A stretch of 64,000 nt of DNA, taken from NCBI RefSeq assembly GCF_037042905.1, contig NC_087251.1, positions 7,690,001 through 7,754,000 of the forward strand, in the 5' to 3' direction. Under the pieces are notes generated by a model that was not told the DNA's origin, made no database searches, and saw only the letters and a program-made list of their open reading frames with translations. The stretch's first letter is position 1. The number at the start of each line of letters is the position of its first letter. The stretch is from Lytechinus pictus (taxonomy: Eukaryota). The translations under genes and the position numbers were made by a program. Positions 1-64,000 of this stretch are shown in pieces.

Positions 1-38
1 CAAGAAAACGGAACTCGTCATCGAGCTTGGAAAACTAC

Positions 39-560
39 GCTTACCTAGTGAGACCCAGTGATAAAGAGCAGATTTGAGAACTGAGGAAAAGACTAGAATG
101 ATTGATTGCGAAGCAAGGACTGACCGCTTCTATGATTGCCTATGTGCATACGACTGCACGTGTGTGATGTGGATATGCCTGATCGTGTGTGTGTAGAACA
201 CGAGGCGAACAAAACGTTTTGTATGTGAGTGAATAGAGATTTGGTTCATGGCTAACTCTATCGATGAAAGATGAGAAATATCATGGTTATATAATTAAAT
301 CTTACTTAATCATTCAGTGAGTAAACTCACCAGTTAAATTCTGCTGTGAAGGTCAGGACGCTGGAGTATGACAGAAGTCTTGTGATGGGAGAAAAGACGG
401 TTTTCTTCAGATTATCGGAGCTCCTTCAACCTCTGTGGATCTGGCAGAATGGAGAGGCTAAAAGTTGGCGGTCGATGTGAGAAGATGGACCAATCACGGA
501 GCTCGTAGTAGAACTCAGATATTATGGAACTTGAGATGGCTATTCTGATTGGTGGTTCAC
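39..560 (-). other. Possible promoter and 5' non-coding exons of a leftward gene that runs out of the window
   Basis: Minus-strand donors G|GTGAGT (about 330) and AG|GTAAGC (about 44); CCAAT boxes near 490 and 547; no ORF support. Confidence 0.25.
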
Positions 561-919
561 TAGCTCTTTAAAGTTCTCATCGAAGAAAAGTTTCTTCATT
601 ACGGTCCAGTGTTAAATTATGCTTGGCCAAGAGCTCAATAACTCTCTAAACTATTGTGGTGGCAGCATACTATTTTTAAAGGTTATTTTGATAGGGTCTC
701 ACGTTACAGTACTAAAGATAAAGTTGGCAGATATAATGTGAAATATAGATTCATTATATGCATTATATTCAAATGCTACATGTACTGAAATGGAATAATA
801 AAATATAGTTTTCTTTTAACTAGATTTTTAGAGAAATATTATACAAAAAAAAAAAACCAATTTACAACATCATTGAAAACATGGTTGGAATCAGACGGCT
901 TGAGACAAATCTGTAACAA

Positions 920-1745
920 TTAAAAAGGTAATGAAGTCATTTTTAATAACAAACATATATGTTTTCGATGATTTTCTTTTTATCATGCAGATCTTATATC
1001 GAAAGGTATATTCAGGTTGAAACATATTGCAGATAAAGATGGTGAATCGAAAACAGATGCACATTTTAAAAGTAAAGGCGTCACTTCGTGGAATATAATA
1101 CAGATAAAACATAATTATATTTGAGAAAATTCCACCCGTTTGGTAAAACCATAAGCATTTCACAGAATAAAATAAAAGGGAACTAGATCTGAAAGATATT
1201 TCATTCATTGTTTCGGACAAGATTGTCCATGTAAGTGAACTTATCTCAACTTTAGGACTATTCTCAATTCCAAATTAGAAGTCATTCCATTAGTTAATCG
1301 GTTAAAAGAAACTATTGAAAAAAAATATTAGGCCAAGAAAATGTACTTTGAATAGTAAGCTGAGGGAATTTGAGTTCAAATTGTTACATGGGATTATTTA
1401 CACGACTCGGGATTTATTTCGCTTTGGCATGGTTTTCACGGATCTATATATGCTCCTTTGTCAAAAAGAAGTATAAACATACCGTGACTATAGGAGGGCA
1501 CTGGACGCGGAATGAATATTTTTGGTACACCCTTGGGGAAGACGTATTTATTAAATCATGTTCTGTCACGGTTAGTTAAATATATCATATTTCAAATAAA
1601 AAAGAAAAATATACCCCGTAATATAGCCAAGAAGTAAATGACATTTTACTTTAGTAAGAAATCAAATTGAGGAAAAAAAGATACTTCCGCCAGTAGATCA
1701 TAACACCTTATCTTTACATTTTAAAAATGGGAGGATTTTGATTCC
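920..1745 (+). mobile_element. Decayed 3' fragment of an L1/Tx1-like LINE ORF2
   Basis: Broken frames read EVIFNNKHI, FEKIPPVW and SKLREFEFKLLHGIIYT (from 1354). These parallel FENIPATW and SRLREFQFKMLYELIYT in the 29.4-31.2 kb LINE. Confidence 0.7.
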
Positions 1746-1826
1746 GAATGGAGGGCACAGTCTTTCTCTCTCTCTCTCTCTCTTCTTCTTCTTCTTCTTC
1801 TTCTTTTTACATTTACTTCTACTCTG

Positions 1827-2060
1827 CCCCCTCGGGTGTATATCTGTTAAAACTAATTTAGACAATGCCGTTTACTATGTGAATCGCAGAGTATAGTTGT
1901 TTAAACAGTTTTTAAACGCCAAGGCATGCTTGAATTATTGATAATTAAATATTTGAATTCAAACTTTGTTGTTTAAGATTTTAAACACTTGTCAACTACT
2001 GTGCGATTCACATAGTAAACAGCGTTATTTAAATTGTTTTTAACAGTATATGCTTAGGGG
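1827..2060. mobile_element. MITE with about 90-bp imperfect TIRs
   Basis: gtttactatgtgaatcgca is inverted as tgcgattcacatagtaaac; the flanks also pair. Confidence 0.65.
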
Positions 2061-2127
2061 CATGGGTGTCGATCACGGGGGGGGGGGGATGGGGGATATA
2101 TCCCCCCAATATTTCAAGTGGGGGGGT

Positions 2128-2224
2128 CAGAAGCGGATCAAGAGGGGGGGGACCATTTTTTTAAATCTTATCTTTTTTTTTTAACTTGTAATTTTATTTT
2201 ATTCTATTTCTAAGTATTTATTTC

Positions 2225-2261
<37 letters not shown>

Positions 2262-2558
2262 TCTTTTTGGGGGAGGGGGGGGGTTGTGCGAACAAATGTC
2301 ACAGAGTCCCTTGCCCCCCCCCCCCCCCCCATCAGCTTTTTTGAGCAACGACCTCTATACCAAAAAGAGTGGTGTTTTAGATGCAAGAAAACACCATTTT
2401 CACACACAGATTTTCAAAAATTTTCCCTACTGTGGGAGGGGGGACACCCCCCTCCCACACCCTCCCCCCTCGCTCGCTCCGCTCGCTTGGACTCGGTCGC
2501 TACCCTCCCTCGCATACCACCCCAACCCCCCCTTTATAAAAAGCTGGATCAGCCCCTG
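2128..2558. mobile_element. hAT-like MITE with 5-bp TSD, nested in another GC-ended element that starts about 2061
   Basis: cagaagcggatcaag ... ctggatcagcccctg; TSD GGGGT/GGGGT. Confidence 0.7.
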
Positions 2559-3939
2559 GGGGTGGCCTGTATTATCATCCCCCCCAATAATTTAGGGTAA
2601 AAAAATTATAATAATGATGATGAAAAAATGAAAAGTTTGATCATGATGATTATAGTGATGATTATAGTATGCCATCAATCAGTTTGTTTCCCTTGCAATT
2701 TGTGTATATTGTTATTAAATAAAAACATTCTTTTCCAGGACTTTTAAACAGATGGGTGAAGGTTCAAGATGAAAAAGAATGAAATGTTTATGTGTGATAT
2801 TTTTTAACACATGACATAAAAGGACCCCGACGAAAAACAACTTTGGTTCCATCCCACCAGTGGTGAATAAATTAATTTTAATAAATCAATTATTCAAAAG
2901 GGTGGAAAAATAAACGGGAGTAAAAGGGTGGTAAGATAAACGGGGAAAACCCCATGGACGTAAATCCCAGAGGGGTAGATCTTGAAAAAGTACAAATAAC
3001 TTTTTGAATAACTAAACTTGATTGATTTTTTCTTATTTTGGCAAAAAGAAATCTCTTTTGAGTTTGGAAAGGGATGACAGTTTTGCATTTTATATGAGCA
3101 CACTCATGCGGTACGTAAATTTCATTTTAACACATATATTAGCCGATATTACACACTGATGGTTCAAGAAAATGTTGGAGAAATATCATAACATGACAGT
3201 TGAGTTTTGATTGTTTTTATGTTTGTTTTTGCTTCGTGCACTTATAAAGCATTTAAAACATGTTAAAATCAGGGTTAAAATCGTCAAAGGAATGACGGTA
3301 AGCCCGATGGCGCACGAGAAGCCACACAGTTTGTAATTTGTGCTAGTCTTAATTTGTCCGAATCTGCATTTTATCATCATGCATTAAGAAGAAAAAAGAT
3401 ATTGCCAGTCGGGTTAGATTTAAGAGAGAAGTTGTATACATCATGCTCAATAAACAGATCACTTTCATAGGCGGATCCAGCTTTTGGCGAAAGGGGGGGC
3501 GCACTGTCGAGCGGCGCACATATTTTTGCACTTCACCGGCGCCATAAAAGAACATGTTGAAAAAGGGGTAAAGTCTGACCCTGTCAAATGCTCTTTTCAA
3601 AATGTAGGATTTCCAGTCATGCCATTTTGCATGACCACACGCAGATAATATTTCCGGGGGGGGGGGGCAAGACTCGAAAATTTGGTGCACATCTCACATT
3701 AATATCGTGTATTAACCCTTTTATTGCAATGAGGCCAATACTTAGTTTTTGTTTACTATATGTATATATATATACACAGGGGCGTCGATCCTTTTTTAAG
3801 ATTTGGGGGGGCAAAATCATGAATCAACTTTCCAAAGGCGCTCGATATCACACAAAACAAACAAACTCACACAAACACACACACACATATGCATATATAT
3901 ATATTTATATGACTCATGAGTTAGAAACACATATCTCAC

Positions 3940-4500
3940 CAAAAAATTAATGCGAGCGCGAAGCGCGAGCTGAATTTTTTTAGTAAACTGACCTGAAAAC
4001 AGGAAAAAGGTGCCTGTTTAGGACTGTTTGTAGTAACTCTTGAGGAGGATACATATCTCACTACACAGATAATGCGAGTGCCGAGGGCGAGCTGAAATTT
4101 CTTTATATTCTGACCAGAAAGCTTGATATTCTATGCATTTTTGGTACCAATGATTAAGATGGGTATCTAAAAAAATAATAGATGCGAGCGCGAAGCGCGA
4201 GCTTAAAATTTTGATATTTCGATCTGAAAAAAAATGACAGTTTAATGGACGTTTGTAATAAAGAACAAGATTATATCCAGCAAAAGATTATTGCAAATCG
4301 AAGCGGGAGTTCTTTTGACGTTTAGTCCTGAAAAAGTGACATTCTATTCACCTATTTAATCATGAAAAGTATGGGGTTTTGCTACAGAAATGATGCGAGC
4401 GCGAAGCGCGAGCTGAAAATTTGTATATTAATTCCAATCTGAGAAGCGGATAATTTAAGCACGATTTTAAATAAAGAACGAGTTGTGTAGCTCAATCTCA
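3940..4500. repeat. Diverged about 110-bp tandem repeat with conserved ATGCGAGCGCGAAGCGCGAGCT core
   Basis: Cores at about 3950, 4072, 4182, 4297 (degenerate) and 4394; the same family occurs at 27.3-27.9 kb. Confidence 0.75.
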
Positions 4501-4865
4501 ATATACGACTGGTTGCGTAATTATACACTCCCGGTACTAGCAACGGGTTTTAGCAAAGTTTTGGGCTAAAATATCGAATCATCTTCATAAAACACTATAG
4601 TAGCTGTCTTAAACTAAAGGCCATAGAGGTGGCACAATGTGGAATGTGTAAAGAAGAAAAGTGACTGACCTCCTTTTTATTAAAGCATTGGAAAATAAGA
4701 TCAAAATTAAAGGATTTCCTCTACGCTTTTGTATGATTCTGGGATTTTTAAAATAAATTAAAGATTTCATGACATCTGTCATTCTGTGGGCAACTGCCCC
4801 GCCCCAGTCCACTCTGTAAGGGCATGCGATAAGCTTTGTTATGAACATTCAACAATAAAATGTAA

Positions 4866-5490
4866 AACCAGGTGCCGCTGATCATTCTTGACCGGCGCAG
4901 ATTTGGTTGGCAATAGGCCCTTCTTCATTATTCTACCGGCGCCTATTTATTGGAACCAGGGGGCGCTGATTATTCTTGACCGGCGCAGATTTAGAACAAG
5001 TAGTGCTGATTATTTTTACCGACGTCACGTAAGATTCAGGCAGTGGCAATTCATAATTGACTGGCGCCGATTTAGAACCAGGAGGCGCCGATTATTCTTG
5101 ACTGGCGCCGATTTATAACCAGATGGCGCTGATTATTCTTGTCCGGCCCCGATTTAGATTTAGGTGGCGCTGATTATCCTTGATCGGCGCTGGTTAAGAA
5201 CTCAGGCAGCGTCGATTTTTCTGTACCGGCGCCGATTTATAACCAGATGGCGCCGATTATTTTTATCTGGTGCCGATTTAGATTTAGGTGGCGCAGATGC
5301 GCAGATTATCCTTGATCGGCGCCGGTTAAGACTCTGGCAGTGCCGATTTGTCTCGACTGGCGCCGATTTATAACCAAATGGCGCTGATTATTCTTGTCCG
5401 GCGCCGATTTAAATTAAGGTGGCGCTGATTATTCTTGATTGGCGCCAGTTATATGCAGGCAGCGCACTGCTGGTTATTTTTAACCGGCGA
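4866..5490. repeat. GGCGCCGATT minisatellite (about 20/40-bp units, about 125-bp higher order)
   Basis: Repeated ggcgccgatttataacca.atggcgc.gattatt at about 5104, 5228 and 5360. Confidence 0.85.
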
Positions 5491-6849
5491 AGTTGTTGAG
5501 AAAAGGGTAGTTAAAAGAAAAGATAAGGAAGATGATATGATTGTGCTTTGCTGGGGGATAGTCTTTCCTTACTGTTGCTAATATTATATCAGTGTATAAT
5601 TTTTTAAGCGGCGCCTTTTCTTTTCTTTCCTTTATTTTTCAAGCAGCGCCTTTTCTTTCTTTTACTTTTTTTTTTTTTGAGAGGCGCCTTCGGCGCCGCT
5701 CATATATTAGGGGGGGCGCGCGCCCCCTGCGCCACCCCCCTGGATCCGCCACTGACTTTGTACATGGTCCATACAATTTTTGTCATTTTTTCTGTCGTAT
5801 GAGTTTAGAATAGGCTTACTTGTAACACAAATTGAATTTTCAAAAAAATTATATAAGTACAGTACACTGCAACAATGAAGGAATTTCCAAGAACACCATG
5901 CATATCAACCGTCCTAACTTGTGATTTTAGTGGGGGTAATGTTGAAAGATCCCCATCCACAAGAACATTAATCAATTTTGTGTCAAGCATCCCCCCCAAC
6001 CAAGAGTACCGATCGACACCCATGCTTAGGGGACAGGATATAGGTTTGTGTTGTGTCATTGGTTTTCAGCAGATTAATGTTTCGGCGGGGTTTTATTCTT
6101 ATTTTGTAAGTTTTTTGTATGTACGTTGCGGGGCTTACCTGGGTCATGTGGGTAGGGAAGGGAGGCGGTTTATGGTGGGGCCGGGGGAGGGATGAGGTTG
6201 CGTTCGGAAGGAGGGGACCTGATCTGAAGATCAAGGATTTATTATTTTTTGCGTGTAGAATGTGAGGGTGTGCGGGTGTGTTTACTTTCTTTTTTCCCCT
6301 TTTGTATTATATTTCTTAATTTCTTTCAGTGAATTGGAAAATGAATGGATTAATTTATGATTTTTTATATATGTTCATGAAGTAGGCCCACTTTTTTACT
6401 GGTACCTTGATGTTTTGAAGTTATTATAATGTATCATTTATGAAGTCATGAAATTTATGAAGTCAGTTTATGTTTGTATTCACTGGAAGCCGCAATAAAA
6501 GAATCCCGGAAAAGATAAGGCCTACTTAAAAAAAAAAATCGAACCGAGACTGGCACGTCCGGTCGACTGAATGTGACGGTTGGTAACAAAACGTTAGAAG
6601 TTTGCGTGGCAATAAAAAAAAGTTAGAGGCCTGCATGAGAAAAAAGCGGGAAAAAAATCTGTGTCAATATTTTCATAATTGATCTCACACCTTGCTTTAA
6701 CAATGCAATGGATACAATATTTAAAGGTTATAATAACCCCGGGTTGTAACTTATGTGTTTTGCTGGCCTTGCAATGTCTGTGAATAAAGAGTCACGAAGA
6801 TGATAACTTGATGAGAAAATAAAGTGGAGGGTTAATAAAGATCCTCAAG

Positions 6850-7133
6850 GGGTGTGGTACTACGCTCGCGTTATCGGGAATCGGAAGCAAGCTGCACGCA
6901 CAGCCGGGGTACCGGTTGGTTCGGCGGCCGTGTACGTACGTAGGGGAAGCTACCGCGAGCCAGCTAGCTATTATATCTTGATCGAGCCTCGGCGAGGAGC
7001 TCGAACGAAAGTACGGTACACGAACACTGAGGAGCGCCGATTTCTGACCGTCGAGGAGAGCCAAATTATAACAAGTTGAGAGGTGATTATTTATGGTAGC
7101 GGCAGCCATGGCATTCTATGAATTTTCAAATAG
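6850..7133 (+). promoter_or_regulatory. CpG-rich putative promoter and first exon of B4GAT1
   Basis: Local CpG enrichment about 1 kb upstream of the 8151 exon, ending at a candidate donor AG|GTTAGG (7134). Confidence 0.5.
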
Positions 7134-8197
7134 GTTAGGCTTAGATCATTAATATGAAGGGAAAAAATGAGTAGACTGTAAATCTCGAATCTTCAACGAG
7201 TGATGTTGTCCCATACGTTGAGTTTGGTGTACGGTAGTCCGACCAAACTAATACTAATAGACGCATGGATCTGGATTCTGGAGAGTATTTGTTATTTATT
7301 AAACACAGGGAGCTATGGAAAAATCGGGAGGAAATTATAAACGATTTAAGAAAATATCAAATGAAACAGAGCCTCAGAAGAAATTAATCACACACCTCAA
7401 TTTTATGGATGATTTATCAATGTTTTCCTGTTGACTGTTTGTTACAGTTAGGCCCTAGTTAGTTTTTTTTATGTTACTTTTGTGATTTAAAAAAATATCA
7501 GAGTATATGAAAAAAAAAATCCTGAAAAAAATGAAGATTGGCGTTCGATGACCTCTACATTAAAAAATGATCAAACAGGACCTGGTATGGCCATATAGAT
7601 GCACAAGAAACAAAGTTTTTTTGTACTGGGAAATTCCCTTCGTTCTGAGCTCTGCTCAAACTTAAGAAACGAGCAAACATAAAGTCATAATTACCGCGCG
7701 GGTGCCAACTAACTCGGCTTCACCGAAAAATTAGGTGCCGAGATTTCCTATATTTGATCGTTATTTTGTGTGTATTGAATACCAACTGATTGCAGTGTTT
7801 TCTACTGTGATTTCAATTGATTTGTGTATTTTAATACCAATCTTATCTTTGGGTTGGGGTTAGGGTTAGAGTACTTAGGTTTTACAATGGACAACTTGGC
7901 ACATAATTGTTTATTTATTATTATCGGCAGGCTGAAGCAATGTCACATCTCCAGGGCTAATTGGCCCATTGACATGGTGCAACTGCTTCAATTCCATGTC
8001 CCCACTTGCAGAATTTTATGTTTGCATCAAGGTTTACATAATAGTGAGACTCGTAGTTGCCACCTCTCCCATTGGCATTAGAACTTGTGCTAGTTACTTA
8101 TTTTATATACCAGTACTTATTCTTAAACAAATCTGTTTTCTATTTTGCAGAACTTGGATTGAAATGTTCTACTTAGAGGTGTACTTCATAAAGCAAG

Positions 8198-9184
8198 ATG
8201 CATTGTACAATGCTGCAGTACTCAATCTGTGCCCTTGTGGTGTTGCTGACACTTTTACAACTCATACAACTTACCATGATCTCATGGTTGGATAACATCA
8301 GTCCTAACCACATACAAAATAGAGCAAGAGAAGTGTTACCAATGTCAGACATGCAGAAGCAGAATAAAACACATCAACAACGAGAACAACTCATCCACAT
8401 TACTTTGCCAGCAGCAAAGCTGAACACATATGGCTCTTATCAAATATTCTATGATATCTCAAAGACTCAACAAAGACTCAAATCAATTAAGACGAGAGAT
8501 ATTACTCTTGTCTCACACAGTTCTATGAATAATTTATATCATTTACCAGAGTTAGTGGACAGGTGGAAAGGACCAATTTCTTTGGCTGTGTTTGGGAGTT
8601 TATCTGATGTAAAAACTCTTGTAAGTTATGTCATGTCTCTAAAAGAATGTATAATAGGAGTGAGAAGAAATGTGACATTCCATTTAGTCCATCCTGTTAA
8701 CTCATTATCAGAAGAGGCTGAAGTATTTGGGTCGGTCCATAATAAACATTCTTTCATGGTACCTTTGATAGATTGCAGTAAACTTATGGATGCAATTAAG
8801 GCGTCATATAGCAGTGTGCAGAATTACGCTGAAGATGGCATTTTGTATCCAAATAATCTGTTGAGGAATGTTGGCCGTTCAAACATTTTAACAGAATATC
8901 ATTTAGTGCTGGATATCGATATGCTTCCAAGCGTTGGTCTGCGGGAGAAGTTCTTAAACTTTGTGAAGGGTTCATCGTCTCTATGGCTGGATGAAGACAT
9001 GGTGCATCAGATGGTTTTTGTATTACCAGCATTTGAGATGGATATTGAAGCAGTTTCCAAGGTGCCCAGAGATAAGATGGAGTTGTTGAACTACTTGGAA
9101 GAGGATAGAGTTAGACAATTTTATGTGAAGGCCTGTTCCTATTGCCAGAACCATACAGATTATGTCAAATGGACCAGTCTGCAG
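8198..9184 (+). CDS. B4GAT1: Beta-1,4-glucuronyltransferase 1 (GT49 family), coding exon 1
   Basis: Acceptor ttttgcag ends at 8150, ATG at 8198, donor CAG|GTAAGC at 9185 (phase 0). N-terminal hydrophobic type II anchor; motifs ITLVSHSS, RWKGPISLAVF, YPNNLLRNVGR, DxD (LDIDM) and VFVLPAFE. Confidence 0.9.
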
Positions 9185-9471
9185 GTAAGCTTCTTCTTCT
9201 TAAAAAAAAAGGTCCAGTTCAGTACCTGAATTTTAACATTGTGTCTTGTCACATTGGTGTTAGAAATTTTGTGATGTTCAAGTACATTTCCATGAGTTAC
9301 CATTTCACATATTGTGTTAGTAAAAAATAATGTATAATTAGGAGTACAGCATTTGTATGCAAACTTCATCTACCTCTGCATTTGTGGATGTCGTGACTTT
9401 TCCAGCCAATCAGAGACATGAACCCTGCAAGGGACCATGTATACGGCACTTTGACAGAGTACAGTATATAA

Positions 9472-9887
9472 AGGCCACCGCACACCTTACGACTGGTCTG
9501 CGACCCGATTTCAGAATAATATGTAATAGAATTTGATGCTAATATTGAGACTTGGAATAAGTTACTGTGTAATGTTCGAAATCATCGTACGAATACCTAT
9601 GATCAAATTTGTGACTATGCTATCATCCTTCTTAGAATAAAAGCAAATTTAATATCTAGTCGTAATGACGTCATAGCAGTCTTACGATTGGCTACGATTT
9701 GAAACTAATTTGGACTTTACTCCAAAATAAGGGCTTGCAATTTTTCAAAATTGTTATAATATTATTATTTCAATTAATTTTAACCTCAAATAAAATGATA
9801 TGTTCCATTCACATCTTCAGAAAATGAGCAAAATGTGATTTGTTCCAAAATCGGGTCGCAGACCAGTCGTAAGGTGTGCGGTCGCCT
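9472..9887. mobile_element. PIF/Harbinger-like MITE
   Basis: About 40-bp TIR aggccaccgcacaccttacgactggtctgcgacccgattt; TSD TAA/TAA. Confidence 0.85.
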
Positions 9888-9914
9888 TAAGGCCTGCTTT
9901 TACAAACTTGCTCA

Positions 9915-9958
9915 TTCTCCTGAAGACGACAAGAACACACTTGTCGAAACGTCAAGAT
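9915..9958 (+). ncRNA. Minimal type I hammerhead ribozyme motif (Penelope type), probably degenerate
   Basis: CTGAAGA (9920-9926), one extra C, stem II GACAAG/CTTGTC, GAAAC-GTC; stem I has a C-A mismatch next to the core. Confidence 0.65.
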
Positions 9959-10849
9959 TGGGTGGTCCTTTTCAGGACCAACACTTGCCCAAGAAAGATA
10001 CATGGTGTACTGTGAAACCTACTGCACTATTCATCTACCTTGCATTCTTACTTAACAAATTTGATAATTTTCATTAGACAATATTGGTGAATTTCTATTT
10101 TTACACCAACTTCATACAATATTATTCATATAGTCAAATAAAATTACTAAACCATTGTAATGCAATATCAGGAAAATAAATCCCCTATAGAATGTGATAA
10201 AAATTATTGATACAATTACCAATTTTTCTAGACATGAATACATTGTTTCACATATATCAATGACCTTGCTCTTCCAGTATTGTAAAAGTTTTACTCACTC
10301 AGATCATGAAACTTTTTTTTTTAATTCATAGATTGATAAAAACTTGTTTTCATCCTAATACCTGAATAGGTTGATGATAATCATCTTCTGAGTATGTAAG
10401 TAGTAAAAATCATTATTTCAAAAGAAGATCACTCCGCATTAACCTCTGGTATATATAAAAGCTTTTTTCCTACCGTAGTTAGAAGTAAAATGGGAAAATT
10501 ATTTTGTTACATATTTAAAAAAAATCTGTATCTCAATTTGTAATAAGAAAAAATTACCTTTTTTTTTAAATATAATAAAAATCTAAGCCAATGCTTTGAA
10601 AACAATATCAAGCGATGTATTACAATCAATCTGTCAAAGAACCATGTTTAAATTTCTTTTAAGTAACACAATATTCACAACATAATTTCAAACCTAACTG
10701 ATGCATTTCATCTTAATTTTTTTGGGAGGAGGTAAGGATTTTTTTGATAATCATGATTTCCATACTTTCCATATTTTGTAATTATTTTAATATTTTCAAA
10801 TAATAGTACAATGTTCTGTTATGTCATATTCAATGTGTTTTTTATACAG

Positions 10850-10984
10850 AGCGTAACTGGTAAGCTAAGTGTGGCCTATACAGTGGAATGGAAACCTTTG
10901 TGGGAACCCTTCTACATCAGCAGGAGTGATATACCTATCTATGATGAAAGATTCAGACAGTATGGTTATAATCGCATCAGTCAG
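10850..10984 (+). CDS. B4GAT1: B4GAT1 coding exon 2 (SVTGK...WEPFYI...[15 protein letters not shown])
   Basis: tttttatacag acceptor, CAG|GTAATG donor, 135 nt in frame. WEPFY and DERF.YG.NRISQ are GT49/LARGE C-terminal motifs. Confidence 0.9.
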
Positions 10985-11709
10985 GTAATGATCCAATAGT
11001 CTCAGTTCCATTAGATTTTCCTAAAGTGGAAATCAGAAGTAGATTACGAAAGTGTTTTTGTCACTGATATTTGTAATGCATTTGCAGTGGCATGATATTA
11101 CTTATTTAGAAAAGCTGTCTTATAAGTTGTTTTCCTTTTTTATATTGATATATTCCCTGTAGTCTTATCTATCAGATGCCATCAAAGGGTCAATTTTTTG
11201 TTTATGCTGGAATGAACACTGACCTTGTGTGTCCAAGGTGTAAAAATATTGATTGTGCCAAATGGAAAGAAATTGACATAATTGAAGCAGCAGTCTCATT
11301 TGAGCAGTGGTATCCCAAAGAAATAAATTTATTAAATGCATAAGTGATGTCTGGATATGTAAAGTGTGAGGGTTTTATTTCTATTAAAGTGAGACCTTGA
11401 CCAGACTAATTGAAAAAAGGAAGACGTAGTTAAAGCAGCATGCTAGTCATTGGGTAAGAAGCATAAAAAGTAGCAATTGCTTTTGCTAGGCTTTTGTTTG
11501 ATTCCGTATACATAAAAATTACTGAGCAAAAGCTTTTGCTAGTAAGCTCAAGCAATATTTAACTGCTTACTAGCGTTTGCTTCACAATTAAGCTATTGCT
11601 ATAAAGAGTATGCATAAAACGAACGTTTGCTTTGGTTTTCTTAAGCTTCTCCAGAGCAGCTTGAGCGTTTGCTTGATCAGCCCGTTCGCATCTTATACTA
11701 GTAATCATG

Positions 11710-12094
11710 TTTAGTTCTTTAAGTTCTTCAAAGGTACACTGCCTCCTTCAATCCTGAAGATTCTTGCAGTATTGTAGTACCGGGGGCCGGCAGGTGCAAT
11801 ACACCGGGTGAACACCCTACTATTTGACGAATAGTGTATTGGTTTTAACGTGCATAGGTTGTGACTCTTCTATACACGGGACCAACATTTGCGTCCTTTC
11901 CGATGGACGGAATGTTTTCCAACTGCATTCACACCTGCACTGAATACAGTGGTGAGGCACGCTAACACACAACGCTATAGCATCAGATTTTTTGTTAGAC
12001 GCGTTTCTGCATGAGCAGGACTCGAACCCCTCACGTTGAGATCTACGATCTTATCCGAAACATGTGCTCTAACCGACTGAGCTACGCTGCCTCC
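11710..12094 (-). mobile_element. tRNA-derived SINE with a Deu/Nin-like central domain
   Basis: Minus strand: A box TAGCTCAGTCGG, B box GGTTCGAGTCC. The body ttaaaaccaatacactattcgtcaaatagtagggtgttcacccggtgt resembles the Deu core as recalled. Confidence 0.75.
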
Positions 12095-12864
12095 TTTATG
12101 TAACTGAGAGAGAACCCCAAGATATACAGCAGCCTACATGTACATGTTTTCTCCCTAGTAAGTGCAAACTGAATGCCAACTATATAGATTTATTAATCAG
12201 AAATGAGAAAAGACACCATGTCTGAGGAAAAGATGTTAGAGGCAGACATGAGATAAGCGGTATTTTGCACTGCCACACTTTTGCGTTCGAGTCCTGCCTT
12301 TGTTCTATGAGTCATGTTCACACTGGTCAGCGTGATGTCGCTTTGTTCAAACTGCTAGCAATTTCTTTCTGCGGGCAAGACTGGTGGACAAATCCTTATT
12401 TATTGTATGCATGTATTCCTTTTCAAGGGTGTGACCAGCAAAGTATTGATGTTAATTACACATCAATAATCCTATGAAATCAAAATAAAATTAGATTATA
12501 GAATACTGCAGTGATCAAAATAATTTAAAACATAATTTCAACATGATAATATTACATTGTAACATTTGATAAGGAATACTCAATTCAGACTGATACTGTA
12601 ATTGCACTGATTTCTCTCAGTTTTGGTGGAACGTCATTTGTGGCACTCTAGACAATAGTTATCATTGTTCCCTCAAACAAGAATATATATTTGTCTCTTT
12701 GGTGTCATCTGATAGAGGAGACTTTAACAGTTTATTGATACTTCAAAGTACACCTATATATGAACATACAATAATTTGTTATATCCTCTTGTATAATTTC
12801 AAAGTTTGAATATCCACTGTACACTTTTCTGTAACAAGTGTTAATATTGTTGTCTTTTATGCAG

Positions 12865-13062
12865 ATATGTGAGCTGTATATGGCAGGTTTCAACTTTGCA
12901 GTGCTGGATAAGGCATTTATTGTTCACAAGGGCTTCAAAGAAAAAACGGAATTTCATCAACAGAAAGACGAAGAAAATCGTAAGAACTACTACCTCTTCC
13001 TTGAATTTCACACAGCTCTACAAACTAAATATCCAGAGACCAAGAGAAGGTGTATTAAGTAA
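12865..13062 (+). CDS. B4GAT1: B4GAT1 terminal coding exon (ICELYMAGFNFAVLDKAFIVHKGFK...RRCIK*)
   Basis: ttttatgcag acceptor, in frame with exon 2. CEL..AGF.F.VL..AF.VHKGFK motif; TAA at 13060-13062. Confidence 0.9.
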   Translation: MCELYMAGFNFAVLDKAFIVHKGFKEKTEFHQQKDEENRKNYYLFLEFHTALQTKYPETKRRCIK

Positions 13063-13314
13063 GAGCCTCCTGTTTTTAATCAATATATGATTTACTTTTC
13101 ATATTTGTAATAATTTTAATGCTCAGATTGAGCTACAATATAATTTTAATGAATTGTGGTATATTTTCTTGGGTTAGACACAAACAAGTTGATAGATGTA
13201 ATTTATAGGACACCTGCCCAGGGACGACAACTCCCCTGATTTGGTGTATGCTAGGGTTTTTTTTTAGAAGAACTTGCATTTTTGGTTAAGGTCAGGGTGT
13301 TCTGTTGGGAGACT

Positions 13315-13575
13315 AATACCGATACCAGTAACTCATGATTTTTTGGTCTGCACCAGGCCCGCACTAAAATAGTCTGCACCACAAGCGTTAAGTAATTACC
13401 CATTCAAATACTCGGGCACATAAGAGATGTTGGTGGTCTGGTGCTGCTAATAGCAGCGTCAAAATAGTACCGGTCTGGTGGCGGGCAATTTTAGCATGCG
13501 GCATTCATTAACTCAACATTTTACGACTAAGCCCAGAGCTGGACTGGACCAGCGAGTTACTGAAAGCAGTATTAT
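13315..13575. mobile_element. Probable MITE in the B4GAT1 3' region
   Basis: taatac...cagtaactc is inverted as gagttactg...gtatta. Confidence 0.4.
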
Positions 13576-14327
13576 ACTCTAAGGAGGTCTCCTCCAGGTG
13601 AGAAGTGCACAAGAATGTTCATGGGGAAATGTTATCAAGGGGAGTTGTCCGGTAACAGCGATAGACATACCATTGGCAATAATTAAAGCATAATTTATTC
13701 ATTTTCTGTATTCATTCTTTACTGATTGCATACTACTGTTGATTTCCTTTGCTTGTTCATGCAGACAAAAAAATGATGACAAAGATTACCGGGTACACAA
13801 TTATTTTTCTATATAAGCTTGAAATCTTTTAATTTCTAAATTAGCATACATTTGTCATTGGTGTACATAAATACTGCTCTTATAATGATACATGTACCTT
13901 ATACATAAAAATCATATGTAGGCAGATGTATATTATTATCAGTCTAAATGAACAGGGACATGTTTATAACTTGTAATTTACAAGCAGATATTGATCTGTA
14001 ATTTTCTGAGTTTTCTTGCCATCTGAAACATTTTAGAAATGTTCTGTTTATTTTTACACAATTAAACATTATTTAAATATATGCACAGTACTGAACAGTC
14101 TCTTTGGATCTGAAATATCTAGACATGCTTGTTATTACTGTAACTCGTCCAGTATTTTTTTTAAATTGAATTGCTAAAATCCTTTTTATCTGAGACATAG
14201 TAAACATCTTGATCTGCTTATTTTAATTGATGAAATATTATATTAAGAAATAGTATGATGGGCAGTTGAAACTGATTTCTTTATTTGCTCCATGAAGCTT
14301 CCATTGGAAACCAATACAAATCGATAT

Positions 14328-14721
14328 CAATTTGGTGGATTCACAATACAGTGCGCCATTTATTGGCTGCAGCGGAATTTGCAATGCCTCATGGGAAAAA
14401 GTCGAAAGCTGTTGCGCCCGCTAGTACTAAGTGCATGCATGCATGCGATTATTCATCGCTGGCCAACGCGGCTCAAACAGATATGCTGTTTACTAGGGTC
14501 CAGGAGGTGGGAGAGAAATTTGCCCGCATATTTCTTTGCGAAATTAAGACCGTTTTTGGTGAATTCTGGCCATATGTTTGTCATTTTTGAAGCATCATAG
14601 TCACATTACAGTACGCTAGCACTGTGCGCTGCTTGCGTACAATGCTGACCCTGAAGTTAAACATCTTGTCTGTTCACTGCAACTGATAGATGGCACACCA
14701 TATTATGAATCCATCGAATTG
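14328..14721. mobile_element. MITE with about 50-bp imperfect TIRs
   Basis: aatttggtggattcacaatacagtgcgccat is inverted as atggcacaccatattatgaatccatcgaatt. Confidence 0.65.
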
Positions 14722-16297
14722 GAGAGTGAGGGAGTCTAATGATACCATGATAACTTTTCCTGTGATTTTATTTTTGAAAGACAAAGCAGCTGTAGAGAAA
14801 ATTAGCAAAGCTGACATTGTAGTCCATTACACTCTCCAGTTAATTTCCTCTTCACAACTGTTCATTTAAAAAAAATTGTTTATGAACAGAATGTTAAATA
14901 TATCTGATAAACTCAGCAAGACCTGTTTGAATCAATTATTTTAAAATGTGATACTTAAAAACTTTCTGAAATGTTGTATGTCAGAAGGGGGGGGTGGTGG
15001 ATCAGGCACTTCCTGATCTATCAAGGATTATTGTTTGTCATTCCACATTGAAATTAAGAAAAATTCCTCTTTTTCAAAATTCTGTTGATTAATTCAAGCT
15101 AAGATGAGCTTTGTCAGTTTATGTTTGGCATGTACATGTACATGATACTTGCGGATGATTCTTTTACTTCAATATGTGACCTATATGCACTTATTTCTAA
15201 TATTTCTATTTTCCTATTGCGAATTCCTTTATATATCTTGCTTCATGTACATGTACATTGAATAATTTTAAATAATAACAGTGTCTTACATGGACGCCTT
15301 TAGTAGTCAACGCAAAGGAGATGTAATGATTCTCAGGCAAAAAGAAAAAAAGAGAAAGTGATTGTAACTAATAGCTGAAGAAATATGCTTTTGAGTTGTG
15401 ATTTGAAGTTTGAAGTTGTGGATATTACTTAAATCTAGCTTGCTTACAAATGTTTGGAAGTATCTTTTGGTAGCATCACAGTTATTCTTCAAAATTAAAT
15501 GAAAATTTTATGTAACTGCAGTGACCAAACTTATCAGCAATAAAGACAGTTATTTTGACAATTGTTTTCAAATTTCCTTTTTTTCAAACTAGCAATATAA
15601 AATTGGCCAACTTGCTGTGGATGTAAGCTTATGATAAACTGAATGAATGACTCTTTCCATTTCTGTTTAATGTCATTTTTATTCTGGAATTTGTTTGATC
15701 ATTCTGAAAACTACTGTTTTCTTTTAAATTTATTCTATTTTATATTTTTATTACTAGTACAGCTTCCGGAAAATAATAAAGAATGATTTCCAGTACATGG
15801 AACTAATATTTTTCTTGCAAAATAAAGAGGGTTGAACACAATAGCCTGAATATTTTAAAGGTATATATCTTTAAATAGGTAGGCCTATAATGGTATATCA
15901 ATATCTTACATCTTTACATATCCTTATTCAAGTTTGTTGTTTCGTGTACAGTGTATGTCATTTTTATTATTTCAGTACTGTATTCATTGTCATATATTGT
16001 GATGTAAATGGCACAAACACAAATTTCCCATTGCAACCAATGATGTAGATGTAAGTTATTTTTTGTTAAATGGTAAATGGTAATATCATGCAAACTGGTA
16101 GACAGAGACACTAAAGTTGGGGGCATGAAAAAATATTGTAGTGCAAAAATTCATGCGAATGTATTGTGATATGGAAGAGGTGTAATAAGTATACTATTAT
16201 TTGTGTTTGTGTATTTTTTTAATCAAGCTAACAATATAAAATTAACTGACTTTACTATTTATACATATGTCATTGTAAGAATAAAATGTGTTAATTC

Positions 16298-16463
16298 CAG
16301 TGGTGGATCAAGGATTTTGAAGTTAGAAGGGGCGCTGCTGGGTGCAGATGACAGTTTATTTTTATAGCTTTAACTACAAATACATGTATGTATGTTAAAT
16401 GGGGGATTCTCAGAATATAGAGAGGGTTTGTGTCCCTTGTTCTCCTGCCTAGATCCACCACTG
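16298..16463. mobile_element. Short hAT-like MITE with 5-bp TSD
   Basis: cagtggtggatc ... gatccaccactg; flanks AATTC/CATTC. Confidence 0.65.
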
Positions 16464-17314
16464 CATTCTCTTCCAATGTTGAAAGATATTTTCTATATTT
16501 AAGAAATCTAAGTGGAGAAAAGATTAGTCTGGAAACAAATAAAAGATCGTATAACAATAGGACTTATTGCAATGAACAGCTGTTCTTGCAGATTTTAATG
16601 GCAGCGTAATTGTATTGCCACTTTTAAAGACAAAATTAGGAATTCCTGCTTTTACAATACACTTTCAGCCAAGGGAGGCACCTTTTTATGTGTGAAAGGG
16701 TCCGTTTTAAATGGGTTTTAATTGTTATTCAGTAATATTCTTCATTAATGATTAGTTCGAGGTTTATATCATTATTACTAAATATGACAAGAATTCTCTG
16801 TTTTAATGAAATTGTCTAATACTAATGAAGGTGTATTTTGTATATTTTGTAATTTAAGGTTTTTAATGGTTTTGTTCCATTCAAAGGTCCTATATACTGA
16901 GTATTCAGCATGTATTTAATTTACAGTATTTGGAAGTTGTAGGTCAATTTGTCTTTCAGTTTAGACTGTAGTTAATTAAATTATGACTTTGTAAATGAAC
17001 CTGTATGTATTTTTATTCCTAAAGCTATTAGAATGCTGTTTTCCAGTTTTATTTATTCATCTCAATATGATGTATTATTGGTGCAATGAGAATGATGCGG
17101 TTTTTTTTTACTTGGTGTTAGGAGTCCCCCAAATGGTCTTTTTAGGGTACCGTTCAGTTTATCAATATTATAGGGAGGTGCATTGTGACTGTATGTGTAC
17201 TTCATGAAAAAATACATTTTGCTGTAAATTGCCAATTTTATATTAAAGGAAAAATACATGTGATGTATGTATTGATTTTGTGTTTGTTATTGTGTCATAT
17301 TTGTAAGATTCTCC

Positions 17315-18300
17315 TTTTTGTCTCGCCTGCATAGCAGAGCGAGACTATAGGCGCCGCTTTTCCGACGGCGGCGGCGGCGGCGTCAACATCAAATCTTAAC
17401 CTAAGGTTAAGTTTTTGAAATGACATCATAACTTGGAAAGTATATGGACCTAGTTCATGAAACTTGGACATAAGGTTAATCAAGTATTACTGAACATCCT
17501 GCCTGAGTTTCAGGTCACATGACCAAGGTCAAAGGTCATTTAGGGTCAATGAACTTTGGCCAAGTTGGGGGTATTTGTTGAATTACCTTCATAACTTTGA
17601 AAATTTATGGATCTAGTTCATGAAACTTGGACATTAGGTTAGTCACGTACCACTGAATATCCTGTGCGAGTTTCAGGTCACATGACCGTGGTCAATGGTC
17701 ATTTAAGGTCAATGAACTTTGGCCGTGTGGGGGGTCTTTGTTAAATTACCATCCTAACTCTGAAGGTTTATGGATCTATTTCATAAAACTTGGACATAAG
17801 AGTAATCAAGTATCACTGAACATCCTGTACGAGTTTCAGGTCACATGACCATGGTCAAAGGTCATTTAAGGTAAATGAACTTTGGCCGTGTTGGGGGTAT
17901 TTGTTGAATTACCATCCTAACTCTGAAGTTTACGGATCTATTTCATAAAACTTGGGATATAAGAGTAATCAAGTATCACTTAACATCCCCTGTGAGTTTC
18001 AGGTCACAAAACAAAGGTCAGTTAAGGTCAATAAACTTAGGCCATGTTGGGGTAATTGTTGAATTTCCATCATAACTTTGAAAGTTTATGGATAGAGTGA
18101 ATCAAATGTGGACATGGGTGTAGTTGACAAGTCTTAAGTCACCGTTCAAATGTCATCTATGGCCAATGAACGTTGTATTATGTCATTATATGAATGGTGT
18201 TTTTGTGAATGATTATTTTATAGTAGTTTTCCAAAGTTAGCACTGCTGCTATATTAAATCGCGTAATGCAGGCGAGACTGCCAGAGGCGTTCCACTTGTT
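17315..18300 (+). mobile_element. Helentron/HINE-like element with about 162-bp internal tandem repeats, copy 1
   Basis: 5' subTIR gtctcgcctgcat with a nearby partial IR, (GGC)n, about 4.5 repeats, 3' subTIR atgcaggcgagac (18266-18278), short hairpin, T-rich ends. Confidence 0.8.
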
Positions 18301-18942
18301 CTTTATTAAGACCAAGAAGATTCTATGACTGGAATTCCAACAAGCAACACATTTATTCAAGCAGCTGTTCTTTTCTAAACATGCACTAAAGAAAGTACAG
18401 CAGTATGTTGCCTTTGATGTCTGACGTTTGAAGCTGCCAGTTTCATGAGTAAATATGAAGAGCCATTTTTGGAAGTAAAAATATTGTTGTTCATGATTTT
18501 ATATGTCAGATTAGTGCCCGTACATGCCCAGTCAAGTAAATTTTAGTCATATTTTAGGAAAAATTGCATCATTTCTTTTCATGATTTTATATTTTAGATT
18601 AGTACATGACCAGTCAAGTAAATATGAGTCATAATTCAGGATATATTGCAGTTGCATCTTTTCTTTTCACATGCCCCCAAAAGTAAGTACTATGTATACT
18701 GCTCATGTATCCAGACCAAAATGCAGTGGAAAAAGTAATTATCATCACAAAGGCATATTTCCCTTTACTTATGACGTAGAGGTATGGAGTCATGCGGGAA
18801 TCTTTGTTTACCCATTTGGAAGGCAGATGGAGCAAAGTGCATGCCTGACATACTTTCTTCGTGCGGCTTTGAATGTGGTTCAAAGGGATTTTCTTTGATG
18901 TTACTGACATCTCTACTTAAACCTCCTTGTTAAGACTGATAT

Positions 18943-19202
18943 CACTCTAAAAAATGTTTGGTGAAAATGCTGCATGAGGGTATTTATGTGTCCAATCACC
19001 AACCAACATTGGGCATTTATTTGGGGCATTTTTATTTATCCAGTGTGATGAAAATTTTGCCCATTCTAAAGTAATTGCTGCTTATTTTTTAAATCTTACT
19101 GGACAATATGCTTCCCGCATTGGGTAAAATACTGCCCAAAATTGTTTGGACATATAATTACCCTCGTGCTGGTTAAAATTTTACCAAGTAGTTTTCACAG
19201 TG
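18943..19202. mobile_element. CMC/EnSpm-like MITE (CACT...AGTG ends)
   Basis: cactctaaaaaatgtttggtgaaaat ... attttaccaagtagttttcacagtg. Confidence 0.45.
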
Positions 19203-19604
19203 TATAATTTATGTGTGGAAAGGGAAAATAATGAGGTAGAAGAAAAATCATTGTGAATGAGAGAATAATTGTCTTTTTTGATAAAGTAATTATTGTATTA
19301 ATATTCAATTTGATATAGTAACATAGATTTAGGAGGGGGGGTAAGAAAGTGAAGAATGGAGAGAGATGGGTACGGGGGGTGAGGAACAGATGGTGGTAAT
19401 ACAGAATTTTTACCACACCCCCCCCCCCTTCAATTTTGTATGTAAATGTTTCCGGTTACTGACACTGTTACTGGACCCTTAATTCTTATTGCTTTCATAT
19501 ACTGTTTTCTTCCTTCTTTTTGTGTATAGTCCTCTTACTCTACTATTTACCTATCTTGCTCCTTTTCTTCTTCTTTATCTTCTTTTCCTCCTTCTCCCCA
19601 TCCT

Positions 19605-20627
19605 TCTTCTTCTTCTTCTTCCCAGTTCTTCCTAGGCTTTCTTAGGTTTTTTTTTTTTTTTTTTTTTTTTTTGTTAATTCAAAACATCATTGCATATTGG
19701 TTGATATTGCAATTTCGCTTTTAGAAATTGTGCCCTCACGCTCTTCAAACCTCGTTTTATCTGGTCATGCAAAAGTCAAGTCCTCCATCTGATGTCTGGA
19801 TGAGCGGTCGCACGCTGATAAGCTATTCAGAAATGAGGTCACCGATGCGGAGCGGCCGCCATCGTTGTACCGTCAAACATGTGCGGTTCTCAGAGAGAGG
19901 GATGGGGGTGGGGGCTTCTGGGAACTTGAACCATTAGTTTACGGACTATAGACGAGCGATAGAACTGGAGGAGGCCGGGGGGGGGGCAACTGCCACAAAA
20001 GTAGCATTTTTTGCTTCCAAAACTCCCTTGATAAACAAGCAGAGAACTGTAGGATGATAAATAGAACTTTTCTTTAATTTGTACATTTCTGTTTTTATTG
20101 GTAAATAAAATCAATCTCAAAATCAGTCACAATATTGACAAGTCAAATGAACCATAATTGGAAACAATCATAAAAAACAATTTTAACAACAATAAAATAA
20201 TTGATAATAAAAAAGCATGTATTGTTCAGGAACGAAGCTCACTGAGACATACAGTATAAATTTTAAATCAAGGATAAGTGAAAAAAACCATGTAATGTGA
20301 GGATCGCTCCTGCCATTACCAGAAAAGACATTGGCAGTAATAAAACAACACATTGTTTAAAAACAAACAACAACCAGAAAAAAATATATAACAGTACGTA
20401 GTATATACTCTTTTTCTTCTTCTTCTTCTTCTCCTCCTCCTCCTTATCCTTCTTCTCCCTCTTCTTCTTCTTCCCAGTTCTTCTTCCTAGCTTTCTTAGG
20501 TTTTTTTTTTTTATTCGAAACAGCATTGCATATTGGTTGATATTGCAATTTCCCTTATAGAAATTGCGCCCTCCCGCTCGTCACACCTCATTTTATCTGG
20601 CCGCGCTGCAAAAGTCGAAGTCCTCCC
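19605..20627 (+). repeat. Local direct duplication of about 170-185 bp (19605-19787 and 20460-20627)
   Basis: Both copies read (CTT)n-cccagttc...tttcttaggT(n)...cattgcatattggttgatattgcaatttc...gtcctcc. Confidence 0.85.
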
Positions 20628-20658
20628 TCCTCCTTCTTCTTTTTCTTCTTCTTCTCAT

Positions 20659-23290
20659 GCAGTTTATCGACGATAAACTCAGTTTTTCACTGATAAACTA
20701 AGTTTTTCGATCGAAAAACTAAGTTTATCGAGAAAACCCTACTTTATCGCGTGATAAACTGAGTTTTCACTTGAAAAACAGAGTTATTTTATAAAATATT
20801 TATCAAGCGAAAAAATAAGTTCTTCAAATTCAATAAACTAAGTTTTTCGATTTGAAAAACTCAGTTCATCGAATTTGAAAAACTTAAATTTTTCGATTTC
20901 GAAAAACTCATTTTTTTTCCATTTTGATAATCACGAACAGTTATTCACCATTAATATATCGGTTGTGCAGCCACATACCTATGGCGGGGGAGTATGGGTA
21001 AGGGTTTTAAAATAGGGTGATCATTGTCTTTAGGTCGAAGGGCACTGAAAGCAGGGGGAGCAGAGGGGGCACTTGCTTCCCACAATAAAATTTTGGGGTT
21101 TGGCAAAACGATTTTATTGGGGGGAGGGTAAAGATAAAGGGATTTAAAAAGGGGGATCAATGGCATTGGGTCCAAGGGGACTGGAAGTGGGGTAAGAGGG
21201 GGCACTTAATTGCCCCCCCCCCCAAAAAAAAAAAATGGGGGTGTGACACAGGATTTTGTCTTGGGGTATATGCATACAGATGTTAGAAGAAACTTGAAAG
21301 CGAGTAAGCAAAGTAGCCAGCTTGTCACGCTTATACATAATTTTTTCCAGAGTGAAATTAACGGATTTCGTGCACAATTTGGGATAATTTTATGAAAATA
21401 TTCAGTGAAAAAAAATGTAAGTTTTCAAAATGTTTGGGGGTAACTGTCCCTCTCCTGCTGCGTGCGGCCATGCCCCGCATGTGCCCCTTAAAATCAGAAA
21501 ATAATTAATCATAAAAAAACAAATGAAGGCACAATTTCATAACTAAAAAATTGAGAAATTTTCGCCCCCAAGGAGCACTATCACTTATCATTATATTCAA
21601 TGTAAATGCAAATCCTATGGGAATTACTTGGGGCAATCACGTGCCCCCCGGTAAATTGCCAATTCGTCCACTGCCAACTCGTCCACTCACCACATGGTCT
21701 ATATATACCTTCATTTAGTCTAACGCCGTTCCGTCCATCAACGTTTCGTCTACCAACCATTTGGTCCAATAACCATTTGGTCCGATCGTCACTTCGTCTA
21801 ATTGCCAGTTCGTCTATCGTCTCATTAATTTTACCCAATTAACACTTAATCTAATTAGACCAACTGGTAAATGGACTAAATGGCTATTGGACCAACTGGT
21901 TATTAGACGAAATGGCAGTTATACTAAATGGATATCGGACGAACTGATGGTAGACCAAATGATAGCAGACGAGTTGGCAATTGGACGAATTGGCATTGGA
22001 CCTAATGAAAATACCACCCCACCCGCCACCATCCGGTAATTCTGCTGCTCCTAAAACGAAAGGGCTCAAAATAATTGCAATTGTCTTACTTAACAGACTG
22101 AAAGTTTTGAACTAACGAGAAAAGAAAAAAAGACAATGAGTTTATCAGAAGTAAATAATGGCATTTATGTATAATTGGGGCACATGGGCACGCTGGAGAA
22201 GAATTTTATTATGACATGTGTGACAAAGGGAGCTAAAGAGGCGATAAATTTCTCAGTTATGAAACTGCATGACACTTTATAGACAAAAGTTCCTTCATTG
22301 TTGATTCTTTTCATTTTTAACTTCAAGGGGACACATTAGGTTATTGCTGTACTCAGCCAAGGGGGCAGATCTCCCCAGACATTAAGAAAAACCTTACAAA
22401 AAATTCACCAAAAGTGCCACGAACTCCTTCAATTTCAACTTAGAAAATGCAAAAGTGCCCCATGACAAGCTCGATTACTTAATTCGCTCCCTCCTTTTCA
22501 AAATTCTTCTAAAATCTTTATGCCTCTTGCCCCCTCCAGGCCCCAGGACAAAGAAAATCGCACAAAGCATCTAGGGAAGGGGGCAAAAACTAATTGCGCA
22601 ACCCCAAAATTTATTGCTGGGATGGAGCAAGCTCCCCCCCCCCCCCCTCTGCCCCTCGCTTCCAGCGCCCTTGACCTCAATGACAAGGATCCACCTTTTT
22701 TAGAACCCACTTACACCCATCCCCCAAAACATGTTTACCAACCCAAACTTTATTTGCAGGGGTGCAAGATTCCCCTCTTCCACCCCTCTCACCCCCGGCT
22801 TCCAGCCCCCTCGGACTCCATGACAACGATCCCTTTTTTAATCATACCCACTATACCCCTGCAGATCACTGACTGCACAACGGCCCGCACAACGGCCATA
22901 ATGAATAACTCTGATTATCGAAATTGAAAAACTCAGATTATCGAAAAAAAATCAATTTATCAAATTTAATAAACTAATTAAGTTTTTCGAATTTGATTTT
23001 TCGCCAATAAACTTAGCTTTTCGCTAATAAACTCAGTTTATCACTTGAAAAACTCAGTTGATCAAGAACTCTGTTTTATTTCAGTCGAAGCATAGCCTCG
23101 CGAAACTCTGTTTTATCAAATGAAAAACTAAGTTTATCGGAAAAAACTTGTTTAATAAACGAAAAACTAAGTTTATTCAATGAAAAATTATGTTTCTCAT
23201 TTGAAAACCCCCAAACTGAGCTTTTCTTGATAAACTGAGTTTATCGGCGAAAAAATGAGTTTATCGGTGAGAAACTGAGTTTTTCACCTT
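20659..23290. mobile_element. Foldback-like element with long modular inverted arms
   Basis: Outer arrays of about 21-bp AAACT[ACG]AGTTT units at both ends; 20990-21110 aligns with the reverse complement of 22590-22720. Confidence 0.65.
21651..22000. mobile_element. Nested MITE built from about 20-bp subrepeats
   Basis: tgccaattcgtccactgccaactcgtc is inverted as gacgagttggcaattggacgaattggca. Confidence 0.7.
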
Positions 23291-23334
23291 TATGGGTTAA
23301 TGGCGCGCCATATCCTCCTCTTCCTCCCGTAAGG

Positions 23335-23638
23335 CAAGGGCGGAAATCTCTCCCCAAATGTAGGGGGACCAGGGACTGGAAATTTGACAAGAAAAAAAAA
23401 ATGGTTATCGCCCCAAATGTAAGGTAATTTCGACCCAAAGAAATTTGACAAGCAAAAAAAAAAAAAGTTATCACCCCAAAAGTAAGGTCATCTCGTCCAA
23501 AATACATGTTTTATTTCGATTTTTAATGATGTATTTCTTTCCATCATAAAAGACCAAAATAGTAGGGGGACATTTGATATTGTGCCCCCCTACTATTTTG
23601 GGTAGGGGGACGCGTCCCCCCTGGGATTTTCGCCCATG
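23335..23638. mobile_element. hAT-like MITE with 8-bp TSD
   Basis: caagggcggaaatc ... gattttcgcccatg; perfect TSD CCGTAAGG. Confidence 0.8.
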
Positions 23639-23746
23639 CCGTAAGGACTTGGAAGGGTTGGAATCCAGTTTGATTCGCACGCTGCTATGTCTGACAAGAA
23701 CATTTGATCAAAGAGTAATATGCATGAAATCTGAAGGTGTGTTTAA

Positions 23747-24345
23747 AGGGATGGTCCGGGCTGAAAATATTTATATCTGAATAAATAGAGTAAAATTCAC
23801 AGAGCAAAATGCTGAAAATTTCATTGAAATCGGATAACAAATAACAAAGTTATTGAATTTTGAAGTTTATCAATATGTTATGAAAACAGTTATATGCACA
23901 TCGTCATGAATATTCATTAGATGGGCTGATGATGTCACATCCCCACTTTCCTTATATGTTATTACATGAAATCATAAATGTTTCATTATTTCATACATGT
24001 GTACATGATGTGTCTCCATTATGATGAAATAAGTTGCGGCAATAAATAACTAATGCACTTAATCAGTTATCAATCAATTGGTTCTTGGTAGAAAAGTTTT
24101 TCATAAACCTAATTTCATATAATAAAATACAAAAGAACAAGTGGGGATATGACATCATCAGCCCACCTAATGAATATTCATAAAGACATGCCTAGATCTG
24201 TTTCACATGAATTATGCAAATATTTAAAATTCATTAACTTCGTTATTTGTTATCCGATTTTGATCAAATTTTCAGCATTTTGTTTTGTAAATTGTACTCT
24301 TTTTATGGGATTGAGATATAAATATCTCCAGCCTGGACCATCCGT
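23747..24345. mobile_element. Kolobok-like TTAA element, family A copy 1
   Basis: TTAA|agggatggtccgggctg ... cagcctggaccatccgt|TTAA; long imperfect TIRs; homologous to 43623-44198. Confidence 0.85.
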
Positions 24346-24889
24346 TTAACCATGGAGCTTGGTTTAACAGGGCTATCGATGATATATATAAGAAGGGGAA
24401 CTGATGGGCGTGGCCATGCAAGTGCGTGTCCCATAATGGACCTGCGATGTCCATGGATGGTGTTTTCGATCAGTGGTTTTCATAGAAAGCGCGAAACATA
24501 ATAATAACATACATGTAATTCATCAGTGGAGAGGAATGTACCACGCGCCGAACGTTATCAATTCCGGTTTTGCGGTTTTGGGGGAAGACCCCCCCCCCCC
24601 CCCATTCCTATATATATATATATATACTAGTATATCATGCCTTCCAAAAAACTTCGAGCATTACTTCTTACAACTGTACATATTCTTCCGCTGGTATGTA
24701 ATCCCCTTTTTATCTTTTTTAACTTAAATAAATGCAAAAATTGATTTAATGAAAATGAAAATATCACATCAAAATTTAAATTCCAAAATTATGTCTTTGA
24801 AAACCCAGTTCTTCTAACAATAATCTAAATTATTTAATGCTAGCAGAGGGAGTATATTGGAATGAGAGGACAGCAGGTTCTGTTAAATG

Positions 24890-25560
24890 ATTGAGGTCAG
24901 AGGTCATGATGCGGCCATGTTTACTACAAATTTGACGTGTGTACTATGATGGAGGAGAGCAGCAAATTATCGGCAATTGAATGCATTTCAACTTGAGGGC
25001 TACCTATGTGAGTATTCCATTATTTCCTATCGTCAAATATGTGCTTGTAATTATGTTTGTTATTATTATTCAATTCCACTGATGAATTGGATTACAGTTA
25101 CGTAGCGGCTGTACGCTTTTCAAAATCGTTTCTGACTTCGCCTTCGCCTCGGCCGGGTTCGAGTTGGGCCCAGTTGCAGTGGCAGTGCCTTGGTTTGCGC
25201 TGGTAAAGGCTAGCATCGCGTCGCCGGTCGCCTCAGACCAGAGACAGAGTGACAGAGATCGAGAGTCTTCGTCGTCTTGGCTGCCGGGCCGGTGCGGTGA
25301 GCTGTGCCTTATTTTGTTAGGCCAAGCGAGAGCGTGCCGTGAGCCGAGACTTTGAATGGACTGAGTCTGAGCTTAGAGTGATACCTCGGTCACACTCACA
25401 GTTGCTCTACGGACTATGCCTACGGCGAGTCGAAAACAGCCGTTTAAATTTTTTTTGTACCAACTACATAGGCCTAGCCCTAGGTGGTTTGATTAAAAAT
25501 GAATTAAAACGGCTGTTTTCGACTCGCCGTACGGCCGTCGTAGACGTAGTCTTAGAGCAA
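24890..25560 (+). promoter_or_regulatory. CpG-rich island with a candidate first exon (donor GTGAGT at 25008)
   Basis: GCGGCCAT and TGACGT motifs, consensus-like donor, CpG-dense 25100-25560. Target gene unknown. Confidence 0.35.
25402..25560. mobile_element. Hairpin MITE inside the CpG island
   Basis: tacggcgagtcgaaaacagccgttt is perfectly inverted as aaacggctgttttcgactcgccgta. Confidence 0.7.
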
Positions 25561-25755
25561 ATGAAATGTTAGACAGGAATAACCGTCGTTTCTGGGGATT
25601 TATTCAACAATTTCTGACATTTTACTATAATCCCCATTAACCGACGGTAGGGTATACGTGTTGGCTCGCATGTGTTCTCATTCCCACCCTTTTGTCAATT
25701 CACAGTCCAAAGTTTGATGTAATTTTACACATCGAATTTACAATCTAAGGATGTA

Positions 25756-26271
25756 TGGTTGGGGGTCCTAAAGCTACGCGGGTCCTAAAGCTACGCACCA
25801 CTCATCGCGCATGCAATTCCAATGGCAAAATAAATGCGCACTCTAGCTCTGTGTGTGAAGCTGTGACGAACGATCCCTATTCAATTTTTCTACAGAGGCT
25901 GCAATAAATCCTCGAATGCAGAGAAAACCAGCAAATGTTTGGAATTTCGGAGTTATATTCACTTTGATTTCATATTTTCCTATAATAATACGGACATATT
26001 TTAGAAATTGAGGCACAGGAAATACTATTTCTTTGCATGATAAATTGAGAGCGTAGCTTTAGGACCCCTTCTACATCGGGCGGCGAAATTAAGAGGTGTT
26101 CGGAAAACACGGCGGGATTTTCGTATTAGTGAGTTTTGTGATATTTTCTTCTTGGTTAAGGATATTTAGAATATTTATTACAAATTAGTGAAAAATAATT
26201 GTTCAAATATTACAATTGGCATAGTTTTTATCATTTGGAAACAAAGTGCGTAGCTTTAGGTCCCCCCATCA
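25756..26271. mobile_element. TA-flanked MITE with a repeated CCTAAAGCTACGC motif
   Basis: Motif twice at the left end, inverted at about 26051 and 26248; TA flanks. Confidence 0.75.
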
Positions 26272-26734
26272 TATAACCAACAAACTTTTAAAACTGGATA
26301 TTTTGTTAACAAAATACTTTAAACGATATAGATGAAAAGGCATGAAAAATTATACTTTACCGATGTTTAATTGGGTTGAACACGATAAAAAAGGTCAATA
26401 TGGCAGCCAAACTATGAAATATTTACAAACGAACGGAGAGGGCGTCAACAATCACGAATGTGATATCGATATTGCTTTCGATATTATACGATCTGCTCCT
26501 TATTTGAATTCATGAAAAGGATACGTACACTCTACCTCGGTAATCATATAACGCGAGCGCGTAGCGCTTGCTGGTTTTTAAAGATAAAATTATCATCACT
26601 ATTATTTACTATTATTATATAATTATCATTATCGCTAAAATCATTGTGGTTTTTAAATATTATCGTTGTAAGTATTAATATTTGTAGTAGTAATATTTCA
26701 TTATCGAGGTTATGTTATACCGAGGTTATACCGA

Positions 26735-26975
26735 GGTTGTTTTACCTGACTGCTAAGAAAGCACGAATGCCTGTGAGCAAGCAACCAGGGGACCAACGGC
26801 TTAAGGTCCTCTCCGAGGGACCTGGTAATGAGGATAAATGCCTTACCAAAGGGCACTAGCGCACCACTTGGGAATCGAACCCGGGTCACCGGAATCCGAA
26901 ACCCCCGCTCTACCGACTGAGCTATCGCGCCTCCTACTGAGCTATCGCGCCTCCTACTGAGCTATCGCGCCTCCT
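26735..26975 (-). mobile_element. tRNA-derived SINE with a triplicated 5' end
   Basis: Minus strand GGAGGCGCGATAGCTCAGTCGGTAGAGC...GGGTTCGATTCCC then a non-tRNA body; 20-bp unit x3 at 26916-26975. Confidence 0.85.
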
Positions 26976-27257
26976 TATCATCGTTATTATGTTATTTTGT
27001 TATTATGTTATTATGTTATTTTGTTATTATGTTATTATCATCGTTATTATGATTATTATTATTTCATTATTATCATCATCATCATCATTGTCATTATTTT
27101 CATTATATATATTATCACTATGGTTAAGAGATAAAAGAATAATATTTTTCAGATAAATGTTATAGTAAACTGGTCGGGTTGATAAAATTTCTTGTTTGAA
27201 ATTGAATTCCCAATTGGTCATGACCAGTTCCAGTCATTCTCTGATGATGTCGAGTAC

Positions 27258-27959
27258 CAGTGGCGTACCGTGGGTCACGGCATTGGGGGGGGGGGGGCAC
27301 CAGCAAAAATTTTGAGTCATTTACTGGGCTGGCGAAGCGCGCTCAATTGCCAGGTACTGACGTAATAGAAGCATTTTAAGGACTGTTTCATTAAACAGAT
27401 ATGTATCTCACTGATTAAATAATGCGAGCGCGAAGCGCGAGCTGAGATTTTTGAAATTCAGACCTGAAGAGGGGCATTCTTAGGCTTGTTTGTAAAAATT
27501 CACTAAGGCCATACGTATTTCACTTACTAAATTATGCGAGCGCGAAGCGCGAGCTGAAAATTTCTGATAGAGTTTTCAGACCAGTAAAGGGAAAATTTTA
27601 AGGACTGTTTTCAGGAATTCATGAAGAGCAGACATATCTCACCAGTCCATTGATGCGAACGTAAGCACTAACTGGGAATATTTTATATTCAGACTTTAAA
27701 AAAGGGGCAGTTTCTTTTAAGTAGTCATGAGTGAGAAGCATGTCACTACATAAAACAATAACTCGAAGTGCAAGGAAATACATGTATATGGTGTATATTG
27801 ACTTGAAAACGGAATTTTTTAGTACAACATGATTATATATTTCATCAAACAGAAATTACGAGCACCAGGAATGATGAACACAATGTCATAGGCCCTTAGC
27901 AAAATATGTTTCATAATTAGAGTTATGAAAAAAATATTTATGTAATATAATATATTATA

Positions 27960-28000
<41 letters not shown>

Positions 28001-28163
28001 CTTAATATAATAGAATATGCACTAGTTTCTTCTTCCTCTACTACGTCTCTCCTTTTTTTCTCCTTCTTTTTCTACTTTTCCCCCTTCTTTTTTTTGGCCA
28101 GCCGATGGGGGGGGGGGGGGCACGTGCCCCCCATGCCCCCCCCCCCCCGTAGTTACGCCACTG
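27258..28163. mobile_element. hAT (Tip100-like) non-autonomous element with about 110-bp internal repeats
   Basis: cagtggcgta ... tacgccactg; degenerate 8-bp TSD TCGAGTAC/TTGAGCAC. Confidence 0.8.
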
Positions 28164-29423
28164 TTGAGCACGTGTTTTACCTCACTTTCATACACTTTCT
28201 TTCCCTTCGTTTTTTTCAATCCGCGGCAGCTTTGTCGTGTTATTGACTTTTTTCTTGTTCCTTTTCTTCATATTCTGATTTTCAAATTCAATCTTTGTCT
28301 CTATATACCTTCATTTCGTATCTCTTTTTGTCGATTTCTCTCATTGTCCACCATTCTTGTCCATGCCACTGAGTCTCCTGCTAAAGACATGTTAAGGCCT
28401 ATACTTTCTCGTATGTTCTAATTCTTTCTTTCTTTATTGTTGTCATTTTCCTTTGCTTTTTCACCTTTCCCATTCCTCCCACCCCGGCCTCTTTCCTCGT
28501 TTTCTTTTCTTCATTTTACCTTTTTCTCTTTTCGCCCTTTTCTCGGTGAAATCCGCCAGGGCCGGGGCAGCTCCCCCCCCCCCCCCCCCCCCCGGCGCCT
28601 GTTACGCCAGGAAGACCAAATGAACAGCCGATAAGACCAATAGGGACTACCAGTAAGACCAATTGAGTTCACTCAGTTGGATACCAACCACTAAGCCAAA
28701 ACATCAGTAACAGACTCCAGTATAATTAAGACCAGTTTAAAATCCCAGTTACTATAGGCCTATTCAATTAATACCAATGACTGGAGCAGTATTATTTGTA
28801 ACTAGAACAGTATTACCAGACCGATAAACCAATACTCCAATTTCCAGAGTTACTGGTCCAACTGGTCAAGTTGATTTTTTTTTCTTGTGGTTAATTTGAT
28901 TTTCTATTTTTATCATTTGACAGATTATTGTCTTATCTCTTCATTTTGGGCTCGGTAAAATGTAGTTTAATGTGTCTATGGACAATCAAGTCTCGAAATG
29001 TGTGATTTAAAGAGAAACTTACCCGCCGTTTTTCTGGCTGTGTTTGTGTCGTCACATCTTTTTTTTGAAGGGGTGTCTGTGCTTGTGGGCTTGTCAGTCG
29101 TCTTCGTTTCTTTCGAAGAAATGGCGAAGCATAGCTGGTCACCTTCACCTTCCTCCCCAAGTAAACATTGATTCTACTAATTTTCTTTAATTTGGATTTA
29201 TTATTTTTGATCGGGTGTCACTTTAATTCCTAATGATTCGACAGCGTCAGCAGTGGTGTAATCACGGTGATCCATTTTTGCATTCAAAGTTCTTCTTTTA
29301 TTAGGATGATTAGTCAAATTACGGTCACAATTACAACACCAGTAGTCAGACATAATTACTAAAATGAATTAATGAATCAAATAAAATTACCACCAGCAAT
29401 CAGCACACCTACATGGCAATATA

Positions 29424-31228
29424 CTTTTTTTTAAGATGTTTTATTGTTTTTCTCTCAAATCAAATTTCATACAATGCAGTTAACAAAGTAACAATTGTAA
29501 ATAATAATTCAAATAAATTTCTTAAACTAGTATACATTATGCACATCATGAAATAATATTCTCAGACTGCATCGTACCACTACCAGATGAGTTTAACAAA
29601 CAAATATCAGAGAAAAAACTTATAAAAGTATATGCGTTGCACCTGCCCCCTCCTTGCCCCCCCCCCCTTCCCTCCACAAACCCCCACACTTCACACCCTC
29701 AAACATTTTTCGTACACCCTTGCATATGATGCCGCGTTCCGTCTGAAATAAGAAAACACCATAATGAACGAACATAATCTCGTGAGCTCTGTCGCCTCTA
29801 TACTCTTGTAAGGAAATGTTCCCATTTGATATATGGTTTGATAATTTACCCCTTGTTACTGCTAAAATTTTCTCTTCACGTTCATTTTCTAATATCTTCT
29901 CTCTAATTTCGTTGGGACTTGGTGGTCTTTTTAGTCCTGCTGTAAACAAAGATCAGATATTTTATTAAAAGAATAATGTGATTAATTATTTGTTCCTTCC
30001 CTATATTAGCATGCTTAACACCAATGTGTATATCCACCCACCTGGCATTTTTTATTTCATACATATTGAATAAGTTACCGCAATCTATCCATAAGTCTCT
30101 CGTCTTTTCACATGAGAAAAACAGATGCTCGTAAGTTTCTTCAGTATTCCCACAAAATGAACATTCACTATCTGAGAAAATTTTGAATAAATGTAAATAT
30201 TTATTCGTGTATATTAACTCATAAAGCATTTTAAATTGAAACTCTCTAAGCCTACTGCTTAGAGTACATTTTCTGGGTCTTGAAAATATAGCACATATAT
30301 CTTTTTCGGAGAAATTATATGTCTTATATTATCAAACGCATACGATTTTTCAAATTTAATACTTAAAAGTGCCTTGTATATTTTATTAGATGTCACGTTT
30401 GGTAAACTGTTAATCTTACCATTAAATATAAATTCTAGATTTAGACCAGTGTCTTCACAATTGTCTTTTTTCTTCAATAGGTGTTTCCATGTTGCTGGAA
30501 TATTTTCAAAAACTTTATAAACTTTATCTATTTCATTTCCATCTAAACCCATTTTCAGAAAGTCTCTTTGCTTCCACCATATAAATAATTTTTTTTATTT
30601 TACTTAGAATCTATTTGTAATTAACATTTTCCTGAATTTCTACATCTAATGATAAAGTTATTCCTAATGTTTTGATAGTTTCAACTAATTTACCAAATGG
30701 AACTTTAATTTTAATATCTTTTGTAGAAAGAGGACCCAACGCTAATATAAATGTGTTTTCTTTATTCATTTTTAAGCCTGAAATCTTAGCAAAATCTCCA
30801 AATATTTTTCCGATTCTATCAATAGATTGGGAGTCCCTCACAAAAAGTGTCATATCATCCGCATAGAGCGCTTGTTTGACTTCTACATTACCAAAGCTGA
30901 TTCCGTGGATGGATTTATCTTTACGAATGGTATTAGAAAGGACCTCGATACAAAGTATAAACAAATAAGGAGAGAGGGGATCCCCATGTCTCACACCTCT
31001 TTCAACACTAAAGTATCCTGTCGATATACCCCCATTAAATACGCAACTCAGGGCATTTTTGTATAATGTTTTGATCCAGCTGCAAAATGAGGACCCGAAG
31101 CCAAAAGAACGTAAAACGTTTTGCAAAAAGATGTGCGAGACCGAATCAAACGCTTTTTCAAAATCTATTGCCATTAAGAAACCAGGTGCATTATTTTGTT
31201 GTGTGTAGTAAATCATATCGTCAATCAA

Positions 31229-31230
<2 letters not shown>
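29424..31230 (-). mobile_element. 5'-truncated, frameshifted L1/Tx1-like LINE (RT + zf-RVT + 3' UTR + polyA)
   Basis: IDFEKAFDSV, RGVRHGDPLSPYLF, YADD, CSFC...ETYEHLFFSC; AATAAA and A-tail near 29424-29445 on the minus strand. Confidence 0.92.
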
Positions 31231-31259
<29 letters not shown>

Positions 31260-31438
31260 CAAGTGCACACCTAGTTACCAATAATGCATATAGCATTTAC
31301 ATTTATTTGAAAGCAGGATAAAAGAGCATTGAAGATTAAATGCTTTGCTGACGGGCATAGGTGCCGCGGCCGGGGATCGTACCCCGGACTTTTTCATGTA
31401 TAGCCAGGCGCCTTAGACCACTCGGCCACGGCACCTCC
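31231..31438 (-). mobile_element. tRNA-derived SINE with polyA tail, abutting the LINE 5' end
   Basis: Minus strand GGAGGTGCCGTGGCCGAGTGGTCTAAGGCGC...GGGGTACGATCCCC, a short body, then a long A run. Confidence 0.85.
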
Positions 31439-31499
31439 TAAATCTAATTGATCTAATACGATACGATACACTACACGAAGATAAACGATACTAGTTATA

Positions 31500-31653
31500 A
31501 TCGCGATAAATCGAGACATGAAAAAGTTAATAACGATAATGACGTCATTCAAGATGGCAACTTGCAAGAAAAACCGTCAGGTCAGGTGAAAATGTCTTAG
31601 ATGACAGATTTCTCAATCATCCAGAGGATTTTTTTCAATAACTCCGGCCCAAG
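31500..31653 (+). promoter_or_regulatory. Candidate promoter and non-coding first exon of CCDC85
   Basis: CRE palindrome TGACGTCA (31540-31547), YY1-like AAGATGGC (31551-31558), donor AAG|GTATGC at 31654. Confidence 0.4.
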
Positions 31654-31958
31654 GTATGCAATTACTTATATTACCCTGATAATGGAAACCATGAAAATGT
31701 CAATTTTGCCTAAAAAACAGTTTTAAATCGCGATCTATAAAACGCTAGTTCACTATACGTTGGCTGTAGGTAGGGGCCCCCCTCCTCTTCAGTCTATGTA
31801 TGGTGAGTGGAGCCAACGCAGTTCAGCGGAACAACCAAAATACAGAGACTGAAGCTTTTGGTCTAATGAAATGTGACCGAGGTATGAGAGTGAGAGTCGA
31901 GGACAATTTATGTTTTTTTAAGTATACCGGTACTATAGGCCTAAGTACAGTGCAAGTA

Positions 31959-32422
31959 TGATGGTGGGCCCCAAGTCTGCGCACCTAACAATTTGAGTTA
32001 AGATTGAACATGAATTTCTTCTTATTTCAAAAAATCTTTCAGTTAATAATATTCCTTATATTATTTTGAGTAAGTGTACCAAATTTCTCATTAAAAAAAT
32101 GAAAGGATATACAATTTTCTTGCAAAAACATCGGGCTGTCATTTCAGATTGAAAAAAAAAATGGTACCCCATGTCTGCGCACCCACAAATTTTGCACACG
32201 ATTCAGGGATTTTGATGAGACAGGCTGCATTTTGAGGCCGTCACACGAAATGCCCTAAATTCATTATTTTTCCATCATTTTGAGTTGGATTTTTTAATGA
32301 ATACCTGTCTATATATTGAATGTGTAAAGTTCGTGCTCGTTGCGTACTTTCTTTTACTAGAATCGCGCAGATACGCGTGTGCGCAGACAAGGGGGACTGC
32401 GCAGACTTGGGGGAACTTGCCA
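31959..32422. mobile_element. TA-flanked MITE with a repeated CCCCAAGTCTGCGCA motif
   Basis: Motif at about 31969 and 32167, inverted twice at 32379-32412. Confidence 0.7.
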
Positions 32423-32559
32423 TATAATAAGTATTTATTTATTGTCCATAATTGGAAATTCTTCTTGTTTACATGCCGTGCAAAGTGATAGACAACAAAT
32501 TGTATAAATTTAACATGAACAATGGAATCTACATTTGGAACATGACAATAAACATAATA

Positions 32560-33778
32560 CCGTAAGGGTAGCCTGGAGGCTTCTGGGGAGTAAAAGTCAT
32601 CTACTCTACGTAGGCTTACTCCCCATTGAAACCTGGGACGCTTAGGCATAGTCATGCACATACGGCCACAAAACCTGAAACTTTCGCCCCCGAGATTTCT
32701 ACTTTCCCTCTAAAAGATCTAGCCCTAAATCATGTACATGGGGTTCAACTTCATTTCCGACATTTTTGCGATATCGATTTCATTTTTAAAGAAGAATTCA
32801 TTAAAAAAAACGAGAAAAATGCGCGATGTGCGTGCTGTCGCCAAGCGGAAGACAAAGAAATCAAGATGGCGACGTAAACACGACCGTAAGCTCTTCCCAT
32901 CTTTTCATAACATTTTTCTCATTTTTTTAATGAATTCTTCTTTAAAAATTAAATCGATATCGCAGAAATGTCAGAAATAAAGTTGAACCCCATGTACATG
33001 ATTTAGGGCTAGATCTTATAGAGGGAAAGTAGAAATCTCGGGGGCGAAAGGTTCAGGTTTTGTGGCCGTATGTGCATGACTATGCCTAAGCGTCCCAGGC
33101 TTCAATGGGGAGTAAGCCTACGTAGAGTAGATGACTTTTATACTCCCCAGAAGCCTCCAGGCTATGTAAGGGCACTAGTATTCAACCTGTTTGGAGAATT
33201 TCCTCAAATATATAGAAATATGGAATTTAATAATTTCAGACCCGTCTTATTTGCAAGAGCAAATGTTGGTTATTCTTTTTGCATTATTTTTTTCTTCAAC
33301 CTGTCGACTGCGTGCGCGGGCGATCAAATTATACGACGGTGGTTTTTGGCACTAGTATTCAATCCGTCAGCACTAGTATTCAACCTAGCGATGAAAGATG
33401 GCCCTGTCTCTCGATCTGCCCTTGTCCCATCCAACTATGGACAAGACCATTTGAGATGAGACCAAACAGGGAATTAGTCAAAGCCAGAGACTTACATAGA
33501 TCTAGATCTAGTTTAGCAATCTAAACCATTTTGAGTTTCACTATCTACATGTATCATCACTAGGTTGAATACTAGTGCAATTCAGTGCAAAAGGTCATCG
33601 CCGCATAATTCGATCCTCCACGCATACAGTCGACAGATTGATAAAGAAAATATCGACAACAGATTACCCTGGAAATAACAGAGGTATGAAATTAAGATAA
33701 ATCCCCCATTTCTAAATATTTGGGGCAATTTGTCCAAATCTTTGAATTATGCCGGGTTGAATACTAGTGCCAATACGG
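32560..33778. mobile_element. Tc/mariner-like (CCGTA...TACGG, TA TSD) MITE, interrupted in its left TIR
   Basis: Rebuilt left end ccgtaagggcactagtattcaacc versus right end ggttgaatactagtgccaatacgg|TA. Confidence 0.75.
32569..33164. mobile_element. Foldback MITE with about 250-bp near-perfect TIRs and 8-bp TSD
   Basis: tagcctggaggcttctggggagta ... tactccccagaagcctccaggcta; TSD CGTAAGGG/TGTAAGGG. Confidence 0.9.
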
Positions 33779-34014
33779 TATATCTTATATAATAATTCAT
33801 AACAGAGTATTTAAATAACATGAAAGGCATTATATGAGTTCACTGAAATTTGCAATTTGGGAAATATCATGAAAAGACAATTATTGGATTGATTAAATTG
33901 TAATAAAGGGTGGAAAATTTGTTTAGATGTAATTTACATTTCAGGTGAGTACTACTTATGTAGTTGAGTAATGTATTCAGGTATACTTGCTAACATGGAT
34001 CATAATCAAATCGG

Positions 34015-34084
34015 AAGAGGGAGGCAGAAAAGGAAAGAGAGAGAGAGAAATGAAAAGGGAAGGAAAGAAAGAGAAGAAAGAAAC

Positions 34085-34117
<33 letters not shown>

Positions 34118-34180
34118 AAGAAAGAAAGGAAGAAAGAAAGAAGGTAGAAAATAAAGAAAGGAAAAAGAAAGGGGAGGCTG
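34015..34180. repeat. Purine-rich (GA/GAAA)n low-complexity tract
   Basis: Seen directly. Confidence 0.9.
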
Positions 34181-34219
34181 AAAGGTATACTCAAGCCATT
34201 GAGTTTAAGAGACAGAGAG

Positions 34220-34960
34220 AAGTGGGTACAAACGAGTTAAGATAACGGGTGGTATTTGCCTTAACAGACCGCCATCGTTTTCCACTTCTTAACATAACAT
34301 AATGAATATTTAGAGGATGTGATTTATATCTAGATACCGGTACTTCGATTGCCTTATATTTCTTTGCATATCATGTCCAGGTCAAATTCTATCTTCAAGA
34401 TTTTACCAGCTTGCTTCACTATTCTTTTGAGTTTCTGCTTATCTTGAATTCTAGCACTATTATACCATACTGAGCACCCAAAGATCATTACGCTTTCAAT
34501 CACTGATATATAAAACATATTCATGATTTTCCTATCCACTCAAAAGCTTAGTAGCTTCTGAAGAAAGTACATCCTTTGGTTTCCTTTTTTAGATACATCA
34601 TTGATTTGATTTTCCCAAGTTAATTTGCTATTTATAGTCGTACCTAGGTATTTATAGTTTGAAACTATTTCAATCTCTTCATTATTAATGCGGATTGGGT
34701 TATCGAGAGGATTCGAACTTTTCCTCGTTCAGAAATCCACAACCATTTCTTTAGTTTTTGATGTGTTTAGCTCGAGATGGTTATCTTTACACCATTGCAC
34801 AAAACATTCAATACCCGTTCTATACTCTCTTTCATCTTCCTTAATTAAGCCAAGAATTGCCGCGTCATCGGCATACTTGATGATTTTAACCATGTTACTA
34901 TTAAACACATTACAGTCGTTGGTGTACAGAATAAAAAGGCTAGGAGATAGAACACAGCCT
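34220..34960 (-). mobile_element. Decayed Rex1/Babar-like LINE, 3' RT fragment
   Basis: GCVLSPSLFILYTNDC, KIIKYADD, WCKDNHLELNTSKTKEMVVDF*, ending SGKRWRSVKANTTRYLNSFVP. Confidence 0.85.
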
Positions 34961-36363
34961 TATACATGTAGTGGTGTTGATTGAATATCAACTTCATTAT
35001 AATTTTTGAAATATGCACAAATTATGGAGACCTCTGTTTGCAATTGGCGATATCTTAATGCTTGTAAGTTGTAGAGAGGTTTGGATTTTATTGGATTGGC
35101 CGTAAGCTAAAGGTAACAAAAATTGCAGATGTTTTGCGGTTTGCCAATATTTTCACAAATTGGATTTTAACAGACATACATGTAGTGATTCAAAGAATTG
35201 TGATTAGTAGTGTATGCAACTGTGCGCAAAATATGGTAAGCACGTTTTATGATCATGCTACCATACAGAGACTGAATCCTTTGGTCTATGCTCACCCATA
35301 AAGTAATGAAGTTATTTTGGATGTTAATAGGCTCCGTTTTGACAAGCAAAGCCGAATGACAACTCACCAATGCGAGGTTACTAGACTTTGGGATTTATCT
35401 CCTGTGTAATTCAAATTATTTAACACAGAATTGTGATATCTGTAGGGGAAATATGTGCATTAGAGATTGCACATGGTGGTAACTCATAATGGACCCCTAT
35501 ACATTCAACTGTTTCCCGACTGTTGCGTTGATTTTTTTTCCATACCAGGTGTATGGAAAAGCGTGGTACAGAAAAAAAGACGAAACTTGGGAATTTGAAA
35601 CTGCTCCTTGCTATCTTCAAGGTTTGTTCATGATTTTGAGTGCGGAGTTTGGATGATTTTTAAATGGCAAGCCGAGCTCAAGCATATGGCGCTAGGGGGC
35701 TTCTGAGTTTTTATCACTCGGCAATAATTTCGGGGGCGATTTCCAGATTTTATGTCGCTCCCAAAAGCATGAAATTGGGTGATTTCGAGGGCGACTTAAG
35801 GCATTTCCGGGGCAAATTCGCCCGCCGCTCCTGTATATCTTCTAATTGATGTTCTATGCCATAATAAGAAATACTGTTAATGAAAGCAAGATTTACATAC
35901 TGTATTTTACGTTGATTGCATCATGATTTTCCTTTGTAGCACTAAGAATGGGAAAAATTTAAAAGGGTACAACAACAAATATGTGAGGGGCATCAAGGCA
36001 AGTCGACAGGTCATCCAAAGATATGGTCTTGGACCACTTGCTGATTTAGGCCTACATGTACATGGAAACCCTACATATTTGACATTAGATGTATCTTGTT
36101 CATGTACATGTATCTTCCCCTTCATACTGTATAGTATTATAAATATGTTGTGCACACAATACTCATACTCAAATCCAACCTTTTTCCCCTCTTGTATCAT
36201 ATGCAGATTTTGGGATGATATTTTACTGGTACTTCCTTACCAAACACGACCAAACCTTTAGTAGCTAGAAGAAAGTTTATAACCAACACAGTAAATACAA
36301 AATGTGAGTGAAGGGAAATCAAAAGGAGATATTGGAGTAATTTGGTTGGCTATTGTGATCAAG

Positions 36364-36973
36364 ATGGCAGCCAAATCTGGACCGAGGTTCACTACGGATG
36401 AAGAGTTAAAGTCATTGAGCTGGGAGGATGTAGTAAGACGATTACGATGGTGTGAAAATGAAAGGATGAAGTTGCTGGCAGAACAAGGTGGTACCATGAA
36501 GGATATAAAACATCAGTTAATGTTGAAATCAAATGAGATACAAGCTCTCAAGGCTGAAAACCAGAAACTTCATTCAGATAATGTGGAGTTACGTGATTTG
36601 TGTTGCTTTCTGGACGATGACCGACAGAAAGGTAGAAAAGTGTCAAATGAGTGGCAGCGTTTTGGTCAATACACAACAAATGTGATGCGCAATGGAGTAT
36701 CTACCTATCAGGACAAATTAAGAGAATTGGAGGAACGGCAAGAAAAACTATTTCAGGAGAATATTGAATTGAGAGAGCTGTGCTTTCTATTGGACCAGGA
36801 AAGAACTGGCAATCAGAGTACTCTCCTTAGCATAGGCAATGGAATTGATTTAAGAGAAAAGACAAACATGAGCAATGGACCTTCATCTATATTGAACGAT
36901 GGACATTTATCAAAGGAAGGGTCTTCCAAAATATGGGGGAATGGTGGTGACATTTCATCCTTGCAAAACAATG
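36364..36973 (+). CDS. CCDC85: Coiled-coil domain-containing protein 85 family, coding exon 1
   Basis: Acceptor ends at 36206; AAGATGG start context; motifs ELRDLCCFLDDDRQKGRKVSNEWQRFGQYT and ENIELRELCFLLD; donor G|GTAAGT at 36974 (phase 1). Confidence 0.92.
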
Positions 36974-39861
36974 GTAAGTACTTTCCATTTGTTCAAACAT
37001 CTTTGATTATCACTATCAGTTAATACATGTACAGAGATGTACATGTAAGTTATCACAAAATTTGAAAAATCTGTTTTTAACACTAATTTACATTTAATGT
37101 TTTTCAATTATGCAGGAAAATTTATTAAAGGCTAATGAACTAGACTTGCAAATATGCATTGATTGGTTTGATTTTGAAAGTGAAATAAATTGAATAGATG
37201 GTCATTTTATTTCCCATTTATGTACATGTACATACACAAGTTAATAAGATGTTCATGATCATGTAGATTTTGAAGATCTGCATATTCTCTAGTACATACA
37301 TGCCATTTGATCTGAGAACATGCTGAGTTTTGATACTAAACATCACCTTCCCTGTTGGTAGTATTTTTTTTTTGTAATTCCAAAATATTATTTCTTTTTC
37401 TGTACAAGCACTAAAATTGAATACTATATTACTGGCTTTATACAAAGTAAAATTCTTAAAATGTAATCGAAATTTGATTTCAAATAAGGATGACATTTAT
37501 ATACATCATGTACTGTAGAAATTCAAGTGGTGAGTGATATTCCTTGCAGTCTCATTATATGTAGCATACACTTGTATGCATTCTACTTGTAAAATTCAAA
37601 GTGAAACTTTAAAAGGTAACTTTTTTATTTATGCCTCTGATTTTAATGACATTTAGTTTTGCAGTATGCTTGTTTGAAAATGAAGTTGGACAGGACTTTA
37701 TTTGCAAAATGTGTACCGGTAATGTTGCTTGTTTTTAGCAATTGCTTACTGGAGGCCTATGTACATGTAGAATGAAATCAGGAGTCTTTATGTACAGTGT
37801 ATAATAATGTTATACCTGTACAAGTTTAAATTAATACAATACATACAAGGTATTGTAAATTATGTATCTATTCTTCAGTTTAAGACAGATGATTTGATGT
37901 TACACATACTAGTATGTAGGCTTTGGAGTAAAACTCGCAGTTGATGCATTTGATCAGTTTTCCAACAATCAGCAAATGAATACTACATTTTACACAAATT
38001 GAATGGTCGCCAGATGTTGATTACTAATTTGCGACATTTTATTAAAATTACTTAAAACCTATTATCTTTGATATTTGAAAACAAAGTGCAAGATAACAGA
38101 TGAAATTTGTGTTACATACCCAAACATTTTATTACTTCAAGACACAACAATGACCAGCGCCGGCGATTGTGCATCATTCAGCTTAGTTGATGTGCATTAT
38201 GTACGTACATTTAGGCGCTACATACATTGTATATTGGAATACTTGACTGAGTCAGTTTGCTCATAATGTGTGACCAATGTACATGTACATGTGTATGTAT
38301 CTGACTGGTGTTGCCACATTGACTTGTACAGGAGTAATACATGATTCATGTTTCATATTTCATTTCCTGTCAAAATCGATAAAACAGAAAAAGATCAGAA
38401 TTTTATATGAAATTAAACCATCATCTCAACTCTCAGAAAAATGATGAATACAGTACATGTAAGTCATGATCATTTGAAGCATTGATAGAACTTTACACTT
38501 CAATGATAACAGAAAGGTATGTTTTGCATTATTCCACTTTAATAATGAATTATTATCGTTCATGCATGACTGATCACAGTTTGCAACTGTTGTAGGTGAA
38601 AAATAAAGGCTATTCTTTTCTCTTTCATATGATGTATAATTCATTAGATTTTATGAAAGCCAAGTTTAGTTTTTGGCTTCCAACATAGTTCATCTACTCA
38701 TTTTATAGTGACTTGTACTTTGTACAAATAATTTCTGTACTAATGTAAATAAAAACATAATCAAGTGTAGGCTATGAACCTTTGGTGTAATCTCGTCATT
38801 GATAAATGCAAAGGGAAAATCTTCATCTTTGAAATTTGTTTCAGTACTTACATGTACGTACCATGGAGGTATTGTACATGTATGACTAGTTGATGTGTAC
38901 TCCAGAGTCCAAACAATTGTCATTTCTATATCAAGCGTGTTTGGACAATAGACTCCAGTTTTATCAGTATAAAAAAAAACAGAATGCAAAAGAATGTCAA
39001 TAAATGATGAATTCCATCAGGTATGAGGGTTTTTTTTTCCTGTCTAAAATATTTCTCTGAAATATGAAATGCTGAAAGGTTGATTAACGTACATGTACCG
39101 GTAATTGCATAATTTAAAGTCATATGTGTACATGTTTCTGCTGTCATGGGGAGTACAATGTAGATTAGTGTTTGCTTACCCCAGACTTTGTGAAAACTTA
39201 CATATGTAAGCATTAAAAAAATGGTAAAAAAGCAAACTGTCAGGCCAGGTGAAAAGTAAGATAATGGATGCTGGCCATAAATCCTGTACTCTGTGATTTA
39301 TATCCGAATAGCGTAAAATTTACCATGAAAACAGACAATAATGCACCTTTAACCAAGGAGGTATCACTAAATCTTGTACATGTACATGTACCTCCTTTAT
39401 TTAACTGTACATACATGTACAGGTATGGTGTTCATCAATTACGTGCACATGACACGTATACTTGTACATTAACATGTACATGTATGAAAATTTTGAATGA
39501 CCTGTAGCTTGCAATGTACATGTATGTTATTGTTGCACCTTGCAATGATAGCCTTTGATAAACACGAAAATTTTAACAATTTTTTTTACCCAGTACATGT
39601 ACTTAGTACAGTGTATATGTTTCTATTTGAAAAAGTTCGGCAATTGTTTACATTTAATCATACAGATTTACATACATGTACATGTACTTGTACTTGGTTC
39701 AATCCAAGAACACCTATGAACATACACTGTACAATTCATTGTAGGTATGGTTTGCCTTTTTGTTGTTGTCTCACCTGAACAAAGTTTGGCAGAGACCTAG
39801 AATGCTAGTGACTTTTCCTGTTGGTTTGTTAGTCCGTTGGTGTGTTAGAAAAATGTTGAAG

Positions 39862-41784
39862 TTTTTGTCTCACCTGCATATCAGAGTGAGAATATACATG
39901 TACATGTAGGCGCCGCTTTTCCGATGGCGATGGTGGCATCAACATCAAAATCTTAACCTAAGGTTAAGTTTTTTAAATGTCATCATAACTTAAAAAATAT
40001 ATGGACCTAGTTCATGAAACTAGGATATAATACCGGTAATCAAGTACATGTATCACTAAACATCCTGTGCGAGTTTCAGGTTGCATGATCAAGGTAAAAG
40101 GTCGCTTAAGTTCAATGAACTTTGGCCAAGTTTGGTATCACTGAACATCCTATGCGAATTTCAGGTCACATGATTAAGGTCAAGGTCATGTAAGGTCAAT
40201 GAACTTTGGCCAAGTTGGGGGAAATTGTTGAATTACCATCATAACTTTGAAAGTTTATTGGTCTAGTTCATAAAACGTGGACATAAGAGTAATCAAGTAT
40301 CACTGAACATCCTGTGCGAATTTCAGGTCACATGACCAAGGTCAAAGGTCAATGAACTATAACTTTGGAAGTTTACAGATCTGATTCATGAAACTTAGAC
40401 ATAAGAGTATTCAAGTATCACTGAACATCCTGTGCGAGTTTCAGGTCACATGATCAAGGTCAAAGGTCATTTAAGGTCAATGAACTTTGGCCAAGTTGGG
40501 GTATTTGTTGAATTACCATCATAACTTCGAAAGTTTATGGATCTGATTCATAAAACTTGGATATAAGAGTAATAAAGTATCACTGAACATCCTATGTGAA
40601 TTTCAGGTCACATGACCAAGGTCAAAGCTCAATGAACTTTGGCCATGTTGGGGGTACGTATCTGTTGAATTACCATCATAACTTTGGAAGTTTATAGATC
40701 TATCTGATTCATGAAACTAAAGGCCACCGCACACCTTAAGACCCGACTGGTCGGCGACTGGCTTGCGACTGAGTAAGGGGAGATGAATCGCAAGGTAGTC
40801 ATAAGCCTCGACACCGCACACCTTGCGATCCGATCTGCGACTCACGCATGCGCTTTTTGCTTTTTGGCATTGCAACTGAGGAAGTGCGCTTACTACTGCG
40901 TAAGCGCGTTGTTTATCATATACGCGTCGTGCAACTCTACTGTCTGATTGGCTGGAAGTTGGATTGAGCTTGCGATCCAGTCATAAGGATTCGACATGTC
41001 AAATCCTTCCGATTTTCCTTGCGACTTGTCTCTGACCGGTCTGCGACGCACAAGCTGACAAGAGCCGTGACGTCACATCTCCCCTCACTCAGTCGCAAGC
41101 CAGTCGCCGACCAGTCGGGTCGTAAGGTGTGCGGTGGCCTTTAGACATAAGAGTATTCAAGTATCACTGAACATCCTGTGCAAGTTTCAGGTCACATGAT
41201 CAAGGTCAAAGGTCATTTAAGGTCAATGAACTTTGACCATGTTGGGGGGAATTGTATGGGTCTAGTTCATAAAACTTGGACATATGTAAGAGTAATATCA
41301 AATATCACTGAACATCCTGTGCGAGTTTCAGTTCACATGACCAAGGTCAAAGGTCAATGAACTTTGGCCATGTTGGGGGGAATTGTTGAATATCCATCAT
41401 AACTCAGAAAGTGTATGGATCTAGTTCATAAAACTTGGACATACGAGTAATAAAGTATCACTGAACATCTCATGTGAGTTTCAGGTCATTTAAGGTCAAT
41501 GAACTTTGGCCATTTTCGAGGTAATTATTAGATTGCTGTCATAACTTCCAAAGTTTATAGATATAGTTTATAAAATGTGGATATAGGGGTAATCAACTAT
41601 CACTGACAAAGTCACATGATCAAGGTCAAATGTCAATCATTGTCAATGAACATAGTATTGTATTGACCATGATATGAATGGTGTTTTTTGTGAATAATTA
41701 TTTTATAGTAGTTTTCAAAGTCAGCACTCCAGCTATATTGAATCGCACAGTGCAGTTGAGACTGCCAGAGGCGCTCCACTTGTT
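39862..41784 (+). mobile_element. Helentron/HINE-like element, copy 2 (about 9 internal repeats, nested MITE)
   Basis: Same ends and repeat unit as 17315-18300. Confidence 0.85.
40721..41140. mobile_element. PIF/Harbinger-like MITE nested in a HINE repeat
   Basis: aggccaccgcacacctta ... taaggtgtgcggtggcct; flanks TAA/TTA split the host atgaaac-tta-gacataag. Confidence 0.88.
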
Positions 41785-42167
41785 TCTTTCGGGCAAGCAA
41801 GTTTTGTCATCACTTGCCGGATTTGTAGAGGCCTGTGAAAGTACATGTATTTTCACCAAAATATTCTGAAATCAAATAAACCTTGGTCAAAACCAATCAA
41901 GGACTGTTACACAATGTATGTGTACTGTTTAGTCTCAAAAGTGCTACAGTACAGTGCACCTACATATATAGTTTTTTTTTTTTTTTTTTTTTTTGCCTGT
42001 GGCTGCTTGCATCTTTCCCAGTTTATAACAATACACAATTAATGAATTTACCTGTCTGTTTCCCCTGGACTATGAAATGAACTCTAGTTATTGCCATCTA
42101 CATGTATCATCCATTTTTGTCTAAAATGCATATGTTTGTAAAACATTACTTTTTTTTCTTTCCTCAG

Positions 42168-42235
42168 ATCACATACCATATACAGAGGATAGAATTCGTT
42201 CTTTTGATGAAAAGAGGCAGTTTTCTCCACCAGAG
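42168..42235 (+). CDS. CCDC85: CCDC85 coding exon 2 (DHIPYTEDRIRSFDEKRQFSPPE)
   Basis: Long pyrimidine tract + CAG, donor GAG|GTAACG; 68 nt restores phase 1 to 0. Confidence 0.75.
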
Positions 42236-42837
42236 GTAACGAATTCTATGTCTATTCATAATTCTCCATCCATTTTTATTTGATTTTGTGAACATACATG
42301 TATACATCAAACATTAAAAATGCTCTTGTTTATAAACATACATCATACAGGCCTCTACATGTACATGTGTGTGTAGCTGCATACAGGTAGACCTACTGTA
42401 TCTTTTACCACTAATTTAATGATAAAAAGCTTTAAATGGTAATTTCCACTTATTTTACTACAGGGGGGGGGGTGTTCTATTAAAAATAACAAGAGATTCA
42501 AATCCTATTACATTGTATTTGGGACAGAGCATGTTATTGACATCATCCCCAGTATCAATTCATTAAAAATACCTATCCCAGCATCCATTAGCGTGATTGA
42601 AAACAATATGACTTGTTTACGATAAAGTCATTGGATATTATGGCCAGTGAATACTTCTTTAACCATTCATCAATGCATTTTGCCCTCTATTTAACCTTCA
42701 TACTCAACCCTGTGTATGATACCCCAAGTGACTTCTTTTCTTTCCTGTAAACTGTTCATTTCATGCAGTCATTTAGTTCTGCTTCATTTGCTCTTACATT
42801 CATTTGATCTTCCTCCGTGTTTATTTCTCTCTTCTAG

Positions 42838-42915
42838 ACAAGGAGGAATGGGTCAGAGGACAAGGTAGACGGGCCTACACCCAATCATGTCACAAGCGCT
42901 TCCAATCCAATCCAT
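42838..42915 (+). CDS. CCDC85: CCDC85 probable coding exon 3 (TRRNGSEDKVDGPTPNHVTSASNPIH)
   Basis: Strong pyrimidine tract + TAG; open phase 0-0; donor CAT|GTAAAT, with an alternative in-frame AAG|GTAGAC at 42865. Confidence 0.6.
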
Positions 42916-43269
42916 GTAAATTCATTTCTACTATATTGGGTCTTTGGATTTCAAATTCTTGCACAGTAGCATTCTAAATAATGTCTTCAGCTTTTTCATC
43001 ATTGCCTTTTGTATGAAAGGAAGTTTTTCTTTTCTTTTCAGTTGGGTTTAAAAACAAAGAGAGCAGAATACTTACATTGAATCAAGAAGCTATCCAGTGA
43101 AGTTGGCCAAAGTAAAACTATACAGATGTAGCCTCTAACAAAAAGAAGTTGTCACAGTTTGTCATATTATCAAGGAAGGATACTAAATAATGAAAGATCC
43201 ACTGCAAAGTGTTACTTTTCAGATGCTGTTACTTTCAATCTATGACTCGAAAAAGCTGAATGTTCATGT

Positions 43270-43437
43270 GGGTGATTCATAAGCTGTTTGTAAGTTAAGA
43301 GCGACTTTAAGAATGACTGGTAAATCTTGTGGTAAATATAAACGTATACAACAAAATTTTAATTTTCAATGATTTAGCGTGTAAAAAGGTTCACCAGTCA
43401 CTCTTAACTTACAAACAGCTTTATGAACCCCCACCCC
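43270..43437. mobile_element. Short hairpin MITE, same family as 63669-63840
   Basis: ttcataagctgtttgtaagttaagag is inverted as ctcttaacttacaaacagctttatgaa. Confidence 0.75.
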
Positions 43438-43622
43438 CGGAGTAATATGTAGTCCCATCCATGCATTTATGTGTCCAGTGGATATGACTATTGAATTGAG
43501 ACAATTTCTGTTCATTTTGGTGATTCCAAAAACTTTCCCCATGCATTAATTCTTGAAGTGTATCAATTTATGAATAATCAATATTTTTTCAAATCATTTC
43601 AGGCAGTGCTTTCCATTATTAA

Positions 43623-44198
43623 AGGGATGGTCCAGGCTGAAAATATTTATATCTAAAAAAATAGAGTAAAATTCACAGAGCAAAATGCTGAAAATTTCAT
43701 CGAAATCGGATAACAAATAAAAAAGTTATGGAATTCTAAGTTTCATCAATATTTTGTGAAAACAGTTATACACACATCGTCATGAATATTCTTTAGATGG
43801 GCTGATGATGTCACATCCCCACTTTCCTTTTTCTTATATTATTACATGAATTCATAAATGTTTCATGTTTTCACACGTGTAAATGATGTGTCTCCATTAT
43901 AATGAAATAAGTTAATAAATCAGTTGTCAATCTAATTGTTTTAGTACTTGGTAGAAAAATGTTGAATAAACCTTATATCATATAATAAAATACAAAAGAA
44001 CAATTGGGGATATGACATCATCAGCCCAACTAATAAATATTCATAAAGACATGCCTGTTTCACCGGAATAATGCAATTCTTTAAATTTCAATAACTTTGT
44101 TATTTGTTATCTGATTTGGATCAAATTTTCAGCATTTTGCTCTGTGAATTTTTACTCTATTTATTGAGATATAGATATTTCCAGCCTAGACCATTCTT
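43623..44198. mobile_element. Kolobok-like TTAA element, family A copy 2
   Basis: TTAA flanks; colinear with 23747-24345. Confidence 0.85.
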
Positions 44199-44586
44199 TT
44201 AAATCTTATTACTAGAAACAAAAAGTTTTTCAAAAGTTTGATTAATTAATACTCAGTAGATGCATTTAGCCTGTTTGGAAAGTTAAATATTTCTTTATTA
44301 TATATGCATATTAATTTATCTTTGTATTCCCAAAAAGTATTTGTTTTTACTTTTAAAGTAAAATCCATTCCTGTATTTAATAGCTATTATATTTTCATTA
44401 AGTATTGAAATAGATTTTTAATAAGCTTCTTCATCACATTGTATAGAATTATTCTGTATTAATGACAGAAAAAGAAAAACCGGAAATATCAGACTACTAT
44501 TAGGGAACATTAATTTAGCAAGGACCATGTACATGTATCTGTAATTTAGCTAAAGCACATTTCATCTTTTTTTGTGACATTTGCAG

Positions 44587-44676
44587 TCATCCTACTCATC
44601 CAGGAATTATGGTTCGAGCATAGAGAATGGTAACATGGCTCCTAACTCACCCAAAGCTATAGTGAATGCACTCAAG
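44587..44676 (+). CDS. CCDC85: CCDC85 coding exon 4 (SSYSSRNY...SPKAIVNALK)
   Basis: ttgcag acceptor, AAG|GTATGA donor, 90 nt. PKAIVNALK resembles the CCDC85 PEAVVHAMK motif as recalled. Confidence 0.8.
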
Positions 44677-45175
44677 GTATGATACGTTCAGTCCTCTTGA
44701 CATACAATCTGTCATCTGAGCTTCAGATGTGAAATAAAAGCTTGTCTTTGTTTGTCATTGTGATGTAGAGCTCCATGTAATGTGTCTGTCATGCCATAGG
44801 TTTGGTGCTTTGTTCTTGTGTTTTGTCTCATGATACTTTCCATTTCATACAATACAGCTGTAGTTGTCATTTGTTTGTATTCTGGCATGGAAGTTCAGTG
44901 CCGATATTTTTCAAATGCGTTATTCATTTTTAGTTGGGATTGAAAGGCAGGGATCAAAATTTTATATTTTTTGCATGAAATTTAGAATACATGCAAACTG
45001 ATTTTAGTGCAGCTGAAAACTACATGTACATGTATGTTACTGGTTGTTTGTACATGGTTTTGGCCAGGGTTTTGTTTGAATATCTACATGAAGGTTATTT
45101 GGGAGCAGAAACCAATCAGCACAATGTACATATGTATTTATAAGGTATTAATATTCCGCATTGAGGTTGCATAAA

Positions 45176-45992
45176 TAGGGATAGTGATTTTCCGTTTCAA
45201 AAAATTGCCTTTTCCGTTTCAGAAAATCTCAAATTCCGTTTCAGCATGTCAGAAAACGGAAATTCCGTTTCCCCATAGACTTTGTACACACGGAAAAGTG
45301 ACAATTCCGTTAACACATTGAATAGCAAAATCACAACACGCACACTCGCACTGGTCAAAATTTGTATCTGCTACTGTACCAACAACACAATAAAATCCGT
45401 TCTAATCGGATCTATGCGGGTGCATAAAATATTTTTACACACCCATTTTGCATGCATACATCCTCACCTTTCATATTATTAGCATTATTTCACGGTGAAA
45501 TGATATTTCATCGATAATTTTGGGGATTTTTAGACATCGTTATCATCAATCAACGGCTTTTCCCCAATCCGCCATCTTGGATTTTAAGACCACGATATCG
45601 TGCTGTTACATCTTCAAACGTAGAGGGCAGCAACACAAGACCGTGTACATGTAGTTGAACGATATGTGTGCATGTGAAGCCCAACCCGGCCGGCCGGGTA
45701 CGGGTAAGGTGCGGGGTACAAACGAGTGTGCTGATGTCGAGTGCAGTCACGATGTGTGAATTGTCATGATAGTAGCAAAGTGAGATCGTGTTTTCTGGGG
45801 TTTTTCACTTTTTTGGCCATTTAATATTCTCATTTTGCTGTGATTTTGGAGTAATTTCTGTTGCTATTCTGTGTATTTTGAGGGAAAATACGTTTTCCGT
45901 GATTTTCCGTTTGAAATGCCACTTTCCGTTTCAAAAGGCCCTTTCCGTGAATTCCGTCCGTTTTCCGCGATCGCGGAAAATCACTGTCCCTA
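45176..45992. mobile_element. hAT-like (TAGGG...CCCTA) element with 6-bp TSD
   Basis: tagggatagtgattttccg ... cggaaaatcactgtcccta; TSD CATAAA/CATAAA; subterminal TTCCGT repeats. Confidence 0.8.
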
Positions 45993-47484
45993 CATAAACC
46001 ATCTATGACAGAGAAGGTTTAAGTTCTTCATACAGTGCTCCTTTTCTCTGTGTCATTAGAAAATATGCTATTGTGTAACACTGAAGAACTCTTGATAATC
46101 TTCCATACACATTGTAGTTATATTTCAAGACAGATAAGATCAAGGCAAGTGTGCATATATTTTCATCAGCCTTTGTCGTTAGGGAGTAATCTATTTCTTT
46201 AGAATACTGATCCTATTAGTATGTACATGTAGGTCCATGCTATTAGTAATGACTTGACTCCTTACATGCCTCTAGATACAGGTACAGTGTACTTGCATTT
46301 AATTAAGATGACTCACTCCATGAATTCCTGCAATCAGTGTGATTGTACTGCATTACAAGGAGTTGTAGTCATGATCTATAGTACCTTTGCACTGGACTGT
46401 ACATTTATTGGTTAACACAAGATATCTTAACATAGTTTTCTGAATTGAAATTTGTAAATAATGATTTTCAAAGGGAAAAGAAAATTTATTTTACCTCCTT
46501 TTGTGTTGTCTTTGTCGAATAGATTCATTTATTGAACATCAATCAAATTCATCAAGCAAATAAAAATGTACCTGTAGGCCTACTTTATGTACATGGTGTA
46601 CATGTACTCATTGCCTTCATGTAGTGTGTATTGAAATTCAGCAAAGGAATGTGTTTATTTCTGTATCATGTAGTAGGACACAGCAACATTTATTTTTTCT
46701 AAAACATACTTCATTAAATAAACCCACTTATTAGTAAAGATGGCTCCTGTGACAATTTTAAGTAAATATTTGAGTAGTTTTAGCTGGAATGAATGAAACT
46801 TATTGTTTGATAAAAATATAACATTGTGTCAAAACAACTACTCTGGCCACAATATTTGTACCTGATTCCAGAATAAGGAAATAGTTGACAGCTTGTGTTT
46901 GCATTGTCAGGCCATGGATATACATTACTAGAGACAAACTCCATTCATATACAGTGTACATACATATACATGTAATTCAGTATTTTGTTTTTACATGTGT
47001 ATAGTTTTACAAGATAACTCTCCTGTTGAGTCCTACCGTTATATTTAATGGAATAAGGGCATGGTGTAATCCTGTCTTTGAATTTATTCAGGTACATTAA
47101 AAAAAAAGTTGGTCTCCCATCTCGGAGTCTCATCCCTGAAAGTTTTATCCTCTTTTATTTTTAACCTGCCTGTTATATTTCTTGTACTGTATGTTCCACG
47201 ATTTTTTATCTTGTAAATCTTTTGCAAATATTGTGATTTTTTATGATTCATCTCAATAAAAACTTCAATAATAAAAAAAGAAGGTACAGTGTATGTCATG
47301 TGAGGTATTGAAATGGCTTTCATGTACATTTATCGGTCTCATGCATGCACATGTTCATGTGTAGGCCTACTGTACATGTACATTTAATCTCATTTATACC
47401 AATGACAATTATGAAGCATACATACTCTATCTCTGAGTGATACAGAGGTTACCAAATACCAAGTGCATGTTATATTGTACATGT

Positions 47485-49791
47485 GGGCATTTTCACCACA
47501 GATGGACACAGAGGCAACAAAATCAAGTTGATATTCATGTCAAATGCTTTATGTTTTTTAATAAAACATGACCTGAAGTTTCTGAGACAAAATAATTTTC
47601 CGACTCTGGCAGCCATTTTTTATTTCAAAATGGCTGCCGAAGTATGGATACAAATTAGTGTTGAAAATAGTATATTGATACATATTTTGTTTTGACAGAT
47701 TTTTAAAGAACAGGTTTGATCATGTTGTTTTCGCCTGTGATTTAGCTTGCTATTATAACACTTTTTAAAATCCCACAGAAAGAAACACCAGTAATTCATT
47801 CATCTGATTAAAAAACATTGATGAAGTATGTGATATGGTATGTAATGTCAGTTACCGAAAACATGAACTTTTTTTTCTCATTTCCTGGAAAAGAGGATAT
47901 ATTATATGAAACTTGGTAGATTTCCTCTCTAGGTAACACCCCTCCCTTCGACACCAAAATTAAAGATAACCAATTAACAATGAAGCCATAGGGTACCATT
48001 AAATATATGTAATGTCAGTTACCGAGATGTAATGTCAGTTACCATGATAAAACGTTGGTTACCAATATTGAAATGCAAATATGTGGTCAATTTTATGGTG
48101 AAGAAATATTGTATACTTCTTTCACTTTAAAAGTCACACCAGAAGGAGCTTGCTATTGACTTTTAAAAGGTATAGTTCACAAGGAATACTATATGAAATT
48201 ATGAAGGAAGTTGCATTCCCATCGTACAAAAAAAAATTACAATGAAATTGTTTTGTACATGCAGTTACCAAGTACCTACAGTAATTGTTTGTAATTTTGT
48301 ATCAGACAATTTTTTGTTTGGTTTTCGAGGGGGGGGGGGTAGGGGGTACTTTTCCCAACCTATTGCCTAAATCTGCAATATTTTTTAAGCTTAACATTGT
48401 GATGAAGGGGATTTCCAGGGTCCCTTTTTTAGTTTCTAGGATTCTTTTGAGCATTGCCTCGTTAAAAGTAAATTCCTGGTTTTTATACCTGTTAGTAGTG
48501 TGGATGTGTGATACAATTTTGTTTTTGGTTTACAAGTATAGATGAAAAGTGAAATTTGACAGTTCTGATCAATGTTGCATGGATCTACTAAAACTGTTTT
48601 TTTTTCTAATTTACAAATAGTTCAGTTTCAGTTTAGAAGCTGGAGTTTATTTTTTGTTGACAGCTTAAAAAAGAAATTAGCAAAGAAAATGATTAAAAAA
48701 ATTATGAAGAGAATTGAAATCCAACAGATATGAACAAGCATTGCTTGCACTGACCAGAATAGAAATCAATAAAACTACATGGCTGCATGAGATTCGGGGG
48801 AGGGGTACGTGTAGCATAGGGGAGGAGACCCTTATTCATTTTGCCTTTTTTGAGGGGAGGGGGAGTTTGGAGAAGGATAAGGTTTAAAAAGTCATTATAA
48901 TACTGATGAATATATTATGGGTGTATAGTCAGAAAAATCCATGTGTACAGTCAATGCAATATTAAATTACTATAGGAAAACATGTAGCTGCTATGACCCA
49001 CCCCCCCCCCCCCCCCGAGTAAGTAAAACATACATTTCTTATCTTTTGATAATTAAAAATGTTAAGTATTATGAAACTTTTATGATTTTAAAAAGCCTTA
49101 CATATATTTAAGTACCAAGAAAATTATGCCTTTGAAAATCATATAGCACTGGTAAATGTTAATGTGTATTGTCAGTTACCGACAAGTAATGATAAAAATG
49201 TTCAAATCAAAGAAAGTAATTAAGAAAAAGAAAAGGTTTTTTCATAGAAATGTTCCTAGAAACTCGGGTATACTTCCACATCAAGCTCACTTTCATGTGA
49301 AGCCCTGCACAGAAGATACAATGCAATGATTCCACACATTTGACTTCCATGTGTTATCTCTATGGCAAATTAAGTGTAATGTCAGTTACCGTAATGTCAG
49401 TTACCAGCATGGTTGTGGAAAAATTATCATAGCCCCCAAAATACGAAAACGAATTGTTTGATATTTTGACACATCTTAACCTAGTAACGGAGGTATATTT
49501 ACATATTCAAAATATTACTCTATCTACTCAGGGACATGATATATTTCAATTTTAATGAACACCCTGAAATTGCATGTCCTTTTGCGTAATGTCAGTTACC
49601 GACACATTTTTGCTTGCTGATGCGTAAAAAAATGTGGTTACATAGGAAAGCTTAGTATCAGAGTATACAGCAAGGTTCACTTTATTAACTCTATCAAAAG
49701 CAAACTCCCATCATTTGTTGTTTTAGAGATACACACAATGAAAGGTGTGAAAACATTGTGCCGTGTAATGTCAGTTACCGTGAAAATGCCC
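47485..49791. mobile_element. Sola2-like non-autonomous element with 4-bp TSD
   Basis: gggcattttcac ... gtgaaaatgccc; TSD ATGT/ATGT; eight copies of GTAATGTCAGTTACC (one with a mismatch). Confidence 0.7.
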
Positions 49792-49950
49792 ATGTGTTGA
49801 TAACATGGTACCCTAGGAATTGATAATGTTAATGATGTTACACCTGTCTTGCAAGTCAGTGATAAGATGCTGTGTCACATGTTATAAAAGGAATTGTTTT
49901 GTATATTAAGTTTACAGTGTATGTGCATTGATTTTCCCCACATTCAGCTA

Positions 49951-51391
49951 CTGTATAAGCTGTTATTTTCGCGGTGGTTTTATTTTCGCGGATATTGCCG
50001 ATCGGCCGCGAATTTAACAATGCGCGAAAATATTGACACATTTATCAGTCAGTGCCAATGTCTCCAACAGCAAAGATTTGCTATTTGAAACTTTTTGTAT
50101 AGTGAGAAAATCGAGATATGCACCTTTATATGTAGAAAAAATAAGGTTTAGAAAGTACAGATAGTGATTCAAAAAGTTAGCTAGAATTTCACTTTTTTTT
50201 TCTCAAACAAAATCAGAGCCTAAACTATTTTCTTACATAATTTTATCGATATATATTCACTCACTGTAATATTACAATGTATTTTCCATGAAAATTTTTT
50301 AATTTATTGTCATCTGATTGACTATATACACACGTATTGGCAGCTATTTGCATACTCATTAAAGGAGAATGAAACTCTTGGAGCAAGTTAGCTTTTGTGA
50401 AAGCAGAAAAATCAAAGAATAAGATCAACAAAAGTTTGAGTAAAATAGGACTATCAATAGAAGAGTTATGAGCATTTGAATGTCAAGATCACTAATGCTA
50501 TGGAGATCCTCCCATTGGCAATGCGACCAAGATCTATGATGTCACAGATGAACAACTCTCCCCTTTTGGACACTGAAAATATACCCCAAAACATCTCTTT
50601 TTGCTCATTCTAATCATATGACAAACGATTCATCAATGATATAATGTTGTGAAACCTCTGTACTTGTCCTCCCATAAAGAGAACACCTCACCTTGTGATA
50701 GACTCTATAAAAGTGAGAATATAAGTGAAATAAGTACTAAAGTAATGAGGGAGTTGTACGTGTGTGACATCACAGATCTTGGTCGCATTGCCAATTGGAG
50801 GATCTACATGGCATTAGTGATCTCAATATTCAAATGCTCATAACTTTCTTATTATTCATTCAATCTTCCTCAAACTTTCAACAATATGTTTCTTTGATTT
50901 TTCTCTTTGATATGGATTCAGCTGGTTTCAAGGGTTTCATTCTCCTTTAATATTCATAAGTCACATGACCACAGCTTTTAGAGGGGTAAAAATCTGTTCA
51001 CAGAATTCAACATTTTTGCACTGAAACCAACTTTTTACAAAGTGAATCTTACAAAACACAACTTCAAAAGATTACTCTTACATATCAAACCGTGACATGA
51101 TGAATTTTCAGATCTAAAGGTACAAAAAAGTGAAATTTAAGCCACTTTTTCTCCACACTTTGTTACAGTTTGTAACTGTTTTTACTGGGACATATTTATG
51201 TACATAGGACACATCAGCAAAAGAATATTGAGAATCAAAGTTTTGCACATAGTTTGCACTAAGTTCGCTTCTCCGATATGCTGTGGAAGTATTTTGTACA
51301 TCTTCTGATCGCGAATTCAACAACCCGCGAAAATGTCGGGACCCCCGCGAATCGAGAAAAATTCTGTACGCGAAACTAACAGCTTGTACAG
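49951..51391. mobile_element. TA-flanked Tc/mariner-like element hosting nested insertions
   Basis: TA|ctgtataagctgttattttcgcg ... cgcgaaactaacagcttgtacag|TA. Confidence 0.7.
50363..50946. mobile_element. Kolobok-like TTAA element, family B
   Basis: TTAA|aggagaatgaaac ... gtttcattctcct|TTAA; long internal inverted repeats. Confidence 0.85.
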
Positions 51392-52310
51392 TATGATAGA
51401 GTAAAGGTACATGCACCATGTCATCCCAAATTTATATTTGACTCATAGAAAAGGAGGAATCAGAGGGAGAATGAAAAGGTCTGGCTGCTTTCATACATGT
51501 ACATGTAAGGATGAGGACAAATTAATTTTTGTTTTCAATATTGAGAAAAATGGCTCATGATTTTGATATAAAAGAGGATAAAGGTTTGATAATCCTTAGA
51601 ACTGTAAACAGTATAAATTGCATACTTGTAAGTCTTACTTATAAGAGATAAATTATTCAACATTTCTCTTCTGATTCCATGTTCACAATATCCTTCCATT
51701 TTATTGTCAGATTGCAGATTTTCAGTTCCAGTTCATTTGTGAGAGAAGTTGATGTACTGTATGTTTGCCTCAGTATTTCTGATACAAAATGGATATATGA
51801 CCAAGAAAATTGCTTGGTTTAAGAGAAAAGAATAGATCAGAAGTTAGAGATATTATGTTATTAAATGCATTGATCCGAATCAAACTGTAGTTTAGGAATA
51901 TAATTATGGTGATACAGTATTCTTTGTTGTCCATAATCAGGAGGTCAAAATGGTATTGTACACAATGTAGGTACATGTACATGTATACATGTACATGTAG
52001 GTTTTGACAGTTTGCAGTTAAACACCAAATTTATCCATTTGTATTATAGAAATACACCATTATTTATTATTGCAGCCTTTGCAGGTATATTGTCTTGTTT
52101 ACATTTTCTTCAAATCCATATTCTTAACACAAAGGGAGTTTACCCCCCCCCTCCCCCCCCCCCAAAAAAAAAAAAAACAGTGAATAAGCCAAAATAACTC
52201 ATAACTCAATATTGATAATTTTTTAACTTGAAAATGATTTCTTATACATTTGATATTGCTTGTCAAATTGTTTAGTAGGCAGATGTTAATCAATTCTACA
52301 TACATGTACA

Positions 52311-52356
<46 letters not shown>

Positions 52357-52675
52357 CATGTTAGGTAGAGTGAACCCCTCTTAAAAGCTTTTTAGGCTTG
52401 AATGGTACATGTAATATTACATGATAGTGTGAGTACATGTGAAGAGTCAGTTTAATACATGCAGGAGCCCCTTTCATGCCATATCTTTGAATTTGTTTGG
52501 ATAAAACAAATCTACCCTGATTATAATCACCACAGGCCATGTAATTGGTTTGCTTTATTAAACTGGTATAAGAACACTGCAACCCACTTTAGAAGCATAA
52601 CATTGGTATGCCAATAATTTCATGCAGATTTCATAGATAACTATATGGTGTAAACTGTCTATATGCACCATTTTC

Positions 52676-53264
52676 CCGGGGGGGGGGGGGGGGGAGCGTC
52701 AAATATGTTTAAAGGGGTGTTTTTTTTCAGTTTTGGACGTGGGCCGCGCATGCACTCGTTAAGGCTATAAAAACCACAAGGTTTTCACAAAAAAGGGTGG
52801 TTTTGAAAGACTGGTCATTGGTCAATCGCAGGATCAAATGTATTTAGGGTATTTTTTTTCTTCAAAAGCTTGTTTTTAAGACTAGCCAAACGTAACATAC
52901 ATGTATACCTTGTAATTTAAAAATGAATTATTACCTGATGAATTTTGGATGAGACTTATTTACAGTGTTTACAATGTATTCCTCTGTAGTATTTTATCCT
53001 AACTGCACTGGGGGCATGCAAACACATGACTATAGTTTTGTCTATTTAAGCTTATTTTTAGCAAGTAGACAAAACTTGTTTAGGTGTCATATTCTTGCAG
53101 CAACTTGTTAAGGGGCTAAAATGTGCAAAATGAAGCCTGTGAAAAACTTGTTTAGGGGCTTATTTTGCACGCAGAGAAAAACTTGTTTAGGGAGTGTTTT
53201 GAAATACATGTAATTTGTTCACACATGTGTACAGCAATACATTTGACTGCCCCCCCCCCCCCGG
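52676..53264. mobile_element. Unclassified MITE with CCG(n)...(n)CGG ends and 8-bp TSD
   Basis: Perfect TSD CCATTTTC; gtcaaat/atttgac subterminal IR; internal aacttgtttagg repeats. Confidence 0.75.
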
Positions 53265-54067
53265 CCATTTTCTTGGCAGGTTCATACATTTTGTAATGTT
53301 TTCTTCAGTAAAATGATATATCATTGTATTGATTGACATTAAATACTGAAATTGTAGGCAACAAAGATGTTGAGATGTTACACGGCAAAGCTTATAAACA
53401 TGACTCTTTTGAAAGTTTTGACCAAATGTGATCTCTGGTGACGTTACTTGTAGATTTCTACATGTACATGTTATGGGGGTCATCCATTTGTCTCTCTGAC
53501 ATTTATTATTGAGATAATTTAAAAACTGTTTGAATGGTCAACTTAAAACTTGTAGGGAGGACAATTTGATAGGTGTTTACATGTACACTTACATTGTAGG
53601 TACATGTATCAAGGTCATCATACACTTTACATACATGTATACGCTACAAAGGTCATGTTTATAAATAATGGTCTCTACATGTATATCATATGTCCACTGT
53701 AAAATAGAAACATAATTTCCCAAAATCATATTACAATGTACTCTACATGCCATTTCTTCTAATTATAAAAAATAATTTTCTTAGAAAGAATTTATTAGTT
53801 TAAAAATTATGTACACAAGGGACTAATAATGTCTTCTGCATGATTGTCATGGTATTTGATACCTCATATCCCAATGTTTAGCTTTGTCATGCCAATCTTC
53901 ATAATAGTAAACAGTGTTTAATCAAAGCAATTGAGGAGATGTCAAGAAAGTGCAATCAATACCCCCCCCCAAAAAAAAAAAAAGACACTTTCCATAATGT
54001 TTTACAGTACCCTCATATTTTGATTAAAAGAGAATAAACAATATATCTTCTTTTTTTTTATTGGCAG

Positions 54068-54172
54068 GTGTTGGAGGTTCATGACATGTTGGAGCGAGAA
54101 ACACCACCGAATCACCTTGAAAATGACCATATGAACACCAATGAGAAAGCTATTGTCAGGGAGATGTGTAAT
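54068..54172 (+). CDS. CCDC85: CCDC85 coding exon 5 (VLEVHDML...EKAIVREMCN)
   Basis: T-tract + GCAG acceptor, AAT|GTAAGT donor; conserved VLEVH and EKAIVREMCN. Confidence 0.9.
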
Positions 54173-54612
54173 GTAAGTCGACCAATCTAGGTTTATCCCC
54201 TATAGAACTTGACTGGCTTCTGTTACTATACATTTTGTATTACTGTTGGGTTATATTCTTTCATTGTTCAGTTTCTGCATTGCAAATGTATTTATTTCTT
54301 GTCACTTCCTAATTTTGTATCCTGTTCAATATACATGTACATGCCAAATATTCTATATGTCTTTGATATCTTCCAAAAGTATAGAGTTGAAACCAGTTGT
54401 TTAAAAGAGATATCATTTGAAATTTTGTTTTCATGAACTCTTGTCTAAAGTTTAATTGTTGTACTTCAGCCCTGGGTTTTTTTATTTAGAAAAAAAAAAT
54501 GTCTTTACTGATGAGTAATTTGATCATGTTTTTCTTCACATACCACAGAATGCTGAAGTATATGCACTCTTAGTAATGCTAATCTGATATCATTGACTAT
54601 ACTCTTTTATAG

Positions 54613-54825
54613 GTGGTGTGGCGTAAACTTGGTGACAACCCTGCCAACCCCAATGGAAACACTAATGGTAGCAGCAACAGCAGTGTCAGCAACCAATCAC
54701 AGCGTGGCCAAGCTCCACCCAGGTACAATAACAGTACTACCAATCCTACAGCTAGACCAACTGGTTACATCACTCCTCCGTACAGTAGTGGTAGTACAGG
54801 CAGTCTTGAAAGGAAAGGTATTTAA
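54613..54825 (+). CDS. CCDC85: CCDC85 terminal coding exon (VVWRKLGD...ERKGI*)
   Basis: cttttatag acceptor; conserved VVWRKLGD continues from MCN; TAA stop. Confidence 0.88.
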   Translation: MVWRKLGDNPANPNGNTNGSSNSSVSNQSQRGQAPPRYNNSTTNPTARPTGYITPPYSSGSTGSLERKGI

Positions 54826-56077
54826 TGGCAGTATCTATCAGTTCCACCCTCACAATACTGTCACCCATTTTGGTAACGGCTACAGGAAACCCTCGGGATA
54901 GGAGAGATAAGTGTGATTGTGTGGAAGGAAGATGTATTCAATTCCTCTTTCACAAATTTCAGCAGGGTACATGTAAGGCAAGCAGTTGTAAAACGGAACA
55001 TACTTTCCTAGATTATGTGTCTGTCAGCCTGCACCTTATTATAGCACTGTCATCCCTGAAATTTTGTGCTGCAATTCATTTCCATTTGGAAGAGATAAAT
55101 TTTATTTTCAATGAAAATGTATTCAGTCATCACTGCCATTTCCCTTCCGAACCACTTTGGTACCAACACAGTACTATTATCATATGACTTTAAAGTACAC
55201 CTCTTTAACGAAACAAAAGTATTCAATAAGCCACACCCCATTCCCTTTTCCTTCAGTCATATCTGGTAATGTATATTACCTCTTCCAATAAGACAGGCTA
55301 GTTAACAGATTTTCACATTTCTGAGGAGTGTTAAATCTGGTATCGAATCTCGTTAGTATTATAAGATTACATACATATATACTTCAAGATAAGGAGGAAG
55401 TGTAATGCCTGTTTTTTATGCCATGTCTTTAAAGTGATAAATGGCTTTATCAGGTTCAAAGTCTTTGCCCAATACCCAAGATAAAGATTAATTCACATCA
55501 TGTTATGCTTGATCTTGATTATGCAACAGTGATGGCTTATTGTTATTTCTATTTTTTATTGTTCTATTTTAATAGGAAAAAAAATAGTGCTGTGCATTTT
55601 GAAGTAGACAAATCATATACCATATCTGATATGCACATGTACATTTATCTTTCTATCTGAATGCATTTTTTAAAATCAAATGACATGATTGGTGGATATT
55701 GTAAAGGAGGTTGTTGATTATGAATTGAATATATGGTTTAAAATGAAAATAATGATTTTAATTCTTTATTGATGTGAAATTCCTGATTTTTTGAAAAAAA
55801 CCCACTTTGATGATTAACAATGAAATCGGTGATAAAGTTGAAATAATAGCGGCACAATCTTTCGATTTGATAATAAGAACAATACTTGCTGTTTCAAAAT
55901 CTTAAATGATGCAGGCTCAACAATTGTCTGGAGCGACACAGGATCTCACATAAAATGTTGCTTGTTATGTGTTATCCTTTCTCACCCCCCCAAAAAAAAA
56001 TTACAGTTTGTAATATACCATAAGCTCTGATTGGATGATGATTTGTTTGTATTGGAGAATCCCATGATTTCTCAGTA

Positions 56078-56551
56078 GGTGGTTTCAGACCGCCTCGAAG
56101 TTTGTCAGTTCCAGGTATTTTCTGATCGGGAAATTTACCCGATCAGAAAATACCAAGTAATATTGGCAATGTGAAAGCAAATTTCGCGTAATCTCCCCAA
56201 AAGAAAATACCCTCTAAATAGTAGGTACTTGTCAAAATTATGAAAACTTTCGTGGGGATTTTTCCAAGGTCGCAGGTATTGTGGCAATGTGAAAGCAATT
56301 TACGGGAACTTTTAGCCCAGCGTGTAGTTGGGGGCGGGTGCCGTGGGTGGCTGCTGAGCTAGTGATTTTGAATTTCGCGCCTTGCCTGCTTATCAGACCA
56401 TACTGCGCATGCTCGTAACTTCAGGAACTTATCCCGAAGGGTATTTTTCGGGGCGGTGTGAATGCAGGAATAATTAATGGTTATTTTTTAGCTTTAAAAA
56501 GTTCTCGTAATTTAACAGGGATTCTTATGATCTAGGCAGTTTGAAACCACC
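56078..56551. mobile_element. MITE with Harbinger-like ends in the CCDC85 3' region
   Basis: ggtggtttcagaccgcct ... aggcagtttgaaaccacc. Confidence 0.7.
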
Positions 56552-58050
56552 TAATAAGGTATCTTGGTAGTAAATTTTCTTGCATGTTCCATAACACTGT
56601 GTACATTATTGTACACAATGATATTCACCAGAGTCCAGATTCTTTTACACTCACTTCTCTTTGAAGAAGGCCATAATCTCCCTATTGTGAATGGCTTTAA
56701 GAACTGAATGGCCATTATTCGCCCAGGGTCACCCTTCTATTCATATCCTGTATCAACTCTTTGAAAAAGTTGTGACAGTTGGGATTGTGATCTCAACAAG
56801 AATTTATTCAGATTTGGAGGGCAAAGTAACTTTATTTGAATGGTGACCATAGTGTGGCTATCTCTCATTAGCCAAATTTGTTTTTTAAGCTACATTTGTA
56901 ACAATGAAATTGCACTTTATGACTTAAATGTTGAAAGTGCATGAAGGTCTGACAAGTGTGAAGTAGAGTGTACTTCACACAATCTTTCTCATGCATACAG
57001 TATTTCGAAATTGTTGTACAATCCTATTGAAATATATTGAAATTTATTTAATATTCTAGAAATGTCAGATTTCATTCAGTGATTACATCACATGCATCTA
57101 TTGTGAAAGCGTGAATCTTTATGAACATCAGTTTTAGATCTAAGAGAAGTCAAGCTGCACAGTGCACACCATGAATAATAAGAGAAATATCATGTAAATA
57201 GAATACTTTTTGTGTACATATGCACAATAATACTTTTTTACATCATTGAATTAAGTACAAATATATTTACATGTAGTTTTAAAAGATATGAGGAAAACCT
57301 CTTGTAATTGTAATAAAGTTGCAAATTTTTGTAATTTGTACTCTTGAAGTTAAAGCATTTTTGTAACATACATTTTCTGCATCAGATTTTTAATGTAAAT
57401 AATTTTTGTACCATTGTAAATATTTTGTAAATTATACACTGTATTTGCATACTATTTGAAAATTATCCAATGTTTCTTGTGCTGTATCTCAAGAAGCATT
57501 TATGTTTACCCTATTGTGATGTAAGACAACAATCCTTCAGACATGGAGTTGGAACTTTGCAAACAATTATGAGTATCTTAACTTTATCACATATTGTTTT
57601 TTACTTTTTAAATGGTTTCTATGAAGAAAACAGAAAACAAAATGATGATATTGATTGATATCCATTTACACTGCAGTAAGTATTCATACATGTAGTTAAA
57701 CAAAGAAGTTGGGAATGACAGGAAAATAATGAATTTTATTTATCTTTGTAATGATATTAAAAATGGGTCTAAATATGATGATAACCCAATATTTAAAGTT
57801 GTTTCTATGTACATGTAATTTTGAAAAAAAAAGTATATCGCATTCCACTTTTTCCAAAGTTTTCTTCTTTTTATACTCAACTCATATTTTTTTGTGAAAT
57901 GATTATTAGATTTTAAGGCAGATAAGTGTTGTATTGTTATATTTCCTTTAACTCATGATTAAGAATTAATTACATTGCAAGAGCATATTTAATGTATGTA
58001 AACCCTGTCCTGTGTTCAATGTTGTATTTTCAATACTCTCAAATACATTC

Positions 58051-58352
58051 TGCAATTTATAGCAAAGGATATTCAAAAATCATGACATGCCTCCATCCTC
58101 TACTTTTGCAGTAATAGTCAACTTCACATTATTAAAGCCTTCATGTGTCAAATCTATATTCCATGATTTCAACGTACATGAATACACCTGCTGCATACAT
58201 ACACTGTATGTATGCAGCAGGTGTATTCATGTACGTTGAAATCATGGAATATAGATTTGACACATGAAGGCTTTAATAATGTGAAGTTGACTATTACTGC
58301 AAAAGTAGAGGATAGAGGCATGATTTTTTAACATCCTTTGCTATAAATTGCA
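58051..58352. repeat. 302-bp palindrome with a 1-nt centre at 58204
   Basis: 58095-58203 is the exact reverse complement of 58205-58313; the outer arms are imperfect. Confidence 0.95.
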
Positions 58353-60411
58353 ATAAAAAAATCTTACACTGGATCTTTAATTGCCACAATGAGGTCTTAA
58401 AATTGATTACCAAAGATTGTCTCCATCTAATTACATGTACTGGTGTTGTTGGTAATATTTTACTGCAGGTCAGCTGCAAGTGAATTTATGTGTTTCTTTC
58501 TATTTCATTCTTCTTTGGTCATTTCCTTCTGTCTCAATCTTCCTCTCTTGATTCTCTTCATTCAATGTTGTGTGTCTACTGTACTTTGTACTGATGTGTC
58601 TAGTCTCTATGGTAGATTTGAGGTAAGATTCATTAAATGAATATCAGAAAGCAAAAGCTACCTGACGGAAAAGCAATTGAAAAAAAATATAGTATTTGGG
58701 GGTTTGTTTTTAAAACGTTTATTTCAGCATTAAAGTTCATTATTGCATTGTTGTCAGCAATCAAGAGGTATGGAAGACGAAGCACTATTGCAATTTCTAC
58801 ATGTTTCTGTGCCAATTTAGCCAAATTGTAGCAGAAACAATGCATCTGAAATAACCATGCTTGATGACTGACCTGTTTCCCAGCCAGAATCAATCATTTT
58901 GTTTTCTTAGATAAAATACAAAATCAGAAAGCTGATTTGACAATTAGTGATGAATAACAAACATACATGTACCCTATATATCTGTTTAACTCTGTCCTGG
59001 CTTTGCCATTTAACAAAATGAAACATATGAAAAGTAAATAAGTGATGTTTCTGTCTCTGTAGATTTATTTTGTTTTTTATTCATGCGAATTTGTTCCAAG
59101 AACAATCTTGTATAGCTCTACGTGTATCTGAAAACGTTTTACTGATTAGATTACTGGGATCCCTACACCATACATCGTGTGTTACGAACTTATGACTTTA
59201 ATTTTTTTTAGATGTAATGATGAAACATACCGATTGTGCATGAAATTTGAAAGCAGCATGTCTGAAATGCACCAACCTAACCACAAATTCCTTACTTTCA
59301 TGGTTAATATGAGCAAATTGTTGTTGACTGTTGATTATTAATAAAGATACATTCTCTTTTTATTGCTTTATCAAAACAGACAACAGTTGGTTGACTGTAT
59401 GAAAGTGGGATGAAGAAACAAATTTTAGTTAATTTTAGGATTTATTTTTTGAAAACATGAATACAGGAGAGTAGAAAGTTTGTAAATATGAAAAGACAAA
59501 TTAGTGTGATATGATAAGACCCATCGATTCAATAGGAATAATGTCCTGTATTCATCACATTATTGGAATGGTAAATAGATTTTGATTTTGTATTCTCTTG
59601 TATTTTATCACTTCAGAGCAAATACCTCAACATATATTAATCTGCTTGCTTTACTACAATTTGCAAATGTATGTATTCAACAATATAAAGCACATTACTG
59701 GTTTTCTACTTAGTATTTCTTAATTTTTATGTAAGTATTTATGAGGATTAATTTCTCTTTCTATTTATTTGCTCATGATGGATATTAAGTTTGTGCCCAA
59801 AACTATTGAAAAAAAGTTTAATTCTTGTGTTTTTCTAGTAATTGTTTGGTTGGTGCATGGAGCTATTTATTAGCTCCATGGTTGGTGTATTCATGATTTT
59901 TAAACATCAATACGCATCATTATGAGAACATCGCTGTAATCTGTCCTCTATCAAGTGACGTCAAGGTTGGGTGAAACGGTCTATTGTAAATTAAACTCAC
60001 ATTTTAATATTTATTTTGATATTGCAAATTTAAAAAAAACCATGTTGCATACAATTTGTCTCATATACATGTATTTCAAAGAAACCTGTTCTAAAGATTA
60101 TCACTATGTTTAGATCTGATTCTGAGCCTGTATGCACACCAATGAAATAAATCTGACCAAAAATATCAACATAACATGATGGGGAAGAATGGATTGGTTA
60201 GCAACCTTTTTTTTTTGTTCTTTTGCCTCACTCTCTATACCACAAATTAGCATTGTATTTAGTGTTAAGGGGTATAGAAAAAAGTTATCTTTCCTTTACT
60301 CTTGCATTAAAACAAATTCTAAAGCAAATTTGTTTATTTTGCATAACTGTATCAAGAGGCTTTATATATAGAACACATTGATTATATTGTCTGTTTCCAA
60401 CTATAATCTAT

Positions 60412-60710
60412 CAGTGTGTTTCTATAGAGAATCGTTAAAAACGGTTTATCTTTTCCAGAATCGAAAAACCGTATTGCCCTTAAACCAACCTGTCTACAGA
60501 GCGAATAATCTGATTAACTCACATTGCATGTCGCGGAACACGGCAATAACCACCTCCCAGTGGTGGTTATGAGAAGGAACCGTATTTTGCGTGATGTGGT
60601 TCATCAATAAACTGCATCGCATCTGTTTCAACAGGGAAGTTTTCTAGAATTCTGGATACTTACTTGTACGCAGGTAATACCGTTTAACAAGTCTCTTTAG
60701 AAACACGCCG
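60412..60710. mobile_element. MITE with about 30-bp imperfect TIRs
   Basis: gtgtttctatagagaatcgttaaaaacggt versus accgtttaacaagtctctttagaaacac. Confidence 0.6.
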
Positions 60711-61679
60711 TATGAGTTCGATTATATAAAACGTCCACTTAATATAATTTTTTTTATATATTGGTGATTTTTTTAATGTTTATTTTACAAAGGGAGGTTT
60801 AAGGTAATGAGAACATATGGATAGTGGTGGTATGAATATTTAAAATAACCTTTTGTACAATGTATATCTATTATATATATCATGTCTCACTCTGTAGTTT
60901 ATGTATGGCTCCTTGCAGTTGTACTTCATTTAAAACTTGCATTAAATAGTAAAAGGAAATGATACAGAGAGTTTTTGTAGTGTATCCTTAGTTTCTTTTT
61001 AAACCATTGGATGTGTAATATGTGTTTTGAGTGCACCAAATAATGGAATAATTTGGCATATAAAAATAATTAGAACATATTAAAGGCAGTCTAATCTGAC
61101 AACATAGTTACTTGCTAATCTACAAATTAAAACTAAAAGTTTCATGGAAATTGAGTTTTTTGCAAAAGGAGAGGACAGACTCATGATATTTTCAACATCC
61201 GCTTCTACAAATTTCCAGTGAAAAAAAAGATCGAACACTTGATTTTTGATTGCCACAATGAAGTCCTATTTATTTCAGTGATTACCAGCTGAGTATTTGC
61301 TTTAGAAATATTGAGTCTCACTCTCATAAATGATCTTTATTGTGCCTCTCACCAGCATGAATTTCATAAGGTTATCTAAAGTTCACAGAATTGTGATTAC
61401 ATGCATTAATTGAAAAGATTTATTATTTTTCTCATTTTCCAGATATTGAATTTCATATTTTAAAACAATTTGTCAAGAGGTCTGCAAGCTTGTCTACTTT
61501 AAAAGATCTGCTTTGCCTGATCTTAAATGTAAACTGAAATATATACTACAGAAAACACAAAGACTCTTTAATGACATAAAAGTCAACTATGCACCTTTGG
61601 GACAGGGTTTATAAGTGAGGTTAAGCAGAAAATAATTTTGATATAGACAAACTTTATCCTTGTGGGAAAACCCCTTTAA

Positions 61680-62351
61680 CCCTAAACAGGCCAGGCTTCT
61701 TTGGGTGTTCCATGAAGGGGGGGGGGTTGAATCAACCCCCCTAGAGGGGGTGAAAATTGGCATGATGATAGTGTGGGATGTAATCTACAAGGCTGTATAG
61801 TTGAATTAAAAAAAAAATTATGCGTAAATTTTGCTATTATAGACAAGAAAAAAGCTCCTAGAATGCTAAATATTGGTGTAAACATTCTTCATACAAATGT
61901 GAACAATTACAACAGAAAAAAAATCCTGGTTTGAAAATGAATTTCTTATGTATTTTATTGTTAATGAATTTCCTATGTATTTCTTTGTTTTTCGAAAATT
62001 TTGTTTATCTTTGTTTTTTCGCCAAATTTATAGCAGAAACTTTTGAACCATAATTATACTAAAATTAATTCATTTCTGCAGATGAAAAAAATAATCTTTA
62101 CAATGAATAATAGAAAACTCAATTTACATTGACTTTGTACATAAAATCATGTTCTGGAGCAATTTTGGGTCTGACATGCACTTGTATGATGTTGCTTAAT
62201 TTTTCGACCGTGTACCCGGGCATTGTAAATTTGGTCTCAAAAGATGCGCAAGACTTTGAAGTATAAAGTCAGTGAGCAGCGCGGTCTAAGAATTTCATGC
62301 AGTGGGATGGTCAAAGAAAATGTTGAGGGGGGTTGATTCAAGGTGTTAGGG
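61680..62351. mobile_element. piggyBac-like non-autonomous element
   Basis: TTAA|ccctaa ... ttaggg|TTAA; ggggggttga.tcaa subterminal motif near both ends. Confidence 0.7.
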
Positions 62352-62929
62352 TTAAGTCAGAGCTCAAATTTGCAATTTGGGAACGCTCTCCATTAGACGA
62401 GTCATAGAAGCAGGACACTCCATGCATCTATGGTGCTTTTCCATTTCTTAAATGCAAAATAACCCATGCCATGACATCACATGTTTTAATTGAAGGTTAA
62501 TGACCATGCATGGTTAATGCTGCTTAGCCAAACAGGCACTGTAGCATATCAATGCAAACATCCCATGAACAAGGAAACATGTAACAACACTAAAAAATGT
62601 AAACAATTTATCCATGGAAACAATTTGTGTTAACATGCATGGCTTTCAAAAAGTTCAAGGATGACTAATAAAATCTGAATGATACTGCTTCTGGTAATGT
62701 GGTTGGCACAAATGGAAAGTCAGTTTACTTTTAAAAATTTTGTGTTTTATTCTCTAAAAAAATGTTCAAAAATAGTAAGGGTTAGGGCCATTGGAGATCA
62801 TGGCAGTAGTGCCCCTCTATTGGCCTTGGAGATTTATTGTGCGATTTTTCATTTCATTTTCCACTGTAATGTAGAAATGTACCCTCTACAAAAGTGGTAT
62901 GGTAATGCCTCAAAAATATAAGAATTTAA

Positions 62930-63531
62930 AGGGGAATCCAACCCAAATAAAAACTTGTTTTTATAAGGAAAAGAAAAATCAGACAAGTTGATAGGTGAAA
63001 GTTTGTAACAATATTGGACAAACAACAAGAAAGTTATGAATATTTAAAAGTTATAAATATTGGTAATCACTATACCCATGGAGACTTGAAATTGGCCGCA
63101 TATGGGAAGTCTTAGTGATGTAAGGCAAGGACTACTCTTCCATGTACCGGTACTCCAATACATATTATGGCTAAAATGACAGTTTCCCCAAAAGTTTTAT
63201 TTCAAATTATAGTTTTCTTTCATGAGGACATAAAACAATATACTACCTGGGTTATATTTAGATTACTGCCCCAGGGGAATGGGTACTTATGAGAAAACCA
63301 CAAATCCCTGATAATAAAGTACATGGCCTATGGGAAAATTGTCCTTGCCCCTTGTCATAATTTACTTACTCAGTTGCCAATTTGAAATCTACATAGTATT
63401 AGTGATCTCAATTTTAAAGCAGCTATAACTTTCTTATTGCTTGTCCGATTTCTTTCAAACTTTCACCATTCTGTTTAATTTATTTTTCTCCTTCCCAACA
63501 CAACATTTTATAGCCAAGGCTGGATTCCCCT
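62930..63531. mobile_element. Kolobok-like TTAA element, family C
   Basis: TTAA|aggggaatcca ... tggattcccct|TTAA. Confidence 0.85.
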
Positions 63532-63668
63532 TTAAGGCCTGTTCAAGTTCATGTAGATACATACTTTCATTTTTTTATCTTAGCAATGGAGCTTGAAAAG
63601 TAAATACACAGCATTACAAACTGTCCTTACCATCCTCCTCCAATATTCATTCCACTTAATAAAGCCCC

Positions 63669-63840
63669 GGTGGCCGTTTCATAAAGCTGTTCGTAAGTTA
63701 AGAGCAACTTTAAGAACGACTGGTGATCCTTTCTTGTGGAAAATGGTATATTCATTGGCGATGGTCAAGCGGGAAGAAAGGATCACCAGTTGTTCTTAAA
63801 GTTGCTCTTATCTTACGAACAGCTTTATGAAACGGCTCCC
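63669..63840. mobile_element. Short hairpin MITE
   Basis: About 60-bp arms ccgtttcataaagctgttcgtaag / cttacgaacagctttatgaaacgg. Confidence 0.8.
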
Positions 63841-64000
63841 CGGTCCCACTGCACATATGGATGCAAAGCGGATGTAATACATAAAAAATCTTGCCATCCA
63901 CTGGAAAACGCTATGCATTTGTTGTGTACTCATTACATATGTGTTTCATACATTCTATCCATTGAGCATCCGTCCACTGTGATTTCGTCCGCACAAAAAC

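Follow-up and report, generated by a model that had tools for sequence, protein, structure and literature searches.

Crowded TACATGTA words around a CCDC85 gene as probable excision scars of Tc1-family transposons

The 8-mer TACATGTA is about thirty times over expectation around the CCDC85 gene of the window (the whole stretch of DNA that was analysed, 64 kb). Comparison with paralogues points most probably to excision as its source, by cut-and-paste transposons of the Tc1 family that have 5'-CA...TG-3' ends. The crowding is confined to some gene-sized, CpG-poor stretches and is not a feature of genes generally. The combined reading, in which TACATGTA is a 6-bp insertion at TA left by such excisions and the patch reflects a property of its domain, is considered probable.

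Abundance of TACATGTA in the window

The window contains 69 exact copies of TACATGTA compared with 1.9 expected (100 dinucleotide-preserving shuffles; mean 1.86, maximum 7). An earlier sequence-only reading had put the frequency predicted by composition at about 1 per 24 kb, close to the single-base expectation of 2.3 per 64 kb. Its approximate counts were borne out: roughly 50 copies in 36-60 kb (58 at 36,000-60,100 and 61 at 33,500-60,100), about 5 in the B4GAT1 unit (5, at 12.1-16.4 kb of the B4GAT1-like unit), about 1 in 16.5-33.5 kb (2, at 24510 and 27779) and a stack at 51972-51999, which is real (copies at 51972, 51978, 51986 and 51992). At the genome baseline of 0.195 per kb (117 copies in 600 kb, from 60 random 10-kb pieces), the 24-kb interval at 36-60 kb would hold 4.7 copies; 57 are present (Poisson P ~4e-41). 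The features of the locus are as follows, in window coordinates and with the strand where one applies.

8192-9226, + strand: B4GAT1-like (Glyco_transf_49) exon
16500..33500: scar-poor intergenic stretch, 2 TACATGTA, mostly not CpG-poor
29906-31270, - strand: reverse-transcriptase fragment within this scar-poor stretch
33546..60073: scar-dense patch, 61 TACATGTA in 26.6 kb (2.3 per kb, ~12-15x genome baseline)
36047..36054: TAGGCCTA, second putative scar word, adjoining a TACATGTA; further TAGGCCTA at 46575 and 47362
36207..36973, + strand: CCDC85 exon, open frame 36295-37020 (Pfam CCDC85, E 1.9e-56)
38849..40052: densest sub-cluster, 15 TACATGTA in 1.2 kb of CCDC85 intron
39895..39908: putative double scar TACATGTACATGTA, a 12-bp insertion at one TA
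40045..40052: putative scar, 6-bp insertion at TA inside a ~160-bp repeat unit, verified by paralogues
45176-45992: TA-flanked inverted-repeat element, 813 bp, containing the next feature
45646..45653: putative scar, 6-bp insertion at TA, verified by a paralogue
47381..51493: scar-free gap of 4.1 kb inside the patch, dispersed repeats, no TACATGTA
51972..51999: stack of four TACATGTA, overlapping or abutting
52301..52352: putative double scar adjoining an (AT)18 microsatellite, ATAT-rich, the kind of site preferred by Tc1 elements
53205..53212: putative scar, 6-bp insertion at TA, verified by two paralogues
54613..56000, continuing past 56000, + strand: next CCDC85 exon; contig pieces begin at 54613 in 4/4 runs

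In contigs of four runs, the CCDC85 exon at 36207..36973 has a depth of ~45 and the next 17.6 kb a depth of 2-6 where single-copy. By the same measure the densest sub-cluster is mostly single-copy DNA, and the scar-free gap has a depth of ~470-17,000 across the four runs. With bins sorted by contig depth, single-copy DNA carries ~4 TACATGTA per kb versus ~0.9 per kb in repeats, in a re-count that assigns the ten copies at 39377-39908 to unique DNA.

Origin by insertion at TA

A site-centred test was applied to 1.464 Mb, where 72 of 491 TACATGTA sites have a spanning paralogue and are therefore testable. A clean 6-bp gap leaving TA is the top class at 18 of these 72 sites, compared with 1 of 326 testable sites for the pooled control words (TATCATTA 1/31, TAATAATA 0/119, TATTTATA 0/58, TATTATTA 0/118). 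The CpG precursors TACGTGTA and TACACGTA occur at 0/72 paralogous sites. These figures agree with the earlier proposal that the motif arises by 6-bp insertion at TA and not by substitution; the decay route fails as the main source. The remaining testable sites include 29/72 classed as 'other indel', 14 at which paralogues have the motif in common and 4 substitutions, and therefore some TACATGTA copies need not be scars. Of the 61 copies in the patch, 56 are putative scars, beside the individually verified ones. For TAGGCCTA, too, 3/15 testable sites show 6 bp inserted at TA.

Four window sites within the interval of the sequence-only reading were verified individually (a hyphen marks the insertion point). 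The site at 39895 (+12) is spanned by 13-14 paralogues, the commonest forms of which have a 12-bp gap, and the displayed paralogues read GAGACTA-TAGGCG without the 12 bp. At 40045, spanned by 68 paralogous alignments, the 6-bp gap is found in the commonest forms, and all 5/5 other copies of the ~160-bp repeat unit read AAGTA-TCAC. At 45646, paralogue L129 reads CGTGTA-GTTG, and a 6-letter omission at 45644 recurs in contigs from four runs. The site at 53205 reads GAAATA-ATTT in two paralogues. Over the locus as a whole, the contigs of four runs show only repeat-derived differences, no occupied-versus-excised pair was seen at an orthologous site, and the assembly holds no second haplotype of the locus. 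From the paralogue alignments, a scar origin of TACATGTA is well supported.

Small insertions were also collected in an unbiased census (3,825 in 1.264 Mb). The recurring classes are of Tc1/mariner type only (+6 CATG and GGCC; +5 CAG/CTG; +4 CA/TG). CATG ranks first among the TA-duplicating 6-bp events with 11 rows (7 clean and independent, 2 tandem-type), followed by GGCC (3) and CCGG (1); the 5-bp events are CAG (3) and CTG (2), the independent 4-bp events CA (3) and TG (2), and there is one 12-bp event, CATGTACATG. The alternative repair products +4, +5 and +7 are thus found beside +6, in the census and in the patch enrichments. The cited accounts describe such forms as expected when 2-4 terminal nucleotides remain after excision (PMC6943129, PMC12632400). 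The sister scars are +4 TACATA/TATGTA, +5 TACAGTA/TACTGTA, +7 TACAGTGTA and the +12 double scars. Raised in the patch at 33546..60073 are TACAGTA/TACTGTA (18, 3.1x), TACATA/TATGTA (55, 2.1x), TACAGTGTA/TACACTGTA (9, ~11x) and TACCGGTA (4); not raised are TAGGCCTA (3, 1.3x) and control TA-words (0.8-1.2x).

Resident Tc1 family and target preference

TA-targeting Tc1 elements with CA...TG ends, on which the earlier proposal depended, are present in this genome. Among 729 candidates, 150 DDE_3 matches were scored, with open frames mostly of 364 aa. The copies of a very young Tc1 family are 99.3-99.7% alike and have the ends CACTAC...GTAGTG, with TA immediately outside 73/74 of them. The target pattern at these 74 ends is A-W-A-TA-T-W-T (A at -3 in 53/74, at -1 in 65/74). 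The letters inserted at scar sites match terminal nucleotides of TA-flanked inverted-repeat elements in the same genome, and TA-CAGTGCGT... elements are present in L015 and L022.

The flanks of TACATGTA show the Tc1-type target preference (A at -3, T at +3, purine at -1). A at -3 is found at 47% of sites in the sample and 66% in the window versus 33% in the background, and T at -1 is depleted (17% and 9%, respectively, versus 32%). The young Tc1 family has a stronger signal at its own ends. TAGGCCTA flanks have the same pattern, which is not explicable by hexamer periodicity. The TACATGTA flank pattern resembles the Tc1 target consensus given as CAYATATRTG (PMC9635669).

G at -1 is found at only 2/74 young Tc1 ends versus 48% of window TACATGTA half-sites, and the scars are therefore not mainly the work of the young family. 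The 40 of its copies that were examined lie outside patches, with a flanking TACATGTA density of 0.233 versus the 0.195 per kb baseline; three of the 40 are 2-7 bp from a TACATGTA (~0.2 expected). Searches found no CA-ended resident element in the patch, no abundant TA-CA... terminus in 864 kb and no convincing TA-CATG... element family. With divergence averaging an inferred 7% or so, the patch scars probably stem from older CA-ended families and not from the resident young Tc1.

Genome-wide distribution

CpG observed/expected was used as a proxy for germline methylation or expression. TACATGTA is 2.1x denser in CpG-poor DNA than in the remainder (0.282 versus 0.135 per kb), and 7/8 dense 2.5-kb bins of the random sample are CpG-poor versus 40% of bins overall (P 0.007). 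The CCDC85 locus is one of several 30-50-kb patches at 9-15x baseline, all within CpG-poor DNA. Four patches were compared, and in every one of them an edge falls on or close to a transition between CpG-poor and CpG-normal DNA. In these four patches +6 is raised 9-15x, +5 2.4-3.1x and TACCGGTA 2-11x (11 in 141.6 kb of patches versus 8 in 580 kb), and therefore at least two end types are common to patches. The index of dispersion per 10 kb is 3.33 for TACATGTA; TAGGCCTA scars are not patchy (1.23).

The sequence-only reading had taken the motif to mark transcription units generally. This is not supported: density in CpG-poor DNA is only twofold, a 64-kb CpG-poor domain that lies upstream of the window, at a distance of 36-100 kb, holds 11 TACATGTA, which is the baseline, and the CpG-poor unit of the B4GAT1-like gene (8-20 kb) has only 5. 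What stands of the gene-body idea is that patches are gene-sized and in CpG-poor DNA, in a minority of domains. CpG o/e in the scar-poor intergenic stretch is 0.72-1.09 from 20 kb onward.

Proposed explanation and alternatives

The proposed model is as follows. A Tc1-type element would insert with duplication of its TA target. On excision, two end nucleotides would remain on each flank, and end-joining would then seal TA+CA+TG+TA. In the patch the elements themselves would be gone and the scars alone would remain. The 27-kb CCDC85 patch likely reflects a domain property, for example chromatin or methylation conditions in the germline under which re-excision would have been unusually frequent; it is probably neither a general gene-body property nor the trail of one locally hopping element. 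In cell assays, CpG methylation is described as giving >20-fold more excision of IR/DR-type Tc1/mariner elements, and as being without effect on Tc1 itself in the same assay (PMC3680223). Counting against the domain explanation, TAGGCCTA is not patchy and most CpG-poor DNA is not patch. A bolder version, that scar density is a fossil map of germline Tc1 excision competence in gene-sized methylated domains with 2-4 scars per kb and no further trace of the elements, is tentative and on balance doubtful. If it were true, short scar words could report ancient germline chromatin state from sequence alone, and some genes would have seen cut-and-paste traffic orders of magnitude above what surviving copies suggest.

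The rival that comes nearest is a trail of local hops, with one or a few long-resident CA-ended elements leaving a scar at each hop and the overlap with CCDC85 a coincidence. Local hopping is common in cut-and-paste elements, with cited figures of ~50-fold within 100 kb for the P element and 30-80% local re-insertion for Sleeping Beauty (PMC7827188). The scars are clustered at every scale, as the dispersion index and the many pairs 15-60 bp apart indicate, rare triple stacks come in pairs separated by 10-30 kb, the patch has no excess of the GG-type scar TAGGCCTA, and the three young Tc1 copies beside a TACATGTA point the same way. However, such a trail should have an element at its end, and the 40 Tc1 flanks are at baseline and searches of the patch gave no resident one; TACCGGTA, with a different end type, is raised in patches too, and all four patches have an edge at or near a CpG transition. 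We regard this trail as unlikely.

The other alternatives concern the word itself. Growth and spread by replication slippage, with TACATGTA as a piece of a (TACATG)n microsatellite, would fit the continuation of the hexamer (...ATG at the boundary) in 39/138 window half-sites, eight +6 overlaps in the window, two 6-bp indels inside stacks that resemble unit duplications and the period-6 arrays reported by Tandem Repeats Finder. Slippage is unable to make a first unit from bare TA, yet this is the step that the paralogues show. In addition, ~20/69 window copies have no hexamer continuation on either side, so many TACATGTA stand alone; the triple unit occurs genome-wide 449 times in the TA-bounded register versus 113 in the AT-bounded one, so arrays come in TA-bounded quanta; and TAGGCCTA, TACAGTA and other forms arise alike without periodicity. 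As an origin the microsatellite therefore fails and is very improbable, although slippage may contribute to TACATGTA stacks. Only a shade less credible is a functional word, a protein- or RNA-binding site clustering under selection in certain introns or untranslated regions. Palindromic 8-mers are typical dimer binding sites, and the clusters lie in gene-sized domains within transcribed DNA, but the insertion is stereotyped and is seen inside dispersed and tandem repeats too, and sister words that differ in their cores show the same behaviour. As free decay predicts, there is an excess of one-mismatch relatives (~36 extra alongside 61 perfect TACATGTA), and no such site in animals was found in the literature searched. 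CpG decay would derive TACATGTA from TACGTGTA or TACACGTA by mutation in methylated gene bodies; one transition turns CACG or CGTG into CATG, and the twofold density in CpG-poor DNA is in its favour. As a main source it is refuted by the paralogue comparison described above, its precursors are rare (10 and 9 versus 117 TACATGTA in 600 kb) and the strongly CpG-depleted 64-kb neighbour is at baseline, which leaves it with a negligible probability.

Significance

Excision scars are textbook knowledge at single experimental loci. Here whole introns carry roughly one every 250-450 bp, and TACATGTA scars make up a measurable share of the indel load. Extrapolated from ~0.2 per kb genome-wide, the TACATGTA copy number in 812 Mb would be of order 10^5. 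Given this abundance, surviving transposon copies greatly understate past cut-and-paste traffic. Because scars are recognisable without more than the sequence, their distribution, in patches of gene size within CpG-poor DNA, is a testable handle on germline control, be it of insertion, excision or repair choice. Motif-discovery work in this and similar genomes should treat TACATGTA as a mutational signature and not as a regulatory motif.

Comparison with known systems

Tc1 and Tc3 of C. elegans share with the present case a TA target, CA...TG ends, and a few end nucleotides between two TAs, and their target consensus cited above (PMC9635669) resembles the flanks seen here. The sequence-only reading held that Tc1 leaves TACATGTA. 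TACATGTA is the form that retains both element ends, but it is a less usual one: the usual C. elegans Tc1 scar is given as +4, TATGTA or TACATA (78% of somatic events; PMC12632400), whereas +6 TACATGTA is commonest here (7 clean versus 5 of +4). The cited C. elegans accounts do not describe dense germline-fixed scar fields. The Sleeping Beauty footprints TACAGTA/TACTGTA are built alike, from TA, terminal nucleotides and TA (PMC6943129). Five events here are 5-bp insertions at TA that give exactly these words, which are raised 2.4-3.1x in patches. They are a minority class here, and elsewhere are known from experimental excision, not from a genomic word excess.

Minos, also of the Tc1 family, reportedly leaves a +6 scar of TA, four end nucleotides and TA (Arca et al. 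1997). A CATG-ended element with a 4-nt stagger would yield TACATGTA via cohesive ends; the difference is that a convincing TA-CATG... family was not found here. In Asian versus African rice, DNA-transposon excision footprints have been inferred genome-wide by sequence comparison, and the account cited argues that excisions help to drive genome evolution (PMC4423477). The inference from comparison is common to both cases. The rice work as described needed two species and met complex, variable scars across the genome (PMC4423477), whereas here a single stereotyped word recurs at 2-4 per kb in gene-sized patches.

Abundance of TACATGTA in the window and in the genome

The palindromic octamer TACATGTA, which has TA at both ends and a CATG core, is a candidate scar of Tc1-type excision. 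Its excess in the window is real: an exact search finds 69 copies, whereas dinucleotide-preserving shuffles of the window give a mean of 1.86 and a maximum of 7. Sixty-one copies lie in 33,546-60,073 (referred to here as the patch); 12.1-16.4 kb has five and 16.5-33.5 kb has two. The manual tallies of the sequence-only reading were near these values, if a little under, and the stack that it described at 51972-51999 is borne out by the exact search. Because the flanking context differs at every copy in the window, the word does not represent a single dispersed repeat. The entire TGTACATGTACA family is elevated among the 8-mers of the window, with TACATGTA nearly twice as common as the other palindromic register, ATGTACAT (69 vs. 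38).

The window covers positions 7,690,001-7,754,000 of its contig in an assembly of 812 Mb. Sixty random 10-kb pieces of this genome contain 117 copies of TACATGTA (0.195 per kb, the baseline used below) where a first-order model expects 14.0, and the word is therefore common throughout the genome. Counts per 10 kb are over-dispersed in this sample (index 3.33, maximum 16). The density of 2.4 per kb at 36-60 kb of the window is another 12-fold local excess over the genome (P ~4e-41). C or G runs of 15-26 bases are also very frequent window-wide (e.g. 2314-2330, 28573-28593, 48997-49016, 52143-52163 and 52678-52694); CCCCCCCC has 80 copies in the window and 606 in the 600-kb random sample.

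Coding features of the window (Pfam matches)
8192-9226: Glyco_transf_49 (B4GAT1-like) exon
29.9-31.3 kb: reverse-transcriptase fragment
36295-37020: CCDC85 exon

Contigs of four public runs, placed on 36001-56000 of the window, yielded the exon structure. Their depth is approximately 45 over 36207-36973 and from 54613 on, and 2-6 in the single-copy DNA between 36973 and 54613. The dense stretch is thus mostly the 17.6-kb CCDC85 intron, the next exon and downstream sequence. The four runs behave like RNA, although the kind of run is not on record. One of them, X14, has an intron allele unlike that of the other three at 36944-37457 and 38064-38927, differing in one contig by 17 letters plus 19 gap letters and in another by 4 plus 8.

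Origin of the word by insertion at TA

The earlier state of TACATGTA copies within repeated DNA is visible in their paralogues. At site 40045, all five other repeat units have AAGTA/TCAC where the window has AAGTACATGTATCAC, and among 68 paralogous alignments across this site the commonest forms have the gap. Paralogues have a bare TA instead of one unit at 45646 and 53205, and instead of two units at 39895. A 6-base difference, repeat-derived, is also present at 45644 in the contigs of the four runs. A site-centred test covering 1.464 Mb took the top class at each site spanned by a paralogue; a clean 6-bp gap with TA left is the top class at 18 of 72 TACATGTA sites and at almost none of the control-word sites.

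Site-centred test (sites spanned by a paralogue; those of them whose top class is a clean 6-bp gap with TA left)
TACATGTA (491 sites in total): 72; 18
Control TATCATTA: 31; 1
Control TAATAATA: 119; 0
Control TATTTATA: 58; 0
Control TATTATTA: 118; 0

The remaining 54 of the 72 sites comprise 2 with another 6-bp gap, 29 with other indels (a class that takes in 12-bp gaps and low-complexity sites), 14 with the same word, 4 with a substitution and 5 that are unclear. TA-duplicating events, named here by the number of base pairs inserted, were also tabulated from an unbiased census, which compared 1.264 Mb with its paralogues and covered 3,825 small insertions.

TA-duplicating insertions in the census
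+6, core CATG: 11 rows, of which 7 are independent clean events, 2 are tandem-type and 2 are further copies of a single shared event
+6, core GGCC: 3 events
+6, core CCGG: 1 event
+5, core CAG / CTG: 3 / 2 events
+4, core CA / TG: 3 / 2 events (one site inside a young Tc1 element itself left out)
+12, core CATGTACATG: 1 event

These forms are those expected when 2-4 terminal nucleotides of a TA-flanked element remain (PMC6943129). The 6-bp insertion proposed from the sequence alone is supported by the 18 clean gaps, and the census agrees. The CpG decay that had been named as its refutation is excluded: neither precursor, TACGTGTA or TACACGTA, occurs in any paralogue of the 72 testable sites. 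The reading of TACATGTA as an excision scar is thus well supported by comparison of paralogous sequences.

In one repeat family, two copies have different words at the same TA, TACATGTA and TACAGTA (L108:3102 and L028:2676, in two other loci of this genome), with a bare TA in 15-32 paralogues. Loci L141:6460 and L152:1985 have a scar at an identical TA of another repeat family. Both cases look like recurrent hits on favoured target sites.

Repeated hits also bear on the stacks. Eight +6 overlaps of TACATGTA occur in the window; by our own arithmetic, uniform re-hitting (approximately 2,300 TA sites and 61 hits) predicts ~1.6, and re-hitting with sub-kb unevenness allowed for predicts ~4. Much of the stacking is therefore explained by repeated hits. 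A further share may come from slippage of the hexamer (the census has two tandem-type events).

Distribution of the scars

The motif had been proposed to mark transcription units. With CpG observed/expected (o/e) as a stand-in for germline methylation, this receives weak support in that CpG-poor 2.5-kb bins are denser in TACATGTA (0.282 vs. 0.135 per kb in the rest), and the Spearman correlation with CpG o/e in 5-kb bins is -0.22 (P 0.005). A general mark is not supported: the 264 kb examined around the window include an upstream domain of 64 kb that is strongly CpG-poor and has 11 copies, equal to baseline, and the B4GAT1-like unit has 5.

Dense DNA instead occurs as patches. Triple stacks of the word number 449 genome-wide, whereas the same repeat in its AT-bounded register gives 113; three further regions were examined around pairs of these rare stacks. 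Their patches are 30-50 kb long with 1.4-2.1 TACATGTA per kb and lie almost wholly within CpG-poor DNA, one edge at or near a transition between CpG-poor and CpG-normal DNA and the other inside CpG-poor DNA. The window's patch is alike, starting where CpG o/e drops from 0.78 to 0.37 and fading by ~68 kb. Of the 8 dense 2.5-kb bins in the random sample, 7 are CpG-poor, compared to 40% of all bins (P 0.007). A CpG-poor state looks nearly necessary, and far from sufficient, for a patch.

The second scar word, TAGGCCTA (a TA-bounded palindrome with core GGCC), is likewise a 6-bp insertion at TA. It occurs 52 times in the 600-kb random sample (11.5 times first-order expectation). Within the window it lies at 36047, 46575 and 47362, and at a further four sites beyond the patch. 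Its distribution differs from that of TACATGTA in not being patchy (dispersion index 1.23), and it is somewhat commoner in CpG-rich DNA.

Target preference and candidate source elements

Both sides of each TACATGTA were folded together into half-sites. At -3, A makes up 47% of half-sites from the genome sample and 66% of those from the window (background 33%); at -2, T makes up 46-49%; and base -1 is a purine, with T reduced to 9-17% vs. 32%. Continuation of the hexamer (...ATG) accounts for part of this pattern, which persists without those half-sites and is also seen at TAGGCCTA, a word with no hexamer periodicity. The pattern agrees in direction with the Tc1 consensus CAYATATRTG (PMC9635669).

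A search of the genome for the DDE_3 transposase family gives 150 scored matches among 729 candidates, the majority having intact frames of 364 aa. A very young Tc1 family (L085:447-2350, 11 further loci in L083-L094 and 40 copies in L095-L134) has copies 99.3-99.7% alike over ~1.9 kb, with TA-flanked ends CACTACTC...GAGTAGTG. Its near-identical copies, intact frames and TA-flanked ends indicate that TA-targeting CA...TG cut-and-paste elements are active, or were very recently. Among 74 ends, TA lies outside 73, with A at -1 in 65 and at -3 in 53, a strong insertion preference for A-W-A/TA/T-W-T. Several loci have mirror-image or partial double copies.

This family probably did not write the scars of the window, because it almost never inserts after G (2/74), the base found most often at -1 there. 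The scars also have excess one-mismatch relatives, suggesting roughly 7% divergence since formation (~0.07 substitutions per site, a rough figure from an order-2 background model only). Finally, the +5 words and the 7-bp core words TACAGTGTA/TACACTGTA, with 9 patch copies vs. ~0.9 expected, point to CAG...CTG element ends. Elements beginning TA/CAGTGCGT are present at two loci, L015 and L022, nearby. Inverted-repeat scans of the window found no CA- or CAG-ended element in the patch, a census of 864 kb found no abundant TA-flanked termini starting with CA, and Pfam scans of open frames at two other dense loci (L061 and L051) gave no match. Several apparent TA/CATG... pairs were rejected as elements because they form the interior of long palindromes (32611-33120; L024).

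Other elements and repeats in the window
45176-45992 and 56076-56553: TA-flanked elements with GG...CC ends
58086-58322: near-perfect palindrome whose two arms of 118 nt are 99% complementary and separated by 1 nt, nested in a longer inverted repeat (58051-58352)
17424-18093, 40135-40701 and 41350-41606: tandem and dispersed arrays of a unit of ~160 bp with many AGGTCA-like words

Contigs of the four runs match the ~160-bp unit at depth 10^4-10^5, so it is either extremely abundant or highly transcribed.

Cause of the patches

The interest of these scars lies in what makes patches. If a susceptibility of the chromosomal domain were responsible, several element families would be expected to share the same patches. 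Enrichment was compared in four patches against baseline.

Enrichment in four patches (times baseline)
+6 TACATGTA: 9-15
+5 TACAGTA/TACTGTA: 2.4-3.1
+4 TACATA/TATGTA: 1.2-2.1
TACCGGTA: 2-11 (11 in 141.6 kb vs. 8 in 580 kb)
TAGGCCTA: 0.4-2.4
Control TA-words: ~1

A patch could also be the trail of an element's local hops, and this alternative remains live; local hopping of cut-and-paste elements has been published (PMC7827188). Such a trail predicts that present elements are located in patches, but the DNA flanking 40 young Tc1 copies does not differ from baseline (74 TACATGTA in 318,097 bp, 0.233 per kb). Three of these copies (one end each; L108, L112 and L128) lie 2-7 bp from TACATGTA, where ~0.2 would be expected by chance, an argument for very good micro-sites being used repeatedly. 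As several word classes share patches and young Tc1 flanks are at baseline, a property of the domain is tentatively favoured over a single trail. More than 20-fold higher excision of IR/DR-type Tc1/mariner elements with CpG methylation, Tc1 itself being unaffected (PMC3680223), fits such a property.

No strand asymmetry of the non-palindromic scars is evident in the patch (TACATA 30 vs. TATGTA 25; TACAGTA 8 vs. TACTGTA 10). Scars number ~4 per kb in its single-copy DNA vs. ~0.9 per kb in dispersed repeats, in a re-count that treats ten copies at 39377-39908 as unique. A 4.1-kb repeat block within the patch has none, as expected if scar writing continued while those repeats arrived.

Comparison with known systems

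The sequence-only reading took it as established that Tc1 leaves TACATGTA on excision. This premise does not hold for the usual C. elegans scar: 78% of somatic Tc1 scars are reported as +4, TATGTA or TACATA (PMC12632400). TACATGTA is the form with both overhangs kept, and its dominance in this genome departs from the model system. In a two-species study of rice, excisions are inferred genome-wide and scars are variable, with no such fields described (PMC4423477). Among the matches listed in a literature search (titles and abstract starts), there was no description of a genomic excess of TACATGTA as scars. The scars belong to the known Tc1/mariner kind; they differ from known examples in that the +6 form is dominant, the density is very high and the scars are confined to gene-sized CpG-poor patches.

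Follow-up and report, generated by a model that had tools for sequence, protein, structure and literature searches.

Short TA-bounded inserts in an intronic repeat copy of Lytechinus pictus as probable excision scars of a Tc1/mariner-type element

Introduction

In genome sequence, excisions of cut-and-paste transposons mostly escape recognition. With a uniform scar, polarised against repeat consensuses, such past events would become countable and mappable, and the spectrum of its variants would show how the germ line joins non-matching 3' overhangs. In a stretch of 64,000 nucleotides of Lytechinus pictus (NC_087251.1, positions 7,690,001 to 7,754,000; in the following the window, with position 1 as its first letter) two copies of one repeat are present, one of which lies in an intron and carries short words such as CATGTA at TA sites. 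The locus raises the question whether these words were gained as insertions in the intronic copy, by which process they arose, and whether the position within a gene contributed to their number.

Materials and Methods

Four public runs were aligned to positions 36950-42450 at 82% likeness, reads from other repeat copies piling up on this interval. Run X1 is identical to 36950-38970 and may stem from the same individual or strain, and is hence not independent; contigs of organism B are gapped over 36950-37710, with 53 gap letters in one record. The target context of each site was computed after the insert had been removed and the site collapsed to a single TA.

Results

Gene setting and repeat copies

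The gene that harbours copy 2 (Table 1) was assigned to the CCDC85 family by Pfam PF10226 (E=1.9e-56); its five exons, with GT-AG joints, give an open frame of 361 aa, and RNA depth covers the bins with exons 1 and 2. Copy 2 is located in intron 1 of this frame, which bears out the intronic placement given in the initial annotation. Copy 1 lies ~4 kb beyond the last coding exon, called by eye, of the glycosyltransferase-49 gene. Both belong to one repeat with units of ~163 bases, in which a 13-base inverted repeat (17320-17332 and 18266-18278), a CGG run and the 163-base units are all present and which, going by features that we assume to be diagnostic, we tentatively take to be a HINE or DINE-1-like non-autonomous Helentron. 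A metagenome scan with the repeat head gave 0 matches, and one with the unit motif gave four loci that match over 27-35 bases only and are not the repeat family. The element nested within copy 2 has its terminal repeat in common with an element at 9471-9888. The CpG observed/expected ratio is 0.36 in copy 2 versus 0.63 in copy 1, and the CGG run of copy 2 looks decayed; the CpG loss is as expected for a methylated gene body.

Table 1: Features of the window discussed in the text.
Feature	Positions	Strand	Remarks
Glycosyltransferase-49 gene	8192-13062		PF13896; two more exons near 10850-10985 and 12866-13062 by eye
Repeat copy 1	17315..18304	+	no scar-like insert; 3' of glycosyltransferase-49 gene
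CCDC85-family gene	36364..54826	+	coding exons 36364-36973, 42168-42235, 44587-44676, 54068-54172, 54613-stop
Field of TACATGTA and TACA-N-TGTA words	36974..58600		introns and 3' region of CCDC85 gene, patchy
Repeat copy 2	39862..41789	+	~163-base tandem units, subterminal inverted repeat, CGG-type microsatellite; read depth from other copies in thousands
TA + CATGTA twice	39895..39908		+12 versus copy 1; absent from 615 family reads
TACCGGTA	40031..40038		net +3 versus family; ambiguous origin
TA + CATGTA, i.e. TACATGTA	40045..40052		+6; one mismatch off tandem duplication of CAAGTA
TA + CGTA (TACGTA)	40655..40660		one mismatch off duplication of GGTA
Nested inverted-repeat element within copy 2	40719..41141		69-base arms, 97% complementary
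TA + TGTA (TATGTA)	41283..41288		+4; canonical Tc1/Tc3 scar; missing from the list of the initial annotation

Inserts of copy 2 and their polarity

Alignment of copy 2 with copy 1 and sister units yielded eight inserts of 2 to 12 bases, and the strings quoted in the initial annotation were all recovered at their positions by exact string search and alignment. Half of the inserts (39895, 40045, 40655 and 41283) are cleanly bounded by TA on both sides. The doubled CATGTA stretch spans 39888-39914, the matching copy-1 head lying at 17341, and TACGTA is +4 against units with five G and +3 against units with six. The description of the inserts as palindromes caught at TA sites holds for 39895, 40045 and 40655, but not throughout: TATGTA at 41283 is no palindrome, and at 40031 TACCGGTA cannot be read as a simple insertion into an existing TA, because the first unit of the family reads GGTTA or GGGTA there. 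The latter word would require either a scar and a loss of three bases or an inverted copy of GGTA, and is ambiguous. Three further inserts are without TA bounds, namely an ATCT duplication near 40698, AT near 41297 and four letters near 41664. Recurrence at one site, likewise claimed before, would be illustrated by the doubled CATGTA at 39895, to which either two visits or one visit followed by slippage may have led. Flank-templated opening of a hairpin was ruled out at 39895 and 40045, where the emptied sites hold no TACA or TGTA.

Whether the family sequence already carries the motifs was decided by reads from other copies. Both these reads and the sister units are without the inserts at 39895, 40045, 40655 and 41283, and the motifs are therefore insertions gained in copy 2, as had been proposed. 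At 39907, 615 RNA reads (agreement 0.9) enter with the head known from copy 1 and without CATGTA, and at 40021, 1562 RNA reads and 135 contigs exit with a first unit that holds neither TACCGGTA nor CATGTA. At 40654, 138 of 288 RNA reads omit four letters, as do 7, 44 and 44 contigs in the three contig runs; in organism B much of the rest of the depth consists of two-letter omissions at 40650, 40653 and 40656. At 41287 the absence of four letters accounts for depths of 25422/25975 and 25000/26876 in the two runs of organism B, while in organism A the omission was seen in 0/69 RNA reads and in no contig. The TATGTA insert is absent from the other aligned units as well.

Scar words across the window

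The word TACATGTA was observed 69 times in the window against 3.7 expected, at 61 sites of which eight are doublets; CATG between other inverted dinucleotide pairs occurs at most 10 times. In the gene region the +6 form (54 versus 2 expected) is accompanied by TACA-N-TGTA (16 versus 1.6), the central base of which, counted over the window, is G in 7, A in 5, T in 4 and C in 3 cases, and by words with two or three central bases (8 and 9, versus 1.7 each), part of which consist of shorter words in a chain. The +5 forms amount to 16 versus 7.3, the +4 forms are barely enriched (50 versus 37.7, P=0.03), and TACGTA is not enriched (3 versus 2.0). All enriched four-letter spacers are palindromes (CATG 69, GGCC 7, CCGG 6, CTAG 4), the window-wide figures being 7 versus 0.3 for TAGGCCTA, 6 versus 0.4 for TACCGGTA and 4 versus 0.8 for TACTAGTA. 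In the assembled genome a few percent of the TA sites in introns carry the +6 form.

Neighbours of TACATGTA with one mismatch number 40 against 28.4 expected; this excess of ~12, set against ~52 excess exact words, suggests a decay of ~3% per base. Since the repeat units are spread by 8-9%, the words would be the younger of the two. Counts per kb are overdispersed within the gene (P=2e-5), the densest patch of the window, with 11 words in 39001-40000, adjoins the start of copy 2, and coding exons hold 0 sites per 59 TA. An origin by CpG deamination from a CGCG precursor was excluded by the counts of TACGCGTA (0), TACACGTA (0), TACGTGTA (2) and TATGCATA (4) versus 69 for TACATGTA. Different spacers are chained on shared TA at 47362-47380 (GGCC, CTG, CATG) and 39090-39103 (CATG, CCGG); as a class, adjoining different rarer spacers were not above chance (5/122 versus 78/3600, P=0.2).

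Several other elements were recognised in the window. TA-flanked inverted-repeat elements with CG, CTG and GG ends are present at 25421-25531, 49949-51393 (with a further inverted-repeat element nested at 50358-50951) and 56076-56553, and are possible sources of the words TACGTA, TACTGTA/TACTAGTA and TAGGCCTA. A 2.3-kb element at 47480-49797 has terminal repeats of ~17 bases, seven copies of a 15-base subterminal motif and no scar in 201 TA; its ends differ as if the CpG of a CACG terminus had decayed each way. At 58051-58352 a 300-base palindrome, with 118-base arms that are 99% complementary, is centred on TACA-C-TGTA; it could have formed by head-to-head joining of two left flanks from an excision site, or else represent a palindromic repeat family. 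On the minus strand, broken pieces of a non-LTR retroelement (RVT_1, zf-RVT) are found at 29906-31270, and a tRNA-Arg-like call at 26859-26930 may be the head of a SINE.

Target context of the emptied sites

After collapse to a single TA, T at +3 (read as A at -3 on the other side) was found on 75/122 sides against 1219/3602 (34%) of the background, and A-3 and T+3 occur together at 23/61 sites versus 210/1801 (P=3e-7). The bias is retained when 41 possibly scar-derived sides are dropped (38/81 versus 2323/9070, i.e. 26%, P=5e-5), and on the same 81 sides A at +1 is depleted (10/81 versus 3078/9070). Sites of TACA-N-TGTA have the same +3 T bias (22/38); TAGGCCTA, TACCGGTA and TACTAGTA, present in small numbers, have none. 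These features of the emptied sites are also contained in the target consensus of Tc1, CAYATATRTG (PMC9635669), and ZB and Sleeping Beauty are described as preferring ATATATAT (PMC7913693). Among the lines of evidence for a transposase, the target signature is the chief one that does not depend on the letters of the insert itself. The excision-footprint mechanism offered in the initial annotation gains independent support from the target context. Within the 64-kb window no TA-flanked element with CA...TG ends was found. No filled allele was seen among the indel rows (12 of 183) and loose ends (24 of 5338) listed, all of them in or at the edge of the repeat.

Intronic versus intergenic DNA

The motifs had been said to accumulate in the intronic copy and not in copy 1, the pair serving as an internal control. 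Four scar-like sites were counted in copy 2 and none in copy 1, but the difference has P=0.14 by TA count, or P=0.05 at most with all six conceivable events counted, and two copies do not establish the intronic position as the cause. Of the inserts in copy 2, three fall within its first 170 bases, close to where the words are densest in the window. Divergence of units from the majority is 53/643 in copy 1 and 97/1071 in copy 2, one unit of which is misaligned, with no clear age gap. The copies are about equally diverged, as such a control requires, but the control is weaker than claimed.

On a larger scale, 46 sites per 1900 TA were counted in the gene together with its 3' region, compared with 7 per 1491 in 17301-36300 (P=2e-6). 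Eight inverted-repeat inserts within the gene, chosen from the elements detected in the window and assumed to be younger, hold 5 sites per 511 TA versus 55 per 1219 in the rest of the intron and 3' DNA (P=8e-5); their difference from the intergenic 7/1491 is not significant (P=0.2). Their poverty in scars is as expected for accumulation over time. Since these inserts, though in the gene, are about as scar-poor as intergenic DNA, the contrast between gene and intergenic DNA could largely reflect, and be confounded by, DNA age. In the glycosyltransferase gene, introns and 3' region are equally CpG-poor, yet they hold only 7 sites per 736 TA, and therefore CpG depletion alone is no predictor of scar density.

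Discussion

Excision scars as the preferred reading

The inserts are best read as excision scars of a cut-and-paste element of Tc1/mariner type with CA...TG ends, of which both two-base overhangs were kept, and we assign this reading a probability of roughly 0.65. An element, presumed from the polarity of the inserts and their target context, would enter a TA, preferably with A at -3 and T at +3, and duplicate it. A later excision would leave the terminal CA as a two-base 3' overhang on each flank, as it does in the chemistry of Tc1 and Tc3. End joining in the germ line, a pathway suggested by the observed products, would mostly retain both overhangs and give TA-CA-TG-TA; a base added between them would give TACA-N-TGTA, and bases lost would give TATGTA or TACGTA. 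Each TA of a scar is followed inwards by T at +3, or preceded by A at -3, and might therefore be a favoured target again; doublets would then represent a second visit or slippage of the six-base unit. The number of scars would rise as the DNA ages, and the scars would be locally patchy. TATGTA and TACGTA are on record as scars of Sleeping Beauty and Tc3 and as products of elements with CAG ends (10.1101/659086), so that all four clean inserts of copy 2 can derive from one family.

Other explanations

It could also be assumed that the donor ended in CATG and was cut with a four-base stagger, the overhangs pairing and ligating into one uniform product. Staggered excision of this sort is known from Minos. 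The dominance of a single product and the palindromic nature of all enriched four-letter spacers would fit, as would the left end of the 2.3-kb element at 47480-49797, which starts TA|CATG; its right end, however, reads CATGTG and then TT instead of CATG and then TA. Self-pairing overhangs would exclude a central base, but a tenfold enrichment was observed for TACA-N-TGTA, with each of the four letters at N. Two ends placed side by side account for this better than CATG ends that pair with each other. We consider a CATG-ended donor improbable.

Replication slippage would dispense with a transposon altogether, with short tandem duplications and point mutations seeding a CATGTA microsatellite. 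The inserts at 40045 and 40655 are each one mismatch off a perfect duplication, perfect duplications do exist in copy 2 (near 40698 and 41297), 8/61 sites are doublets, and a flank within one mismatch of CATG, also predicted by slippage, occurs at 28/61 sites versus 279/1801 background TA. However, no such precursor exists for the first insert at 39895, and at 33/61 sites both flanks are at least two mismatches away from CATG; the +3 T bias persists on sides unlike CATG (30/47 versus 498/1588). In simulations, tandem duplication of six letters with one substitution yielded TACATGTA in 17/33840 cases only and perfect duplication in 0/1880, while duplications of four letters gave one of three scar words in 70/1884; at 3% per event, four scar-like sites among eight small inserts would have a probability of ~5e-5, a post hoc figure. 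Slippage also offers no reason for convergence on a single word. It accounts for some cases, not for the 33/61 sites without a CATG-like flank, and as the general origin of the words it has little probability.

Even less probable is a host or domesticated enzyme that cuts TA and adds bases without a full cycle of insertion and excision. It would need no donor, in line with the window, where none is present, and the product is more uniform than the published scars of Tc1 and Sleeping Beauty, as far as these are described in the cited sources; the target bias and the minor products, on the other hand, match known transposases. That TACATGTA is a protein-binding motif favoured in gene bodies by selection or fixation bias is the most remote of these explanations, for although the word has a fivefold higher density in the gene with its 3' region, is negatively correlated with CpG observed/expected (rho -0.50 over 32 bins) and has few one-mismatch neighbours, it arrives as a whole six-base insertion even within a repeat copy, is rare in elements inserted in the same introns and varies in its central spacers, and selection would filter inserts rather than create them.

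Genic position and significance

Within the reading as excision scars, a true preference of the scars for gene bodies is possible. The more far-reaching proposal, in which a Tc1-type family preferring CpG-depleted gene bodies, together with germ-line end joining that keeps both overhangs, put a uniform six-base scar on ~4 to 5% of old intronic TA, is doubtful. If this proposal is true, excision would contribute substantially to intron sequence and could be read from it directly, and scar decay combined with nesting in dated repeats would provide a clock for past transposon traffic. In motif searches of these introns, TACATGTA will turn up as a false regulatory motif.

Comparison with known footprint systems

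Footprints of this kind, including natural scars from both ends and the re-use of one TA, are already known (PMC1925063). The polarity of the inserts as derived from family reads is new here, and so are the target signature and the confounding by age. In the literature consulted, where figures or supplements (e.g. for ZB, PMC7913693) could show a +6 scar, a TACATGTA scar that dominates genome-wide was not found described.

The rice genome-wide survey resembles the present analysis in that excisions were read from comparative sequence (PMC4423477). Most of its 94 excisions, in the portion of the survey cited, had deletions or filler (PMC4423477), whereas here one precise product prevails, in word counts that recognise precise scars only and to which messy scars are invisible. 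In the beta-amylase intron of Triticeae, natural scars of Stowaway also hold pieces of both element ends enclosed by two TA, one TA having been re-used; unlike here, where dozens of identical scars and no filled allele were seen, a single locus with mixed scars and filled alleles was described there (PMC1925063). With Sleeping Beauty the words TACGTA, TATGTA, TACAGTA and TACTGTA are shared, the last two mildly enriched (16 versus 7.3), while the eight footprints listed for it include neither TACATGTA nor TACA-N-TGTA (10.1101/659086).

With the Tc1/Tc3 system of C. elegans the present sites have in common the TA target, the CA/TG left behind, the bias for A-3 and T+3 and the product TATGTA, found at 41283 (10.1101/2022.08.01.502254, PMC9635669). 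In that organism 78% of the Tc1 scars reported are +4 forms derived from one end (10.1101/2022.08.01.502254), whereas here the +6 form derived from both ends dominates. A canonical one-end product of +4 or +5 would have been expected to dominate the gene region, and it is the +6 form that does so; on the preferred reading, the inserts are therefore to be regarded as a variant and not as a plain member of the Tc1/mariner footprints.
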